From Candidatus Marinacidobacterium sp. (lineage in GTDB: Bacteria; Acidobacteriota; Vicinamibacteria; Marinacidobacterales; Marinacidobacteraceae): a stretch of 64,000 bases of DNA. The position numbers and the translations under genes are program-made. The stretch covers positions 6,164-70,163 of the forward strand of contig CBDFNG010000001.1 of the NCBI GenBank assembly GCA_965250045.1. The letters are read 5' to 3'. Every line of letters begins with the position of its first letter. The first letter of the stretch is position 1. Below are positions 1 to 64,000 of the stretch, piece after piece. The notes beneath the pieces were generated by a model, which searched no databases, had not been told where the DNA came from, and worked only from the letters and a program-made list of their open reading frames with translations.

Positions 1-1
1 A

Positions 2-553
2 GTGTGCCGCACCGTCATCGCCCGAGCGGTGACCCGCTACGGCGGCCTGGATGTCTTGATCAACAACGCCGGCGGTACGCATGACGGCGCATTCGCGGCC
101 ATGCCGCCCGGGGACTACGCGGGCCTGATTCGAGGCAACCTCTGCGCGCCTGTCGCGCTGGCGCTTCAGGCGGCGCCGTATCTCATCGCATCGGCACGGG
201 CGGGGCGCAGTGGCGCCGTGGTGATGATGGCGTCGATGGCCGGGGTGGCCGGAAAGGAAGGCCAGGTTCCCTACGCGGCCACCAAGGGTGGCCTGATCGG
301 AGCCACGCGGCTTCTCGCGCGGCATTTCGGCCGCCGCGGCGTACGGGTCAACGCGCTCGCGCCCGGTTTCATCCGCACCGGGATGGTCGAGTCTCTTGAT
401 CCGGGGATGTACGAGCACGTGCTCGACGCGAGTGCGTCACCCCGGATGGGAGAGCCGGACGAGGTCGCCGAGGCGGTCTGGTTTCTTGCATCCGGCGCCT
501 CGTCGTACTGCAACGGTGCAGTCCAGCGCGTCGACGGAGGGTTCCTGCGTTGA
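2..553 (+). CDS. Short-chain dehydrogenase/reductase, FabG-like ketoreductase (5' end truncated by window)
   Basis: Translation shows the SDR core NNAG, catalytic Y-x3-K (YAATKGG) and C-terminal VDGGF. The N-terminal TGxxxGxG dinucleotide motif is missing, so the gene starts upstream of the window. Confidence 0.85.
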   Translation: MCRTVIARAVTRYGGLDVLINNAGGTHDGAFAAMPPGDYAGLIRGNLCAPVALALQAAPYLIASARAGRSGAVVMMASMAGVAGKEGQVPYAATKGGLIGATRLLARHFGRRGVRVNALAPGFIRTGMVESLDPGMYEHVLDASASPRMGEPDEVAEAVWFLASGASSYCNGAVQRVDGGFLR

Positions 554-719
554 ACGGCGGCTTCGAATGGTGCGCCCCCGGCGCGCGTCTCCTGGCTCCC
601 TTGTCCGGTTCGGGAGAGGACCTGCTGGCCAGGGATGGAGAGGCGCGATGAGTAGCGAGCGAGGCCATCGGGGCGAGACGCGTACTTGTGAACCCACGGC
701 CGGCGATGGAGTGAACGCC

Positions 720-3086
720 ATGTCCGACACCGCGCATCAGGGTCACCAAGCCGTCGTCATCGGAATGGGAGCGTTCTCTCCACTGGGACGCAACTGTGCC
801 GAGATGAAGCAGGCGCTGCTCGACGGTCGCGATTCGATCGCAAAGGTGACCCGCTTCGACGCAGGCGGCTTCGCCGGTGAACTGGCCAGCAGCTTCGGCG
901 ATGACATCCCGGTCGAGGTGGATGCGTACGCGCGTTCGTGGATGGATCGTGCCACGCTCCTGTCCGTCGAAGCATACCGGGAGGCGATCCGCTGCGCGGG
1001 AGTGGATCCTCGGGACTTCGATCCGGAAAGGGTGGGGGTGTGCCTGGGCAGCTCGCACAGCGGTCTCGTGCGCACCGAGGAGGTCGCGCAGCACGTCTTC
1101 CGCAAGCAGTGGGACCGGATCCGTCCCAGAATCGTGGCGGCGACCCTGGTCTCTCACTGCACCTCGATCATCAAGCGTATGAGCGGCGCCCGAGGCCGCG
1201 TCATCACGATCTCCTCGGCTTGCGCCAGCTCCAATTCCGCCGTGGGCATCGGTGCCGATCTGGTACGCAGGGGCGAGCTGGATCTGGTCGTTGCCGGCGG
1301 CTCCGACACGGTGTCTCTCTCGGTCATGGCGGGATTCAATGCCCTGCGGGTGATCTCCCACGACAAGACCGCGCCGTTCTCCAACCCCGCCGGTCTCAAT
1401 CTCGGGGAAGGCGCCGGCATCGTCGTCCTCAAGCGCGGGGATCTGGAGATGCCGGGATGCGGGCCCCCGCTGGCCGAGATCCTGGGTTACGGCCTCTCCG
1501 GCGACGCCTGGCACGCCACGGCGCCGGACCCCGACGGAGTCGGGTGCGAGCACGCGATGATCGCCGCCCTCGAAGACGGCGGCCTGGCCGCGGCCGATAT
1601 CGACTATGTCAACGCGCACGGCACCGGGACGGAAGCCAACGACGCGGCGGAATCCCGATCGTTGAGCCGGCTGTTCGGCGATACCACCCCGATCAGCTCC
1701 ACCAAGTCCTTCTTCGGTCACACGCTGGGGGCTAGCGGCGTCCTGGAGCTGATCGCCTCCCTTCTGCTTGCCGGGGATGGAATGGTTCCGCACGGCCTGC
1801 GAATGGATGCGGTGCGCGAGGGATGCGCGCGGCTGGACTACGTGCGCAACGCCCCTCGCAAGGGCAGACCCGGCGTCATCATGGTCAACAACTTCGGTTT
1901 CGGCGGCAACAACAGCTCGCTGATTGTGCGAGCAAGCCGGAACAGCTCGCTGATCGTGCGTGCAGGCCGGGAGCGGGTCTCGCACCACCGGCGCCCCGCG
2001 CGGCCCGACGCGGTCGTGTTGACCGGGATCGGTGTCGTGAGCGCCGCCGGCGCGGGTGTCGCACGGTTCCGCGACGCTCTGGAGGCCGGTAGCGCCTTGG
2101 CCCGGAGGGATCCGGAGAGCGGCATCGACGCCGCGTACTGTCCCGGACTGCGCTTCACGGATCCCAAGCTCACGCGGTTCGCCCGCAACGCACCCGCGAC
2201 GCGCTATGCCGTCATCGCTCTGGACGAGGCGCTCGGCGCCGACAAGGCCGTCTACGACCACGACCCGCGTTCCGGTCTTGTCGGGGGAGTGATTTTCGCC
2301 GCTCAGAAGCCGACCGAGAAGTACATGGAAAGCGTGTTTGCCGACCCGGCGCTCGCGAGCGCGCTCTACTTCCCGATGACGACCATGAACGCGATGGGAA
2401 GCACCTGCTCGTTGGCATACGGAATCACGGGGTACACCACTACCGTGTGCGGCGCCGCGGCGGGCCTGGCCTACGCGTCGGATCTGGCCCGCGACGGCCG
2501 CCAGGATCGAGTGGCCATGGTCTCGGCGGATGAGTTATCGCCGCGGCTACTCAAAGTCTACCGGTACGCCGGTGTGGTGCGGGGTGCGACTGACGGGTGT
2601 CGTGGCCGGGCCGACGCACTGGGAGAGTTCGCAGCGGCGCTGACCCTGGAGCGGGCGTCGAGCGCGAGAGAGCGAGGCGTGGGTCCCCTGGCGCGCCTTG
2701 CGGGCTGGGCCCATTTCCAGGATCCCCTCGATCTCTCGGTTGCGCGGGACGGCTCCGCTCTTCGACGGGCGATCGATGCCGCCCACCACATGGCGGGGAT
2801 CACCGCTTCTCATATTGGCCTCGTCAGCCTGCTCGATCGGGGGGTCGCGCCGTCGCGCCGCGCCTGCCGCCGTGCCCTGAACGCCGTATTCGGAGAGGAG
2901 TCGCCGCCGATCGTCCGGCCGGACGAGGTGTTCGGCTTCGCTCCCTCCAGCGGCGCGGTGATGACCGTTGCCACCGCGCTGGCGAGCCTGCAACGCAACG
3001 AGGACGCCCCACGCCATGTGCTGGCCGCCGGCTGCGATCTGGTCGGCGACGGTTTCGCTTTCATCCTGGAGAGGAGCCCGCAGTGA
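720..3086 (+). CDS. Fused tandem beta-ketoacyl-ACP synthase: complete KS domain plus C-terminal KS-fold (chain-length-factor-like) domain
   Basis: N-terminal half has ISSACASS (Cys), WHATAPDP (His), NAHGTGT (His) and GHTLGASG. The C-terminal half (about 370 aa) aligns by eye to the thiolase/KS fold but lacks an HGTGT motif. An alternative in-frame ATG at 648 has a GGAGAG SD. Confidence 0.85.
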   Translation: MSDTAHQGHQAVVIGMGAFSPLGRNCAEMKQALLDGRDSIAKVTRFDAGGFAGELASSFGDDIPVEVDAYARSWMDRATLLSVEAYREAIRCAGVDPRDFDPERVGVCLGSSHSGLVRTEEVAQHVFRKQWDRIRPRIVAATLVSHCTSIIKRMSGARGRVITISSACASSNSAVGIGADLVRRGELDLVVAGGSDTVSLSVMAGFNALRVISHDKTAPFSNPAGLNLGEGAGIVVLKRGDLEMPGCGPPLAEILGYGLSGDAWHATAPDPDGVGCEHAMIAALEDGGLAAADIDYVNAHGTGTEANDAAESRSLSRLFGDTTPISSTKSFFGHTLGASGVLELIASLLLAGDGMVPHGLRMDAVREGCARLDYVRNAPRKGRPGVIMVNNFGFGGNNSSLIVRASRNSSLIVRAGRERVSHHRRPARPDAVVLTGIGVVSAAGAGVARFRDALEAGSALARRDPESGIDAAYCPGLRFTDPKLTRFARNAPATRYAVIALDEALGADKAVYDHDPRSGLVGGVIFAAQKPTEKYMESVFADPALASALYFPMTTMNAMGSTCSLAYGITGYTTTVCGAAAGLAYASDLARDGRQDRVAMVSADELSPRLLKVYRYAGVVRGATDGCRGRADALGEFAAALTLERASSARERGVGPLARLAGWAHFQDPLDLSVARDGSALRRAIDAAHHMAGITASHIGLVSLLDRGVAPSRRACRRALNAVFGEESPPIVRPDEVFGFAPSSGAVMTVATALASLQRNEDAPRHVLAAGCDLVGDGFAFILERSPQ

Positions 3087-3559
3087 ACGATTGCACCACT
3101 TCGCACGATTGCGCCGCTCCGCCGGCGGCCGTCACCACCTGCCGGGTCATCTTCGGAGATACCGATGCGGGCGGCATCGTCTACCACCCCCGATACCTCG
3201 AGATGGCGGAACGGGGGCGCAACGAACTCATGCGCGCGGTGGGGCTTGACCTCGGTGACATGTTCGAGCACCGCCGTCTCGGGCTCGCGCTGCGGTCGGC
3301 GGACATGAAATTCCATGTTCCCGCGCTGTTCGACGATCGCCTCACCATCCGGACCGCGGTCGAGAGACTCGGAGCAGCCAGCTCGATGTGGATCAGCCGC
3401 ATCCGTCGCGGGGGAACCCTGGTCTGCACCGTGCGCGCCGAGCTCGTGTGCATGGATCGTTTCAGTGGGCGGCCGATACTTTATCCCGACGATGTCCGGG
3501 GCGTCTTCGAACTGGCCCTGTCGGGTGCCCCGAAGTGCGGGCAGGAGATCTCCCGATGA
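3083..3559 (+). CDS. Hotdog-fold acyl-(ACP/CoA) thioesterase, YbgC/4HBT-like
   Basis: FGDTDAGGIVYHPRYLEM motif typical of 4HBT/YbgC thioesterases. The GTG start overlaps the upstream stop (GTGA). Confidence 0.75.
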   Translation: MNDCTTSHDCAAPPAAVTTCRVIFGDTDAGGIVYHPRYLEMAERGRNELMRAVGLDLGDMFEHRRLGLALRSADMKFHVPALFDDRLTIRTAVERLGAASSMWISRIRRGGTLVCTVRAELVCMDRFSGRPILYPDDVRGVFELALSGAPKCGQEISR

Positions 3560-4302
3560 AGCTCCTCGACGGCAAGTCTGCGATCGTCACTGGTGCCTCG
3601 CGCGGGATCGGCCGCTCCATCGCCCTCGAATACGCGAGACAGGGGGCGTCGCTGGTGCTCAACGCCTCCCGCGCCTCCGATGCGCTGGACGAGACCGCGG
3701 CGGCGATCCGGGACATGGGCGGGCGTTGCGAAACAGTGCCCGGCTCCGTCGTCGAGGCGCCCGTCGCCAGAGCCCTGGCAGCGAGAGCGGTGGAAGCGTT
3801 CGGCAAGCTGGACATCCTGGTCAACAACGCCGGCATCACCCGCGACAAGCCGCTGGTGATGATGAGGGAGAAGGAGTTCGACGAGGTGCTCGCCGTCAAC
3901 CTGCGTGGCGTCTACCAGTGCTCGCGCGAAGCAGTCCGGGAGATGATGAAACAGCGTAGCGGCCGCATCATCTCCATCAGTTCCATCTCCGCCCTGGCCG
4001 GCCGGCCGGGGCAATGCAACTACGCGGCGGCGAAGGCCGGAATCGTGGGCTTCACGAAGTCGCTCGCCCGCGAGGCGGGCAAGTTCAACGTGCTCGCCAA
4101 TGCGCTGCTGGTCGGCGTGATCGATACCGAGATGACCAGGCGCATGCCGCCGGCAGCGAAGACGAAGCTCCGGCAGATCATCCCCCTCGATCGGGTGGGG
4201 CGGCCGGATGAAGTCGCCGGCCCCTGCGTCTTCCTGGGCTCCGATCTGTCGACCTTCGTCACCGGTACCACCATCAACGTCAGTGGAGGGAGTTACGTCT
4301 GA
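3556..4302 (+). CDS. 3-oxoacyl-ACP reductase (FabG family SDR)
   Basis: TGASRGIGRSIA, NNAG, S...YAAAKAG catalytic tetrad residues, 248 aa. ATGA overlap with the upstream gene. Confidence 0.9.
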   Translation: MKLLDGKSAIVTGASRGIGRSIALEYARQGASLVLNASRASDALDETAAAIRDMGGRCETVPGSVVEAPVARALAARAVEAFGKLDILVNNAGITRDKPLVMMREKEFDEVLAVNLRGVYQCSREAVREMMKQRSGRIISISSISALAGRPGQCNYAAAKAGIVGFTKSLAREAGKFNVLANALLVGVIDTEMTRRMPPAAKTKLRQIIPLDRVGRPDEVAGPCVFLGSDLSTFVTGTTINVSGGSYV

Positions 4303-4607
4303 TGATCAATACCCTTGTTGAAGCGCGCGCCTACGCCGGGCACCGCAACGCACTCACCCACCGTCTCAAGGAGACTCTGGTCGAGCGCCTCGACCTCGAC
4401 CGGCAGCCCGACGAGATTCCGGACGACTGCCTGCTCTTCGGGGTCGGGCTGGGCCTTGATTCCGTGGATGCGCTCGAGATTGTCGTCGCCATCGAAGGCG
4501 AGTTCGGATTCCGCGTCGAGGATGACGATATGCAGGAGATTCGTTCCGTCAACTCGATCGTGGACTTGATCCTGTCCCGCCGAACTCAAGAGGAGAACGT
4601 GCGATGA
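4302..4607 (+). CDS. Acyl carrier protein (cluster-dedicated)
   Basis: 101 aa, acidic, with phosphopantetheine attachment motif LGLDSVDALE. Start overlaps the fabG-like stop. Confidence 0.8.
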   Translation: MINTLVEARAYAGHRNALTHRLKETLVERLDLDRQPDEIPDDCLLFGVGLGLDSVDALEIVVAIEGEFGFRVEDDDMQEIRSVNSIVDLILSRRTQEENVR

Positions 4608-5593
4608 CCGACTATCGACGCATGCGCAACCACGCAGGGCTGGCCGATCTGCAGGAATGGACCCGCTTCGACCTTTCGGGTCCGCAAGCGGGCGATGCGC
4701 TGAACGCGGTCGTCGGCTGCAACGTCCGGGATCTTTTTGAAGGGCGGGCTGCGAATACTCTGATCCCGTCACCGGCCGGAGGGGTCGATGCCATTGTCTG
4801 GATAATCGCGTTGGAACACGGCTTCCGGATCATGGGCGAGCCCGCCGACCGGGAGGCGATCCGCGCCGCCCTCGAGGAGAGCATCTCCGGCCGAGACGCA
4901 ACGCTCCGGGACGTCCGCGACAAGACATTCGCCCTCGCCCTGATCGGGCCGGAGGCCGAGACGGTCGCCTGGAAGGCATTTGGAGACGAGGTTCATTCCG
5001 TCGCCTTCCTCAACGCCCTGCCGCTCGGCGACCCGGCGGTCCTGGCCGCGCGGATCGGATACTTCGGGGAGTACGAGTTGTATCTGTTCGGCGAGCCCGC
5101 CGGCAAGCAGGCGGTGATCGACACGCTCAAGCAGGTCGGAGACGGCGACGCGCTCATTGTGGGGGAGAGTGCGTTCCCCGTGATGATGACCGAGATGGGC
5201 ACGATGAGCCGGGAGCGGGACATTCCGCCGGAAGTCTCCGTTTTCGAAGCCGGCCTGCAGTGGATGATCGATTTCCGCAAGGAGAATTTGCGGGCGGCCG
5301 GGGAGCTTGCGCGGAAGAAGCACTCGGTGGAGCGCAAATGCGTGCTGATGATCGTCGACGGTGGGGCCGAGGGTCTGCTGGGCCAGCCGGTCTTTATCGA
5401 GAACTGTGACATCGGCCGCATCCAGTCCGCCTTCCCCTCGGAAGCCCTCGGCAGGTCCGTCGCTCTCGCCTACCTCGTCGAGGACCTGGGGATGCCGGGT
5501 CTGTCCTGCGCCGTCGGCACAGACCGCAGGGCCGGCAAGACCGTATCCGCGCCGGCCTTCCTGGGGCGCTCCATCCTCAACAGCCTGAGTTGA
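4604..5593 (+). CDS. GcvT-fold (aminomethyltransferase / folate-binding YgfZ-like) family protein
   Basis: ARIGYFGEYELYLF resembles the RTGYTGEDGFEI core of GcvT. The C-terminal barrel-like GRIQSAFPSEALGRSVALAYL resembles the GcvT_C pattern. ATGA overlap with the ACP gene. Confidence 0.65.
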   Translation: MTDYRRMRNHAGLADLQEWTRFDLSGPQAGDALNAVVGCNVRDLFEGRAANTLIPSPAGGVDAIVWIIALEHGFRIMGEPADREAIRAALEESISGRDATLRDVRDKTFALALIGPEAETVAWKAFGDEVHSVAFLNALPLGDPAVLAARIGYFGEYELYLFGEPAGKQAVIDTLKQVGDGDALIVGESAFPVMMTEMGTMSRERDIPPEVSVFEAGLQWMIDFRKENLRAAGELARKKHSVERKCVLMIVDGGAEGLLGQPVFIENCDIGRIQSAFPSEALGRSVALAYLVEDLGMPGLSCAVGTDRRAGKTVSAPAFLGRSILNSLS

Positions 5594-5603
5594 AGGAATC
5601 TTC

Positions 5604-6908
5604 GTGGACACCGGACCGACATATTCGGGTGCGAGGTTGCGCGCGATGGTCAGGTTGATGCTGGTCAGCCTCATCGTGATGATGGTGACGATCGTCGCGC
5701 TGTACTTCACACCGTTGACCGTGGCGCCGCTCATCGCCGCCTCTCTCTACGCCGGTCTGTGGGCGTATGAGCGGCGGCTCGGGGTGGCTTCTCCCATTAC
5801 CCGGATCATGATCGTGTTCTATCTGTTGTTCGCGTTCGCCCGCTACTGGCTTGATGATCTGTCCTGGATGGCCTGGTTCTCCCCGATGGTTTATTGGACC
5901 CTGGCGGCACTGATCTTCGCGCTGCTGCTGGCGGGCCGGCCATTCACCGCCGTCTACACGGGAGACGCCAGCTTCCCGCCGCTCCACCGCGCGATCTCGC
6001 TGTTATGGGGAGGGTTGCATTTCGCAGCCGGCCTTGCCGCGCTGGTCCTGATTCCGGGGTTGGGTTTTCTCTACTTGCCGCTGAGCCTGATGGTGCTCGG
6101 GGCGCTCGTCACGGTGTGGCTGAACTTCGTCTCGATGGGACCCGCCTACGGACGGCAGCCCCGGTTCGAACTGGAAGGCTACTCATTCCGCCAAGCGGCG
6201 AGCCGGGACGACCGGGAGACCTTCTACAACGTCATCGCCGAGGCATATCGGGCGGATCTGCAGAGCGCGCTCGGAATGCGCCGAAAGATCGACAAGGAAG
6301 CGATCATCCGCGAACACCAAGCTTCCAACCGCAAGTGGCAAGGCGATTTCCTGCCGTTTCTGGTGTTCGCCGGCGACCGGCCGGTGGGGGGAATCTGCAT
6401 CTTCTTCGATCACGAGGAGCGTGGTCTGCCCATCGAGGGCGAAGCCCGAATCGATCTGAAGTCATGGCGCCGCGTGGGTCCGGTCGCAGAAGTCGGCCGC
6501 CTCGGCGTGCTCCGGCGCTACCGCATCAGCCCGGTGCTCCTGAAGGGGCTCTTCAAATGCGTCATCGAAGCGGCCGCCGAGAGGCGCGTCCACTTCATCT
6601 TCAACGACTCCTTCAATTTCCAGTCGAAGATGTACGAGAAGATCGGCTTCAAGGCGCTTCACGACGAGCCGTACGTGTCAGGGGACGAGCACTCTACCGG
6701 CTACGGGCTCAAGGTCCTGCCGATGATGATGGACTTGGCAGGCATGGTGCGTCTGGACACACCGGGCGGCATGGCCGCCGACATGCGCGACATCCTGGCC
6801 CCTTACGTGATGGAACGCTTCTTCAAACACCTTGCCATCCGGGAGATGGCGAGCACCTTCCTTTTTTCCGAAACACAACCGAGGGAGATTGAGAATGCAA
6901 AAGTCTGA
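5604..6908 (+). CDS. Polytopic membrane domain fused to a GNAT-like N-acyl amino acid synthase / autoinducer-synthase-fold acyltransferase domain
   Basis: The first 180 aa or so form about 5-6 hydrophobic helices. The C-terminal 240 aa contain EVGRLGVLRRYR, matching the E-[VL]-[GS]-R-x-x-V-x3-[YF]R signature of OlsB/FeeM-type acyl-ACP-dependent N-acyltransferases. GTG start. Confidence 0.5.
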   Translation: MDTGPTYSGARLRAMVRLMLVSLIVMMVTIVALYFTPLTVAPLIAASLYAGLWAYERRLGVASPITRIMIVFYLLFAFARYWLDDLSWMAWFSPMVYWTLAALIFALLLAGRPFTAVYTGDASFPPLHRAISLLWGGLHFAAGLAALVLIPGLGFLYLPLSLMVLGALVTVWLNFVSMGPAYGRQPRFELEGYSFRQAASRDDRETFYNVIAEAYRADLQSALGMRRKIDKEAIIREHQASNRKWQGDFLPFLVFAGDRPVGGICIFFDHEERGLPIEGEARIDLKSWRRVGPVAEVGRLGVLRRYRISPVLLKGLFKCVIEAAAERRVHFIFNDSFNFQSKMYEKIGFKALHDEPYVSGDEHSTGYGLKVLPMMMDLAGMVRLDTPGGMAADMRDILAPYVMERFFKHLAIREMASTFLFSETQPREIENAKV

Positions 6909-7734
6909 AGGCCGGCCGATCGGCCGCACTGTTCTGGGGACTTGGCTGACGGCAGGAGTGCTGGCGCTGGGATACGGCCTCATGGTGTCCGGCTGCGCGC
7001 CGGTGACGCCCGTGGTCGAGCCCACTGCCCCGGCCGGGGAGATCGACAGCTTGGAAAAGGCCGAGCAGGCTTGGCGGGCCGAGAATATCGCAGAGCACGA
7101 ACCGATCTGGAACGAGGAGAACGATCCGGACGGCGATCCGTTCTCGGCCGGCTTGGCTGCGTTCCATCTGGCGTCAGTGACTTTCGATCCGGCGTGGTCC
7201 AACGCGGCCATCGACGCCTTCGACAAGGTGATCGAGAGCAGTCCCGGCTTCACCCTCGCCCGTGCGTGGCGGGGCTCGGCCCATGCGCTGATGGCCCGCG
7301 ATTACCCCGTCAAGGGGCTCTGGCAGATCGTCCCGGGTCCCGGTTTCGTCCGGCTCTACCACGTCAAGACAGCCTTCTCCGATCTGGACGCGGCGGTCGG
7401 CGCCGCTCCAGACGATCCCGTCATCCGGCTCATCCGCGGCTCAACCTATCTCGGGATGCCGTCGGTCTTCGGTGGTGACGACGAGGGGCTCGAGGATTTC
7501 GACCAGCTGCGCGCCTGGACCCGCGACCCGGAGAGCAATAGCGATCACGCGGACGTCCTGCGCTCGACGGGCTGGCGTGAGGAGTACTACCTCTCGCGGT
7601 CCCGGGCGATGGAGAAGATCGGAGAGAACGAAGACGCGGCCCGGTCCTGGATGCAGCTTTCCGAGGTGACCGACAACCCCATTCTCATGGAGCTGGCGAA
7701 ATGGCACCGGATCTCTCTCGGCGCATCGCAATAA
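6895..7734 (+). CDS. Predicted lipoprotein, helical-repeat protein (paralogue A of 11604-12224)
   Basis: Signal peptide with lipobox MVSGC. Shares the block A-W-x3-GSA-x-A-x-M-x-RD ... AAP-x-D-x2-[IV]RLIR ... LED[FM] with ORF 11604-12224. Confidence 0.55.
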   Translation: MQKSEGRPIGRTVLGTWLTAGVLALGYGLMVSGCAPVTPVVEPTAPAGEIDSLEKAEQAWRAENIAEHEPIWNEENDPDGDPFSAGLAAFHLASVTFDPAWSNAAIDAFDKVIESSPGFTLARAWRGSAHALMARDYPVKGLWQIVPGPGFVRLYHVKTAFSDLDAAVGAAPDDPVIRLIRGSTYLGMPSVFGGDDEGLEDFDQLRAWTRDPESNSDHADVLRSTGWREEYYLSRSRAMEKIGENEDAARSWMQLSEVTDNPILMELAKWHRISLGASQ

Positions 7735-8885
7735 CCGGCGCCGGAGCCATCGGCTCGTTCGGGCTCGGCACCGAGGCGCTCTGGGACTGCCTGGGCGCGG
7801 GCAGGGCGAAATTCGCCCCCTGCACGCGCTACCCCGGCGCCCTTCCGTGCGCGGAGGCGGTGAAGCCGAACCTGCGGCGCATGCTGCAATCCGGCCGGCT
7901 CTCGAGGATGTCGCTGGTGTCGCAGTTCGCGATCGCGGCGGTGTATCTGGCGTTGAGCCAAGCCGGCATCCTTACCGGCAAGGGGGCGGCCGGCCGCGCC
8001 ATCGGTATCGTATACGGCACCTCGAACGGACCTGGCGCGACCACTCAGGAGATCTACGACGACCTGATCGACCGTGGTCCGACGGGGGTGAAGCCGCGGG
8101 TCTTCCAGGAATCCGTCTTCAACGCCCCAGCGAGCCTGGCGAGCATCCATTTCGGGCTGAAGGGACCGATCCAGGTTCTGGCCGCCAGCGCCTGCGCCCC
8201 GTCGGTTCTCTTTCAGGCGCAGATGCTGCTGGCGCATCCCGGCGTCGATGCGGTGATCGCGCTCTGCGCCGACGAGCTGTGCGAGGCGATCCAGTCCGCC
8301 CTGCGGGTCTTGCGCTGGCACCGGTCGCCCGCCGGGGACGAAGGGCCGTCGCCGTCCGGCCCCGGACGGGGAGCGATCTCGTCGGAGGGGGCGGCGGCCC
8401 TGATCCTCGAGCGCGGTGACGATGCCCGGGCTCGGGGCGCGGTCACGCTGGCCGAGATGGCCGGTGCCGCCTCGACCAACGACGCCTGGAAGCTGGTCCG
8501 GCCGGCGCGAGACGGCCGTGGACTGGCCGCCGCGATGAACGAGTGTCTTGCCGATGCCGAGGCGGCGCCGGGCGACGTGGACATGATCCTGTCGGCCTCC
8601 GCCAACACCGACATCGACGATGGTCTGGAAACCGCGGCCGTTCAATCGGTCTTCGGGGACGCCGCGCCGCCGGTGGCATCGACCAAGGACGACATCGGAT
8701 ACGCGATGGGAGCCGCGGCGATGTTCGACATCACGCTGGCGACCGAGATGGTCCACCGTGGCCGGGTCCCCGCCTCCCTGGATGCGGCCGGGACCCTCGC
8801 CGGCGGGATCGGATCGGTTTTGTGCGCCGGCATCGGCCTGAACGGCCTGTTCGGCGCCGTTCTGATCAGGAGAGCGGCATGGTGA
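7701..8885 (+). CDS. KS-fold protein lacking both catalytic His residues (chain-length-factor / KS-beta-like)
   Basis: ITGAGAIGSFG N-terminus and GLKGP...SACAPS region. TNDAWKLVRP replaces DAYHxTAP, and SASANTD replaces AHGTGT. Confidence 0.8.
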   Translation: MAPDLSRRIAITGAGAIGSFGLGTEALWDCLGAGRAKFAPCTRYPGALPCAEAVKPNLRRMLQSGRLSRMSLVSQFAIAAVYLALSQAGILTGKGAAGRAIGIVYGTSNGPGATTQEIYDDLIDRGPTGVKPRVFQESVFNAPASLASIHFGLKGPIQVLAASACAPSVLFQAQMLLAHPGVDAVIALCADELCEAIQSALRVLRWHRSPAGDEGPSPSGPGRGAISSEGAAALILERGDDARARGAVTLAEMAGAASTNDAWKLVRPARDGRGLAAAMNECLADAEAAPGDVDMILSASANTDIDDGLETAAVQSVFGDAAPPVASTKDDIGYAMGAAAMFDITLATEMVHRGRVPASLDAAGTLAGGIGSVLCAGIGLNGLFGAVLIRRAAW

Positions 8886-9826
8886 CGACGGCGCTGGTGT
8901 TCCCGGGGCAGGGTACCCAGTCCGCAGGGATGGGGCGCGGGCTGATGGATCTGCCCGCGGTGGCGGCGACGGTCGAGCAGTGTTCCGCGCAAACCGGCCT
9001 CCCGATCCTGGAGTACGTGCTGAATACCCCGGATACGGCGCTGCGCGAGACGGAGCGGGCGCAACCGGCAATCTTCGCCCTGTCGGTCGGGCTCGCCCGC
9101 GCCCTGCTGGACGAGGGGGTCCGGCCGGCTCTGCTCGCCGGCCACAGCATCGGTCACTTCACGGCCCTGACGGTGTCCGGGGCCTTGCAGCCGGGCGACG
9201 CGGTGCGCCTGATTGCGCAGCGCGGCCGGCTCATGGCCGCCGGCGGCCGGCGTCGACCCGGCGGCATGGCAGTCGTGCACGGCCTGGACAGCCGGACGGT
9301 CACGGAAGTGATCGAAGAATCCGGCCTTGCGGTGTGGCCCGCCGTCGTCAATCTCCCACGGCAGATCACGGTGTCCGGCGACCGGGACGCGCTCGAGGAG
9401 GCGCGGCGCCTGTTCACCGGACTCGGCGGCCGGTGGCGCAAGCTCAACGTGTCGGGCGCATTCCACTCGCCGCTGCTCGACGAGGAGGCCGCGGACTTCG
9501 CCGCCCTGGTGGATACGCTCGAAATCGCCCAGCCGTCGGCTCCGATCCTGCGTAACAGCGACGGTGCGGCACTCACCCGGCCCGAATGCATTCGCGAGGA
9601 TCTGAAACGACATATGACCGGGCCCGTACGCTGGGTCGCGGTCATGGAGGCCCTGCTCGATGCCGGAGCAGAGCTCGTCATCGAGGCCGGGCCGGGCAAG
9701 GTCCTGACCGGCCTCACCAAGCGCTACGCCCGTGATCTGCCGGTCATGAGCACGGATACCCCTTGCGCACTGCACCGTGCCGTACAGGCGGCCACGGCGG
9801 ATCAATACAAGGAGGACTGCCGATGA
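8879..9826 (+). CDS. Malonyl-CoA:ACP transacylase (FabD family)
   Basis: FPGQGTQ N-terminus, GHSIGH active-site Ser, VSGAFHSPLL His motif. 7-nt overlap with the upstream gene. Confidence 0.9.
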   Translation: MVTTALVFPGQGTQSAGMGRGLMDLPAVAATVEQCSAQTGLPILEYVLNTPDTALRETERAQPAIFALSVGLARALLDEGVRPALLAGHSIGHFTALTVSGALQPGDAVRLIAQRGRLMAAGGRRRPGGMAVVHGLDSRTVTEVIEESGLAVWPAVVNLPRQITVSGDRDALEEARRLFTGLGGRWRKLNVSGAFHSPLLDEEAADFAALVDTLEIAQPSAPILRNSDGAALTRPECIREDLKRHMTGPVRWVAVMEALLDAGAELVIEAGPGKVLTGLTKRYARDLPVMSTDTPCALHRAVQAATADQYKEDCR

Positions 9827-11082
9827 TTCCCCGGATGAAATCGCGTGACGCACTGGTGACCGGTGTAGGACTGGTCAACGCGATAGCGAGCGATTTCGAG
9901 TCGTTCATCGAGGCCATGCGCACGGGCCGATGCGGGCAACGACCGATTACCAGCTTCGACGCCAGCGGGTTGCGCAACCCGCGAGCCTGCGAGGCGGTGG
10001 AATTCGACCCGCGTCCGGTCTACGAACGGCGGGACAAGAGAAAGATGGATCGCAGCTCCGAGCTCGTCCTCGCCGCCTTCGACCAGGCCGTCGCCATGGC
10101 GAAGATCGATCTCCACAGCGTGGAGCCGATGCGGGGCGCAGTGGTCATGGGATCCACCCTGGGCGGATCGGTGACCGGATTCCGGTACTACCGCGCCGCC
10201 CGGGAAGGCCGCCGCCGACCTTCTCAGTTGCGGGATCACTCGATGCATGCGCCGGGCTATCGCCTGTGCATCGAATCCGGCTTTCTCGGACCCAATCTGG
10301 TGCTCTCGACCGCATGCACTTCATCCAACCTCGCGCTGGCGGTCGCACACGACCTGGTGCGCACGGACAAGGCGGACGTCGTCATTACCGGGGGTTTCGA
10401 CACCATGTCCCAGGTCTCCTGCTCCGGCTTCAGCGTGATGCGCAACGTCACCCCCGGCATCTGCCGCCCGTTCGATCGCAATCGCGACGGCCTCGTCCTC
10501 GGCGAAGGCAGCGCGGTGCTGATCGTGGAGGCCGATGATTTCGCGGCCCGGCGCGGCGCACGGGCTCTGGCCGCGATCCGCGGCTACGGAATCGTCTCGG
10601 ACGCCCGCAGCATGACCGCACCGGACCCCACCGCGGCCGGGCCCGCCGCCTGCATGCGGCAGGCGATCGACATGGCCGGTCTGACCCCGGCCGGCGTGGA
10701 TCTGATCTGCGCCCACGGGACAGGCACGCTGCTCAACGATCAGACCGAGGCAAAGGCATTGTGCGACGTATTCGGTCCGCGCGGCGGAGAGATCCCCTGT
10801 GCATCGATCAAGTCGATGCTCGGCCATACCCTCGGCGCCGCGGGAGCAATGAACGTGGCCGCGGCGGTTGCCGCCCGGCGAGGCGGCTACATTCCGCCGA
10901 CCATCCACTTCGAGGAGCCGGACCCACGCGATCCGGTGTCCTGTTCCGCCGAGGCGCGTCCCGGGACACCGCGGCACGTTCTGTCGAATACGCTCGGATT
11001 CGGCGGTGCGAATTGCAGCGTCGTGATGGAGCTGGCCGACGATTCCGGGGTGCGCGAACGAATCCGCCCCACTCTTGTGTGA
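9823..11082 (+). CDS. Beta-ketoacyl-ACP synthase (FabF/FabB-like) with an atypical triad
   Basis: STACTSS (Cys), CAHGTGT (second His), SIKSMLGHTLGAAG. The first His position reads SDARSMTAP (Ser instead of His). ATGA overlap. Confidence 0.85.
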   Translation: MIPRMKSRDALVTGVGLVNAIASDFESFIEAMRTGRCGQRPITSFDASGLRNPRACEAVEFDPRPVYERRDKRKMDRSSELVLAAFDQAVAMAKIDLHSVEPMRGAVVMGSTLGGSVTGFRYYRAAREGRRRPSQLRDHSMHAPGYRLCIESGFLGPNLVLSTACTSSNLALAVAHDLVRTDKADVVITGGFDTMSQVSCSGFSVMRNVTPGICRPFDRNRDGLVLGEGSAVLIVEADDFAARRGARALAAIRGYGIVSDARSMTAPDPTAAGPAACMRQAIDMAGLTPAGVDLICAHGTGTLLNDQTEAKALCDVFGPRGGEIPCASIKSMLGHTLGAAGAMNVAAAVAARRGGYIPPTIHFEEPDPRDPVSCSAEARPGTPRHVLSNTLGFGGANCSVVMELADDSGVRERIRPTLV

Positions 11083-11091
11083 GAGCAAATC

Positions 11092-11607
11092 TTGAAAAGG
11101 AGAAACTACGTGACTGCATCCAACGCAGGACAGTACGACATCGAGGCCATCAAGCGGCGCCTGCCGCATCGCTATCCCTTCCTGATGGTGGATCGCATCG
11201 AGGAGAGCGGGCCGGGATATGCGATCGGGGTCAAGAACGTCACCGCTAATGAGCCCTGTTTCCAGGGGCATTTCCCGGGGCGCGCGGTCATGCCCGGGAC
11301 GCTGATCGCCGAAGCCTTGATGCAGACCTCGGCGTTCGTGGGCCGGTCTGCAGAGCCGGACGGCGGACGCGGTGCCATAGCGGACGTCAACGGGAGCAGG
11401 ACCGACCAGCAGCTTTTCTGCATCGGCATGAATCTGAAGTTCCGCAAGCCAGTGGTGCCGGGCGATCGGCTGCGCATGGACGTTCGTTTCGTACGGATGC
11501 TGGGGGATATGGTGCGGATCAAGGCGACCGCGCAGACCGCGGCCGGGGTCGTGGCGTCCGGAGACCTGAACCTTGCCGTCGTTACAGCCGAGGAGGACGA
11601 GACATGA
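11092..11607 (+). CDS. 3-hydroxyacyl-ACP dehydratase (FabZ family) with an internal insertion
   Basis: LPHRYPFLMVDRI and FQGHFPGRAVMPG motifs. An insertion of about 25 aa (SAEPDGGRGAIADVNGSRTDQ) follows the central helix. TTG start at 11092, or GTG at 11110. Confidence 0.85.
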   Translation: MKRRNYVTASNAGQYDIEAIKRRLPHRYPFLMVDRIEESGPGYAIGVKNVTANEPCFQGHFPGRAVMPGTLIAEALMQTSAFVGRSAEPDGGRGAIADVNGSRTDQQLFCIGMNLKFRKPVVPGDRLRMDVRFVRMLGDMVRIKATAQTAAGVVASGDLNLAVVTAEEDET

Positions 11608-12224
11608 AATCCGCTACCAGCGCGTATGTATTCGCCGCCGCACTCTCGCTGGCCGGCGTCTCGGTCCCGGCCGCCGTGGTGCCGCCCGCGCACGCGGCCG
11701 AAGCCGGCTCGGCCGGGGAGCCGTCGCCGGAGCTCATGGCCCTGCGCAAGCAGGGGATCGCATTGCATGACGAGGCGCGCGAGGGCGACCAGGAGGCGGC
11801 CGAGCAGGCGGTCGAGCGGCTCGAACGTTACCTGAAACAATTCTCGAAAGACGGGGAGGCCTGGGCGTATCTCGGCAGCGCCTACGCGATGATGGGGCGC
11901 GACGCCTCCAGTGTCGTCAACAAGATGCGATACACCAACCGCGGCCTGCGCCATCTGGATCGCGCGCTGGACGCGGCGCCTCGGGATTTCACCGTGCGCC
12001 TGATTCGCGCCAAGGTGAATTCCAGCTTGCCGAAGATGTTCAGCCGCAGCGATGCAGCGCTCGAGGACATGCTGGCGCTCGACGAGATCTTCCACGAGGA
12101 GCCATTGCCGGGGCTCGCCCGCTGGATGGTCGAGATCTACGAAGAGCTGCAAAGCCGCGCCCCGGACGCCGGCCCGTGGGGCGAACGTCTCGATCAGGCC
12201 CGCGAGCTCTCCGGGGGGCAGTAA
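11604..12224 (+). CDS. Secreted helical-repeat protein (paralogue B of 6895-7734)
   Basis: N-terminal signal peptide (AAALSLAGVSVPAAVVPPAHA). Shares conserved blocks with ORF 6895-7734. ATGA overlap with fabZ-like. Confidence 0.55.
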   Translation: MKSATSAYVFAAALSLAGVSVPAAVVPPAHAAEAGSAGEPSPELMALRKQGIALHDEAREGDQEAAEQAVERLERYLKQFSKDGEAWAYLGSAYAMMGRDASSVVNKMRYTNRGLRHLDRALDAAPRDFTVRLIRAKVNSSLPKMFSRSDAALEDMLALDEIFHEEPLPGLARWMVEIYEELQSRAPDAGPWGERLDQARELSGGQ

Positions 12225-12229
12225 GGACG

Positions 12230-12935
<706 letters not shown>

Positions 12936-12943
<8 letters not shown>

Positions 12944-14159
12944 TCTCATCTCCCTGTCTGTGAGGAACATCTTTCGCAACGGGCGTCGGACCGCCATCAC
13001 GGTGTTTTCGATCGTCATCGGCTTCGCCGCCATGGCCTGTTTCGGAGGCTTCATCGAGTTCTCCTTCGAAGGATTGCGGGAGAACACCATTCGCACCCAG
13101 CTCGGTCATCTCCAGATCTATGCGCACGGGTACTGGAAGAAACGGGTCTCGGACCTGGAATCCGTCCTGATCGCCGACCCGGACGAGGTGATGGAGCGCA
13201 TCGCCGATCTGCCAGGCGTCGCCACCGTGACCCCGCGCCTGTCCTTCTCGGGGCTCGGCAGCACCGGCAATGCGACGGTGAACATGTCCGTCATCGGGGT
13301 GGACCCGGAAGGTGAGCAGGATTTCTCGGATTTCGAGATCCTGGTGGAGGGGCGCACGCTGGAGCCGGACGACCCCGAAGCCGGGCTGATCGGGGAGGAA
13401 TTGCGAAACGGTCTGGGGGCCGAGATCGGCGACTGGGTGACGGTGCTGACCAGCTCGTTCGACGGCGTCATCAACGCGGTCGACTTCAGGGTGGCCGGCG
13501 TCGTGCGAACGGGTTCCAAGGAGTATGACAGCGTGTTCGCCAAGGTTCCGATCGAGCTGGCGCAACGCGCGAGAGAGACCGAGGAGGTGGAGCGGATCGT
13601 CGTGCTGCTCGAGAACACCGAGGATCTGCAGGAGTTGCAACCCCGGATCGAGGAGATTCTCTCGAAGCTCGATCGAAAGTTCGAAATCCGCCGCTGGGAC
13701 GAGCTGGCCGGCTTCTACGACGCGGTGGTTGCGCTCTATACGGGGATCTTCACGGTATTCGCGGGCATCGTGGGGGTGGTGGTGATGTTCTCGGTCGCCA
13801 ACACCATGACGATGGCCGTATTCGAGCGCACCGGGGAGATCGGGGCCCTGCGGGCGATCGGTGCGCGCCGCTCCACCCTGGTTGCGATGTTCCTGACCGA
13901 GGGGGTCGGGGTCGGGCTGCTCGGCGCCGGCCTCGGCGTGGTGGCGTCGTGGCTGATCGCCGGTGCGGTGGAGATCGCGGGGGGCATCCCGATGCCGCCG
14001 CCTCCCGGCATGTCCCAGGGATTCCAGGCCTATTTCAACCTCACCGGCGGGGTGCTGCTCGATGCCTTCGCCGTCACCGTGGCGGCGACGCTTGTGTCCT
14101 CGGTTTACCCGGCTTTCGCGGCGTCACGGATTCGTATCGTGGAGGCTTTGCAGCAATGA
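12936..14159 (+). CDS. ABC transporter permease, FtsX/LolC/LolE-like
   Basis: 407 aa with N-terminal TM helix, large periplasmic loop and three C-terminal TM helices. Overlaps the ATPase gene by 8 nt. Confidence 0.85.
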
Positions 14160-14899
14160 TGACGAACTCGATTACCGGTCGTTGCCTTGGCGCTGCCGGT
14201 ATCAGTCTCTCTCTGATCGCCAGCTTGGCCTCGGCGCAGGAGATGACACTCCTGCAGCAGGTGGATGCGGTGCGTGCGCCGGGCGGCGCGTTCACCTTCA
14301 AGGTCGCGATTACCGCGCCGGACGGCGATGGACTGAAGCTGTCCGTACGCGTGGCCGATCAGGTCAAGAGCCTGGTCCGTTATCTCGAGCCGCCGCGCAG
14401 CGCCGGACGCTCGCTCCTGTTCATCGAGCGCAACATGTGGGTGTACATTCCCGGCACCCGTCAGGTCTTGAGGATCTCGCCGCAGCAGCGGGTGCTGGGC
14501 GGAGTGGCGAGCGCCGACATCGCTCGCATGGTCTACTCGCTCGACTATGCCCTCGACTCCGTCGAGGAGCTGCCCGAGGAGGGGGGAGAACGCCGTCGGC
14601 GCCTCACCCTCTCCCGCCGCTCGAAGGGCGCGGCCTATGCGCGGATCACCCTCGTCTCCGGCGGCGACGAGGTACGCCCGCTCCAGGCATCCTTCTTCGC
14701 TTCCTCCGGCCGCGGCCATCTCAAGACCGCGTATTTCGAAGGCTACCGCGAGGTGCTGGGGCGGCCGCGTCCGACCGTCCTGCGGGTGATCGACCATTTG
14801 AACGGCGACCAGGAGACCGTCCTCGAATACACCGACTTCGCGCTCGAAGACACGCCCGACACCTGGTTTCAACCGACCTATCTCAAACGCCTGAGATAA
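14156..14899 (+). CDS. LolA-like outer-membrane lipoprotein-sorting family protein
   Basis: Signal peptide, then SLLFIERNMWVYIPGTRQVLRISPQQRVLGG.ASADIARMVYSLDY, typical of the outer membrane lipoprotein-sorting protein family. ATGA overlap with the permease. Confidence 0.7.
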   Translation: MMTNSITGRCLGAAGISLSLIASLASAQEMTLLQQVDAVRAPGGAFTFKVAITAPDGDGLKLSVRVADQVKSLVRYLEPPRSAGRSLLFIERNMWVYIPGTRQVLRISPQQRVLGGVASADIARMVYSLDYALDSVEELPEEGGERRRRLTLSRRSKGAAYARITLVSGGDEVRPLQASFFASSGRGHLKTAYFEGYREVLGRPRPTVLRVIDHLNGDQETVLEYTDFALEDTPDTWFQPTYLKRLR

Positions 14900-14980
14900 T
14901 GCACCGGTTGCGCGCACCGCTGATCCGCCGGCGTTCTGCCGCGGCCCGGCCGTCATCTCGAGTGCCCGAGGTGACCTGAA

Positions 14981-16243
14981 ATGATGTTTCGCTTCCGCGC
15001 CCTGTCCGTTGCCACGGCGCTGGCCGCTGTCCCGGCAGCCGGGGCCGATGCCGGCCCGTGGGCCTGGTCACTGAACGGGCTGGTGGACGTCCGCGCGCAT
15101 CGCAGTGAGGACAACGCAACGCAGCTCGTGCCGGAGCCGGAGCGGATTGGACTCGATACCCATCTCCTCTCGGTCACCACCGTGGCCGGGCTGGAGGCAT
15201 GGAACGGCCCCGTGACGGTCGCCGGCGCCGGCCGGCTGTACGCCCGCACCGCGCCGGGCGAGGGAGAACGCGCGGTGCGGCTCCACGTGGACGAGCTCCA
15301 TGCGGAGTACGCCGTGACCCCGGAGCACTTCCTGTACGCCGGGCGGCGCCACATCGTCCACGGGCGGTCACTGGGGGTGAATCCTTTGGACGTGGCTCTC
15401 GATCCCCTCGATCTCGATCGGTCCAAGGACGCGAACCGGCGGCGCAGCGAGATCGAAGGGCAGGACATGCTCGGCTTCGAATCTCTGCTCAGTGACCAGT
15501 TCACGCTGGCCGGCTACTGGACACCGGGCGAGCGCGCCCTGCTGGGCGGCACGTTCACGCTGCCGGATTGGAAGTCCGATCTCACGGCCCTCGTGCTCGA
15601 CGATGAACGTCCCGGTGCGGGGCTGTCCTTCTCGAGGACGCTCGGCGATGCTTGGCTTTCCTATGCGGATGTCGCGGTCCGCGGGGGCCGGGACCGGATG
15701 GTCATCCGGGCCGACCGTGGATCGGATGCGGGTCCGGGCGCGTTCCTCGTCGAGGAGGGCGACGACTCCCGGCTCTTTGCGCAGTCGATTGTCGGAGCCG
15801 GCTACACGCTCGAATCCGGGGCTACCTTCAACCTCGAATACCATTTCGACGCCAACGGTTACTCCACCGGCGAATGGAACGAGATCACCGGCCTGATCGT
15901 AGAGGCCGACACGGCTCGTGAAGAAGGACGTTTCGGCGGACTTCCCACCGGCAATCTCCTCCGGCTCAGCGCACAGCTCAATCAGTTCACGCTGAGGCGG
16001 CACTACGGCTTCCTGAGAGCACAGCATCCCGGCCTGTTCGGCCACGATCTCGCGGCGGAGATGACCGTCTTTCACAATCTGGCGGATCACAGCGGGAGCA
16101 TGGGGCTGCGCCTGGAACGCGGGCTGGGCCCGAACCTGCTGCTTGGCGTCGAAGGGCGCTATCTGTACGGCGAGGGCCTGGACGAGTTCGCGCTGCGCAC
16201 CGCGAGGCTGTCCGGTTCCATCCACGTCACCATCCATTTCTGA
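14981..16243 (+). CDS. Predicted outer-membrane beta-barrel protein
   Basis: Signal peptide (ALAAVPAAGADA), alternating hydrophobic strands, and a terminal aromatic residue (...VTIHF) as in OMP C-terminal signatures. Confidence 0.55.
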   Translation: MMFRFRALSVATALAAVPAAGADAGPWAWSLNGLVDVRAHRSEDNATQLVPEPERIGLDTHLLSVTTVAGLEAWNGPVTVAGAGRLYARTAPGEGERAVRLHVDELHAEYAVTPEHFLYAGRRHIVHGRSLGVNPLDVALDPLDLDRSKDANRRRSEIEGQDMLGFESLLSDQFTLAGYWTPGERALLGGTFTLPDWKSDLTALVLDDERPGAGLSFSRTLGDAWLSYADVAVRGGRDRMVIRADRGSDAGPGAFLVEEGDDSRLFAQSIVGAGYTLESGATFNLEYHFDANGYSTGEWNEITGLIVEADTAREEGRFGGLPTGNLLRLSAQLNQFTLRRHYGFLRAQHPGLFGHDLAAEMTVFHNLADHSGSMGLRLERGLGPNLLLGVEGRYLYGEGLDEFALRTARLSGSIHVTIHF

Positions 16244-16262
16244 ACGGCACAGCAACGGGGCC

Positions 16263-16279
16263 GCGCCGCTTCCGGGCGC
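16263..16279. terminator. Weak GC hairpin between convergent OMP and smr genes
   Basis: gcgccg-cttc-cg(g)gcgc, a 6-bp stem with one bulge. No clear U-tract. Confidence 0.25.
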
Positions 16280-16354
16280 GAAGGCCGGAATTTCGATCGA
16301 AGTGGCAGGCCCGGAGCCGCGCCCATCAGATCACGGTCGAGAGGTTCGAGGTCG

Positions 16355-16891
16355 CTAGCGCCTGAGCAGCACGTAGAGCGCGCCGGTCCCTCCGTCCGGC
16401 GGCGTCGCGGAGCAGAACGCGAGCACCTCGGAGCGGGCGCGCAGCCATCGGTCGACATGCGCCTTCATGATCGGCCGGCCGCTTCGGGACCCGAATCCCT
16501 TGCCGTGGACGATGCGCACGCAGCGCCGCCCGCGGCGGCGGGAGTCCTCGAGAAAGCGGTCAAGGGCCACCACTGCGTCGGCTACGATCCGCCCGTGCAG
16601 ATCGAGATCCGCTTCGATCTCGAACCGGCCGCGCCGCAGTCGCTCGATCTCGCGCCGCCGGACGCCCCCGCGAGCGAAGCTCAATACGTCGCCCGGCCCG
16701 ACGTCCGAAGTCCACTCCGACTCGGCAAGCTCCCGGGAGTCAGGCGCCTCGCTCCGCGTCTGGTCCCGGGTCCGCGGCGGTCTCCTGATCCGCACCGGGG
16801 GAGCGCGGTCGTCCTCCATGGGCCGCACGTCGCCGGTGGCCCGGCGGAAGAGTTCCCGGTCCTCGTCGGTGATGTTGCCGCGCTTCGACAT
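16355..16891 (-). CDS. Smr-domain protein (SmrA/YdaL-like endonuclease)
   Basis: C-terminal Smr domain: LDLHG...IVHGKGFGS...MKAHVDRWL. Confidence 0.85.
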   Translation of the reverse strand: MSKRGNITDEDRELFRRATGDVRPMEDDRAPPVRIRRPPRTRDQTRSEAPDSRELAESEWTSDVGPGDVLSFARGGVRRREIERLRRGRFEIEADLDLHGRIVADAVVALDRFLEDSRRRGRRCVRIVHGKGFGSRSGRPIMKAHVDRWLRARSEVLAFCSATPPDGGTGALYVLLRR

Positions 16892-16926
16892 CGTTGCCTG
16901 GGTGGTGACCGATCGCCGGTATCGCC

Positions 16927-17194
16927 GTGTCGCTGTCCAACCGGGTTTTACAGAATCGAGCCGCCATTGTCAGTCATGCGCTGTCGCAGGTGTGGTACGA
17001 GGTCCAGCCCGGCCGGCGGATCAAAGTATTGGCGCAGCGGCTGCTTCGCGTGCATCCTCTGCGAGCCGCGGACAGCTTCCAGCTCGCGGCCGCGCTGGCC
17101 CGAGGAGGAGCCTTCGAGCATCGGCTTCGTCTGCTTTGACGTACGGCTGAATCAGGCGGCGTCACGCGAGGGACTTGCGATCCTCACGTTGTAG
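16927..17194 (+). pseudogene. Relic of a PIN-domain (VapC-like) toxin gene, C-terminal half only, frameshifted
   Basis: One frame gives LAQRLLRVHPLRAADSFQLAAALARGG; the next gives GFVCFDVRLNQAASREGLAILTL*. Together these match the usual PIN C-terminus (LRxxDAxxLAAA ... vtfDxrLxxAA..Gl.v). An in-frame stop lies at 16906 and no N-terminal half is present. Confidence 0.4.
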
Positions 17195-17818
17195 ACCCAT
17201 TCCATCGCCCTTCGATCGGCGCACCTGCAGCTTTTTCACGACGGTCGGGAGTCGTGCCGCCAGCAGGACGGCGAGGATGCCCGCGTAGACGAGCGGCTCG
17301 CGGATGTCGGCCTTCACGAGCCACAGGTAGTGCAGCACCCCGCAGATCCCGGCCGCGTAGACGAGGCGATGCAGCCTGCGCCACCGCAGCGGACCGAGTC
17401 GGCGCACCATCGCATTCGTCGACGTCGCGGCCAGCGGCACGAGCATCACGAAGGCCGTGAATCCCACGGTGATGTAGAGGCGATCCGCGACATCTTCGAC
17501 GACGTACGCGAGGTCGAGCGATGCGTCGAGCACCGCGTAGGTCGTGAAGTGGAGCATCAGGTAGAAGAAGGCGAACAGCCCGACCATCCTGCGCAGCCGG
17601 GTGAGCCACACCCAGCCGGTCAGATGGCGGAGCGGGGTGATCGCGAGCGTCGCGAGGAGCAGGCGCAAGGTCCAATCACCCGTGGTGTGGGTGATGGTCT
17701 CCACCGGGTTCGCGCCGAGCCCGTCCGTGAACCCGGCGAAGACGAGCGCCGTGAACGGGGCGAGAGCCGCGGCGAATACTCCGATCTTCAAGGTGGTGAT
17801 CCGCTTTTCCCGGTTCAT
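17162..17818 (-). CDS. msrQ: Protein-methionine-sulfoxide reductase heme-binding subunit MsrQ (YedZ)
   Basis: About 218 aa with 6 TM helices, ferric-reductase-like pattern with conserved His. Lies immediately downstream of msrP. Start chosen at MNREKRITTLK. Confidence 0.85.
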   Translation of the reverse strand: MNREKRITTLKIGVFAAALAPFTALVFAGFTDGLGANPVETITHTTGDWTLRLLLATLAITPLRHLTGWVWLTRLRRMVGLFAFFYLMLHFTTYAVLDASLDLAYVVEDVADRLYITVGFTAFVMLVPLAATSTNAMVRRLGPLRWRRLHRLVYAAGICGVLHYLWLVKADIREPLVYAGILAVLLAARLPTVVKKLQVRRSKGDGMGLQREDRKSLA

Positions 17819-17832
17819 CGCGCTTCCACTGC

Positions 17833-18813
17833 TCAGTAGTTCGCCCTGAGGTCCATACCCGTGTAGAGGCTCGCGATCTGGTCCGCGTAGCCGTTGAACA
17901 TCAGCGTCTCGCGCTTGAACAGATCGCCGATGCGCCGCTCGCGCTTTTGGCTCCACCGCGGGTGGGAGACGGTCGGGTTTACGTTCGAGTAGAACCCGTA
18001 CTCGTTCGGAGCGGCCCGGTTCCAACTCGTCGGCGGCTCCTGCTCGGTGAACTCAATCGACGCGATCGACTTTATGCTCTTGAAGCCGTACTTCCAAGGA
18101 AGGACGAGGCGAATCGGCGCGCCGTTCTGATTGGGCAGCACCTCGCCGTAGAGACCCACGGTGAGCAGGGTCAGCGGATGCATCGCCTCGTCGATCCGCA
18201 AGCCCTCGACGTACGGCCAGTCGAGAACGTGCCGGCGCTGGCCGCGCATCTCTTCAGGACGGAACACGGTCCGGAACGCAACGTACTTCGCCTTCGAGGT
18301 CGGGGCGAACCGGGGCAGTACGTCCGCCAAGGGGATCCCGACCCACGGGATCACCATCGACCACGCCTCGACGCAGCGCAAGCGATAGATGCGCTCCTCG
18401 AGCCGGTGGGGCTTCACGATGTCCTCATAGTCGTACTCGCCCGGCTTCTCGCACTCCCCGAGCACCTTGACCGTCCACGGGCGCGGCGTGAAGTCTCCCG
18501 CGTGGCGCGAGGGGTCGCGCTTGTCCGTCCCGAACTCGTAGAAGTTGTTGTAGCTCGTGATGTCGGAGTACGGGGTCAGCTCCTCATCGACCTGATACGC
18601 GCTCTCGACGACACCCTCGAGCTTCGGCCCCGTGGCGTTCTCGTCGGCCGCGAGCGCCCCGGCCGCGCGCGGCCCGAGCAGCGAGAGGCCGCCGCCGAGC
18701 ATCGCCGCGGTGGCGAGACCCGCGGAGTCGCGCATGAACCGCCGCCGATCACGGAAGATCGACCGTGGCGTGATTTCCGACGGCTGGATGTCGTTTGGAC
18801 GTTTGATCAGCAT
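17833..18813 (-). CDS. msrP: Protein-methionine-sulfoxide reductase catalytic subunit MsrP (YedY), molybdopterin enzyme
   Basis: Tat signal ([17 protein letters not shown]) and the [11 protein letters not shown] motif characteristic of YedY/MsrP. Confidence 0.9.
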
Positions 18814-18960
18814 GGCACACTCCGCGATTCGAAGATTGTTTCACCGGGAGACCGCCTCCCGGCGCCATCGGTCCCGCCGTTCGGCGCCACGATGGAAGGT
18901 ACAGTCTGGACGGTGGATTTCACGAAACGTTCACGCGCGGGTTGCAATTGAGGCATATCG

Positions 18961-19107
18961 ATGATCAATGGACTGAACATGTCCCTCCGGATCCGGCGCA
19001 CACCCTACACCGCCCGCGTCGAGGCCGCGGGCGTGCGCGGCTTTACCGTCGTGAATCACATGAGGCTGGGCGAGAATTTCGGCCACGGTGTGACGTGTGC
19101 GGCGTAA
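18961..19107 (+). pseudogene. 5' fragment of a GcvT/DmdA-type aminomethyltransferase-family gene (48 codons, then stop)
   Basis: MINGLNMSLRIRRTPYTARVEAAGVRGFTVVNHMRL... resembles the N-terminus of DmdA-like THF-dependent demethylases (sRRlRRTPF...aGVkgyTVyNHMlLP). It ends at TAA 19105-19107. Too short for the ORF track. Confidence 0.35.
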
Positions 19108-19183
19108 CCGGTGCGGCGTGACATGGACGATCAGCATGGCTCGGGGCCGAAGAGATTGCTGAAGACATACGGAGACACCACGG

Positions 19184-22100
19184 CTAACCCACCCACCTCC
19201 GGGCATTTCTGAACATGCGCAGCCACGGGCCATTCTCGCCCCAGGACGGGGGATGCCAGGAATGCTGCACGGCCCGGATGGCGCGTTCCGGGTGCGGCAT
19301 CATGATCGTCACCCGTCCGTCGGGGGTCGTGACGCCGGCCACGCCGGCCTCGGAGCCGTTCGGATTGGCGGGATAGCGCTCGGCCGGGCTACCGTCGGAC
19401 GCGGCGTAGCGCAGGCAGACGAGCCGATCGCCGGTCGCGCGCTCGAGCGCATCCCCGTCGAAGACCGCGCGCCCCTCTCCGTGCGCCACCACGGTGGGGA
19501 GCTCCGAACCTTCCATCCCATCGAGGAAGAGTGACGAGGAGTCGGCGATCCGGGTCATCAGGAGGCGTGCCTCGAACTGCTCGGAGCGGTTGCGCACGAA
19601 GCGGGGCCAGGCGCCCGCGCCGGGGATGAGGTCGCGCAGGCGCTCGAGCATCTGGCATCCGTTGCACACGCCAAGCGTGAACGTTTCGTCTCGTCCGAAG
19701 AATGCCTCGAGCTCGTCGCGGCAGCGGGGGTTGAACCGAATCGAGTGCGCCCATCCTCCGCCGGCCCCGAGCACGTCGCCGAACGAGAAGCCGCCGCACG
19801 CGGCGAGGCCGGTGAACCCGGCGAGCGACACGCGGCCGCTCGCGAGATCGCTCATGTGCACGTCGAAGGCGTCGAAGCCGCCCGCGTCGAACGAGGCGGC
19901 CATCTCGACGTGCCCGTTCACCCCCTGCTCGCGGAGCACCGCGACCCGGGGGCGTGCGCTCGCGACGAGCGGGGCGTCGATGTCGGTGTCGGTGTCGGCG
20001 CCGAGGTTGGCGTTGGCGTTGAAGTCCGCATTGGCGTCGGCGCCAATGTCGGTGTCGGCGTCGAGGTCGGCACCGCCGTGGGGGTCGGCGCCAGCATCGA
20101 GGTCGAACGTCGTTTCGCACCACAGCCCGCGCTCGCTCTCGTCGGCGATGCGCGCGTGCTCCTGGTCCGCGCATCGTGGGTCGTCGCGCAGGCGCTGCAT
20201 GGCATAGGACGTCTCCGACCATATCCGGTGCAGCCCGGTGCGGGATGCCTCGTACAAGATGCGGCCCCCCGCTCTGAACCGCACATGATCACCGGGCTCG
20301 ACTCGCCCGATTCGATGGACGCAGTGCACAAGCGCCGGCTCGGCGTCGAAGACCGCGCGCACCGCGGCGTGATCGGCGTCGCGGACTTGCAGCACCGCGC
20401 CAGGCTCCTCGCAGAAGAGCGCCGCGAGCGGGTCGGGGCCGAGCGGGTCGATGTCGATGTCGAGTCCCGCGCGGCCCGCGAACGCCATCTCGAGCACGCA
20501 CGCGGCGAGGCCGCCGTCGGAGCGGTCGTGGTACGCCGCCGCCCACCCTTCGCGCCGCAGGCGCGACAGCGCTCGGAACAGCGCGGGAAGCGCTTGGGGC
20601 CGGTCGAGATCGGGCGGGGCGGCGCCGAGGCGTTCGTGGGAGAGGGCGAGGGCGGAGCCGCCGAGGCGGTTCGCGCCGTATCCGAGGTCGACCAGCAGCA
20701 GCGACGACTTGCCGATGTCGGTGCGCAGCATCGGCACGAGGCTCAGGCGCGCGTCCTCGACCGGTGCGAATGCGGTGACGATGAGCGACAGCGGCGAGAC
20801 CACCGCGCGGGTACCCGAGTCGTCGCGCCAAGTGGTGCTCATGGACAGCGAGTCCTTCCCGACCGGTATCGAGATGCCGAGAGCGGGGCAGAGCTCCATC
20901 GCCACTGCTTCTACCGCGTCGAAGAGGTTCGCATCCTCGCCCGGCTCTCCGCAGGCGGCCATCCAATTCGCCGACAGCACTACCCGGTCGATGCTTGCCA
21001 CGTCCGCGGCGGCAATGTTCGTCAGCGCTTCCGCCACCGCCATCCGGGCCGCGGCCCGTGCGTCGAGCAGCGCGAGCGGGGTGCGCTCGCCCATCGCCAT
21101 CGCCTCCCCGGTGCAGGCGTGAAAGCCGCTCAACGTGACCGCGCAGTCGGCCACCGGCACCTGCCAGGGGCCCACCATCTGATCGCGGGCGACGAGTCCG
21201 CCGACGGTGCGATCGCCGATGGTGACGAGGAACGACTTGTCCGCCACCGCCGGCACGCGCAGCACCCGCTCCAGAGCCGCGCCGATCTCGATCCCCCGCG
21301 TATCGAGCTCTCCGCGCACGGGCGGCGCCCGAAAGGCGTCGCGGTGCATGCGTGGGAGGTCGCCGAGCAGGACGGACATCGGCATCGAGACCGGGGTGGA
21401 ATCGAGCTCGGCGTCGTGCACCTCGAGGAGTCGGCTCCGCGTCGCCTCCCCGACCTCCGCCCACCGGCAGCGCTCGCGCTCGCACAATGCGGCGAAGTCG
21501 GCGATCCGGCCGGGGGCGATTGCGAGGACGTAGCGCTCCTGGGATTCGTTGCACCAGATCTCGAGCGGCGACATCGTGGGGTCGTCGCAGGGAATGGCGC
21601 GCAGCTCGATCCGTCCGCCCAGCCCGGCGCCGTCGACGAGCTCGGGCAGCGCGTTGGACAGCCCTCCGGCGCCGACGTCGTGGATGGAGAGGATCGGATT
21701 GTTCGCGCCGAGCTGCCAGCAGCGGTCGATGACCTCCTGACAGCGGCGCTGCATCTCGGGGTTCTCGCGCTGCACGGACGCGAAGTCGAGCGCCTCCTCG
21801 CCGGCCCCCGACGCAGTCGAGGACGCGGCTCCACCGCCGAGGCCGATGAGCATCGCCGGTCCGCCGAGCACGACGAGGCGGGCGCCCGGAGCAATGCCGA
21901 ACTTGTGGACCTGATCCGCGCGAATGTTGCCGACCCCGCCCGCGATCATGATGGGCTTGTGGTAGCCGTATACGCGCGCGCCGCCGCTCTCCCGGGCATC
22001 GTCGTCCTTCCCGATGCCGGCCTCACTTCCGGCCCCGCCGCTCTCCGTGACGGTGTCGTTCCCCCCGCTGCCGCCACTCCATGCGGCGGCGCTGTTGTCC

Positions 22101-23442
22101 GCCTCGCTGCCGCGTGTATTGAAGCCGAGCTCACGCGCCGCGCCGATCCTTGCGGTGCCGATCTCGAGGGTGCGGAAATATCCCCCGAGGGCCGGGCGTC
22201 CGAACTCGTTGTTGAACGCGGCGGCGCCGATCGGGCCTTCGAGCATGATCTCGAGCGCGGAGGCGATGCGCGACGGCCTGCCGTAGTCACGCTCCCACGG
22301 CTGGACGAAGCCCGGGATACGCAGGTTCGAGACCGAGAACCCGGTAACGCCTGCCTTGCTGCGGGCGCCGCGGCCCGTCGCCGCCTCGTCGCGGATCTCG
22401 CCGCCGGAGCCGGTGGCGGCGCCCGGGAACGGGGAGATCGCGGTGGGGTGGTTGTGCGTCTCCACCTTCATCAAGATTTCGACTCGCCCCGCCTCGGCCG
22501 AGTACCGCCGCGTGCGCGGGTCCGGGACGAACCAGCTCGCCTCGTGCCCGCGCATGACGGCCGCGTTGTCGCGGTACGCGGACAGCACCTCGCCTGGGTG
22601 GTGCGCCTGCGTGTGGCGGATCATCTCGAACAACGACCGCTCATGCTCGACGCCGTCGATGGTCCACGATGCGTTGAAGATCTTGTGGCGGCAATGCTCG
22701 GAGTTCACCTGCGCGAACATCATCAGCTCGATGTCGGTCGGGTCTCGGCCGAGCTCGCCGAACCGGGTGCGGAGGTAGTCGAGCTCCCGGAACTCAACGC
22801 GAGGCCGAGGGATGCATTCGCGTCCTCCAGGGCTCCGCGCGCGTCTGCGCCGAGCGCGATCGTCGAGTGGGAGGGGGGCATTCCGTCGAGGAAGATCGCC
22901 TCCATGCCGGCGCCCGAGCCGGATGCGTCCGGGAGAAATGCGCCCGGAAGATATGCGCACTGCGTCATGCGGTCGTGGAGCAGGCCCGATTCGGCGAGCG
23001 TTCTCGAGGTCCCGCACGGGTCTTCGCCGGTGTGCTCGATCGACCACGCGACGCCGCGCTCGATACGCGCCACGCCTTCGAGGCCGCAGTGTCGGGCGAT
23101 GTCGGTGGCCTTGCTCGACCACGGCGAGATCGTTCCCGGACGAGGCGCCACGACGATCGCACCGTCGAGCACCGCATGCACTCGATCGCGCCCGGCGTAC
23201 GAGGCATCGAGGAGCTGTTCGAGCCGTTCGACGATCCAGGCCGCGGTGTCCCCGGTGCGAACGAAGTAGAGCCAGCGCGCGTCGAGATCGGTGACCGAAG
23301 GCTCGTTCGCGCACGCGCTCTCCACGAGGCGTTCGCGGCGGAAAGCTGGCAAGGCACGCCTTCCCTGCAACAGCAGGATGGCGGTGACGGGAGGGGCCGG
23401 AGCGTCCATCTGGCGCGCGCGATGATACTCGAATTGCGCCAT
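19184..23442 (-). CDS. purL: Phosphoribosylformylglycinamidine synthase, large single-chain PurL; reading frame broken by an apparent 1-nt indel near 22786-22790 (pseudogene or assembly error)
   Basis: The N-terminal domain (MAQFEYH...[13 protein letters not shown]) is in one frame. The remainder ([39 protein letters not shown] ... glutaminase domain GVCNGCQ) is in another. Adding one C/G restores LALSSRELDYL, colinear with E. coli LALAEDEIDYL. Confidence 0.9.
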
Positions 23443-23526
23443 ACCGGCGGCGTGGCGGTCGAGCCCGGCCGCTGAGAGGCCGGATTCGGCGTGGTAGCAT
23501 CCGGGCAGCGACAGGGAGATCGAGCG

Positions 23527-24645
23527 ATGACCGACGACAAGATCGTGCAGGACGCAGCGCGGGATCCCGAAGACGAAACCACGGGACCGGTGCGCAGCCG
23601 CGTTCGGGCCGCTGCGAAGAAGGCCACGCAGAAGGTCGCAAAGAAAGCAGGACAGAAGAAGACGATCAGGAAGACGACGACAGCCGCCGGGAAAACGGCG
23701 AAGAAAGTCGCGAAGACGGCGACGAAGACCGAGAAGGTTACGCCCGCCAAGGCCGCTGCGCCCACGCCCAAGACCACCCCCGCCAAGGCCGCTGCTGCCA
23801 AGTCCAAGGCGGTCTCCGCCAGGGCCGATGCGGCCGCGCCGAAAGCTACTGCCGCCAAGACCGCGGCGGCCGCACCCAAAATCGTCTCCGCTTCGGGGGC
23901 TGCCGCACCCGGCGTCACGGCCGCTTCGGAGAGTGTCGTGAGTACATCCGACGCACCCGCGGCTTCGCCCCATGAGGCCGGACCATCGATTGAAGCGCCG
24001 CGGCCTCCTGCGCCGATACATCCCGGTGCTTCCATGGACGCCATGCATGAGCATGTCGGTGGTCTCGGGGGCTTGCTGGCGTTGTGGGGGCCATTGATTA
24101 TCGTCGGGTTCCTCGTGCTTGTGTTCCGCGGGGGAGAGGAGCGCGGGAACACGGTAGCGGCCGGCTCCGATGCCCTGACTCAAGCGGCAGCGGGCACACC
24201 GGCCGAAACGGTGCGCGCGCCGCAAGGCGGCGGCGCGATTGAGCCGGCCTTCGGATCTCGGTCCTCGGAACGCGCATCCGGCCCCCCCGGCGTTGCGCGC
24301 GAGGTCGCGGGGACATTCGACGGCGCCGGCAACGCCGGCGGATTCACCATGCGGACCTCCATCGCGGGCACGCCGGCCTTCGCGGGTCGCGGGCCCGATG
24401 CGGCGATGCCGGCAGGTTCACCGGGAAGAAGCTATCCGTCGCCGCCGGGTCCCTATCGCGATCCACGGTACCGTGGGCTGCCGACCGGTGAAAGCTGGCC
24501 GGCTGCCGGCGCCAGCGAATGGAGTCGGCCGGCCGAGGGCCGGGACGGGTCAGGGTACGAGGACGGCGGAGATGCGCCAGTGCAGTGGGTGCGTTGCGCG
24601 CCGCCGTACTACTGGTGCCCGGCTCCGAGCAGTCCCGCCTGGTAG
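23527..24645 (+). CDS. Hypothetical single-pass membrane protein with a Lys/Ala-rich histone-H1-like N-terminal tail and a Pro/Gly-rich C-terminal domain
   Basis: [21 protein letters not shown]...[12 protein letters not shown] repeats encoded with GC-rich third positions. TM helix [29 protein letters not shown] upstream of ATG 23527. No other credible gene fills this 1.2-kb gap. Confidence 0.55.
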
Positions 24646-24710
24646 GGACCCACCAGTCGCCGGGCATCCTCGGAACGGCCGCCGGGCGTCGATTGAAGGC
24701 ATCCGGGCTG

Positions 24711-24728
24711 CCGCGCATCGCGGCGCGG
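24711..24728. terminator. Short GC hairpin between convergent genes (hypothetical protein and purB)
   Basis: ccgcgc-atcgcg-gcgcgg, a 6-bp stem. No U-tract. Confidence 0.2.
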
Positions 24729-24740
24729 CGGTGCAACTGC

Positions 24741-26421
<1,681 letters not shown>

Positions 26422-26442
26422 TCATGTGCCTCCTGCGTCAGG

Positions 26443-26471
26443 ATTGTGAAAAATACATCGATGAAATTCAA
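26443..26471 (-). promoter_or_regulatory. Candidate sigma70 promoter for the DUF1244-purB unit inside an AT-rich island
   Basis: On the minus strand: TTGAAT, 17 nt, CACAAT, then AGGAGG SD and ATG. Overlapped by the inverted repeat AATACAT-N12-ATGTATT (26452-26477). Confidence 0.35.
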
Positions 26472-26562
26472 TGTATTAAAAGTTTAACATCATGTAGAAG
26501 ATGATGATCTTCCCAGGTCGGAACAGAATTTCTCAGAGCTCACCTGCTTCATTCAAAGCCAT

Positions 26563-26587
26563 GGGGGCGCCGCGTCGCGATGCCCCC
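26563..26587 (-). terminator. Hairpin immediately downstream of the acnA stop
   Basis: gggggc-N13-gccccc, 26 nt beyond the acnA stop codon. Confidence 0.35.
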
Positions 26588-26612
26588 GGCCCGGGTGCGT
26601 CATCGCGTCGAG

Positions 26613-29282
26613 TCAGGCCGCGAGTTGGCGGACCACGTAGTGCAGGATGCCGCCGTTCTCGTAGTACTCCCATTCCTTCGGCGTGTCGATGCGCACGCGG
26701 ACGTTGAACTGCGTTCGGCTCCCGTCCGGCGACGTCGCCGTCACGGCCACGGCCCTCGCTCCCTTGACCAGTCCTTCGATGTCGAACACGTGCTCCGGTG
26801 TGAGTCCGAGGGACTCGGCGTTCTCGCCGTCCTCGAACACCAGCGGCAGCACGCCCATGCCCACGAGGTTGGAGCGGTGGATCCGCTCGAAGCTCTCCGC
26901 GATGACCGCCGCGACCCCGAGCAGCAGCGTGCCCTTCGCCGCCCAGTCGCGTGACGAGCCGGTGCCGTACTCCGCGCCCCCGATCACGACGAGCGGTACG
27001 CCTTCGTCCTTGTAGCGCATCGCGGCGTCGTAGATGGCCATCCGATCGCCGGAAGGCTGATGGATCGTCCACCCACCCTCGGTGCCCGGCGCGGCCTTGT
27101 TCCGGAGCCGGATGTTGGCGAACGTCCCGCGCATCATGATCTCGTGGTTGCCGCGCCGCGAGCCGTAGGAGTTGAACTCGCGGGGCGGGATTTGGTGGCC
27201 CTGCAGGAAGCGGCCGGCGGGGCTGTCCGCCTTGATCGCGCCGGCCGGCGAGATGTGGTCGGTGGTGATGCTGTCGCCGAGCAGGGCGAGTAAACGCCCG
27301 CCGTGGATGGCGGGGATGCCGCGCGGGGTCATCGACATGCCGTCGAAGTAGGGCGGGTTCTGAACGTAGGTGGACGTGGAGTCCCAGCGGAAGCGATCCG
27401 CCGCCGGGACGTCCATGCCCTGCCACCGTTCGTCGCCCTCGAATACGTTGTCGTAGCTCCCACGGAACATGTCCGAGGAGATCGATGCCGCGATCGTCTC
27501 CTGGATCTCGCGGCTCGACGGCCAGATGTCGCGCAGATACACCGGTGTGCCATCCGCGTCCTCGCCGAGCGGCTCACCGTGGAAATCGACGTCGCTGTGC
27601 CCTGCGATGGCATAGGCGACCACGAGCGGGGGCGAGGCGAGGAAGTTCATCTTGACCTCGGCGTGAACCCGCCCCTCGAAGTTCCGGTTGCCGGACAGGG
27701 CGGCGCTGACGATGAGGTCGCCGTCGCGGATCGCGGCGCTGACCTCCTCGGGCAGGGGGCCGGAGTTGCCGATGCAGGTCGTGCACCCGAAGCCGACGAT
27801 GTGGAAGCCGAGACCTTCGAGCTCGTCGAGCAGCCCCGCCTTCCCGAGGTAGTCCTTGACCACCTTCGAGCCGGGGGCGAGGCTCGTCTTCACCCACGGC
27901 TTGACGGCCAGACCGCGGGCGCGGGCGTTGCGCGCGAGCAGGCCGGCCCCGACCATCACCGCCGGGTTCGAGGTGTTGGTGCACGAGGTGATCGCGGCGA
28001 TCACGATGGCACCGTCACGCAACTCGTAGCTCGCGCCGTCTTTCTCCACCGTGACGCTTCCGCCGGCGCCGCCCCCTCGCTCGCTCTGCATCGCCTCGAT
28101 ATGGCCTGTGACGACGGTCTTCGCATCGCGGAGCGTGATCCGGTCCTGGGGACGCTTCGGTCCGGAGATGCAAGGGTCGACCGTGCCCATGTCGAGCGCG
28201 AGGGTGTCGGAGTACTCCGCTCCGCGGGCACCGGGCTCACGGAACAAGCCCTGCACGCGCGCGTACGCGTCGACCAGCGCGATCTGGGAATCGGCGCGGC
28301 CCGAGAGGCGCAGGTACGCGAGACTCTCCGTGTCGATGGGGAAGATGCCGCAGGTCGCACCGTACTCCGGCGCCATGTTCGCAATCGTGGTGCGGTCGGC
28401 GAGCGGCAGATGGTCGAGGCCGTTGCCGAAGAACTCGACGAACTTGCCGACGACGCCCTTCGCGCGAAGCATCTCGACCACGGTGAGCACCAGATCGGTC
28501 GCGGTAGCGCCCTCGGGGAGCCTTCCCGTGAGCTCGAACCCTACGACTTGGGGGATGAGCATCGAGATCGGCTGGCCGAGCATTGCAGCCTCCGCCTCGA
28601 TCCCGCCGACCCCCCAACCGAGCACCCCGAGCCCATTGACCATGGTGGTATGCGAGTCGGTGCCGACCACCGTGTCCGGGTACGCGCGGGTCGCGCCGGC
28701 GTGCTCGCGCGTGAAGACGACGCGCGCGAGATACTCCAGGTTGATCTGATGGACGATGCCGGCGCCAGGGGGCACGACCTTGAAGTCCCGGAACGCCTTC
28801 TGCCCCCAGCGCAGAAACGCGTACCGCTCCCGGTTGCGCTCGAACTCGATCTCGGCGTTGCGCAAGAGCGCGTCATGGGTTCCGAACCGATCGACCTGCA
28901 ACGAGTGGTCGATCACGAGCTCCACCGGCGAGAGCGGGTTGATCTTCGCCGGGTCGCCTCCAAGCGCGCGCATCGCGTCGCGCATCGCGGCGAGATCGAC
29001 CACCGCCGGCACCCCCGTGAAGTCCTGGAGCAGCACCCTGGAGGGAGTGAACGCGATCTCGACCGAGGGCTCGGCCCCCGCGTCCCACCCCGCCAGCGCC
29101 TCGATGTCGCTCGCGGTGACATTGACCCCGTCTTCGTGGCGGAGCAGGTTCTCGAGGAGGATCTTCAGAGAGAACGGCAGGCGGCTCAGATCGAACCGGT
29201 CCGCGAGGAGGTCGAGCCTGAAGATCTCGTACTCCGCGCCGCCGACTTCGAGGGTCGAACGTGTGTTGAATGAATCGGCCAT
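26613..29282 (-). CDS. acnA: Aconitate hydratase A
   Basis: About 890 aa. N-terminus [37 protein letters not shown], Fe-S ligand region TSCTNTSNP and CTTCIGNSG. Confidence 0.95.
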
Positions 29283-29640
29283 GCCCAGGCTCCTCCACGC
29301 AGTAGCGGTCTGATGCTGTGATGCAACATTATCTTCGAATGCTACATGCGATGGTAGGCGCGGCCGCCGGTATTCGCGGCCACTCCACGTCGGACGGCAG
29401 GATACGTACGACGCGGCCAGTCGACGGCAAAGCGCGCGGGCGCCAGCCACCCACAAATGGTTCCGAAAGGTCAGGCCGCAATTTCGCGCGGATGTGATCC
29501 GTTGGAACCGCTCGACGTACAATCGCAGGCTGCCGGCTCGCCGAGACGAGGCTGTGCCGCTCGATGGCACAGCCCATGGTCGGTGCGAGGGTCAAGGTTC
29601 GACGGCAAGCACACTTCACAATCAGGAGAGGCAGGTGAAC

Positions 29641-30822
29641 ATGAGAATCAACAAGTTGGCGGCGGCGACGATCGCTTTCGGGGTCTTGACGATGGCCGGT
29701 CCGGCCGGCGCGGGCGAAACCACCGGTTTGACGGACACGACCATCAAGGTTGGCGTCATGGGGCCGTTCACGGGCAATGCGTCGAGCTACAGCAAGACGC
29801 AGATCGGGCTGATGGCCTATTTCCAGCACATCAACGATCAAGGCGGAATCCATGGACGCAAGTTCGAGATGATTCCGGAAGACACTGCCTGCGCTCCGGC
29901 CAAGGGCATTGCCGCCGCCAAGAAGCTGGTCCATCAGGACGAGGTTTTCTATCTGCACGGCAACTCTTGCAGCGCCGTCGCCATGGCCGTCAAGCCGACC
30001 GTGGAGCCCACGGGAACCCCGTGGATCATCGCGCACGCGGTCAACCCCAAGATCTCGATGCCGGTGACCGAGAACCGGAACATCTTCCACGGCGTCCCCG
30101 CCGGCCCGGCCTACGGCTCCACGATGGGCGAGTTCGTCATGAGCAGGCCCGGCACCCAGCGCGTCGCGATGGTCGCCCATACCAACGACTGGGCGAAGTC
30201 GTACTGCGACCCCGCTGTCCAGGTCATCAAGGACGCCGGCGGCGAGATCATCGAGGAGCTCGCCCTCGAGCGCGGGCAGACCGATGCCACGGCCCAGGTG
30301 CTGAAGCTGAAGCAGGCGAATCCCGACTTCATCCTGGGCTGCCTGTACGAAGCGGAGACGGTGATCTTCCTGCGCGATGCCAAGAAGTACGGCGTCAGGG
30401 TTCCGGTCATGGGAACCGCGGGGACGGACCTGGAGAACACCCTGGAGCGGCTGGGGGATCCGGACGCGGTCAAGGACTACTACGTGCTGCACGCGTTCGT
30501 CGACAAGGTCGACGGGCCGAAGATGCAGCAGTGGAACGACATCATTCTGAAGTACAACCCCGACGAGACGATCACGGGGTTCAGCGCGGTCTCGATGGCC
30601 AGTGGCGTCGCCGCCGTAAAGGCGCTCGAAGCGGTGGGCCGCGACCTGACGCGTTCGAAGTTCATCGCCGAGCTCGAGAAGATCAGCGGTCTGGAGACGG
30701 GCATCCTGGCGTGCGACATCACCTGGACGCCGACCGATCGCCACGGCTGCAAGAAGTCCGCGGTGGCCGGTTTCGTCGATGGAACGCCGACGGTGCTGTC
30801 GTCCTGGGGCAAGCCCTGGTGA
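29641..30822 (+). CDS. ABC transporter periplasmic substrate-binding protein (LivK/branched-chain-amino-acid family fold)
   Basis: Signal peptide MRINKLAAATIAFGVLTMAGPAGA, then IKVGVMGPFTGNAS typical of the type I Leu/Ile/Val-binding fold. Followed by livHMGF-like genes. Confidence 0.85.
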   Translation: MRINKLAAATIAFGVLTMAGPAGAGETTGLTDTTIKVGVMGPFTGNASSYSKTQIGLMAYFQHINDQGGIHGRKFEMIPEDTACAPAKGIAAAKKLVHQDEVFYLHGNSCSAVAMAVKPTVEPTGTPWIIAHAVNPKISMPVTENRNIFHGVPAGPAYGSTMGEFVMSRPGTQRVAMVAHTNDWAKSYCDPAVQVIKDAGGEIIEELALERGQTDATAQVLKLKQANPDFILGCLYEAETVIFLRDAKKYGVRVPVMGTAGTDLENTLERLGDPDAVKDYYVLHAFVDKVDGPKMQQWNDIILKYNPDETITGFSAVSMASGVAAVKALEAVGRDLTRSKFIAELEKISGLETGILACDITWTPTDRHGCKKSAVAGFVDGTPTVLSSWGKPW

Positions 30823-30843
30823 GCTGACGGGTTCTGAAGCCAC

Positions 30844-30895
30844 ACGGGCCGTTCCACTCCCCGGCAGCACTGCCTCGGGACATGGAACGGCCCGT
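30844..30895 (+). repeat. Perfect 13-bp inverted repeat (extended hairpin) between the binding-protein and permease genes
   Basis: acgggccgttcca ... tggaacggcccgt with a 26-nt spacer that itself contains ggcag-ca-ctgcc. Confidence 0.6.
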
Positions 30896-30926
30896 ACTAC
30901 ATGCGTTTCGGATGGTTCGCTAGCGG

Positions 30927-31799
30927 ATGTTCTTCCTTCAACTCACCCTCAGTGGGCTCATGCAGGGCGCGATCTACGCACTGATCGCGCTTTCGCTGAC
31001 CGTGGTCTACCGGGCGACGACCATCGTCAACTTCGGGCACGGCGACTTCGTCATGGCCGGCGCCTTCGTGGTCTACGTCCTGGTGGTCTACCTCGGCATG
31101 CCCTATGTGCCGGCCTCCGTTCTGGCCGTCGCGATTCTCTTTCTCCTGGGCGTGGCCATCAGCCGTGGCTTCATCGACCCCATCAAGGCGGGTCCGCACA
31201 TCGGCTTCGCCATGATGAGCATCTCGCTCGGCTACGTGCTCAGGGGCGGCGCGCGGACGCTATGGGGACGTGAGGTCTTTCCCATGCCCCAGGTCTTCGA
31301 CATGGAGCCCATCTTCATCGACGAGCTGGTGGTCACCGGCGACGTACTGTTCATTTCCGCCATCGTGGCGACACTGATGGTGGTGTTCTTCCTGGTGTTC
31401 TACCGCACCACGATCGGCACCGTCATTCAGGCCGTCTATCAGTCCGAGCGCGGAGCGACGCTGATTGGCATCAACGTCGATGCGTTCCATCAAACCATGT
31501 GGGGTGTCGGTCTGGCCATGGGGGCGATGGGCGGGATACTGATCGCACCCATCTCGCTGCTGCATCCGGACCTCGGCGCGACGTTCCTGATTCGCGGATT
31601 CGCGGCCATGACCCTCGGCGGTTTCGGGTCGCTCGGCGGCGCTGTCGTGGGAGGTCTGCTGCTGGGGGTCGCGGAGCAGAACTTCGGCTTCTACATCAAC
31701 TCCGCGTTGATCGACATCACTGCCTATCTGGTCATCGTCGCGGTGCTGGTCATCCGTCCCGCCGGCCTGTTCGGCAAGACCGTCACGGTCCGCGTGTGA
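30927..31799 (+). CDS. livH: Branched-chain amino acid ABC transporter permease (LivH family)
   Basis: 290 aa polytopic protein with N-terminus MFFLQLTLSGLMQGAIYALIALSLTVVY, typical of LivH. Confidence 0.9.
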   Translation: MFFLQLTLSGLMQGAIYALIALSLTVVYRATTIVNFGHGDFVMAGAFVVYVLVVYLGMPYVPASVLAVAILFLLGVAISRGFIDPIKAGPHIGFAMMSISLGYVLRGGARTLWGREVFPMPQVFDMEPIFIDELVVTGDVLFISAIVATLMVVFFLVFYRTTIGTVIQAVYQSERGATLIGINVDAFHQTMWGVGLAMGAMGGILIAPISLLHPDLGATFLIRGFAAMTLGGFGSLGGAVVGGLLLGVAEQNFGFYINSALIDITAYLVIVAVLVIRPAGLFGKTVTVRV

Positions 31800-31809
31800 T
31801 GCGACGAGC

Positions 31810-32790
31810 ATGAGCCAGACCCGATCAGGTTCGGTGCCTACGATGACGCGGTGGCGGCGGATCTACTACGTCGTACCCGTCGTCGCCCTGATCATTCCGT
31901 TCCTGACCAACGACTACCTGTTGTGGGTGGTCAACGCCATGCTGGTCTACAGCCTTGTGACGGTGGGATTCAACATCGTCATCGGCAACCTCGGCCAACT
32001 CGCCTTTGCCAACACCGCGTTCTTCGGGATTGGCTCCTATACGACGGCGATCCTCATGGTTTACCTCGGGTTTCCCTACCCGCTCGCGATCGTCGTCTCC
32101 GCGGTCACGGGAGGCATTGCCGGCTTTCTCGCGAGTGTCGCCGCATTGCGGGGGATCCGGCTCTACTATCTCGCCATCATCACCCTCGCATTCGGCGAAC
32201 TCATGCGCTGGGTGTATCTGCATGGCGACAAGGTCACGAAGGGATCCGACGGCCTGCTGCTGCCGCCGGCGAGCTTCCTCGGCGTCCCGCTCGACTCGGA
32301 AGCGCCCAAGTTCTACGTCTTCCTGCTGTTGACCGTCCTGGTCATCAAGGCCACCTCCAATCTGATGCGGTCCAGAATCGGGCGCGCCATCGTCGCCATC
32401 CGCGACAACGAGGCGTCGACTGCATCGCTCGGGATCCATACCGCGCGATATGTCGTTCTGGCGTTTGTCTGGAGCGGGGCCGTGGTGGGAATTGCCGGCG
32501 CCATGTTCGCGGTGCTGACCGAGCGCGTATTGCCGGAAGCCTTCGGATTGACGGAGGTCATCATCCACTTCGGAATGGTCCTGGTCGGCGGCACCGGCAG
32601 CATCGTCGGCAGCGTGCTCGGGGCCATCACCCTGACTGCGATGCCGGAATACTTCCGACAATTCCCGGGGATGGACGAGCTGTTCTTCGGCGCCGTCATC
32701 GTGCTGGTGCTGCTGTTCCTGCCGAAGGGCCTGATCAGCCTGTTGTGCCGCATCTCGCCCGTGTTCAACGAGCGGTACTACCGGGACTAG
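31810..32790 (+). CDS. livM: Branched-chain amino acid ABC transporter permease (LivM family)
   Basis: 326 aa polytopic protein with GQLAFANTAFFGIGSYT, typical of LivM. Confidence 0.9.
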   Translation: MSQTRSGSVPTMTRWRRIYYVVPVVALIIPFLTNDYLLWVVNAMLVYSLVTVGFNIVIGNLGQLAFANTAFFGIGSYTTAILMVYLGFPYPLAIVVSAVTGGIAGFLASVAALRGIRLYYLAIITLAFGELMRWVYLHGDKVTKGSDGLLLPPASFLGVPLDSEAPKFYVFLLLTVLVIKATSNLMRSRIGRAIVAIRDNEASTASLGIHTARYVVLAFVWSGAVVGIAGAMFAVLTERVLPEAFGLTEVIIHFGMVLVGGTGSIVGSVLGAITLTAMPEYFRQFPGMDELFFGAVIVLVLLFLPKGLISLLCRISPVFNERYYRD

Positions 32791-32808
32791 CTCCCGGGAC
32801 CCCGCCGC

Positions 32809-32844
32809 CCCGGAATCAGACCCGGAATCAGACCCAGGATCAGT
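32809..32844 (+). repeat. 12-bp tandem repeat (three units, last degenerate) in the livM-livG spacer
   Basis: cccggaatcaga / cccggaatcaga / cccaggatcagt, running into the livG start codon. Confidence 0.6.
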
Positions 32845-32845
32845 G

Positions 32846-33610
32846 ATGGAGCCGCTACTCAGGCTACAGGACGTCTCGGTCCGGTTCGCCGGTCTCAAGG
32901 CGCTCGCTGGAGTGACCTTCGACGCCCATGGCGGAGAGGTGCGCGCTGTCATCGGGCCCAACGGAGCCGGCAAGACGACGCTGTTCAACGTCATTTCCGG
33001 CTACGTGCCGGCATCCGATGGCGCTATCCACTTCAAGGGCGAGCCGATCCATGGGCTTGCGCCGCACGACATCTCGGTGATGGGCGTACGCCGCACCTTC
33101 CAGAATGGCGGACTGTTCCCCGAATTGACGGTGCTGGAGAACGTGCTGGCCGGGCTTCACGTCCAGATCGACAGCAGCTTCCTGGGAATCGTCTTCGGCT
33201 CGCGGGCGGCGCGGGAGGCGGAGCGCGAAGGCCTGGCTCGGGCGCGCCGGCTCCTCGACCTGATGGACCTCGGGGCCATCGCCGATCAGCCGGTCAAGGA
33301 TCTTTCCGGCGGCCAGCAACGCATGGTGGAAATCGTCCGCACCCTGGCCACGGATCCGCCGCTGCTGCTTCTCGACGAGCCCGTCGTCGGCCTGTCGCCG
33401 CCGATGCGGGATCGCATGATGGAGATCATCCGGCGTCTGGCCGGCGAGGAGGGGATCGGGATCATGCTCATCGAGCATGTCATCGATCTGGTCATGGCCG
33501 GCTCCGACGTCATCGTCGTCCTCAGCTCCGGCGAGATGATCGCGGAGGGCACGCCGGACGAGGTCAGGCAGAACCGCGAGGTCCTGGAGGCATATCTTGG
33601 GCACGCCTGA
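32846..33610 (+). CDS. livG: ABC transporter ATP-binding protein (LivG family)
   Basis: Walker A GPNGAGKTT, LSGGQQRMVEIVR, LLLDEP. A GTG at 32843 is also possible. Confidence 0.9.
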   Translation: MEPLLRLQDVSVRFAGLKALAGVTFDAHGGEVRAVIGPNGAGKTTLFNVISGYVPASDGAIHFKGEPIHGLAPHDISVMGVRRTFQNGGLFPELTVLENVLAGLHVQIDSSFLGIVFGSRAAREAEREGLARARRLLDLMDLGAIADQPVKDLSGGQQRMVEIVRTLATDPPLLLLDEPVVGLSPPMRDRMMEIIRRLAGEEGIGIMLIEHVIDLVMAGSDVIVVLSSGEMIAEGTPDEVRQNREVLEAYLGHA

Positions 33611-34316
33611 GTCACTGTTGAGCGTCGATGGCCTCCACGTGTCCTACGGCGCCAAGCAGGTACTGCGCGGCATCGACTACCACATTTCGGAGCGCGAGGT
33701 GGTCGCCGTTCTCGGCGCCAACGGAAGCGGCAAGTCGACCTCGCTGAACACCATCAGCGGCTTCGTCTCCCCGAACGCCGGCAGGATCGTGTTCGACGGC
33801 ATCGACATCACCGAGCTTCCCGCCCACCGGATCTTCCGTCTCGGCGTCATACAGGTGTCCCAATCGCGCGACCTGTTTCCGTTTCTGACCGTGGAACACA
33901 ATCTGCGGCTCGGCGGCGTGGTCCGAAACCGCGACGAGATCGAGGCACGACTGGAACAGGTCTTCGAATACTTCCCGCGTCTGAAGGAACGCCGCGGGCA
34001 GCAGGCCCGAACGCTGTCCGGCGGCGAGCAGCAGATGGCGGCCATCGGGCGCGCCGTCATGGCGAAGCCGCGGCTGTTGCTGCTCGACGAGCCATCCGGT
34101 GGACTGGCCCCCCAGTTCATCAACGAGATCGGGACCATCATCCAGGCCCTGAAGGACGACGGCGCGACCATTCTGATGGTGGAGCAGAATCTGGCTCTCG
34201 CCTTCAAGGTCGCCGACCGGTTCATCATCCTGCGCGACGGCGTGGTCAGCGACGGCGGCTTCGTACGAGCCCTGGAAGGAAATTACGACGATATCGTCAG
34301 GACCATTTATCTCTAG
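33597..34316 (+). CDS. livF: ABC transporter ATP-binding protein (LivF family)
   Basis: Walker A GANGSGKST, LSGGEQQMAAIGR, LLLDEPS. TTG start overlaps the livG end. Confidence 0.9.
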   Translation: MGTPESLLSVDGLHVSYGAKQVLRGIDYHISEREVVAVLGANGSGKSTSLNTISGFVSPNAGRIVFDGIDITELPAHRIFRLGVIQVSQSRDLFPFLTVEHNLRLGGVVRNRDEIEARLEQVFEYFPRLKERRGQQARTLSGGEQQMAAIGRAVMAKPRLLLLDEPSGGLAPQFINEIGTIIQALKDDGATILMVEQNLALAFKVADRFIILRDGVVSDGGFVRALEGNYDDIVRTIYL

Positions 34317-34493
34317 CCCGGTGTTCTCCCCGGCCCCGGGTCGCGCATCCGACTGCATCGGCCGCGCTGTGGCACGTCCTGACTCGACACGCCTTGTCTC
34401 AGCCGCCGCCCCGCGCCTTTACTTCGCGACCTGTCGAGATACCCGGGTCAGCGCCCGATCGCATACGCCTGCATGAACTGCGGCGTCTCCGAC

Positions 34494-35912
34494 TCAGACG
34501 TGAATGGCCCGTCCGTCCAGCGCGAGGGCGGCTTCGTGCATCGCCTCGGCGAGGGTGGGGTGGGCGTGGATGGTTCGCGCGATGTCCTCGGCGCTCGCGT
34601 CGAAGGCCATCGCGACCACCGCCTCGGCGATCAGCTCCGATGCGTTCGCCGCGAATATGTGGACGCCGAGGATGCGGTCGGTGGCGGCATCGGCGATGAC
34701 CTTGACTACCCCGTCGGTCTCTCCGGAGCCTTGGGCGCGGCCGCTGGCAAGAAACGGGAAGGCACCCGCCCGGTGCTCGACGCCGGCTGCGTCGAGCTCG
34801 GCCTCGGTCCTGCCGACCCACGCGATCTCCGGGTGGGTGTAGATGACCCAGGGGATGATGCCGTGGTCGACGTGCGTGGCGTATCCCGCGATGCGCTCGG
34901 TGACCGCGACGCCTTCCTCGGATGCCTTGTGCGCGAGCATCGGCCCTGCCACCGCGTCTCCGATTGCCCAGATGCCGTCCGCGCTGGTGCGACAATGTCC
35001 ATCGACGAGGATGCGGCCGTGACCATCCAGTTCGACGCCGGCCGCGGCCGGATCTAGACCCTCGGTGTTCGCGCAACGGCCGACCGCGACGACGAGTCGA
35101 TCGAACTCGTACTCGTGCTGTCCACTAGCGTCCTCGTAGCTCACCGTGACTCCGCTGCCGTGTGGGCGCGCGCCGGTTACCCGCGCTCCGAGCCGGATGT
35201 CGAGTCCCTGCCGGGTGAGCACCTTCAACGCCTCACCCGCGATTCGTTGGTCCGCGGCGGGGAGGAAGTCGTCGAGCGCCTCCAGGATCGTCACCTCGGA
35301 GCCGAGCCGCCCCCACACGCTGCCGAGCTCGAGGCCGATGACCCCCGCTCCGATGATGCCGAGCCGTCTCGGGACCTCGGAGAACGTGAGCGCGCCTTCG
35401 TTGTCGACGATGCGATCGCCATCGACCTCGGCGACCCGGATCCGAATCGGAACCGAGCCGGTGGCAAGGACGATGTGCCGCGCGGCCAGGCTCCGGCGCT
35501 CGCCGGAGCCGTGCAGGGCGACCTCGACCCGGCCATCTCCCTTGAGGGTGGCGAGACCAGGGATCGATTCGATCTTGTTCTTGCGCAGCAGGCTGGCGAC
35601 CCCGCGGGTCAGGGTCTTCACCACCTTGTCCTTGCGCGCGAGCATCCGGCCGAGATCGAGTTTTACGTCGCCCGCATCGATGCCGTGCGCGGGCAGCAGG
35701 TGGCGTACGTTGTGATAGTGGTGCGACGAATCGAGAAGCGCCTTCGATGGGATGCACCCGACGTTCAGGCACGTTCCGCCGAGAGCCGGTCGGCCGCGTG
35801 GATCGAGCCAGGCGTCCACGCACGCCGTCGCGAGCCCGAGCTGCGCGGCCCGGATCGCCGCGACGTACCCGCCGGGGCCGGCTCCGATGACCACGACGTC
35901 GAAATCGTCCAT
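34494..35912 (-). CDS. lpdA: Dihydrolipoyl dehydrogenase (E3)
   Basis: GAGPGGYVAAIRAAQLG, redox-active GGTCLNVGCIPSK, C-terminal HAHPTLAE. Confidence 0.95.
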   Translation of the reverse strand: MDDFDVVVIGAGPGGYVAAIRAAQLGLATACVDAWLDPRGRPALGGTCLNVGCIPSKALLDSSHHYHNVRHLLPAHGIDAGDVKLDLGRMLARKDKVVKTLTRGVASLLRKNKIESIPGLATLKGDGRVEVALHGSGERRSLAARHIVLATGSVPIRIRVAEVDGDRIVDNEGALTFSEVPRRLGIIGAGVIGLELGSVWGRLGSEVTILEALDDFLPAADQRIAGEALKVLTRQGLDIRLGARVTGARPHGSGVTVSYEDASGQHEYEFDRLVVAVGRCANTEGLDPAAAGVELDGHGRILVDGHCRTSADGIWAIGDAVAGPMLAHKASEEGVAVTERIAGYATHVDHGIIPWVIYTHPEIAWVGRTEAELDAAGVEHRAGAFPFLASGRAQGSGETDGVVKVIADAATDRILGVHIFAANASELIAEAVVAMAFDASAEDIARTIHAHPTLAEAMHEAALALDGRAIHV

Positions 35913-35971
35913 AGGCTATTTCTCTCAATCGGTGCGCGGCCCGGCGCGACGGCCCGGCGATCGACGCGGAT

Positions 35972-37252
<1,281 letters not shown>

Positions 37253-37336
37253 TGCGGTATCTCCTCAGACGTTGACAATTCGCGGCCGGACACCCATTCG
37301 AGGGCTCACCGGCAATCCCACTGCAAGAGATCTCTT

Positions 37337-37368
37337 CATCGCCGCGCGGCCGCCCCGGCGCGGCGATG
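37337..37368 (-). repeat. Intercistronic hairpin between sucA and sucB, adjacent to a 12-bp palindrome
   Basis: catcgccgcgc-N10-gcgcggcgatg (perfect 11-bp stem). Neighbouring aagagatctctt (37325-37336) is a perfect palindrome. Confidence 0.5.
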
Positions 37369-37380
37369 CTTCGGTTCTTC

Positions 37381-40173
37381 TCACGCGCTCTTCTTGCGTG
37401 ACGCCGCCTGGTCGAGGCCCAGCGCGGTCTCGACCAGGGCCCGCTGCTGGCTGGTGTGCACGTTGAGATAGCCCGCGGCGGGTGACGCCGAGTAGTCGCG
37501 GCCGGCGTAGACCAGCTTGTGCTTGCGTTGTATGCATCCCGCGAGGTGGCGCCGCGAGAGCATGAAGAACCAGCTTCCCTGGTTGCGCGGCTCTTCTTGT
37601 GCCCAGCAGATCTCGGTCGCTTTCGGGTACGCCTTGAGGATTGCCCGAATCTCCTCTTCCGGAAACGGATAGAGCTGCTCCACTCGGACGAGGGCGACAT
37701 GCCGCAGCCCGGCTTCGCGCCGCCGTTCCAGAATGTTGTAGTAAACCTTGCCGGAACACATCACGAGCCGCGTCACCTGACCCGGGTCGATATCGTCGAT
37801 CTCGTCGATGAGTACCTGGAACCCGTCCGTGCACAGATCCTCCCGCGTCGAGACCGACATCCGGTGCCGCAGCAGGCTCTTTGGACTCATGATGGCGAGC
37901 GGCTTGCGATAGGGACGCAGGAGCTGGCGCCTGAGGAGATGGAACATCTGCGCCGGGGTCGTCGGCACGCAGACCTGCATGTTGTCCTCCGCGCAGAGCT
38001 GGAGGAAACGCTCGAGTCGGGCCGACGAGTGCTCGGGCCCCTGGCCGTCGTACCCATGCGGGAGCATCAGCACCAGTCCGCAGAACCGCCCCCACTTCGC
38101 CTCCGAGGAGCTGAGGAACTGATCGATGACGATCTGGGCAACGTTCACGAAGTCCCCGAACTGCGCCTCCCAGATGGTCAGCCCCTCCGGCTCGGCGGTG
38201 CAGTAGCCGTACTCGAACCCGAGAACCGCGACCTCCGAGAGCAGCGAGTTGATGGCGCGGAATCGGGGCTGGCCGTCGAACAGGTGTTCGAGCGGCGTAT
38301 GGGTGCCGAACCGCTTCTGGTTGTGCAGCACCGCGTGGCGATGAAAGAACGTGCCGCGCTGGCTGTCCTGGCCGGACAGACGTACCGAGTAGCCGTCCTC
38401 CAGGAGCGTGGCGTATGCGAGGTTCTCGGCGAAGCCCCAGTCCATCGGCCGGTCGCCGCGAGCCATCTCCAGACGTGCGTCGATGATCCGCTTCACACTG
38501 CGGTGCAGCTCGAAATCGCCGGCCGGATACTCGCAGAGCTTCCTGCCGAGACGTTCGATGCGTTCGATCGTCACCGTGGTGTCACCGGGGGCTCGCCAGT
38601 CGGCCCCGATGTACGGCGTCCAGTCGGCGAGGTACTCGTTCTCTCCGTCGTCGACGAGCGGTCTCGACACCACGCGATTCGCTTCGAGGGCGGCGAGATA
38701 TCCGTCGGACATCGCCTCCGGCTCGCCGGGCTCGATGACGCCTTCGGCGACGAGCCGATCCGCGTAGAACTTGCGCGGGCCCGACTGGTCGCGGATCTTG
38801 TTGTACATCATCGGCTGGGTCGCGAGTGGCTCGTCGGCCTCGTTGTGGCCGTAGCGGCGGAAGCAGATCATGTCGATGACGACGTCTTTCTTGAACCGCA
38901 TTCGAAAGTCGAGGGCGAGCTTGGCGACGAAGACCACCGCCTCCGCGTCGTTGCCGTTGACGTGGAAGATCGGCGCTTGCACGAGCTTCGCGACGTCGGT
39001 GCAGTACAGGGTTGAGCGCGAGTCGAGAGGATCGCTGGTGGTGAAGCCGATCTGGTTGTTCACCACGACGTGCACGGTCCCCCCGGTGCCGTATCCGCGC
39101 GTCTCCGAGAGATTGAGGGTCTCAGTCACCACCCCCTGGCCGGAGAAGGCGGCGTCGCCGTGGATCAGGATCGGCAGCACCTGGTCGCGGGCGGAGTCTC
39201 CGCGGCGCTCCTGCCGCGCCCGGACCGATCCCTCGACGACCGGATTGATGATCTCCAGATGCGACGGATTGAACGCGAGCACCAGATGGATCGGCCCGCC
39301 CGGCGTCTCCACCGTGGAGGAGAAGCCGAGGTGGTACTTGACGTCGCCGGATCCGGCTCCGATGCCGATCTCTCCTTCGAACTCTCCGAACAGCACCTTG
39401 GGATGCTTGCCGAGGATGTTCACCAGCACATTGAGCCGCCCGCGATGCGCCATGCCGATGACCGCCTCGCGTACGCCCCGGCTCCCAGCGTCCTGCACGA
39501 CCTCATCGAGGAGCGGGATGAGATTCTCTCCGCCTTCGAGCGAGAACCGCTTCTGGCCGACGTACTTGCGGTGCAGGTAGTCCTCGAGCTTGCGGGCCGC
39601 GGTGACCCAGCGCAGGACGTCGCGTTTCTTCGCCGCGTCGAAGCTCGGACGTCCCCGGCACAGCTCGAGCCGCTCCTGCACCCACCGCTTCTGCTCGGTC
39701 GAGGAGAGGTGTGTCACCTCGGCGCCGATCGATCCACGGTACGTGTCGCGCACCAGTTCGTGGATCTCGCGAAGCGTCGCCTCCGGCTTGCCGGTATGGA
39801 GCGTTCCCGTATTGAACACACGGTCGAGGTCGTCCTCGCCGAATCCGTAGTGCTCGGGATAGAGATCCGGGACCGGCGGCCGCTGGTAGACTTTGATGGG
39901 GTCGAGATCCGCTCCCCGGTGACCGCGGTACCGATTCGCGTTGATGAGCGCCAGCACCTTCATCTGCTGCTTCGTGAAATCGGATACCTGTTTCGTCGTG
40001 AGTCCGGAGACATCGCTCGCCGCCGCTCCGGAAGGGGGGGCGGAGTCGCCGTCGATGCCGGCGAAGAATTCGCCCCACCGCGGGTCGACCGACTTCGGGT
40101 CCCGGCGGTAGGCGAGATAGAGCGCGTCGAGGAAATCGGCGTTCCCGATTCGGAGCAGGGACGAATCCATCAT
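37381..40173 (-). CDS. sucA: 2-oxoglutarate dehydrogenase E1 component
   Basis: 930 aa with N-terminus FLDALYLAYRRDP and ThDP-binding region GDAAFSGQGVV. Confidence 0.95.
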   Translation of the reverse strand: MMDSSLLRIGNADFLDALYLAYRRDPKSVDPRWGEFFAGIDGDSAPPSGAAASDVSGLTTKQVSDFTKQQMKVLALINANRYRGHRGADLDPIKVYQRPPVPDLYPEHYGFGEDDLDRVFNTGTLHTGKPEATLREIHELVRDTYRGSIGAEVTHLSSTEQKRWVQERLELCRGRPSFDAAKKRDVLRWVTAARKLEDYLHRKYVGQKRFSLEGGENLIPLLDEVVQDAGSRGVREAVIGMAHRGRLNVLVNILGKHPKVLFGEFEGEIGIGAGSGDVKYHLGFSSTVETPGGPIHLVLAFNPSHLEIINPVVEGSVRARQERRGDSARDQVLPILIHGDAAFSGQGVVTETLNLSETRGYGTGGTVHVVVNNQIGFTTSDPLDSRSTLYCTDVAKLVQAPIFHVNGNDAEAVVFVAKLALDFRMRFKKDVVIDMICFRRYGHNEADEPLATQPMMYNKIRDQSGPRKFYADRLVAEGVIEPGEPEAMSDGYLAALEANRVVSRPLVDDGENEYLADWTPYIGADWRAPGDTTVTIERIERLGRKLCEYPAGDFELHRSVKRIIDARLEMARGDRPMDWGFAENLAYATLLEDGYSVRLSGQDSQRGTFFHRHAVLHNQKRFGTHTPLEHLFDGQPRFRAINSLLSEVAVLGFEYGYCTAEPEGLTIWEAQFGDFVNVAQIVIDQFLSSSEAKWGRFCGLVLMLPHGYDGQGPEHSSARLERFLQLCAEDNMQVCVPTTPAQMFHLLRRQLLRPYRKPLAIMSPKSLLRHRMSVSTREDLCTDGFQVLIDEIDDIDPGQVTRLVMCSGKVYYNILERRREAGLRHVALVRVEQLYPFPEEEIRAILKAYPKATEICWAQEEPRNQGSWFFMLSRRHLAGCIQRKHKLVYAGRDYSASPAAGYLNVHTSQQRALVETALGLDQAASRKKSA

Positions 40174-40451
40174 TCCATCCTCGACTCAGATGGCTGAAGA
40201 CTCAGGCGAGCCAAAGTCTAGCCGATCAGAATCCGCGATTGGGTACAAAAACACGGATGCGTATGAGATCATGCGCCGCCGCACAGACTTTCACGTTCCC
40301 TGCGGAATTCACTACGGTGCTCCCGAGCCGGCCGGCATCGACATTTCCCAAGGGCCGTTCGCAAGACGGCCGGTAAGGCGGATTCGAATCCCGAAAGTCG
40401 TGTCTTGCCGGCTCGCCCGCGCCGGTCGAGCCCGAGTCACGAGAGAGCAAC

Positions 40452-41753
40452 ATGACAAATCGCAAGGTCGTTACGATTACCGACAACGCCTCGGAAGAGA
40501 GCCTCGAATGCGAGGTGCTCGAAGGCGTCCACGGACGCCCGGTCATCGACATCCGCTCCCTGCCGTCGAAGCTGGGCTACTTCACCTACGATCCCGGTTT
40601 CGCATCGACGGCGAGCTGCTCGAGCACGATCACCTACATCGACGGGCAGGAGGGGGTGCTGCTCTACCGTGGCTACCCGATTGAGCAGCTCGCCGAGCAC
40701 AGCAGCTTTCTCGAGATCTGCTACCTGCTGCTGTACGGCGAGCTGCCGGCGAAGGCGCAATGGGACGAATTCAACGCCGAGGTTCGACGCCATTCCATGG
40801 TCCACGAGGGAATCCGGCGGTTCATCGCCGGGTATCAGTACGACGCCCACCCGATGGGGATGCTCGTCGGCATCGTGGGCGCGCTCTCCACCTTCTATCA
40901 CGACGCCCTCGACATCAGTAACGCGGAGCATCGCGAGCTGGCCGCAATCCGCATGATCGCGAAGCTCCCGTCCATTGCCGCCGACTGCTACAAGTACAGT
41001 ATCGGCCAACCCTTCATGTATCCGATCAATTCGCTCGGCTACGTGGAGAACTTTCTCCAGATGATGTTCGCGGTTCGGGCCGAGCCGTACCTGCCGAGCC
41101 CGGTCGCGAGGCGCGCCCTGGAACTGATGATGATCCTCCACGCCGATCACGAGCAGAACGCGAGCACGTCCACAGTGCGTCTCGCGGGCAGCTCCGGCGC
41201 GAACCCCTACGCGTGCGTCGCGGCGGGAATCGCGACCCTCTGGGGGCCGGCCCACGGCGGCGCCAATGAAGCGGTGATCAACATGCTCCGGGACATCAGC
41301 GATCCCGCCGAGATCCCGAAGTACATCGCTCGTGCGAAGAACAAGGACGACCCGTTTCGCCTGATGGGCTTCGGCCACCGTGTCTACAAGAACTTCGATC
41401 CCCGCGCGACGCTGATCCGCCAGGCCTGTCACGACCTTCTCAAGGACCTCGACGCCGGCGACCAGCCACTGTTCGAGACCGCGCTGCGACTCGAGGAGAT
41501 CGCGCTCCAGGACGATTACTTCATCGAGCGCAACCTCTACCCCAACGTGGATTTCTACTCCGGCATCATTCTGAGCGCGCTGGGCATTCCGATGAACATG
41601 TTCACCGTGATCTTCGCCATCGCGCGCACCGTCGGCTGGGTGGCTCAGTGGATGGAGCTGGTCACCGACGAGGAGCAGCGCATCGGCCGCCCGCAGCAGC
41701 GCTACATAGGCGCGGCGCGGCGTGATTATGTGCGCATGAAGGCTCGAGGTTGA
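40452..41753 (+). CDS. gltA: Citrate synthase (type II)
   Basis: 433 aa with [21 protein letters not shown] and [14 protein letters not shown] motifs. Confidence 0.95.
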
Positions 41754-41812
41754 CCACGGATCGAACGATCCATCGAAGAACAGAAGACCGGGACGAACAG
41801 GAGATTGGCGCG

Positions 41813-42790
41813 ATGACCTCACCCGCGAGAATCGCTGTCACCGGCGCGGCCGGCCAGATCGGATACTCGCTGCTGTTTCGTATCGCATCCGGCGAGATGC
41901 TCGGGCCGGATCGGCCGGTAGCGCTGAATCTGATGGAGATCACGCCCGCGCTCGGCGCGCTCGGGGGCGTGGTGATGGAGCTCAATGACTGCGCGTATCC
42001 GCTGCTGCAGGACATCGTGGTCACCGACGATCCGGCCGTCGCGTTCAAGGACGTCGATTACGCGATGCTCGTCGGTGCGAAGCCGCGCGGAAAAGGCATG
42101 GAGCGAGGGGATCTCCTCGCCGAGAACGGAAGGATCTTCGGCCCCCAGGGCCGGGCGCTCAACGACCACGCGAGTCGTGGCGTGAAGGTGCTGGTAATCG
42201 GCAACCCCGCGAATACGAATGCGCTCATCGCAATGCGCAACGCGCCGGATCTCGCACCGGCGCAGTTCTCGGCGATGATGCGGCTCGATCACAACCGGGC
42301 CATCAGCCAGGTGGCGGAGAAGACCGGGGCCGCGGTATCGGAGATCCGGCGGGTGACGATCTGGGGGAATCACTCCGCGACGCAGTATCCCGACTTGAAT
42401 CACGCCACGATCGGCGGCAGGCCGGCGATGGAGCTGCTCGACGCCGCTTGGGTTCGAGACCAGTTCATTCCGCGGGTGCAGAAACGCGGCGCCGAGATCA
42501 TCCAAGCGCGCGGTCTCTCCAGCGCGGCCTCCGCCGCCCACGCGGGGCTCTCGCACGTGCACGACTGGACCGGGGGCACCGCCGGCGGGGACTGGACCAG
42601 CATGGCCGTCCCGAGCGATGGAAGCTACGGCATTCCCGAAGGGCTGATCTACTCCTTCCCGGTCACCATCGAGAACGGCGCGTACCGCATCGTGCCGGGG
42701 CTCGACATCGACGAGTTCAGCCGCGAGAACATGGATGCGACGCGCGCCGAGCTCGAAGAGGAGCGTGACGCGGTCAAAGACCTGCTCTGA
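41813..42790 (+). CDS. mdh: Malate dehydrogenase (LDH-like long form)
   Basis: [24 protein letters not shown]-terminus, IWGNHS motif, 325 aa. Confidence 0.95.
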
Positions 42791-42891
42791 TCCGGAGGGA
42801 GGGGTGGAGAGCCGCTGCCATCGCGGGGCGGCTGTGTGCGAGGCCGCGGATTCAGCCCCGTACCGGCTTGGGTGTATGTGAACAAATGCTC

Positions 42892-42909
42892 CGTCCCGGT
42901 TTCGGGACG
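42892..42909 (-). terminator. Candidate intrinsic terminator after the STAS gene
   Basis: cgtcccg-gttt-cgggacg (7-bp stem, 4-nt loop) about 30 nt past the stop. On the minus strand it is followed by GAGCATTTGTT. Confidence 0.4.
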
Positions 42910-42936
42910 AGGCATCGAGATTTCGCGCCAGCCGGC

Positions 42937-43275
42937 CTAGCCGCCGATCGCGGCGAGCGCTTTCTCCCGGGAGGCGTGGACCGGGATGATCTTGTCGAAG
43001 CCGCTGATCTCGAAGACCTCCCGGATCGGGTCCGAGAGCGAGCAGAGCATGAGATCCGCATTCCGTTTCCGGAGAGACTTGGCGATCAGCAGGATGACCC
43101 GAAGGCCCGCGCTGCTGATATAGGAGAGGCCCGCGAGGTCCATGACGACGGTGCTGTCGTCTCCGCTGATTGCGTTCTTCAGCGCTTCTTCGAAATCGCG
43201 TGCGTTGACGCCGTCGATGCGTCCTTCCGCCTTTGCAATCAAGGTTCCGTTTTCCCGCTCAGTCTGAATATCCAT
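42937..43275 (-). CDS. STAS-domain protein (anti-sigma-factor antagonist family)
   Basis: 112 aa with the DLAGLSYISSAGLRVIL motif (phosphorylatable Ser region) typical of SpoIIAA/RsbV-like proteins. Confidence 0.85.
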   Translation of the reverse strand: MDIQTERENGTLIAKAEGRIDGVNARDFEEALKNAISGDDSTVVMDLAGLSYISSAGLRVILLIAKSLRKRNADLMLCSLSDPIREVFEISGFDKIIPVHASREKALAAIGG

Positions 43276-43409
43276 CGGCCTCGTATCCTGGTTGATGTTG
43301 TGATCTGCGACCTTGATCTTCGCGGCTACATCTCAAAAAGAATAGCCCTATCGGAGATCGAGGGCAATGTTGCCCGCAAGCCGGTAGCGGTTCAGCTTGA
43401 AGTCCTGAA

Positions 43410-43439
43410 CCTGCCGGGGAGTGAAGAGCCCCCGGCAGG
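43410..43439 (-). terminator. Strong hairpin downstream of the ATP-grasp/alpha-E/transglutaminase operon
   Basis: cctgccgggg-N10-ccccggcagg, a perfect 10-bp GC-rich stem about 150 nt after the transglutaminase stop. No clear U-tract. Confidence 0.4.
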
Positions 43440-43586
43440 TCGGAAACGCTGAAGTGTAATCCGACACGTGCCGCGGTGCGATATCGGGTTACGCCTCCGG
43501 CTCTCCCTGCCTGCCGGGAGACATTGAAACGGAGTGACTACCCGCAAAGCCTTCCCGGTCTCGACGGAGGCGATCCGTCGAGACTC

Positions 43587-44492
43587 TCAGGTCCCGGCGG
43601 CGCTGTTCCGGTGCGTCGCGGCTCCGCCTGCGCCGGCGCGTATCCGTACGTCGACCTCGAGACGGGTGTCTCCGCCGCCCTGAATGACGCCGCGGGTCGG
43701 GGACACGTCGTGGTAGTCGCGCCCGACCGCGATGCGTACGTGCCCCTCACCGGCAAGACCCTGGTTGGTGGGGTCGAAGCCGATCCAGCCGAACTCCGGC
43801 AGCCGGCATTCCACCCAGGCGTGGGTGGCGTTGTCCGGCGGCCGCTCGCCGGATTGATCGGCCAGGTGCAGATAGCCCGAGACATAGCGGGCGGGAATGC
43901 CCCAGCAGCGCGCGATGGCGATCATGACATGGGCGTAGTCCTGGCAGACCCCCCGGTCGGTTTCGAGGACGTGATCGACGGGGGATTCCGCCGAGGTGCT
44001 GCCCGGGATGTAGCGCAAGCAGCGGTGGAGCGTATCCGAGAGCCGCAACAGACTATCGAGGGGGTCGCTCCCGGGCTCTATGCGGTGCCGGTCAATGAAC
44101 GCGGCAAGAGCGGAGGATGGCCGGATCAGCGTGCTCGGATGGGTGAAATCCCAGTCGGCGAAGGATCCCCGGAGGGCGCAGATCTCCTCCCAGGCGCCGG
44201 CTCCCAGGCGCGCCGGGAGCGGGAGGGGAGGCGCTGCCTCGACCGTGGAGCGGGCCGTGATCTCCAGGACCTGGTGTGACCGGTGGATGTCGAGGACGTG
44301 TCGGGTGTTGCCGAAACAGTCCTCTTCGCGGTTCAGGCAGGCCGGAGGCTGCGTCTCGATCTCGAAGTGAAGGAGCTGCTGCCCCTGATCCTCGCGCGGC
44401 TTCAGACACAGCAGCATCACGCACTGCCGCACGGGGGCCGTGTAGTGGTAGCGGGAGACGTGCTCGATCTCGTAACGGACAACTCCGGTCAT
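43587..44492 (-). CDS. Transglutaminase-like family protein (N-terminal Bact_transglu_N-type region plus Cys-protease core)
   Basis: RYEIEHVSRYHY N-terminus. Core GVCQDYAHVMIAIARCWGIPARYVSGY with HAWVE and D further on (Cys-His-Asp). Confidence 0.85.
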   Translation of the reverse strand: MTGVVRYEIEHVSRYHYTAPVRQCVMLLCLKPREDQGQQLLHFEIETQPPACLNREEDCFGNTRHVLDIHRSHQVLEITARSTVEAAPPLPLPARLGAGAWEEICALRGSFADWDFTHPSTLIRPSSALAAFIDRHRIEPGSDPLDSLLRLSDTLHRCLRYIPGSTSAESPVDHVLETDRGVCQDYAHVMIAIARCWGIPARYVSGYLHLADQSGERPPDNATHAWVECRLPEFGWIGFDPTNQGLAGEGHVRIAVGRDYHDVSPTRGVIQGGGDTRLEVDVRIRAGAGGAATHRNSAAGT

Positions 44493-44496
44493 GGCG

Positions 44497-45468
44497 TCAG
44501 CTTACCGGGGAGTCATCGACGGCGTAATCGATGTACGCGGCGTTCACGAGATCGTGGAGCGTGCGGCAGTGCTCCGCGGTCTGCACGAGGAGAGCTTCCC
44601 GATCCTCCCGGTCCGGCCACTCGTAGCGGATCAGGGCGCGCAGTCGGCCCGCGAGCCGCTCGGCCGCGCCGCCGGCCCGCGAGTCCGGACTCGGACCCAT
44701 GGCGGCGATCTCCGCTGCCAGCGTGTCGAGCGAACGGCACAGCGAGCCGGGCAGCAGTGGATCGGTCACGAGCAGGTCGAGCACTCGGTCCGGCCGGACC
44801 TCGACGCTGTAGCTGCGTTTGTAGGCGTCGAATGCCTGGCATGCGCGCAGCAAGCTCGTCCAGTCCGTGCCGGTGGTTTCGTCTTGCACTCGGCCGGCGG
44901 CGAGCTGAGCCAGGAGCAGCGCAACCAGAAGCTGGGCGCGTTCGATGAACCGTCCGAGCCGCATGAAACGCCAGCCCTCGTCGCGGTACATGGTCGCTTC
45001 GGCCACCCCGGTGAAGGTGTCGATCTCGCGCGTGGTCTGCGCGTAGAAGCTCTCCGGGGAGACCTTCCAGATGTCCTCGATTTCGAGATCGCGAATCCGC
45101 AGCCAGCCCAGATTCAGGCAGGTCCACATCTCGGCGCTGATGCAGTGGCGCATCTGGCGGGCGTTCTCGCGGCCCAGCGCGAAGCAGCTCCGGATCGAAT
45201 CGGGGTTGGAGCGCTCGAACGTGAGATCGCCGGCCAGGGTGAACGAATCGGCCAGGGTGTAGTCGTCGCTCTCGTCGGGCTCGAAGTCGCCTCCGAGGGG
45301 CGGTTGCCGGTCCAGGCAGGCGTAGATCCGGCTCCAGCCGAAATGGATCTCGGGGATCGGCCGATCCACCAGCGCTTCCACCTGCAATCGCAGCAGGCGG
45401 CACAGGTGCTCCGCCCGCTCGAGGTAGCGGCCCATCCAGTACAGCCCCTGAGCGTTGCGCGAGAGCAT
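44497..45468 (-). CDS. Alpha-E domain protein
   Basis: MLSRNAQGLYWMGRYLERAEHLCRLLR is the signature N-terminus of alpha-E domain proteins. The start overlaps the ATP-grasp stop by 1 nt. Confidence 0.8.
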   Translation of the reverse strand: MLSRNAQGLYWMGRYLERAEHLCRLLRLQVEALVDRPIPEIHFGWSRIYACLDRQPPLGGDFEPDESDDYTLADSFTLAGDLTFERSNPDSIRSCFALGRENARQMRHCISAEMWTCLNLGWLRIRDLEIEDIWKVSPESFYAQTTREIDTFTGVAEATMYRDEGWRFMRLGRFIERAQLLVALLLAQLAAGRVQDETTGTDWTSLLRACQAFDAYKRSYSVEVRPDRVLDLLVTDPLLPGSLCRSLDTLAAEIAAMGPSPDSRAGGAAERLAGRLRALIRYEWPDREDREALLVQTAEHCRTLHDLVNAAYIDYAVDDSPVS

Positions 45469-46901
45469 CAGTCTTCCAGCACCCAGAGGTCCTTGCCGCC
45501 CCCGCCCTGGCTGGAGTTCACCACGAGGCTGCCCCGGCGCAACGCCACACGGCAGAAGGCGCCGGGCACGATGCGGGTCTCGCGGCCGTGGAGGACGAAA
45601 GGACGCAGGTCCACGTGGCGCGGCTCGGCGCGGCCCTCGACGAGGCAGGGCGCGCGAGAGAGCGCGAGCACCGGCTGGGAGATGAAGTCGCACGGGTCGG
45701 CGCGCACCTGCTCGGCGTAGACCGCGCGCTCCTCGGGCGTCGCGTGGGGACCGACGAGCATGCCGTAGCCTCCGGATTCGCCCACTCGCTTCACCACCAG
45801 GTTCTCCAGGTTGTCGAGGGTGTACTCCAGATCCTCCGGCCGCCGGCACAGGCGGGTCTCGACGTTGGCCAGAATCGGCTCCTCACCCAGGTAGTAGCGG
45901 ATCATGTCGGGGACGTAGGCATAGACGCTCTTGTCGTCGGCCACGCCCGTTCCCGGCGCGTTCGCCAGCGCCACCCGCCCGAGCTTGAAGGCGTGCAACA
46001 GCCCGGGCACCCCGAGCAGGGAGTCCGGGCGGAAGACGAGCGGGTCGAGGAAGTCGTCGTCCACGCGGCGGTAGATCACGTCCACGCGCCGGAGCCCCTT
46101 GGTGGTGCGCATGTAGACGAATCCGTCGTTGACCAGCAGATCGCGGCCTTCCACGAGCGCAGCGCCAATCTCCTGCGCCAGGAACATGTGCTCGTAGAAC
46201 GCGGAGTTGTAGACCCCGGGCGTGAGCAGGGCGATGCAGGGATCGGATCGCTCGCCGGGGGCGAGATCGCGCAGGGTATCGCGCAGCACGCTCCCGTAGT
46301 GCTCCACCTCCCGTACCCGACAGCTCCGGTAGAGGCGGCGCAGGCTCGTCTTCACCACCTTGCGGTTCGCGATCATGTAGGACACGCCCGAGGGCACCCG
46401 CAGGTTGTCCTCGAGCACCTGGAAGCCGTCATGAGTGCGCACCAGGTCGGTGCCGCAGACGGCGACCCAGGTGCCGTAGGGTACGGAGACACCGCGCATC
46501 TCGATGCGATACTGGGGACAACCGCGCACTACGTCGGCCGGGACCACGCCGTCGGCGATGATGCGGGCCTCGCCGTAGACGTCCTCCAGGAACCGGTTCA
46601 GGGCGCCGACGCGCTGGGTCAGGCCGGCTTCGAGCTGCCGCCACTCGGCGCCCGAGAGGATCCGGGGCACGAAGTCGACGGGAATGATGCGTTCTTCCGC
46701 CTCTTCGTCCCCATAGACGTTGAACGTGATGCCCTCGTTCGAGAACGAGCGTGTGACCCGTTCCTGAATTCCGTTCATCTCATCGTCGGAGAGCCGCCGC
46801 AAGGCGTCGTACAGCGCCCGGCAGTGCTCGCGGGGCGTGCCGTCGAGCAGGAACATCTCATCGTGGATGGCGGCATCGAGATCGTAGGCGTCGAAGTTCA
46901 T
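45468..46901 (-). CDS. Circularly permuted type-2 ATP-grasp protein
   Basis: 477 aa. Conserved blocks VPSGVSYMIANR, LANAPGTGVADDK, VVKRVGESGGYGMLVGP and VNSSQGGGGKD are typical of this family. Confidence 0.85.
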   Translation of the reverse strand: MNFDAYDLDAAIHDEMFLLDGTPREHCRALYDALRRLSDDEMNGIQERVTRSFSNEGITFNVYGDEEAEERIIPVDFVPRILSGAEWRQLEAGLTQRVGALNRFLEDVYGEARIIADGVVPADVVRGCPQYRIEMRGVSVPYGTWVAVCGTDLVRTHDGFQVLEDNLRVPSGVSYMIANRKVVKTSLRRLYRSCRVREVEHYGSVLRDTLRDLAPGERSDPCIALLTPGVYNSAFYEHMFLAQEIGAALVEGRDLLVNDGFVYMRTTKGLRRVDVIYRRVDDDFLDPLVFRPDSLLGVPGLLHAFKLGRVALANAPGTGVADDKSVYAYVPDMIRYYLGEEPILANVETRLCRRPEDLEYTLDNLENLVVKRVGESGGYGMLVGPHATPEERAVYAEQVRADPCDFISQPVLALSRAPCLVEGRAEPRHVDLRPFVLHGRETRIVPGAFCRVALRRGSLVVNSSQGGGGKDLWVLED

Positions 46902-47131
46902 GGAGACGGCTCATCGAGGGCGGGCGCCGCGACCCGGAGCGGGTATCGCGGAGGATGCCAGTGAATGTTCGGGCTGGGTGCGGGGAGTCGCTCCGGCCGC
47001 ACCGGGCTTGACGCGATGCCGCTCATCGACGGTCCGGCTTCCCAATCTCCGCGCCGCGTGGAACGGCGTCCTCTCGAACCGTGATGCTAAGTGGCCTCTT
47101 TGAAGGTCTCAAGGCCGATCGCTTCCTGACA

Positions 47132-47149
47132 GACATTTCTGAAAATGTC
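47132..47149. promoter_or_regulatory. Perfect 7-4-7 inverted repeat upstream of the sulfatase gene (candidate operator)
   Basis: gacattt-ctga-aaatgtc, 40 nt upstream of ATG 47189. Confidence 0.3.
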
Positions 47150-47188
47150 ACCCTGATCCCATTCCCGACCCTATTCCCGGAGCATCAC

Positions 47189-48706
47189 ATGACCAGCAAC
47201 CGACCGAACATCCTGTTCATCCAGGCGGATCAGCTCAAGCCCCAGGTGCTGCCGGGGTACGGCGGCACGGCGGTGACGCCGCATCTCGATCGGCTGTGCG
47301 GGGAAGGGGTGGTGTTCGAGAATGCCTATTGCAACTTCCCGCTCTGTGCACCGTCGCGCTTCTCGATGCTGGCCGGGATGCTGCCGTCGCGCGTGCGGGC
47401 ATTCGACAACGGCGCGGAGCTCTGCGCCGCCACCCCCACCGTGGCGCACTACCTGCGGCTCGCCGGCTATCGCACCACGCTGTCCGGCAAGCAGCACTTC
47501 GTCGGCCCGGACATGCTGCACGGGTTTCACGAACGGCTGGTGCCGGAGCTCTATCCGACCGACTTCCACTGGACGCCGAGCTGGGACGAGGTCCGCATGG
47601 ACTCGAACAACGACTCGAGCGGTGTTACCCGGTCCGGTATCTGCGTACGCAGCATGCAGATGGACCACGACGAGACGGTGCTCTTCCGGGCGGTGTCCAG
47701 GCTGCACGATTTCTCGCGCGTACCGGACCGGCAGCCGTTCTTTCTGCTGGCGTCCTTCACCCACCCCCACGAGCCGTATTTCGCGCTGCGCGAGCACTGG
47801 GAGCGCTATCGCCACGAAGACGTCCCGATGCCCGAGACCCCGCTGCTGCCGGAGCCGGAGCGCGATCTCCACAGCCGGCGCATGCTCGCCCACCATGGCC
47901 TGCTCGAAGGGGATATCACGCTGGAGCACGTCCGTACCGCCCGCCACGCCTACCTCGCCAACTGCTCGTACCTCGACGCGATGGTCGGAGGGCTGCTCGA
48001 TACCCTGGAGGCAACCGGTCTCTCGCAGGACACCGTGGTCGTGGTCACCTCGGACCACGGCGACATGCTCGGTGAGCGCGGGATGTGGTTCAAGAAGCAC
48101 TTCTTCGACCATGCGGCGCGGGTGCCGCTGATCATCCACGCACCGTCGAGATTCGCTGCGACGCGCCGGAGCGAGAACATCTCGCTGGTGGATCTGCTGC
48201 CCACGCTGTGCGAGCTGGCGCGACTCGACGTCGCGGACCGGGCGCCCCGGCCGCCGGACGGCGCCAGCGTGATACCCCTGTGCGAGGATCCGGCCGCGAT
48301 CAGGGACGCGCCGGTGTTCGCGGAGATCACCTCCGAGGGGGTGCCGTCACCGATGTTCATGGTCCGCCACGGACCCTGCAAGCTCATGACCGGCGGGGGA
48401 GCGCCGGACATGCTGTTCGACCTCCGCGCCGATCCCGAAGAACGGACCAACCTCGCCGAGCACCCGGCCAGTCGGGATACCCTTGCCGCGCTGCGCGGTC
48501 TCGCCGCGGAGACCTGGGACGCGGCGGCGCTGGAGGAGGAGGTCCGCGCGAGCCAGCGCGAGCGCCGCCTGGTTCAGGATGCGCACGGCCGCGGTCCCGC
48601 GCCTGTATGGGACGCGCTGGAGTCCGACCCGGTGTGGGCGTCGTGCCTGCGCGCGCCCGATGGCTACAACGACTGGGCCTGGCGCGGCATCGAGCCGCTG
48701 GGCTGA
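47189..48706 (+). CDS. Sulfatase, choline-sulfatase (BetC)-like
   Basis: NILFIQADQL N-terminus, formylglycine motif PLCAPSRFSMLAG, TSDHGDMLGE. Confidence 0.8.
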   Translation: MTSNRPNILFIQADQLKPQVLPGYGGTAVTPHLDRLCGEGVVFENAYCNFPLCAPSRFSMLAGMLPSRVRAFDNGAELCAATPTVAHYLRLAGYRTTLSGKQHFVGPDMLHGFHERLVPELYPTDFHWTPSWDEVRMDSNNDSSGVTRSGICVRSMQMDHDETVLFRAVSRLHDFSRVPDRQPFFLLASFTHPHEPYFALREHWERYRHEDVPMPETPLLPEPERDLHSRRMLAHHGLLEGDITLEHVRTARHAYLANCSYLDAMVGGLLDTLEATGLSQDTVVVVTSDHGDMLGERGMWFKKHFFDHAARVPLIIHAPSRFAATRRSENISLVDLLPTLCELARLDVADRAPRPPDGASVIPLCEDPAAIRDAPVFAEITSEGVPSPMFMVRHGPCKLMTGGGAPDMLFDLRADPEERTNLAEHPASRDTLAALRGLAAETWDAAALEEEVRASQRERRLVQDAHGRGPAPVWDALESDPVWASCLRAPDGYNDWAWRGIEPLG

Positions 48707-48789
48707 TCAGCAGCGTGAAACCGGGCCGCGGCGATGGCATGGTGAGCCGGTGGCTCTCCCGGGAGATCCACGCGGCCGAACGAGCCAGT

Positions 48790-48813
48790 AGGGGCGGCGC
48801 ATGCGTCGCCCCT
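48790..48813 (+). terminator. Hairpin after the sulfatase gene
   Basis: aggggcggcg-catg-cgtcgcccct, a 10-bp stem including one G-U pair. Confidence 0.35.
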
Positions 48814-48875
48814 GCGCATCGCTTTGTAAAGCGGAATGGCCGGTCTCATTCCTGTCAGTCACGGCCTGCACGAAA

Positions 48876-50003
48876 ATGAGAAATCGACAACACCAGCGGG
48901 AAGCATGCGCGAACGAATCCCCGGCCGGCCCGCCGGCGATCGAGCTTCGCGGCGTAGTGAAGCGCTATGGGTCGGTCACCGCGATCAAGGAAGCGAGCCT
49001 TACGATCGAGGACAACGAGTTCTTCACCCTCCTTGGTCCCTCGGGCTGCGGCAAGACCACGCTGCTGCGCATGATCGCGGGGTTGGAGGACGTGACCGCG
49101 GGCGCGATCTTTCTCTACGGCGAGGAGATCGAGGGGCTGCCGCCCAACCGGAGGCCGGTGAACACCGTCTTTCAGCAATACGCACTCTTTCCCCACATGA
49201 CGGTCGCCGAGAACGTCGCGTTCGGCATGCAGCGGCTGAAGAGGCCCGAGGCCGAGGTCGAGGAGCGCACGCGGCGCATGCTCGACATGGTCAAGCTGGG
49301 CGGCCTCTCGGAGCGCAAGCCGCATCAGCTCTCGGGAGGACAGCAGCAGCGGGTCGCGCTCGCCCGCGCCATGGCGCCGGGTCCGAAGGTCCTCCTGCTC
49401 GACGAGCCTCTCTCGGCGCTCGATCTCAAACTGCGCCAGGCCATGCGCGTGGAGCTCAAGCAGCTTCAGGAGGAGACCGGCATCACCTTCGTGTTCGTCA
49501 CCCACGACCAGGAGGAGGCGCTGACAATGTCCGATCGCATCACGGTGATGTCGGAGGGCGAGATACAGCAGATCGGCACCCCGCACGAGATCTACGAGAG
49601 GCCGCACAACCGCTTCGTCGCGGGCTTCATCGGAGAGACCAACCTGCTCGACGTGACGGTGGAGGACGGCTCGGGAGGACGTTGCCGGTGCCGCCTCGCG
49701 AACGGCTCGGACCTCGAATGCGACGCGCCGGAGACGCCGCGCCCGAGGACCGCCGGGTGCGTATCGATCCGGCCCGAGCGGCTGTCGATCGCGAAGTCCG
49801 GCACGGGCGGCGGCCCGCTCGCCGGCGTGATCAATCGCACCGTGTATCTCGGCACCGATACGCACTACCTGGTCGGACTCGATGACGGCCCGGAGGTCAC
49901 CGTCCGCACCCGGAACGCGCACCGCACGGCGCTCGATCTCGGCCCCGGCGACCGCGCGGCGCTCGGTATCGACGAAGGCGCCGCGCGCCTGCTGGTGGAC
50001 TGA
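48876..50003 (+). CDS. potA: Spermidine/putrescine-type ABC transporter ATP-binding protein (PotA family)
   Basis: Walker [35 protein letters not shown], and a C-terminal TOBE-like domain. Confidence 0.9.
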
Positions 50004-50944
50004 TGGCGGGGGTGCGCAGAGGAGGGGGCTCCGGCGGCGACAAGGCCGCCCCGGGGACCTACGCACCCCTGCGGGGATGGCTGCTCGCGCCCTCCTGGCT
50101 CGTGATCGGCGTCTTCCTGCTGGCGCCGGTCGGCATGATGCTGGTCTACTCGTTCCTGACCAAGGAGTTCCGCGGCGGCGTGATCTGGGAGCTCTCCTTC
50201 GCCGCCTACGATCAGTTCATTTTCGACCGGGGCCTGTTCGGCGACGAGCCGCCGCGGCTCGAATGGACCTACATCACGATCTTCGCGCGGTCGACCCTGC
50301 AGGCCGCGACGGCGACGGTGCTGTGCTTTCTCATCGGCTTCCCGACCGCGTTCTTCATCGCCACCCGTCCGTCCGGTACCCGTGCGGCCTGGCTGTTTCT
50401 GGTGACGGTTCCCTACTGGGTCAACCTGCTGATCCGCACGGTGTCGATGAAGTTCCTGATCCGGGACAACGGGCCGCTGAACGAGCTCTTGCTCTGGACC
50501 GGGATCGTCTCCGAGCCGCTGGCGATCGTGAACACGAACCTCGCGGTGCAGCTCGGGCTGTTCTACTCCTACCTGCCCTTCATGGTGCTGCCGATCTACG
50601 CCTCGGTGGAACGCTACGACTTCACGCTGTCGGAGGCGGCCGCGGACCTCTACGCGGACCGCTGGACGACCCTGCGTCACGTGCTGATCCCGGTCGTCAC
50701 CCCCGGCATCGTCGCCGGCTGCATCCTCGTGTTCGTCCCGAGCCTCGGCGCCTTTCTCGCACCGGACCTCCTGGGCGGCGCCAGGAACTTCATGATCGGG
50801 TCGCTGATCGAGGAGCAGTTCAAGGGCAACGCCGGCAACTGGCCCTTCGGCGCCGCCGCCTCGATGATCCTGCTGACGATGGTGCTGATCGCGCTGCTCT
50901 ACTACGCGCGCCAGCAGATACGCGGCGAACAGGGAATGAGATGA
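50003..50944 (+). CDS. potB: ABC transporter permease (PotB family)
   Basis: 313 aa with 6 TM helices and the EAA loop [21 protein letters not shown]. Confidence 0.85.
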
Positions 50945-51753
50945 CGGCGCGCCACGACATCCGGCGCTATCCGGGCTTCCTGCCGGTGACCATTCTGTGC
51001 CTGGTCGTCCTCTACGCGCCTCTGATCGTGGTGATGGTCTACAGCTTCAACGACTCTCAGTCGATCACGATCTGGGGCGGGCTCAGCCTGCGGTGGTACG
51101 AGGACGTCTTCTTCGGCCTCGAGGCCGGAAAGTTCAAGGACGCGGCCTGGAACTCGCTGTCGATCGCGGCCATGGCCGCCGTGACCTCGACGGTCATCGC
51201 CACCTCCGCGGCGGTGGGGATGGTGCGCGGCGGCGCGTTCCGGGGAAAGTCGGTCAGCTTCGCGCTCATCAGCCTGCCGATCATGGTGCCCGAGATCGTC
51301 ACCGCCGTCGCCACCCTGATCTTCTTCAGCGCGATCGGCTTCACCCTCGGCTTCAGCTCGATCCTCGTGGCGCACGTCGTCTTCTGCATCCCCTTCGCCT
51401 ACCTGCCGATCGCGGCGCGGCTCCAGGGCATCGAAGGTGTCTACGAGGAAGCCGCACGGGATCTCTACGCGAGCCGGACGGAGGCGTTCCGGTACGTTCT
51501 CATGCCGCTCATGGCCCCCGGGATCCTCGCCGGGTTCCTGCTCGCCTTCATCATATCGCTCGACGACTTCATCATCACGAATTTCGTCAAGGGGGCGGGC
51601 GTCGAGACCCTGCCGACGGCGATCTTCGGGTCCGTGAAGCAGGGGATCAAGCCGAACATCATGGCGCTCTCCACGCTGATGCTGATGGTCTCGATCGTCT
51701 TCGTCACCGTCTCCTACCTCGTCGGGAGAAGCGGGACGAAGCCCGATCGGTAA
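50941..51753 (+). CDS. potC: ABC transporter permease (PotC family)
   Basis: 270 aa with the EAA loop [25 protein letters not shown] overlap with potB. Confidence 0.85.
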
Positions 51754-51895
51754 CGGCTGTATCACAGGGGCCGGCGCCCCAGCCTCGCGGGCGCGAAGCG
51801 CTACCCGATCGCGCTCTCGCTGCCGGTCGCAGCGATCGGTCCCGGCGACCTGCGAAACGCCCCGACGAGCGGGACGACAACCCCGCGCCCGTCAC

Positions 51896-51924
51896 TTGAC
51901 GCTGATCTTTATGTTCACTATTGT
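51896..51924 (+). promoter_or_regulatory. Candidate sigma70 promoter of the hyuA-hyuB-SDR unit
   Basis: TTGACG, 17 nt, TATTGT inside an AT-rich tract. Followed by the palindrome ttcga-ata-tcgaa (51946-51958). Confidence 0.45.
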
Positions 51925-51989
51925 TTCCGTATATTAGAAATTACTTTCGAATATCGAAAATATCAAGCGTAGCGCAAGGAAGGACCATC

Positions 51990-54005
51990 ATGTCGGGCGG
52001 ATGGCGGGTCGGAGTCGATGTCGGTGGCACGTTTACGGACGTGGTCGCGGTGAATCGGACGTGCCGTGACACGCGGGTCGCCAAGGTTCCTTCCCGCTCC
52101 GACGACCGCGTGGCCGGCCTGCTCGCCGCGCTCCAGGCGGTCAATCTCGCTTGGCCGGACGTGGATGACCTGATCCACGGTACGACCCTCGTGACCAACG
52201 CCATCATCGAGGACGATCTCGCCGAGGTTGCCCTGATCGCCACCCGAGGCTTTTCCGATACCCTGGCCATCGGACGCCAGAACCGGCTCCACCTCTACCG
52301 TCTCGACCTTCCGCCCAAGCTTGTGCCCCAGGTGCCGACCGAGCTCCGCTTCGAGGTGACCGAGCGGCTCGATCACGAAGGCCGGGTTCTCGAGCCGATG
52401 GACCCACGCTCGGTCGAAGATGTGCTCCGGCGCATCGGGGAGAGCGGCACAACGGCGGTCGCGGTGTCGCTGCTGCATTCCTATGCCAATCCCGCTCACG
52501 AAGAGGCGCTTGGCGAGCGGCTGCGCGAGCGGCTCCCCTTCGTCGCGCTCTCGAACCGGGTCAATCCGGAGGCCCGGGAGTACGAGCGCACGGCGACGAC
52601 GGTGCTGAGCGCCGGTGTCATGCCCCTCGCCGCGAGCTACCTCGACCGGCTCGAGGCGGCGAAGCCGGCAGGGTCGAGGCTGCATCTGTTCCACTCCGCC
52701 GGTGGCATGGCGTCGCCGGAGGCGCTGCGTGATCTGCCGCTCGGCCTTGCCGCCTCGGGCCCTGCCGCAGGCGTCGCCGCCGCCGGACGCATCGCCCGAG
52801 ACCTCGACATCGATCACGCCATCAGCTTCGACATGGGCGGCACCACCACCGACGTCTGCCTGATCTTCGACGGCGAGGCGCACATCTCCAGCGACCGTTC
52901 GCTCGGCGGCCGGCCCTTGCGCCAACCCATGGTCGCGGTGGAGTCCATCGGGGCCGGCGGCGGCTCCATCGCCCGCCTCGATCACGGCGCCCTGGTCGTC
53001 GGACCGGAAAGCGCCGGCGCCGATCCGGGTCCTGCCTGCTACGCCCGCGGCGGCGGCCGGCCGACGGTGAGCGACGCCAACCTGGTGCTGGGATACATGG
53101 ACCCGGACCGTGTGATCGGCGGGGACATACGGCTGGACCCCGCCGCGGCCCGAGCCGCTATCGCGCCGCTCGCGTCGGCCATGAGTACGACCGTCGAGGC
53201 CGCGGCCCTGGGCGTGGTCAGGGTAGCCAACTCGGCCATGCTGCGTGCGCTCCGCCGGGTCACGGTGGAGCGCGGTATCGACGGCCGCCGATGCACCCTT
53301 CTTGCCTTCGGGGGCGCCGGTCCCATGCACGCGGTCGAGCTGGCGCGCGCCTTCTCCATCGCCAAGGTGATTGTTCCCGCTCATTCCAGCGTCTTCTCCG
53401 CCCTCGGATGCGTCAGCGCGAAGATGGGCTATGCACAGCAGCGTACGCTGCGCATGGCAGTAGGCGACTGGGACGCGGAGCGGCTGGATCGGGCGCGACA
53501 GGACCTGAAGGTGCGCCTCGCCGCTCCTCTGGCCACGGCCGGTTACGGCGAGGACGAGATGGTGGTCGAGGAAGTGGCGGCAATCCGCTACAGCGGCCAG
53601 AGCTATGCTATCGAGATCGCCAACGCCGCCCTGGACGACCCGGTGCGCCTGAGCCGTGATTTCCTGGACCGTCATCGAGCGCTGTACGGTTTCGCGACCG
53701 AGGAGCCGTGGGAGCTGGTGTCGATACGGCTCCGTGTCTCGGTGCCCCGAACCGGCGAGGAGCATTGGCCGGCATCCGATACGGAAGGAGAGCCCCTTCC
53801 AGCCAGGACCCTGCCTTGCACCTTCGACGCCGGCGGGCCGGCCGCGACTCCGCGCTACGATCGCGCCGGCCTGGTTGCCGGCCGGCCCCTCGCCGGGCCG
53901 GTCGTCGTCGAGGACGCGTGGTCGACGGTGGTGGTCCCGCCGGGGGCGACCCTGACCACCGACGGAGCCGGCCACCTCCACATCACTACCGGGATCGAAT
54001 CATGA
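51990..54005 (+). CDS. hyuA: Hydantoinase/oxoprolinase family protein, A (alpha) subunit
   Basis: WRVGVDVGGTFTDVV N-terminus and SFDMGGTTTDV second ATPase motif, 671 aa. Confidence 0.9.
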   Translation: MSGGWRVGVDVGGTFTDVVAVNRTCRDTRVAKVPSRSDDRVAGLLAALQAVNLAWPDVDDLIHGTTLVTNAIIEDDLAEVALIATRGFSDTLAIGRQNRLHLYRLDLPPKLVPQVPTELRFEVTERLDHEGRVLEPMDPRSVEDVLRRIGESGTTAVAVSLLHSYANPAHEEALGERLRERLPFVALSNRVNPEAREYERTATTVLSAGVMPLAASYLDRLEAAKPAGSRLHLFHSAGGMASPEALRDLPLGLAASGPAAGVAAAGRIARDLDIDHAISFDMGGTTTDVCLIFDGEAHISSDRSLGGRPLRQPMVAVESIGAGGGSIARLDHGALVVGPESAGADPGPACYARGGGRPTVSDANLVLGYMDPDRVIGGDIRLDPAAARAAIAPLASAMSTTVEAAALGVVRVANSAMLRALRRVTVERGIDGRRCTLLAFGGAGPMHAVELARAFSIAKVIVPAHSSVFSALGCVSAKMGYAQQRTLRMAVGDWDAERLDRARQDLKVRLAAPLATAGYGEDEMVVEEVAAIRYSGQSYAIEIANAALDDPVRLSRDFLDRHRALYGFATEEPWELVSIRLRVSVPRTGEEHWPASDTEGEPLPARTLPCTFDAGGPAATPRYDRAGLVAGRPLAGPVVVEDAWSTVVVPPGATLTTDGAGHLHITTGIES

Positions 54006-55717
54006 CCACTGCCGTCGATCCCGTGACCCTGGAGGTCATCCGCAACGCCCTGACGGCGACGGCGGAGGAGATGTCCCTGGTGGTCATGCGCTCGGCCCGC
54101 TCGCCGCTCCTGCGCGAGGCCGGCGATCTCTCGTCGGCGCTGACCGACGCCGATGGCCACCTCATCGCCCAAGGCCGCGACATCCCCATGCACATGGGGG
54201 TCATGAGCTTCACGGTCCGCGAGTTTCTGAAACGCGTGCCGAAGTCGCGGCTCGCGCCGGGCGATGTCTGGTTCCTCAACCTGCCCGAGGTCGGCGGCAA
54301 CCACCTGCCCGACGTGAAAGCCATCCGGCCGGTGTTTGTCGGCGGCGCGCTCGCCGCGTTTGCGGTCAACCTCGCGCACTGGGCGGACATCGGCGGCGCG
54401 GTGCCCGGGAGCTACGTTGCCGGCGCCACCGACGCCTGGCAGGAAGGGCTGCGCATCCCGCCGTTCCGCCTGTTCACCGCCGACGGGCCCTACCGGGAAA
54501 ACCTCGACATGGTGCTCGCCAACGTGCGCGGGGCGCAGGAGCGCGAGGGCGACATCCTCGCGCAGATGGCGGCGACCCGCGACGCCGAAGAGCGTCTGCA
54601 TCAAATCTTCGCCGAGCACGGCACGGACACCGTGCTTGCCGCCATCGCCGCCATCCACGATCGGGCCGAGGCGCAGATGCGCGAGGCCCTCGCCGCCATC
54701 CCCGACGGCATCTACAACGGCGAGGACTGGCTCGACGACGATGCCGCGGGGGGCGAGCCGGTCGCGGTTCGCGTCCGCGTGACCGTCGAGGGCGACAGCG
54801 CCAAATTCGACTTCTCCGAGACCGCCGACGCAGCCCGCGGACCGGTGAACACCACTCCCTTCATCGCGGCGGCCTCGGTGTTCTACGTGGTCAAGGCCCT
54901 GTTCGGACCGGACATTCAGCCGAGCGGCGGGTGCTACCGGCCCCTCGAGATCGTCACCCGCCCCGGCTCGCTGCTCGATCCGGGTCCGGAACGCCCAGTG
55001 GTGGGCGGCAACCACGAGACCTCGCAGCGCGTGGCGGATGCGGTGTTCCGGGCCCTGGAGCCGACCGGTCCGGAACGGCTCTCCGCCGGCGGGCCGACCA
55101 CCTCCGGTCTGGTGCTGTTCGGCGGGCGGCGCGCGGACGGGGTCTGGACCACCTTCTACGAGACCCACGGCGGCGGTGAAGGCGCGAGGCATGACCGCGA
55201 CGGCGCGCCGGTGGTGCGGGTCCACATGTCGAACGTGATGAATACCCCGGCCGAAGTGGTGGAAGCGGAGTATCCGATCCGCGTCGAATGCCAACGCCTG
55301 CGCGGCGGCTCGGGCGGGGCAGGGCGGCGGCGCGGCGGCGACGGGTTGCACCGGGAGTACCGCGTGATGTGCGACGATATGTCGGTCACCACCATGTACG
55401 AGCGACGCGTGGTGCCGCCCTATGGCCTGCAGGGGGGAGCACCGGGAGCGCCGTTTCGGGTCACCGTCTCCCGGGCGGACGGCCATCGTCTCGACCTGCC
55501 GGGCAAGGTAAACGTGCGCCTCGATCGCAACGACGTCGTCGTGGTCGAGAGCTGCGGCGGTGGCGGGTACGGTACCCCGGAGGGGTCGGATACTTCGGTC
55601 GATTCCTCGGTGGCCGCACGAGCCGGTGCACGAGCGAACTCACCAACGGAAATGCGGGCGGACTCGCCGCCGGATTCACCGGCGCACTCACGGGCGGATT
55701 CACCAGCGAATTCATGA
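54002..55717 (+). CDS. hyuB: Hydantoinase B/oxoprolinase family protein, B (beta) subunit, with a repetitive (A-x-S-P)n C-terminal tail
   Basis: DPVTLEVIRNALTATAEEM N-terminus and GGGGYGTP near the C-terminus. ATGA overlap with hyuA. Confidence 0.9.
   Translation: MTTAVDPVTLEVIRNALTATAEEMSLVVMRSARSPLLREAGDLSSALTDADGHLIAQGRDIPMHMGVMSFTVREFLKRVPKSRLAPGDVWFLNLPEVGGNHLPDVKAIRPVFVGGALAAFAVNLAHWADIGGAVPGSYVAGATDAWQEGLRIPPFRLFTADGPYRENLDMVLANVRGAQEREGDILAQMAATRDAEERLHQIFAEHGTDTVLAAIAAIHDRAEAQMREALAAIPDGIYNGEDWLDDDAAGGEPVAVRVRVTVEGDSAKFDFSETADAARGPVNTTPFIAAASVFYVVKALFGPDIQPSGGCYRPLEIVTRPGSLLDPGPERPVVGGNHETSQRVADAVFRALEPTGPERLSAGGPTTSGLVLFGGRRADGVWTTFYETHGGGEGARHDRDGAPVVRVHMSNVMNTPAEVVEAEYPIRVECQRLRGGSGGAGRRRGGDGLHREYRVMCDDMSVTTMYERRVVPPYGLQGGAPGAPFRVTVSRADGHRLDLPGKVNVRLDRNDVVVVESCGGGGYGTPEGSDTSVDSSVAARAGARANSPTEMRADSPPDSPAHSRADSPANS
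55634..55717 (+). repeat. Seven 12-nt tandem units at the 3' end of hyuB
   Basis: gcgaactcacca / acggaaatgcgg / gcggactcgccg / ccggattcaccg / gcgcactcacgg / gcggattcacca / gcgaattcatga, encoding ANSP-TEMR-ADSP-PDSP-AHSR-ADSP-ANS*. Confidence 0.7.
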
Positions 55718-55736
55718 AGACAGGGAGAATGATGCA

Positions 55737-56519
55737 ATGAAGCTCGAAGGCAGGAAGGCGATCGTCACCGGCGCCGCGAAGGGCATGGGGGCGGCGATTA
55801 CCACGACGCTCGCCCGCGAGGGCGCGGACGTGGTGCTGACCGCACGCGACATCCCGCCGCTGGTGGTAGTGGCTGCCGAGGTCCGCGCCATGGGGCGCGA
55901 TGCCTGGGCGGTCGGCTGCGACGTCACCGACGACGCGGCGGTCAAGGCGATGGTCGACAGGGCGCTCGATGTCTTTGGCGGGCGCATCGACATCCTGGTC
56001 AACGTCGCCGGCGTCACCGGCCCGATCGAGACCCCGGTGCAGAACATCGAGGTCGCCGACTTCGATTACGTCATCACCGCCAACGAGCGCGGCACCTTCC
56101 TGCCGATCAAGTACGTCGTCCCGACGATGATCGCGCAGAGGGAGGGGAAGATCGTCAACATCAGCGGCACCTCGGGGCTGCGCGGCTACGCCATGCGCAC
56201 CGCCTACAGCGCGTCCAAATGGGCGGTGCGGGGCATCACCAGGACGGTGGCGCTGGAGCTCGGGAAGTACAACATCAACGTCAACGCGGTGTGTCCCGGC
56301 ATCGTGGACGGTCCGCGTATGCAGAAGCTCTGCGAGGAGAAGGCGAACGTGCGCGGCTGGACGACCGAGGAAGTCTACGACGAGTACGTCCAGGACATGG
56401 CGCTGAAGCGCGTGACTGCCGCCCAGGACATCGCCAACGCGGTGCTGTTCATGGCGAGCGACGACAGCCGGCAGATCACGGGCCAACACATCGCCGTCGA
56501 CGGCGGCTGGGACGTGTGA
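55737..56519 (+). CDS. SDR-family oxidoreductase
   Basis: TGAAKGMGAAI, NVAG, S...YSASKWA, 260 aa. Confidence 0.9.
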   Translation: MKLEGRKAIVTGAAKGMGAAITTTLAREGADVVLTARDIPPLVVVAAEVRAMGRDAWAVGCDVTDDAAVKAMVDRALDVFGGRIDILVNVAGVTGPIETPVQNIEVADFDYVITANERGTFLPIKYVVPTMIAQREGKIVNISGTSGLRGYAMRTAYSASKWAVRGITRTVALELGKYNINVNAVCPGIVDGPRMQKLCEEKANVRGWTTEEVYDEYVQDMALKRVTAAQDIANAVLFMASDDSRQITGQHIAVDGGWDV

Positions 56520-56671
56520 TCGGAGCCGGACCGGTGCCGGCATCTCCGTCTCGCTCTGCCGTTATCCCTGCGAAGGCGGGAATCCGTCGAGCGCATACTA
56601 TAGCTAATATGTTACATGAGATAACTCGTCTAATCGATTGAATAGACGAAAATATGAACGGAGGACGAACG

Positions 56672-57538
56672 ATGTACGTACCGTTCGAACTGGAGATACC
56701 CAGGGATCTTGCCGGCGCCCTGAACGCGCTCGCCGCCGGCCGGGACGCGAAGACTGTGCCCATCGCGGGTGGAACCAACCTGATCGTCGACATGCGCGCG
56801 AAGCGCGAACGCCCTGATCGGGTCGTCGGGCTCGGCGCGGTCGGCGAGCTGCGGGGAATGGAATTCGGCGCCGAGCGCATTGCAATCGGCGGCGGCACCA
56901 CCGTCACCGACCTCCTGCGCTCGCCCGAGATTGCACAGGCGGCGCCCTCGCTCATTGATTCCGCGCGCCTTTTCGCCGGCCTGATGGTACGCAACACCGC
57001 CACCGTCGCCGGCAACATCGCCTGCTGCTCCCCCGCCGCGGATCTGGTGCCGCCGCTGCTCTCCCTCGACGCCGACGTCACGCTGGCCAGTGTCGACGGG
57101 GCCAGGACGCTGCCGCTCGACGAGTACTACCTCGACTACAAGCGCGATGTGCGCCGGCCCGACGAGCTGATCACTCGTATTTCCTGGCCGCGACTTCCGG
57201 CATCGTCGGTCAACACGTTCTACAAGCTGGCCCGGCGCAAGGGCGACGCGATCACCGTCACCGGGGTGGCGCTGACACTTTCCGCCGCCGACGGAATCTG
57301 CACCATGGCACGCATCGCGCTCGGGGCCGTCGCGCCCGTGGTGTTTCGGGCCCGGAACGCCGAAGACTTGCTGGAAGGCAGGGCGCTGACCGAGGCACTG
57401 ATCGACGAGGCCGCGGCAGCGGCCGCCTCGGCAACCAGCCCCATCGACGACGTACGGGCGTCTGCCGCCTACCGGCTGCATACCGTCGAGGCGCTGACGC
57501 GGCGGATAGTGGCCCAGGCCTGGAGACAGCTTAAGTAG
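56672..57538 (+). CDS. Molybdenum hydroxylase FAD-binding subunit (CoxM/XdhB-like)
   Basis: IAGGTNLIVDMR FAD motif. GGAGGA SD 7 nt upstream of ATG 56672. C-terminal RASAAYR. Confidence 0.85.
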   Translation: MYVPFELEIPRDLAGALNALAAGRDAKTVPIAGGTNLIVDMRAKRERPDRVVGLGAVGELRGMEFGAERIAIGGGTTVTDLLRSPEIAQAAPSLIDSARLFAGLMVRNTATVAGNIACCSPAADLVPPLLSLDADVTLASVDGARTLPLDEYYLDYKRDVRRPDELITRISWPRLPASSVNTFYKLARRKGDAITVTGVALTLSAADGICTMARIALGAVAPVVFRARNAEDLLEGRALTEALIDEAAAAAASATSPIDDVRASAAYRLHTVEALTRRIVAQAWRQLK

Positions 57539-57594
57539 CGAGCGACCGACGAGAACGACCGGCGAAGCGACGCCGCTCAATGAGGACGAGAACC

Positions 57595-58083
<489 letters not shown>

Positions 58084-58183
58084 ACGGTTCGAGAGAGACT
58101 TCGGGCCGCTGCGGGAGGCAACTCCCGGCGTCGCGGTCGGTTGACGCGGCGGCGGTCGGCATGCATCCGGGGAGGGCGGGACG

Positions 58184-60526
58184 ATGACCAGTGTCACGAG
58201 CGAGATCCAGTCGCGGCCCAACATCCGGTTCCGGCAGGTCGGGCGGCCGCTGACCCGCACCGACGCGCCCGGCAAGGTCACCGGCCGCACCCCCTATGCC
58301 GGCGACTACGTGATGCCCGGCATGCTCCACATGCGAGTCGTGCGCGCCGACATCGCGAGCGCCCGGCTGGTGCGCCTCGACGTCTCCCGGGCGCGTGTCC
58401 TGGAAGGCGTGGCGTGCGTCCTCACCGCCGCCGACCTCCCCGACCGCACCGCGTCGACCGACATTCCGGGCCAGATCGGCCAGAAGCGCCTGGATACCGG
58501 CCAGCAGGTGCTCGTCAGGGAGCGGGTCCGGTACTTCGGCGAACCCCTTGCCCTCATCGCGGCGGAGACCCGCGACATTGCCGACCACGCCATGGAACTG
58601 GTCGAGTTCGAGCTCGAACCCATCCCCGGCGTGTACGACCCGCTCGAGGCGATGAAGCCCGGCGCACCCATCGTCACGGAACCCGACAACATCGTCGCGG
58701 AGCGCAGGATCGTGAAGGGCGATGTCGACGCGGGCTTCGCGGAGGCCGACGTCATCGTCGAGAACACCTGGCGCACCCCATTCCAGGAGCACGCCTTTCT
58801 CGAGCCGGAGGTCGGCCTCGCGTGGGTCGACGAGAACGACGTGGTCAACATCCGCGTCTCGACCCAGGTGATCGAGCACTTCCGGCCCATCGCCGATGCC
58901 ATCGGGGTGCCGCACAACAAGGTCCGCATACGCGGCGCCCTGGTCGGCGGCGGCTTCGGCGGCAAGGAGGATCTGACGGTCGAGATCTACCTGGCCCTGC
59001 TCGCGAAGCGCACCGGCCGGCCGGTGCGCCTGGAGTACACCCGCGAGGACTCGTTCGTGGGCCACGGCAAGCGCCATCCGTTCATCCTGACCTACCGCAC
59101 GGGGGTCACGAAGGACGGCAGGATCACCGCTCTCGACGTTCAGATGGTGGCCGATTCGGGAGCCTACGTCTTCCTGAGCCCCTACGTCCTGCTCTACGCG
59201 CTGGTGGCCGCCCCCGGTCCCTATCGCGTCGACAACCTCAACGTCTTCGCGCGGGCGGTGGCGACGAACAACATGTTCACCAGCGCCTTCCGCGGGTTCG
59301 GCGCCTTGCAGGCCTGTGCCGCCTACGAACAGCAGATGGACGAGGTGGCCAAGGCGGTCGGCCTCGACCGCATGGAGCTCCGGCGGCGCAACTTCCTCAA
59401 GACCGGCGAGCCGATGTCGACGGGCTTCGTTCCGCCGAGCGCGATCTGGACCGACCAGTGCGCGGAACGGGCGTGGGCCGCGCTCGGCGAGCCCACTCCC
59501 TGCGAAGGGCCGATCCGGATCGGCCGCGGCATCGGCTGCTATCAGCAGAGCTATGGCCGGCTCACCTTCCTGCACGACACCTCGGAGGCCTGGGTCGGGG
59601 TCGAGATGGACGGCACCGTGGTCGTGCGCTCCGGCGTCACCGACATCGGCGCCGGCCAGGTCTCGGCCCTCGGCCAGATCACGGTGGAGGTCCTCGGCGT
59701 CACCCTCGACAACGTGGTCGTCTACAACAGCGATTCGGCGGTGACTCCGCTTGCCGGCACCACCACCGCGACGCGCGCCCTGTACATGACCGGCAACGCG
59801 GTGAAGCAGGCGGCGGAAGCGGTCCGTGCGCGTCTCGTCGAACGCGCCGCCAGGGAGCTCGGCGTCGAGCCCGGCGAGGTCGACATGGGCTTCAACGAGG
59901 TCTTCGTGGCGGACAACCCGGACAAGTCCATGCCTCTGGTCGATCTGATCCGGATCTGCGGGTCCGAGGGCATCCACCGCTCCGAACTCGCCATGTTCCG
60001 CGCGCCGTTCACCGACTTCCTCGATCCGGAGACGGGCCAGGGTCAGGCCCATCCTGACTACGTCTACGGTGCGCACGCGGTCGAGGTGGCGGTCGACACC
60101 GACACCGGCGAGGTCGAGGTGTTGAAGAGCGTCGCCGCCCATGACGTCGGACAGTGCATTAATCCGGCCGCGGTCGAGGGTCAGATCCAGGGCGGCGCCC
60201 AGAACGGGCAGGGGTACGCGCTCAGCGAGGAGATGCTCTACGAGGAGGGGCGGTTGATCACTCCGTCGTTCAGCGAGTACCTGATGCCCACCGCCATGGA
60301 CATGCCGAAGGTCGAATGCATCCTCCTCGAATCGCGCAGCGGCGTCGGCCCCTACGGCGCCAAGGGCATCGGCGAGCCGGCGATGACCCCCGTCGCACCG
60401 GCCATCGCCAACGCCGTCGCGGATGCCATCGGAGTGCGCGTATTCGAGATGCCGATCACGCCGGAAAGGATCGTAATGGCGCTGAAACGGCGCGGTGCGG
60501 CAGGCCAGCGCCGTCCACGGTCATGA
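58184..60526 (+). CDS. Molybdenum hydroxylase molybdopterin-binding large subunit (xanthine dehydrogenase / aldehyde oxidase family)
   Basis: 780 aa with GGGFGGKE, FRGFG and GIGEPA motifs. Confidence 0.9.
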   Translation: MTSVTSEIQSRPNIRFRQVGRPLTRTDAPGKVTGRTPYAGDYVMPGMLHMRVVRADIASARLVRLDVSRARVLEGVACVLTAADLPDRTASTDIPGQIGQKRLDTGQQVLVRERVRYFGEPLALIAAETRDIADHAMELVEFELEPIPGVYDPLEAMKPGAPIVTEPDNIVAERRIVKGDVDAGFAEADVIVENTWRTPFQEHAFLEPEVGLAWVDENDVVNIRVSTQVIEHFRPIADAIGVPHNKVRIRGALVGGGFGGKEDLTVEIYLALLAKRTGRPVRLEYTREDSFVGHGKRHPFILTYRTGVTKDGRITALDVQMVADSGAYVFLSPYVLLYALVAAPGPYRVDNLNVFARAVATNNMFTSAFRGFGALQACAAYEQQMDEVAKAVGLDRMELRRRNFLKTGEPMSTGFVPPSAIWTDQCAERAWAALGEPTPCEGPIRIGRGIGCYQQSYGRLTFLHDTSEAWVGVEMDGTVVVRSGVTDIGAGQVSALGQITVEVLGVTLDNVVVYNSDSAVTPLAGTTTATRALYMTGNAVKQAAEAVRARLVERAARELGVEPGEVDMGFNEVFVADNPDKSMPLVDLIRICGSEGIHRSELAMFRAPFTDFLDPETGQGQAHPDYVYGAHAVEVAVDTDTGEVEVLKSVAAHDVGQCINPAAVEGQIQGGAQNGQGYALSEEMLYEEGRLITPSFSEYLMPTAMDMPKVECILLESRSGVGPYGAKGIGEPAMTPVAPAIANAVADAIGVRVFEMPITPERIVMALKRRGAAGQRRPRS

Positions 60527-61401
60527 CCGGCGCTGCCTCCAAACCGCGCTCGGCCTCGGAGCCTGGGTCGGCTTCAGGCGTCATCCACGGTCGTGATCAG
60601 CACCGCCTGGCGCACCCCGCCACGGGCGCCGGGGCTCCACATGCCGGGGGGAATGACAGTCCGCTCGGCCGGTACGTCCGGATCCTCGAAACTGTCGCCG
60701 CCGCGCGGACCGGCTTGACCCTCACCGAGATTGCCCAGGAGCTGAGCTTGCAGGCAGGGACGGTGCACCGCCTGCTCCGGGGGCTCGTGGATCTCGATCT
60801 GCTGCGCCCCCGCGCCGGGTCCAAGAGCTACGTGCCCGGCCCCCGGCTACTGAACCTCCTTCATCTGACCATGGACATGGCGGAGTACTCGGGGCTGACC
60901 CAATCGATTCTGAACCGGCTGGTCGAGGAGTTCGGCGAAACCGCCCACCTGGCCCGGTTGAACGGCGACTGCGCCGAATCCGTGCTGATGAAGCAACCCC
61001 TCGGCTCGGACCGGGCCTTCGTGCAGCCGGGCCGCCGGCTGCCGTTGTACGCGGCGGCTTCCGGCAAGGCGATCCTGGCCTTTCAGGACGAGGACTTCAT
61101 GACCCGCTACCTGGCCCGGCCCCGCGTGCGCTATACGGAACAGACCAAGGTCGAAGAAACCGAGATCCGCCGGGAGATGACCCGGATTCGCGAAGACGGC
61201 ATGGCCGTGTGCGAGAACGAGCTGGACGCCGGGGTGCTGAGCTACGGACACCCGGTTCGGGTCGGCGATGGCCATGTCCTCTATTCCATCGGCATCACCG
61301 GTCTGGCGGACCGTTTCCATCTCGTGGCCCGGACAAGGATCAGGCAAAGGCTGTCCGAGGCTGCCGCCGATCTGGGCAGAAATCTCGGTTTCGGGAGATG
61401 A
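60523..61401 (+). CDS. IclR-family transcriptional regulator
   Basis: wHTH region LTLTEIAQELSLQAGTVHRLLRGL and a C-terminal effector domain (AAASGKAILAF). The only in-frame start is ATG 60523 (ATGA overlap), giving an N-terminal extension of about 50 aa. Confidence 0.8.
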   Translation: MTGAASKPRSASEPGSASGVIHGRDQHRLAHPATGAGAPHAGGNDSPLGRYVRILETVAAARTGLTLTEIAQELSLQAGTVHRLLRGLVDLDLLRPRAGSKSYVPGPRLLNLLHLTMDMAEYSGLTQSILNRLVEEFGETAHLARLNGDCAESVLMKQPLGSDRAFVQPGRRLPLYAAASGKAILAFQDEDFMTRYLARPRVRYTEQTKVEETEIRREMTRIREDGMAVCENELDAGVLSYGHPVRVGDGHVLYSIGITGLADRFHLVARTRIRQRLSEAAADLGRNLGFGR

Positions 61402-61658
61402 AAACCCATGTGGCTTTCTCCGCGGTGATGATCCTCGATCGCCTTCTTCGACCTGCGTGCCCGACCGATAGGGGCAGGGCTCCCGGCTTCGGGGATGCAA
61501 GCCGGTATGGCGCTCTCCGATCCGATGCTGATTCTCGCAATACGTCTCCGTCACCGTCTCATGCCTGGCTGGTGGAGACGAGACGAAATCCGGCCGGTGA
61601 CGGCCACACCACAGGGGTCGTCGGAGCGGCCTCGTCATTCGACTGGGGAGGAAGAAAC

Positions 61659-62696
61659 ATGAACAGATATTTGAGACTGGGGGCCGTTGCCGTCGCGCTG
61701 GTCATCGCGGCCGCCGCGGCGCAGGCCGAGGGGAAGCTCTCGATCTATCACTGGTTCGAGTACATCCCGCAGGAGCTTCTCGACAAGTTCTCCGCCGAGA
61801 CCGGGGTCGAGGTGACCATGGACACCTACGATTCCAACGAGGCGATGCTGGCGTCGCTGAAGGCGGGCAAGCTCGGCGCCTATGACGTGGCCGTGCCGGG
61901 CGACTACATGGTCGAGATCATGGCCGGTGAGGGGATGCTCGACGAGATCAGGCCGGGCGAGCTCGCCAACATCGGCAACGTCGAGGCGCAGTGGATGGAT
62001 GTCCCCTTCGATCCGGACCGCAAGCACTCGATCCCGTACCAGTGGGGATCGACCAGCTTCTCGGTGAACCGTGACGTCTATTCCGGCGACATCAACACCA
62101 CCAGCATCATCTTCGACCCGCCCGAGGAGCTGCGCGGCAGGATCAACGTGCTCGACAGCCAGGGCGAGGTCATGCTGATGGCGTCGCTGCATCTGGGCAT
62201 CCCGCAGTGCACGACCGACCGCGAGCAACTGAAGGCGCTCGACGCGCTGCTCCAGAGCGCGAAGCCGCACTGGGCCTCCTTCGGGTCGGACATCGCCAAG
62301 GACGTCCTGGTCTCCGGCGACGCCGCCGCCGGCATGATCTGGAACGGATTCTCCGCCAAGGCGCGCGCGGAAGGCGCGAACATCGAATACGCCTACCCGA
62401 AGGAAGGTTACGTCGTGTGGATGGACAACGTCGTTCTTTTGAAAGACGCGCCGAATCGCGAGAACGCGCTCAAGCTCATGGACTTCCTGCTGGAGCCGGA
62501 GAACATCGCGTCGGTGACCAACTACGCACGGTACGCCGCCGGGGTTACGGGCGTGACCGATCTGCTGGATCACGAGTTGAAGTCCTCGCCCGAGTCCTTG
62601 CCGCCGGCGGATGCGCCGCCGGGGACCTTCATCGCGGTCTGCGATCAGAAGACCCAGGAGGTCTACGACGCGATCTGGACCCGGCTGAAGAAATAG
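61659..62696 (+). CDS. Polyamine-type ABC transporter periplasmic binding protein (PotD/PotF family)
   Basis: Signal peptide (AAAAAQAEG), then LSIYHWFEYIP and YQWGSTSF, typical of PotD/PotF. Confidence 0.85.
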   Translation: MNRYLRLGAVAVALVIAAAAAQAEGKLSIYHWFEYIPQELLDKFSAETGVEVTMDTYDSNEAMLASLKAGKLGAYDVAVPGDYMVEIMAGEGMLDEIRPGELANIGNVEAQWMDVPFDPDRKHSIPYQWGSTSFSVNRDVYSGDINTTSIIFDPPEELRGRINVLDSQGEVMLMASLHLGIPQCTTDREQLKALDALLQSAKPHWASFGSDIAKDVLVSGDAAAGMIWNGFSAKARAEGANIEYAYPKEGYVVWMDNVVLLKDAPNRENALKLMDFLLEPENIASVTNYARYAAGVTGVTDLLDHELKSSPESLPPADAPPGTFIAVCDQKTQEVYDAIWTRLKK

Positions 62697-62805
62697 GCTG
62701 CGTTCCGTAGGGAAGGTTCCGGGGCGGCAGGCCGGCCGCCCCGTCCCATGGCCATCACGCACCCATCCACCCGAGACGATTTTCGACCACCGCCGGAGGC
62801 CGGCA

Positions 62806-64000
62806 ATGCCCCGAGACACGAGACGTGACCCCCGCTACGACGTCCTCTTCGAGCCGATCGCCATCGGCCCGGTGACCGCGAAGAACCGCTTCTACCAGGT
62901 CCCGCACTGCAACGGCATGGGCTACCGCGACCCGACCGCGCTCGCCTGGATGCGCGGGATGAAGGCGGAGGGCGGCTGGGCGGTGGTCTGCACCGAGCAG
63001 GTCGAGATCCACCACACCTCGGACATCACGCCCTACATCGAGCTCAGGCTCTGGGACGACCGCGACATCCCGATGCTCGCGCGGATGGCGGACCGGATCC
63101 ACGAGTTCGGCGCGCTTGCGGGGATCGAGCTCGCCTACAATGGGTTGAACGGTCCGAACTTTTACGGGCGCGAGGTGCCGATGGCACCGTCGGGTCTGCC
63201 GGTGGCCACCTTCACCTGCGACCCGGTTCAGGCGCGTACCATGAACAAGCAGGACATCCGCAACGTCCGAAGGTGGCACCGGGCGGCGGCGCTCCGTGCG
63301 CGCAGGGCCGGATTCGACCTCATCTACGTCTATGCCGGACATGCCTTGAGCTTCCTGCATCACTTCCTCTCCCGGCATTTCAACCACCGGAGCGACGAGT
63401 ACGGTGGGCCGCCGGAGAACCGGGTACGCCTTCTCGAGGAGATCCTCACCGACACCCGGGAGGCGGTCGGCGACACCTGCGCGGTGCCGTGCCGGATCTC
63501 CACCGACGAGCTGCTCGGCCCGAACGGCCTCGAGAAGGCCGAGGCCGAAGACATGATCGGGCTCATCGCCGAGATCCCGGATCTGTGGGACGTGGCGCTC
63601 GCGAGCTGGGAGAACGACTCCCAGAGCTCGCGCTTCGGACCCGAGGGCCGGCAGGAGCCTTTCATCGAAGGCGTGAAGAAGCTGACCACGAAGCCCGTGG
63701 TCGGGGTAGGGCGCTACACCTCACCGGACCGGATGGTGTCGGTCATCAACAAGGGCATCGCCGATCTCATCGGCTGCGCCCGGCCGTCGATCGCCGATCC
63801 GTTCCTCCCCAGGAAGATCGAGGAAGGCCGTCTCGAGGACATCCGCGAATGCATCGGCTGCAACATCTGCGTCTCGGGCGATTTCACGATGTCGCCGATC
63901 CGGTGCACCCAGAACCCGACAATGGGCGAGGAGTGGCGCAAGGGCTGGCACCCGGAGCGCATCCGTGCGAAGGCGTCGGACAAGCCGGTCCTCATCGTCG
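62806..64000 (+). CDS. Trimethylamine/dimethylamine/histamine dehydrogenase-family FMN and 4Fe-4S flavoprotein (3' end truncated by window)
   Basis: My own translation, with no stop to the window end: [32 protein letters not shown] (compare TMADH [28 protein letters not shown], where the Cys forms 6-S-cysteinyl-FMN). Also SDEYGG and the 4Fe-4S motif [28 protein letters not shown] SD 6 nt upstream. Not present in the supplied ORF track. Confidence 0.85.
   Translation, partial: [398 protein letters not shown]

Follow-up and report, generated by a model that had tools for sequence, protein, structure and literature searches.

The locus considered here raises the question of what is made by a set of chain-building enzymes that shares one operon with an envelope export module, and by which route the product might reach the cell surface. 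Among families of bacterial BGCs, APE-type clusters are considered the most widespread, yet the anchoring of their products and the transfer of these to the cell surface are poorly understood. The window, that is, the whole stretch of 64,000 nucleotides from Candidatus Marinacidobacterium sp. that was analysed, had received a first-pass annotation made from its letters alone, which described a dedicated lipid operon wired to an exporter.

Organization and borders of the operon

At positions 2-16243, the + strand of the window, to which all coordinates below refer, carries 17 co-directional, mostly overlapping ORFs, and every gene and start/stop overlap from which the first-pass annotation had assembled its chain is in place (overlaps at 3083, 3556, 4302, 4604, 6895, 7701, 8879, 9823, 11604, 12936, and 14156). 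GC3 lies between 0.79 and 0.86 across the 17 frames, which supports real coding. Annotation with Pfam and NCBIfam profiles bore out the domains that had been read into the individual ORFs, with NCBIfam equivalog cut-offs being reached solely by the generic FabZ (g12) and thioesterase (g03). The upstream border had rightly been placed outside the window: in a 99.6%-identical contig (L011), the operon starts ~1.2 kb left of the window, and this upstream stretch adds a second acyl carrier protein (ACP) and a degenerate SDR. On L011, the full locus covers 4179-20990, to which g17 is to be added. The whole operon thus comprises 19 genes, 17 of which lie inside the window, and the earlier count of a single dedicated ACP has to be raised to two, the second being encoded just outside the window. 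The 3′ border is at 16243, where housekeeping genes adjoin. Scans for promoters and terminators returned counts not above those of shuffled sequence.

The absence of enoyl reductase (ER), adenylating enzyme, ammonia-lyase, MMPL, and glycosyltransferase (GT) genes, previously claimed for the window, extends to the upstream DNA of L011. No ligase, lyase, or FabH was found at the upstream border of L011, L001, L002, L003, or L008, and no PPTase, ligase, or ER in the remaining window DNA (16.3-64 kb). The operon is real and conserved. Literature searches turned up neither a characterised equivalent nor a description of a cluster that combines GcvT-like, FeeM-like, and KS genes.

Chain-building enzymes

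Four KS-fold domains had been counted in three ORFs; the folds are present, but only two of the four are catalytic, with Cys-His-His in the active-site alignment. One of these is the N-terminal half of g02 (720..3086; alternative start by the gene caller at 648), a KS~KS-fold/CLF-like fusion with both N- and C-terminal ketoacyl-synt Pfam matches, whose C-terminal half is a non-catalytic, CLF-like KS fold; the fusion is kept in all orthologs. The other is the ketosynthase g11 (9823..11082), recognized by Pfam/NCBIfam and by the same alignment, whose top PDB match is 9s5h_B, followed by FabF entries and Iga11; PDB 9S5H may, we presume, be the anammox heterodimer. The second non-catalytic partner, besides the C-terminal half of g02, is g09 (7701..8885), a CLF-like protein with a KS fold (Pfam, active-site alignment) in which both His residues are missing. 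At the Cys position, the CLF-like partners have Ala or are variable, and a role of g09 as a Cys-only transacylase was ruled out because its Cys is not conserved among orthologs.

Reduction is represented by two FabG-type ketoreductases (KR), namely g01 (2..553; Pfam adh_short_C2, 4e-40; motif YAATK), which is cut at its 5′ end by the window edge and complete in L011 (5198-5950, 250 aa), and g04 (3556..4302; Pfam, 5e-57). Both SDRs carry YxxxK and are therefore not of the FabI type, and the roughly ten loci examined all lack an ER. The FabZ-type 3-hydroxyacyl-ACP dehydratase (DH) g12 (11092..11607) matches FabA at 1.5e-22 and NF000582 with 129 bits, above the cut-off of 113, and its orthologs also match ApeI-like and ApeP-like Pfam families. 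The set further includes a FabD-like malonyl-CoA:ACP transacylase, g10 (8879..9826), with GHSxG and GAFH motifs, an Acyl_transf_1 match at 3e-42, and ~228-229 bits to TIGR00128, below the cut-off of 261, the counterpart of which is missing from L001 and L016, as well as a YbgC/4HBT-type hotdog thioesterase (TE), g03 (3083..3559), with a 4HBT_2 match at 2e-16 and 72.7 bits to TIGR00051, above the cut-off of 68.7.

The carrier protein, the GcvT-like protein, and the FeeM-like membrane protein

The ketoreductase gene g04 is the first gene of a conserved KR-ACP-GcvT-NAS core and shares 51-54% identity with the KR of the sister clusters L015 and L016. It is followed by g05 (4302..4607), an ApeE-like ACP (PP-binding, 2.5e-10; best NCBIfam match NF006617) that is closer to ApeE (38.6% identity) than to AcpP (29%). 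Next comes g06 (4604..5593), a GcvT-fold (aminomethyltransferase-like) protein identified by GCV_T (1.7e-28, 100 bits) and by alignments with PDB 1WOO and 1PJ5. This protein misses the GcvT equivalogs (NF001567, 95 versus 300 bits; TIGR00528, 64 versus 236 bits), lacks the ~35 N-terminal residues present in true T-proteins, and has N in place of Y83 and F/L in place of R227, two T-protein residues that we take to be folate contacts and whose equivalents are missing here; the alignments differ on whether D62 is equivalent to the catalytic Asp. Since neither gcvH nor gcvP adjoins g06 and the T-like protein is shortened, a role in glycine cleavage was ruled out. The gene always lies directly after the ACP gene and beside g07, and one natural GcvT-like/ACP fusion (P0251) was found.

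The gene g07 (5604..6908; alternative start at 5646) encodes a six-TM domain joined to a domain of GNAT fold that resembles the N-acyl amino acid synthase FeeM, as assigned by AF2 and Foldseek. The AF2 model has a pLDDT of 86 and six helices at 9-175, a region without a Pfam match. For the soluble domain, the top six Foldseek matches are all FeeM 2G0B (E 5e-9 to 2e-7, TMt 0.76-0.79), the best of them at E 5e-9 and TM 0.78, which places the modelled domain in the FeeM/GNAT-like fold. The earlier claim of N-acylation thus gains a structural counterpart, but the Pfam family PF21926 (FeeM) reaches 20-22 bits on g07, under its gathering score of 27; it is pre-annotated on many g07 orthologs and scores 39.8 bits in L015. 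The g07-type protein of L015 also matches Acetyltransf_5. Six TM helices and a positive N-terminus suggest that the C-terminal, FeeM-like domain of the modelled protein should face the cytoplasm.

The export module and the secreted proteins

The export module begins with g13 (11604..12224), a periplasmic TPR-like helical protein with a signal peptide and weak TPR matches, which is 51% identical to the equivalent protein of sister cluster L016. That the operon encodes two paralogous secreted proteins was confirmed by BLASTP (26% identity, E 6e-10), the other paralog being g08 (6895..7734), a helical lipoprotein with the lipobox LMVSG|C and no Pfam family. The transporter consists of a LolD/MacB-type ABC ATPase, g14 (12230..12943; ABC_tran, 1e-34; TIGR02211 LolD, 234 bits, below 308), and a LolCE/MacB-type permease, g15 (12936..14159; MacB_PCD and FtsX; TIGR02212, 119 bits, below 362). 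It is followed by g16 (14156..14899), a periplasmic LolA-superfamily carrier with a signal peptide, a PF17131 match at 1.5e-27, and a match to PDB 3BUU (NE2245, LolA superfamily) at E 2e-29. The last gene, g17 (14981..16243), encodes a predicted outer-membrane beta-barrel of ~18 strands, AlgE/OprD-like, with a signal peptide and a C-terminal F; its AF2 model, built with database homologs, has a pLDDT of 71 and matches AlgE in Foldseek at E 9e-12 and TM ~0.5. Judging from this model, an AlgE-like open barrel could serve secretion rather than outer-membrane insertion.

Like Lol and MacB systems, the module combines a LolD-like ATPase, a MacB_PCD and FtsX permease, and a soluble periplasmic LolA-superfamily protein. 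Unlike Lol, it has a single permease gene instead of LolC and LolE, PF17131 instead of LolA proper (PF03548), and an AlgE/OprD-like barrel with two helical proteins where the LolB fold is absent. A genuine Lol system was ruled out by the sub-cut-off scores, the PF17131 carrier, and the absence of LolB.

Distribution and sister clusters

Gene order is identical in uncultured sponge Gammaproteobacteria and in cultured Pseudovibrio, the proteins of the latter being 30-68% identical. Many uncultured sponge symbionts share the operon, and it also occurs in bacteria that can be cultivated, namely Pseudovibrio and Polycladidibacter; cultured carriers include Pseudovibrio sp. GCA_001623245.1 (WP_063288722.1), P. 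ascidiaceicola (WP_109314801.1), and Polycladidibacter stylochi. Taken as a whole, the family is rare (166 matches among 1.84 billion representative proteins), which fits a specialised function. The proposed coupling of the enzymes to an export module holds beyond this genome, since Gammaproteobacteria and Pseudovibrio alike keep the ABC/LolA-like/barrel set, as does a single distant sister cluster, L016, where the TPR-ABC-permease-LolA-like-barrel module is found at 33-56% identity. The KR-ACP-GcvT-NAS-KS-fold core is common to the distant sister clusters L013-L016, which are rarer. These clusters add an ApeH-like AMP ligase (28-30% identity, E 1e-21 to 1e-23) and sulfotransferases, and also have an ApeK-like TE, an ApeE-like ACP, and a methyltransferase.

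Relationship to known systems

For the APE system of E. coli CFT073, a three-stage logic of core acid synthesis, anchor attachment, and Lol-like export has been proposed (PMC8253772). The present operon shares with the APE cluster (apeA-R, L007) the ER-less type II PKS of catalytic KS and non-catalytic CLF-type partners, a FabG-like KR, a FabZ/ApeI-like DH, an ApeE-like ACP, and a hotdog TE, as well as the route from acyl chain to anchor to Lol-like export, with a LolA-fold protein and a lipoprotein. The core that defines an ER-less type II PKS of the APE family, that is, KS with CLF-type partner, KR, DH, and dedicated ACPs, is thus present. Operon proteins are 28-38% identical to ApeO/R/Q/E, and a BLASTP comparison with the E. 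coli Ape and Fab sets places the KS and KR at least as close to FabF/FabG as to ApeO/R/Q; membership of the KS and KR specifically in an APE clade is therefore unsupported. For the TE, the DH, and the LolA-like protein, BLAST gave no match to ApeK/I/P/L at a threshold of E 1e-3, and no operon protein has a BLASTP match to ApeL/M/N/G. Absent from the operon are ApeH, ApeB, ApeD (LPLAT), ApeJ (GT), ApeG, ApeM (MMPL/RND), and ApeN (DUF3261), and no in-cluster activation of an aryl starter (ApeH-type, TAL with CoA ligase, or XanB2) was found in 1-16243 or upstream of L011, L001, L002, L003, and L008. In place of the APE export proteins (ApeM, ApeL, ApeN, and ApeG), the operon has the ABC transporter, the PF17131 protein, and the barrel, and relative to APE it further adds the GcvT-like protein, the membrane FeeM-like synthase, and an extra KS-fold protein. 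The first-pass annotation had set the operon apart from aryl-polyene clusters; its gene content does differ from that of E. coli APE, but the pathway logic is the same, and the ApeH-like ligase, ApeK-like TE, and ApeE-like ACP of the sister clusters narrow the distance further. We infer an ER-less, APE-like type of type II PKS in which N-acylation would replace ApeD/ApeJ and an ABC system would replace the MMPL.

Other relatives share parts of this architecture. As in the fee cluster (FeeL/FeeM), an ACP gene is located close to g07; unlike FeeM (2G0B), the g07 product is fused to a six-TM domain, is encoded inside a PKS/exporter operon, and has sub-threshold sequence similarity. Ishigamide Iga11/12 (PDB 6KXD) and the anammox amxFabF heterodimer likewise pair a catalytic KS with a KS-fold partner that lacks the triad, highly reducing type II PKSs share the polyene-type reduction without ER, and the polyene acid of ishigamide is finally converted to an amide, whereas these systems belong to other phyla, carry other tailoring, and, as far as they have been described, have neither an exporter module nor a GcvT-like gene. 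Priming through malonyl-ACP decarboxylation is within the reach of KS/CLF-like FabF heterodimers (bioRxiv 10.64898/2026.05.19.726425). Flexirubin and xanthomonadin clusters have in common a type II FAS-like polyene core, several KS, KR, DH, and TE genes, and a LolA-like gene with an exporter, but their starter enzymes (TAL/CoA-ligase or XanB2/AMP-ligase), DarAB, GT, acyltransferase, and MMPL-type exporter are absent here (PMC3992019, PMC3949708). An aromatic (minimal) type II PKS was ruled out, cyclase/aromatase domains being absent and FabZ present. Housekeeping FAS was ruled out as well: scores stay below the fab equivalogs (KS, 319-334 versus 494 bits; KR, 275 versus 298; ACP, 44 versus 70), FabH and FabI are absent, and FabZ alone passes one model. 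The near-universal sub-equivalog scores thus agree with the earlier reading of a dedicated, non-housekeeping operon.

Proposed pathway and alternative explanations

Our preferred reading, to which we incline by somewhat more than even chances, is that the operon is an ER-less, APE-like type II PKS/FAS coupled to lipid attachment and a trans-envelope exporter. The KS/CLF-type pairs would self-prime by malonyl-ACP decarboxylation, and chain extension with reduction and dehydration only would give a conjugated polyene or a partly 3-hydroxylated/unsaturated acyl-ACP. At the inner membrane, the FeeM-like domain of g07 would then take the chain from the neighbouring ACP and attach it to an amine, probably that of an amino acid, with g06 performing a folate-type one-carbon step on the amine acceptor or on an ACP-bound intermediate. 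The LolD/LolCE-like ABC transporter g14/g15 would pull the amphiphile out of the inner membrane for transfer to g16, the LolA-like carrier of the periplasm, and g16 would hand the cargo to the AlgE/OprD-like barrel g17, while accessory roles may fall to the two helical paralogs, the periplasmic g13 and the lipoprotein g08. The product would accordingly be an unsaturated, amine-linked acyl chain exported to the cell surface; its polyene nature is suggested solely by the lack of ER and by the architecture, and reduction of the chain by a housekeeping FabI acting in trans is conceivable. The presence of both a thioesterase and an N-acyltransferase leaves the release route ambiguous.

True T-proteins work with the lipoyl arm of the H-protein. 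By analogy, g06 might be a folate-dependent tailoring enzyme acting directly on a carrier-protein-tethered intermediate, the phosphopantetheine arm of the ACP taking the place of the lipoyl arm, so that a one-carbon or aminomethyl unit is installed or removed before FeeM-like amide formation. We regard this as a speculative and rather improbable proposal; if true, it would represent a new type of reaction in polyketide and lipid biosynthesis and a new type of head group for bacterial envelope lipids, and the ACP-GcvT-membrane NAS trio would be the signature of such chemistry.

Three other explanations were weighed against the preferred reading. The operon could be a true aryl-polyene cluster in which a ligase encoded elsewhere activates the aromatic acid and the aryl polyene is N-linked, not ester-linked. 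The ApeE-like ACP and the ApeH-like AMP ligase, ApeK-like TE, and methyltransferase of sister clusters with the same core speak for this, and a survey of Pseudovibrio BGCs (PMC5563371) records clusters classed as "aryl polyene and related", which may putatively include the present locus. However, six orthologous loci, drawn from two classes, contain no ligase, TAL, or chorismatase in or beside the operon, none of these starter genes occurs in the remaining 48 kb of window DNA, and the 5′ end, with its extra ACP, KR, pseudo-SDR, and fused KS~CLF, looks as if it had taken over the loading step, which leaves this explanation unlikely. Equally unlikely in our estimation is an ordinary saturated or 3-hydroxy fatty-acyl aminolipid (ornithine/glycine/lysine-lipid-like), for which housekeeping FabI would act in trans and the dedicated FAS would only set chain length or hydroxylation. 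The similarity of the KS and KR to FabF/FabG, as high as that to APE enzymes, the score of g12 above the FabZ equivalog cut-off, and the FeeM/OlsB-type fold typical of aminolipid synthases, together with the Acetyltransf_5 match in L015, fit such a product; yet four KS folds in KS/CLF-type pairs, two KRs, and an ACP pair appear excessive for ordinary acyl supply, an ER is retained in none of the about ten loci, and, to our knowledge, the aminolipid loci OlsBA and GlsB have neither a dedicated FAS nor an exporter.

The product could also be a secreted signal, surfactant, or antibiotic of the N-acyl amino acid type that leaves through the barrel, and not a structural outer-membrane lipid. Such a role would suit the FeeM/LuxI-related fold of g07, the resemblance of the barrel to the AlgE exporter and Occ channels, the export of small molecules by MacB-type ABC pumps, the regulators flanking two loci (LuxR-type at L003, LytTR at L002), and the host-associated life of the carriers. 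A LolA-fold carrier and a lipoprotein, however, fit a very hydrophobic, cell-bound cargo, as in APE and Lol, and a TolC-type or membrane-fusion protein partner is absent, so that we consider this the least probable of the three.

Under the preferred reading of an APE-like PKS with N-acylation and ABC-driven export, the three-stage logic of APE is kept while anchoring (N-acylation with a folate-type enzyme) and transport (ABC/LolA-like/barrel) are swapped, which makes the operon a natural comparison system for APE. Its presence in cultivable Pseudovibrio and Polycladidibacter renders the product, and a role in host association, genetically testable. Among the orthologous loci, L003 is flanked by a LuxR-type gene and L002 by a LytTR regulator.

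Gene organization and borders

The operon at window positions 2-16243 represents a separate and as yet uncharacterised branch of the enoyl reductase (ER)-less, aryl polyene (APE)-like type II polyketide synthases (PKSs), distinguished by an attachment module of acyl carrier protein (ACP), GcvT-like protein and membrane N-acyl amino acid synthase (NAS), and by an ABC/LolA-like/barrel exporter; in the subfamily represented in the window, the aryl-loading enzyme has been lost. The gene chain proposed in the first-pass annotation was borne out. Its 17 plus-strand ORFs (g01 to g17, 5′ to 3′) are joined by overlaps of 1-34 nt or gaps of 5-10 nt, with wider gaps of 166 nt upstream of g02 and 81 nt upstream of g17, and all were judged coding because GC at the third codon position is 0.79-0.86. 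Every domain listed there was assigned likewise by Pfam/NCBIfam: two FabG-type SDR ketoreductases (KRs) with YxxxK (g01, 2-553, cut at its 5′ end; g04, 3556-4302), a ketosynthase (KS)~KS-fold fusion of 788 aa (g02), a YbgC/4HBT thioesterase (TE; g03), an ACP (g05), a GCV_T protein of 329 aa (g06), a membrane protein weakly matching FeeM (g07), a KS-fold protein (g09), a FabD-like acyltransferase (AT; g10, 8879-9826), a KS (g11), a FabZ dehydratase (DH; g12), a LolD-like ATPase (g14), a MacB_PCD+FtsX permease (g15), and a PF17131 LolA-like protein with a signal peptide (g16). The paralogs g08, with a lipobox, and g13, with a signal peptide, fell into no confident family (26% identity to each other across 114 aa, BLASTP E 6e-10), and g17 carries a signal peptide and ends in Phe. 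None of the 17 genes reached NCBIfam equivalog cut-offs except with the generic FabZ and thioesterase models, and housekeeping fab genes are therefore ruled out. Start codons are ambiguous for g02 (648 or 720), g07 (5604 or 5646), and g12 (11092 or 11110); public gene calls use 648, 5646, and 11110, alignments of orthologs speak for the 720 start of g02 and are divided between 434-aa and 420-aa forms of g07.

Contig L011 (ENA assembly ERZ26167216), which is 99.6% identical to window 1-15593, supplied the upstream border. There, g01 is preceded by eno, ftsB, ispD, ispF, truD, a small minus-strand gene, an ACP of 108 aa, and a degenerate SDR of 219 aa, for which a weak adh_short_C2 match was seen in the Pseudovibrio ortholog. 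With these last two genes the operon comprises 19 genes and two ACPs, and its start, judged from this contig, lies about 1.2 kb beyond the left edge of the window. The operon, including the upstream part read from L011, encodes neither an adenylating enzyme nor an ammonia-lyase, a FabH or an ER. Beyond 16243, convergent housekeeping genes follow on the opposite strand, and the 48 kb at 16355-64000 are ordinary chromosome without further PKS genes, encoding Smr, MsrQ/MsrP, PurL, PurB, aconitase, a Liv ABC transporter, TCA-cycle enzymes (lpd-sucB-sucA, gltA, mdh), a transglutaminase/circularly-permuted ATP-grasp pair, a sulfatase, hydantoinase A/B, a CoxMSL-like molybdo-hydroxylase, an IclR regulator, and solute-binding proteins, among others. 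A co-occurring strain variant (L012, ERZ26167216 ctg489533) is 99.7% identical to window 1-9758 and diverges within the 3′ end of the AT gene (L012 15155-20990, window ~9758 onward), continuing into opposite-strand HEPN_RiboL-PSP, GmrSD_N, and AAA_23 genes; a defence-like island thus breaks up or cuts short the operon of that strain.

Synthase core and attachment module

Alignment of the four KS folds showed the Cys-His-His triad to be intact in g11 and in the N-terminal half of g02, whereas all three residues are missing from the C-terminal half of g02. In g09, both His residues are missing and the Cys found in the window is replaced by SSNSG or GWAAG in orthologs, so g09 is non-catalytic and resembles a chain-length-factor-like partner (CLF). 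Translations of the remaining enzymes display malonyl-type motifs in the AT (GHSxG and GAFH), the YbgC-type Asp motif in the TE, and His/Glu motifs in FabZ. A heterodimer of FabF and a triad-less FabF primes synthesis via malonyl-ACP decarboxylation (bioRxiv 10.64898/2026.05.19.726425), which provides a precedent for a cluster without a loading enzyme. KR and DH acting without an ER would yield a chain that is either a polyene or only partly reduced, with unsaturation or a 3-hydroxy group, and the product chain is probably of one of these kinds; the operon itself encodes no reductase for the double bonds, although housekeeping FabI may reduce the chain in trans.

The AlphaFold model of g07 (44-sequence alignment, pLDDT 86) contains six transmembrane helices (residues 9-175) and, C-terminal to them, an alpha/beta domain, whose top six PDB matches are all FeeM, an N-acyl amino acid synthase (best match E 5e-9, TMt 0.78), with generic GNATs next. 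The Arg-rich N-terminus and six helices predict a cytoplasmic location for the catalytic domain, on the side where acyl-ACP is found. The GcvT-like g06 starts at a position matching about residue 36 in true T-proteins and retains the GYxGE...E and FEAGL motifs, and its invariant acidic residue D/E62 lies in the loop that in T-protein and DMGO holds the catalytic Asp, two HMMER alignments differing by two residues on their equivalence. The positions matching Y83 and R227 of the T. maritima protein, both folate contacts, are substituted in g06. A 430-aa database protein (P0251), the counterpart of window 4302-5593, is an in-frame ACP~GcvT-like fusion with a plausible natural linker; this single case, on one contig, hints that g06-type proteins physically partner the carrier protein.

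Export module

The products of g14 and g15 form an ABC transporter of the LolD/LolCE or MacB type with one permease gene, flanked by g13, a TPR-like periplasmic protein of which g08 is the lipoprotein paralog. The g16 protein matches the LolA-superfamily structure 3BUU (E 2e-29), and the g17 model (pLDDT 71) is a barrel of about 18 strands nearest to AlgE and OprD/Occ channels (E 9e-12, TM ~0.5). These proteins could act as a Lol/Lpt-style relay; unlike the Lol system, they fall short of Lol equivalog cut-offs and LolB is absent from the operon.

Conservation and sister clusters

Relatives of g07 number about 108 at 90% clustering, nearly all from ENA metagenome assemblies; named carriers are Pseudovibrio, Polycladidibacter stylochi, Candidatus Spongiihabitans, and sponge Thiotrichales MAGs. 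Gene order matches the window in a gammaproteobacterial locus (L001, MAG OY282378.1; 72-91% protein identity) and, at 30-68% identity, in L002 (Pseudovibrio), L003, and L008. Such strict synteny over two proteobacterial classes shows that the operon is one selected functional unit. The AT gene is missing from L001 (site 13330-13445) and from the sister cluster L016, both otherwise syntenic, and therefore appears dispensable, housekeeping FabD presumably replacing it. L002, L003, and L008 have in addition an upstream double-hotdog ApeI-like dehydratase (L002 2624-3415, L003 2605-3429, L008 225-1055) and a downstream Sfp-type phosphopantetheinyl transferase (L002 20434-21132, L003 20428-21144, L008 19792-20449), which occur neither beside the gammaproteobacterial operon nor anywhere in the 64-kb window. 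No regulator gene adjoins the window's operon comparable to the LuxR-type protein (Autoind_bind+GerE; L003 21216-21323) and LytTR-domain protein (L002 1060-1854), both possible regulators, found beside those clusters.

A g07 profile search of 1.84 billion representative proteins returned only 166 matches at E <= 1e-3 (56 at E <= 1e-30; about 45 full length). Distant members lie in sister clusters. L013 reads AMP-ligase, methyltransferase, KR, ACP, GcvT-like, membrane NAS, sulfotransferase, TPR protein, KS-fold, AT, KS, short CLF, TE, KS; L015 reads sulfotransferase-like, AMP-ligase, KR, ACP, GcvT-like, NAS, KS-fold, AT, KS, CLF, TE, KS, DH, APS kinase; and L016 reads sulfotransferase, AMP-ligase, KR, ACP, GcvT-like, NAS, KS-fold, KS, CLF, TE, KS, DH, then a TPR-ABC-permease-LolA-like-barrel module as in the window (33-56% identity to g13-g17). 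An invariant core, KR-ACP-GcvT-like-membrane NAS-KS-fold, thus runs through these clusters. The operon is not an isolated orphan design, and the interpretation in the first-pass annotation, though largely sound, needs reframing. In the sister clusters, the ligase resembles ApeH (28-30% identity, E ~1e-22), the TE is ApeK-like, and the ACP ApeE-like; combined with one or two sulfotransferases and, in L015, with an APS kinase, this ligase points to sulfated amides of the aryl-polyene type, a related class of products that is likewise uncharacterised. The window subfamily has lost ligase and sulfotransferase; it has an extra ACP, pseudo-SDR, and KR, and its KS~CLF fusion and TE sit at the 5′ end.

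Comparison with known systems

BLASTP comparison with the E. coli CFT073 APE cluster (L007) and E. coli fab genes (L019) gave 28-32% identity of the KSs g02 and g11 to ApeO/ApeR, these being as similar or more so to FabF, and 34-36% of the KRs to ApeQ, with g04 nearer FabG and g01 about equal; the ACP g05 is closer to ApeE (38.6%) than to AcpP (29%). TE, DH, and LolA-like proteins had no match to ApeK/I/P/L at E 1e-3. The APE-defining in-cluster aryl starter enzyme, ApeD/ApeJ anchoring, and MMPL/DUF3261 export are all absent. Nevertheless, the proposed APE logic of core acid, attachment to an anchor, and Lol-like outer-membrane delivery (PMC8253772) is mirrored in the operon with different parts. 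Flexirubin clusters differ from the operon in the ways given in the first-pass annotation (PMC3992019). We infer an unsaturated N-acyl lipid as the product class; this, the presumed cellular destination, and the putative role of the GcvT-like enzyme are directly testable, since cultivable Pseudovibrio harbour the cluster. A survey of 21 Pseudovibrio strains recorded four 'aryl polyene and related' clusters (PMC5563371), which are candidate counterparts of the window locus.

Follow-up and report, generated by a model that had tools for sequence, protein, structure and literature searches.

The genes considered here lie within the window, by which we mean the whole stretch of 64,000 nucleotides of Candidatus Marinacidobacterium DNA that was analysed. 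At the core of the region, an ORF check of the window sequence gave three open reading frames on the + strand (4302-4607, 4604-5593 and 5604-6908), which encode an acyl carrier protein (ACP2), a GcvT-fold protein (P0001) and a predicted FeeM-like N-acyltransferase with a membrane domain (P0002). The features are as follows, with the source of each assignment in brackets.

2-553, + strand: KR1, partial in the window (Pfam, NCBIfam)
720-3086, + strand: fused KS-KS (Pfam, NCBIfam)
3083-3559, + strand: hotdog thioesterase (Pfam, NCBIfam)
3556-4302, + strand: KR2 (Pfam, NCBIfam)
4302-4607, + strand: ACP2, dedicated acyl carrier protein of 101 aa, adjoining the pair on its 5' side (Pfam PP-binding, 2.5e-10; NCBIfam PRK09184, phosphopantetheine-binding)
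4604-5593, + strand: P0001, GcvT-fold protein of 329 aa, divergent subfamily (Pfam GCV_T, AF2 model, Foldseek, residue mapping)
5604-6908, + strand: P0002, predicted membrane-anchored FeeM-like N-acyltransferase, whole gene, 434 aa, GTG start
5604-6128, + strand: N-terminal six-helix membrane domain of P0002, aa 1-175 (AF2 helices, hydropathy and charge count, conservation)
6174-6779, + strand: predicted cytoplasmic FeeM-like GNAT domain of P0002, aa 191-392, with E296 in AEVGRLGV (VIA-align, Foldseek, profile alignment, PF21926)
6895-7734, + strand: secreted protein or lipoprotein of no assigned family
7701-8885, + strand: KS-like protein (Pfam, NCBIfam)
8879-9826, + strand: FabD-like AT (Pfam, NCBIfam)
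9823-11082, + strand: KS (Pfam, NCBIfam)
11092-11607, + strand: FabZ-like DH (Pfam, NCBIfam)
11604-12224, + strand: helical protein of no assigned family
12230-12943, + strand: LolD/MacB-like ATPase (NCBIfam LolD, 234 bits)
12936-14159, + strand: LolC/E-FtsX-type permease (NCBIfam lolCE, 119 bits; Pfam MacB_PCD, FtsX)
within ORF 13963-14979, + strand: LolA-like carrier, start uncertain (orthologues carry PF17131, TP_0789-like)
14981-16243, + strand: 420-aa protein of no assigned family, member of the export set

The layout of the core agrees with the initial annotation. ACP2 is coupled to the GcvT-like gene by an overlap of stop and start codon (gcgATGAcc, 4604-4607), and the GcvT-like stop codon at 5591-5593 is followed by a 10-nt spacer, containing AAGGA 6 nt ahead of the GTG at 5604. 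Both motifs that had been singled out are present: the GcvT core motif RIGYFGEYELYLF at aa 150-162 of P0001, and the N-acyltransferase signature EVGRLGVLRRYR at aa 296-307 of P0002. P0001 and P0002 are each represented by >100 protein clusters (90% identity) that reach down to ~50% identity, and full-length homologues of P0002, which form ~70 representative TM-FeeM-like clusters, extend to ~20% identity. Judging from sequence, both genes are real and under selection, rather than chance ORFs. The members are named 'hypothetical protein' throughout the databases, and annotations of the pair give this name or that of a generic domain. In P0226, a database protein, ACP and GcvT-like protein are fused in frame; this is a single case, which could be an assembly error. 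Among proteins >576 aa no fused GcvT-like forms were found, which is weak evidence.

ACP1 and an SDR-like protein of no assigned family lie directly upstream of the window (L009), and hence the operon holds two dedicated ACPs. According to Pfam and NCBIfam, no off-loading transferase of the PlsC/LPLAT type or any other is present in the operon except the hotdog thioesterase. The same searches found no oxidase, methyltransferase or amino-acid-handling gene; the cluster encodes nothing to make a special amine.

The order ACP2, GcvT-like gene, FeeM-like gene is conserved in 8 of 8 FAS-type loci, Pseudovibrio included, down to 30% identity. The pair sits inside a syntenic operon of ~19-21 genes with a LolCDE/LolA-like export set. 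Orthologues of the upstream operon genes are syntenic in L001, L003, L004, L010 and L012, and the same gene order is kept in L006, where the GcvT-like orthologue shares 30% identity. In every locus examined, the neighbours of the GcvT-like gene are ACP, KR, KS and transferase genes, not gcvH/gcvP. A search for related loci with close queries returned one genome locus and three metagenome loci, and the gene was not found in any of 400 relatives of the class. The carriers include Pseudovibrio, which is cultivable and whose assembly GCA_001623245.1 holds locus L003, as well as MAGs that bear the labels Candidatus Spongiihabitans (one MAG), Thiotrichales and Gammaproteobacteria.

Two more distant homologues of P0002 occur in other surroundings. 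A 28%-identity TM-FeeM-like homologue in Desulfosalsimonas is accompanied by an ACP and an ABC/FtsX/LolA-like set in an otherwise different cluster, and within 10 kb of a 35%-identity homologue there is no exporter and no GcvT-like gene. Because the GcvT-like gene is absent from both contexts, the TM-FeeM-like transferase is not strictly dependent on it. Full-text literature searches found no paper on the ACP/GcvT-like/FeeM-like pair or its operon. They also found no characterised pathway that pairs a GcvT fold with such an N-acyltransferase, as the initial annotation had supposed. The aminomethyltransferases mentioned in a paper on a Plakortis sponge are flanking genes and unrelated.

The GcvT fold of the protein encoded at 4604-5593 is borne out by Pfam (GCV_T, 1.7e-28, 100 bits against a cut-off of 25.6), by a profile match to 1WOO (E 1.9e-29) and by Foldseek. 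The best Foldseek matches of the AF2 model (pLDDT 90.5) are DMGDH and GcvT (TMq 0.86-0.88; 1woo/1wos 0.87-0.88). The C-terminal domain, GCV_T_C, scores 24.1 bits, slightly below its cut-off of 25.9. The whole three-domain fold is present, as the earlier description of a 'full-length' protein implied, but that term is slightly overstated because the N-terminal ~37 residues of T-protein are missing. In line with this, the NCBIfam GcvT match begins at profile position 36-38, and the length is 329 aa versus ~360-375 aa. P0001 also remains below the NCBIfam GcvT cut-offs (PRK00389, 95.3 vs 300 bits; TIGR00528, 64.1 vs 235.85 bits). A canonical GcvT (314 bits) is encoded elsewhere in the same genome (G000:C1:2052035). 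Among 43 sequences of the P0001 family, 68 columns are invariant, clustered in the cavity-forming motifs GYFGEYE, MxEM and GLQWMIDFRK. Since the segments that line the central cavity are the best conserved parts of the family, a ligand is probably bound there.

In HsGcvT, THF is contacted by Met56, Asp101, Tyr197, Glu204 and the GcvT-specific Arg233; Glu204 clamps the pterin ring by a double hydrogen bond and is invariant in THF binders (PMC9551070). We mapped these positions onto P0001 and found that three of the contacts are replaced. The position of Glu204 is His or Tyr (residue 160) in the P0001 family and Arg in the L006 orthologue, that of Arg233 is Leu or Phe (residue 191), and that of Met56 is Trp or Glu across the family (W19 in P0001). 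By comparison, the Glu204 equivalent is retained in both other GcvT-family proteins that the genome encodes. The Asp101 position is only loosely kept: residue 62, placed at or beside Asp101 in an alignment that is ambiguous by one residue, is acidic in all 43 close members (D in 33, E in 10) and Leu in L006. The equivalent of Tyr197 is retained as Y153, and an invariant Glu, E158, stands two residues ahead of the lost Glu204 position. Given this Tyr, the acidic residue near Asp101 and E158, it is possible that folate or a pterin binds at a displaced site.

The loss of the canonical catalytic set might mean that the GcvT-fold protein is not an enzyme at all, but serves the ACP or the membrane enzyme as a structural adaptor or chaperone, similar to Iba57/YgfZ-type relatives, or that its role is unrelated to the neighbouring transferase. 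A precedent exists in Iba57, a GcvT-fold protein with a remodelled THF pocket that has been argued to be folate-independent (PMC9551070). The two TM-FeeM-like contexts that lack the GcvT-like gene also fit such a role. Yet, invariant columns that fall in the cavity motifs are better explained by a ligand site than by a passive scaffold. Moreover, the YgfZ structures 1vly and 1nrk rank only 35-40 in Foldseek (TMq 0.74-0.76), well below GcvT (0.87) and DMGDH. The signature of YgfZ/Iba57 is a conserved Cys-containing motif, which does not occur in the P0001 sequence, and there was no NCBIfam YgfZ match. We consider a non-catalytic role unlikely.

An alternative explanation, close to what the initial annotation had suggested, might be that P0001 is still a folate-dependent C1 enzyme. 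It would then make or modify a glycine/serine-derived or N-methylated head group, which the FeeM-like enzyme acylates, or attach a C1 unit to the chain on the ACP. The true homology to T-protein with its whole fold (TMq 0.87), the retained Tyr and acidic residue, and the conserved cavity all speak for this. However, the THF contacts are largely lost, with Leu at the Asp position even in a 30%-identity orthologue of the same gene order. Furthermore, the N-terminus is shortened, the GcvT score is far below cut-off (95 vs 300 bits), and the operon lacks the oxidase, methyltransferase and amino-acid-handling genes sought, as well as genes for a special amine. Hence, a folate-type supplier of the head group is quite improbable.

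P0002 combines two domains. In its AF2 model (pLDDT 86.7, pTM 0.85), the stretch from aa 9 to aa 175 contains six long hydrophobic helices (9-35, 41-58, 64-82, 86-109, 125-149 and 154-175), and an alpha/beta domain follows at 187-392. This is consistent with the polytopic N-terminal region of ~180 aa noted earlier. Hydropathy and charge count support an N-in/C-in topology, with 10 K/R inside versus 1 outside, and the GNAT domain is therefore predicted to face the cytoplasm, where acyl-ACP is found. The conserved polar motifs of the membrane domain (E56-R-R, G-R-P-F-T at 111-115, L-H at 127-128, and W135) sit on the predicted cytoplasmic face, the same side as the GNAT domain. The fusion of both domains is conserved to ~20% identity. 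The membrane domain itself had no match in Pfam or NCBIfam, chance-level matches only among PDB sequences (E 0.7-0.9), and sub-threshold leads only in the ESM Atlas (0.84-0.86), YciB/IspA among them. This last lead was dropped, as the profile (PF04279) has no match in the whole genome, this gene included. Structure searches with the whole protein were filled by GNAT-domain matches, and barely probed the fold of the membrane domain.

The C-terminal domain has the fold of acyl-ACP-dependent N-acyltransferases, in agreement with the earlier proposal, and, within the GNAT superfamily, falls in the branch of FeeM or the N-acyl amino acid synthases. Both profile and structure searches kept it within that superfamily. 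Its closest structure is FeeM (2g0b), with Z 17.9 in the wide VIA-align search (rmsd 2.6, 178 residues aligned), which leads the next chain, another GNAT at 15.5, by 2.4 and LasI by 3.5. Foldseek gave E 1e-8 and TMt 0.77-0.83 for FeeM. The Pfam family FeeM (PF21926) matches aa 252-355 of P0002 at E 5e-4 and 20.3 bits, below its 27-bit gathering cut-off. It matches 41 of 44 full-length superfamily members (E<=0.01; best 7.7e-14), and a precomputed match is present in most close P0002 homologues. PF13444 had no match in P0002 and weak matches in 10 of the 44 relatives. When the profile is aligned to FeeM, E296 coincides with the Glu of FeeM 'LAEV' in strand beta4, which we take to be the proposed general base. 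This residue is invariant among 59 close relatives; farther out in the superfamily, several members have Q, D, L or G instead. The shared GNAT fold does not determine the acyl donor or acceptor.

A LuxI-type signal synthase or an aminoacyl-tRNA-dependent transferase of the MprF/Fem type, with a signal or a modified phospholipid as the operon product, is very improbable: LasI (14.4), TofI (14.3) and RpaI were found at Z 13.6-14.4, a LuxR-type gene flanks one related locus, and a membrane domain joined to a GNAT-like domain resembles MprF, but neither P0002 nor its 44 relatives match Autoind_synth (PF00765) in Pfam, generic GNATs as well as FeeM outrank the LuxI enzymes, no MprF or Fem structure is among the matches listed by Foldseek and VIA-align, and the dedicated ACPs, KS, KR, DH and Lol-like export set are better suited to a bulky lipid than to a diffusible signal.

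The reading that we favour, tentatively and at slightly less than even confidence, is that the chains made by an orphan type II FAS/PKS-like lipid pathway are terminated and off-loaded by ACP2 together with the GcvT-fold and TM-FeeM-like proteins. N-acylation would take place at the inner membrane and be followed by export, with the GcvT-fold protein as a folate-independent partner of the ACP. The six-helix domain may hold the cytoplasmic FeeM-type GNAT domain against the inner membrane face, where that domain would accept the finished chain from the dedicated ACP and attach it to an amine. The amine could be an amino acid in free form or belong to a membrane lipid as its head group. The resulting N-acyl lipid would then enter the membrane, and could be carried outward by the co-transcribed LolCDE-like ABC pump, the LolA-like carrier and the 420-aa protein (14981-16243). 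The GcvT-fold protein, as a folate-independent derivative of T-protein, would act on or with the ACP and tailor or hand over the chain. Most plausibly, the cavity that in T-protein receives the lipoyl arm of H-protein has been reused for the phosphopantetheine arm. A putative contact between ACP and GcvT-like protein is hinted at by gene order and the one fusion.

A bolder version of this proposal, which we regard as speculative and rather doubtful, is that the T-protein fold moved from the lipoyl arm to the phosphopantetheine arm and founded a novel class of enzymes or gatekeepers that depend on a carrier protein and not on folate. Such a protein would receive the loaded arm of a dedicated ACP, and pass on or modify the chain for FeeM-type N-acyltransferases that are integrated in the membrane and form a new class themselves. 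These would supply a Lol-like route by which marine bacteria, sponge-associated ones among them, export a small-molecule lipid to their surface. Together, P0001 and P0002 mark a conserved, horizontally mobile lipid pathway without a known product. If our interpretation holds, a membrane-integrated branch would be added to the N-acyl amino acid and aminolipid synthases, and the T-protein fold would have a second case without folate after Iba57, here coupled to an ACP. Lol-type machinery, in turn, could serve one small lipid.

Several known systems share parts of this arrangement. FeeM is encoded beside FeeL, and likewise the P0002 gene lies near a dedicated ACP. The two enzymes have the GNAT sub-fold and the aligned beta4 Glu in common at a sequence identity of 17-19%. 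However, FeeM is a soluble protein of ~190 aa, whereas P0002 carries in addition a conserved domain of six membrane helices, in which certain polar residues are invariant, and is set in an operon of ~19-21 FAS/PKS-like genes with a Lol-like exporter. OlsB/GlsB/OlsF (PF13444) and the LuxI AHL synthases belong to the same GNAT branch as P0002, which acylates an amine from acyl-ACP (PMC11631085). Unlike P0002, the known enzymes listed in the review text searched carry no polytopic region at the N-terminus and have no GcvT-fold protein as neighbour. The P0002 operon has no gene for a partner O-acyltransferase of the OlsA/PlsC type.

P0001 shares its three-domain fold with GcvT, DMGO/DMGDH, DmdA, LigM and TMAO demethylase (TMq 0.84-0.88), and the motifs R-x-G-Y-x-G-E, x-x-E-A/M and G-L-x-W with the GcvT relatives. 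Yet, the P0001 gene is coupled to an ACP and does not adjoin gcvH or gcvP. Iba57/YgfZ resemble P0001 in the T-protein fold and in size (~325 aa), but their context is Fe-S maturation, while that of P0001 is lipid biosynthesis.

The operon as a whole is comparable to aryl polyene (APE)/flexirubin-type clusters, with which it shares type II FAS-like KS/CLF pairs, two KRs, ApeI/ApeP-like dehydratases, a hotdog thioesterase, dedicated ACPs and a LolA-like protein for outer-membrane delivery. We know of no APE cluster with a GcvT-fold gene. Conversely, the present operon lacks the aromatic starter machinery and the LPLAT acyltransferase of the APE clusters. An ABC/FtsX pump takes the place of the MMPL pump, and, unlike in APE, the candidate for off-loading the chain is the TM-FeeM-like enzyme.

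The initial annotation had placed three genes here, and all three open reading frames were found at the coordinates claimed:

4302-4607, plus strand, ORF of ACP2, an acyl carrier protein (Pfam PP-binding, 2.5e-10; NCBIfam PRK09184)
4604-5593, plus strand, ORF of P0001, a GcvT-like protein (329 aa)
5604-6908, plus strand, ORF of P0002, a TM-FeeM-like protein (434 aa, GTG start)

The proposed ATGA coupling of the first two genes is seen in gcgATGAcc, where the stop of ACP2 is overlapped by the start of P0001. The 10-nt gap after P0001 (end at 5593, GTG at 5604) is also as described, and contains AAGGA 6 nt before the GTG. Both quoted motifs are present, as RIGYFGEYELYLF (P0001, residues 150-162) and EVGRLGVLRRYR (P0002, residues 296-307). 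The P0001 and P0002 genes lie within a long co-directional operon, in this order:

ACP1 and an uncharacterised protein (both upstream of the window), KR1 (starts upstream, ends at window position 553)
fused KS-KS, hotdog thioesterase, KR2, ACP2
GcvT-like gene, TM-FeeM-like gene
uncharacterised secreted protein, KS-like, FabD-like AT, KS, FabZ-like DH, uncharacterised helical protein
LolD-like ATPase, LolC/E-FtsX-type permease, LolA-like protein, 420-aa uncharacterised protein

P0001 has the GcvT fold, since it scores 100 bits against Pfam GCV_T and its AF2 model (pLDDT 90.5) can be overlaid on both T-protein and the dimethylglycine dehydrogenase folate domain (TMq 0.86-0.88). The earlier description as a full-length GcvT-fold protein holds for the fold and is slightly overstated in length, because P0001 begins only around GcvT position 37. 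The NCBIfam GcvT cut-offs lie far above its score, and as judged from sequence P0001 is not a normal T-protein. Human GcvT contacts THF through Met56, Asp101, Tyr197 and Glu204, which do not vary among relatives that bind THF, and through Arg233, which is specific to GcvT; the pterin is bound by a double hydrogen bond from Glu204 (PMC9551070). These contacts were mapped via T. maritima 1WOO and the genome's own canonical GcvT onto 43 sequences of the P0001 family; the orthologue at locus L006 (30% identity) was compared separately.

Table. Residues at the THF contacts of human GcvT (HsGcvT)
HsGcvT; P0001 family; L006
Met56; Trp19, invariant; Glu
Asp101; D62 in 33/43, E in 10/43; Leu
Tyr197; Tyr153 in 37/43; Tyr
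Glu204; His in 36, Tyr in 7 (including P0001); Arg
Arg233; Leu or Phe; Leu

D62 falls at the catalytic Asp or adjacent to it, as two aligners disagree by one residue. The pterin-binding Glu is retained by both the canonical GcvT (314 bits) and the second GcvT-family paralogue of this genome. The latter gene lies at G000:C1:700249-703992; its product has about 399 aa and scores 188 bits against GCV_T.

With the equivalents of Glu204, Arg233 and Met56 replaced, the reading of P0001 as a folate-type aminomethyltransferase was not sustained, and canonical folate binding appears unlikely. The family has invariant cavity-forming segments of its own (G-Y-F-G-E-Y-E, M-x-E-M, G-L-Q-W-M-I-D-F-R-K), and we conclude that some ligand site is probably maintained. 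A shifted site around E158 may exist, because this Glu is invariant and stands two residues ahead of the lost one. With the replaced contacts in its favour and the invariant segments against it, a role as non-catalytic adaptor seems improbable. That P0001 is still a folate-dependent C1 enzyme is somewhat less probable again, with its fold and Tyr153 on one side and the three replacements on the other.

For the C-terminal domain of P0002, the proposed GNAT/N-acyltransferase fold was borne out. FeeM was the best structural match both in Foldseek against the PDB (2G0B, E 1e-8, TMt 0.77-0.83) and in VIA-align, a structure comparison independent of Foldseek (Z 17.9, rmsd 2.6, 178 residues); the carrier-protein-dependent GNAT SbzI was also matched further down the Foldseek PDB list. 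P0002 alone scores 20.3 bits against Pfam FeeM, below the 27-bit cut-off, and PF21926 is matched by 41 of 44 full-length relatives (best 7.7e-14). In VIA-align the best generic GNAT reached Z 15.5 and the LuxI-type enzymes LasI and TofI 14.4 and 14.3; none of the 44 relatives matched the LuxI family in Pfam. A transferase with LuxI- or MprF-like activity is very improbable.

E296 in the AEVGRLGV of P0002 aligns with the Glu of FeeM 'LAEV' (family profile to FeeM); it is invariant among close relatives, but not among the most distant ones. The usual GNAT pyrophosphate loop is Q/R-x-x-G-x-G/A. In P0002, R-R-Y-R-I-S stands where this loop is expected, and R307 is almost invariant across the superfamily. 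The replaced loop and R307 would fit a donor borne by ACP rather than by CoA.

The polytopic membrane N-terminus was likewise recovered. A confident AlphaFold2 model from 59 homologues (pLDDT 86.7, pTM 0.85) has six long, hydrophobic helices at residues 9-175, followed by the alpha/beta domain. Since Lys/Arg number 10 on one membrane side versus 1 on the other, an N-in/C-in topology with a cytoplasmic C-terminal domain is predicted. Residues kept to about 20% identity (E56, P64, the G-R-P-F-T loop, L-H 127-128, W135) map to the predicted cytoplasmic face, and this conservation suggests that the domain is more than a mere anchor. It matched no known family in Pfam, NCBIfam, a PDB sequence search or the ESM Atlas.

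The entire operon order recurs in Pseudovibrio (L003), a second NCBI assembly (L004), a MAG labelled Gammaproteobacteria (L001) and three metagenome contigs (L010-L012), and the ACP-GcvT-like-FeeM-like-KS order in L006 (30% identity). ACP, GcvT-like and FeeM-like genes are adjacent in all eight loci of this fatty-acid-synthase (FAS) type, and P0001 and P0002 diverge between the window and its relatives at about the rate of the rest of the operon. A database protein, P0226 (430 aa; two member sequences, 25.7-kb ENA contig), joins ACP and GcvT-like protein in frame, either as a natural fusion or through a lost stop codon. Where a carrier is named, it is unclassified Pseudovibrio, a Thiotrichales MAG or Candidatus Spongiihabitans, and every database product of the homologues is named hypothetical. 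Fifteen (15) congeneric genomes were searched without finding the gene, and among 401 sampled genomes of the class it is present in the window's own genome only. Such scattered occurrence speaks for acquisition by horizontal transfer. Upstream of the operon lie eno, ispD, ispF and truD.

The ApeI-like dehydratase that opens Pseudovibrio-type operons is missing from this genome; at its position upstream of the window, directly after eno-ispD-ispF-truD, there is an ORF on the minus strand whose product has a lipoprotein-like signal (…ALAGCAST…; L009:4033-4933, G000:C2). The FabD-like gene (window 8879-9826) also occurs in Pseudovibrio-type loci; in the two closest relatives, L001 and L010, tblastn did not detect it between their two KS genes. 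Between ACP1 and KR1 lies a 228-aa gene (L009:5275-5961, G000:C2:5275-5961). It has no match in Pfam or NCBIfam and shares ESM Atlas features (0.96, 197/256) with SDR/enoyl-ACP-reductase clusters; it may be an SDR or enoyl reductase hidden by strong divergence, in an operon with no other one. The two uncharacterised secreted helical proteins (window 6895-7734 and 11604-12224) look mutually related.

An exhaustive phmmer search with P0002 returned 101 representatives at E<=0.001, most with the two-domain layout, to about 21% identity. In Desulfosalsimonas propionicica (L007/L008, GCA_013761005.1; 28% identity) the TM-FeeM-like protein sits in a different cluster, with aromatic ammonia-lyase, AMP-ligase, Orn/DAP-type decarboxylase, amidase, acyl-CoA dehydrogenase, ACP, alpha/beta hydrolase, a helical-unknown homologue and the same ABC/FtsX/LolA-like set, and without a GcvT-like gene. 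Possibly, this is a pathway for aryl-acid-derived N-acyl amine lipids. In L005 (ENA contig_4, 1.66 Mb; 35% identity) the gene precedes an uncharacterised secreted protein and KS-AT-KS and adjoins skp-fabZ-lpxA, neighbours which hint at a link to outer-membrane lipid synthesis; neither a GcvT-like gene nor an exporter lies within 10 kb. In Desulfosalsimonas, the transferase is followed by a homologue of the Pseudovibrio 188-aa protein (37% over 139 aa), and this 188-aa protein also has a tblastn match (36% over 53 aa) inside the L005 gene at the position of the 276-aa protein. Of the three types of context that were read, two (FAS and Desulfosalsimonas) have ACP and a Lol-like export set beside the transferase; across all three, the GcvT-like protein is an extra that occurs in the FAS-type branch alone.

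Most economically, these genes can be read as a stage of off-loading and export; the TM-FeeM-like protein is the one off-loading transferase that the operon encodes. The six-helix domain would press the cytoplasmic FeeM-type domain against the membrane, where the latter would move the ACP2-bound chain to an amine. With the membrane domain's conserved polar residues on the predicted cytoplasmic face, the acceptor may be a lipid head group as well as a free amino acid. The N-acylated product would partition into the membrane and be taken outward by the MacB/LolCDE-like pump and the LolA-like protein. Our preferred reading of P0001 is that it acts on or with ACP2 independently of folate, and it may reuse the cavity in which the T-protein fold accepts an arm; we hold this loosely because its basis is the coupling of the genes, a single fusion and the pattern of residues.

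In line with the initial annotation, which knew of no characterised lipid pathway pairing a GcvT-fold protein with an N-acyltransferase, a full-text literature search found no published description of a GcvT-like and FeeM-like pair. An FAS-like core and a LolA-like protein are common to our operon and aryl-polyene clusters, whereas the off-loading and export parts of the latter differ. The acyl-ACP-dependent N-acyltransferases known with this fold are FeeM/NasY, OlsB/GlsB/OlsF and LuxI enzymes (PMC11631085), and for none of them did we find described either a fused polytopic domain or a GcvT-fold partner. A precedent for a T-protein fold working without folate is Iba57 (PMC9551070), although its context is Fe-S maturation while that of P0001 is a lipid operon.
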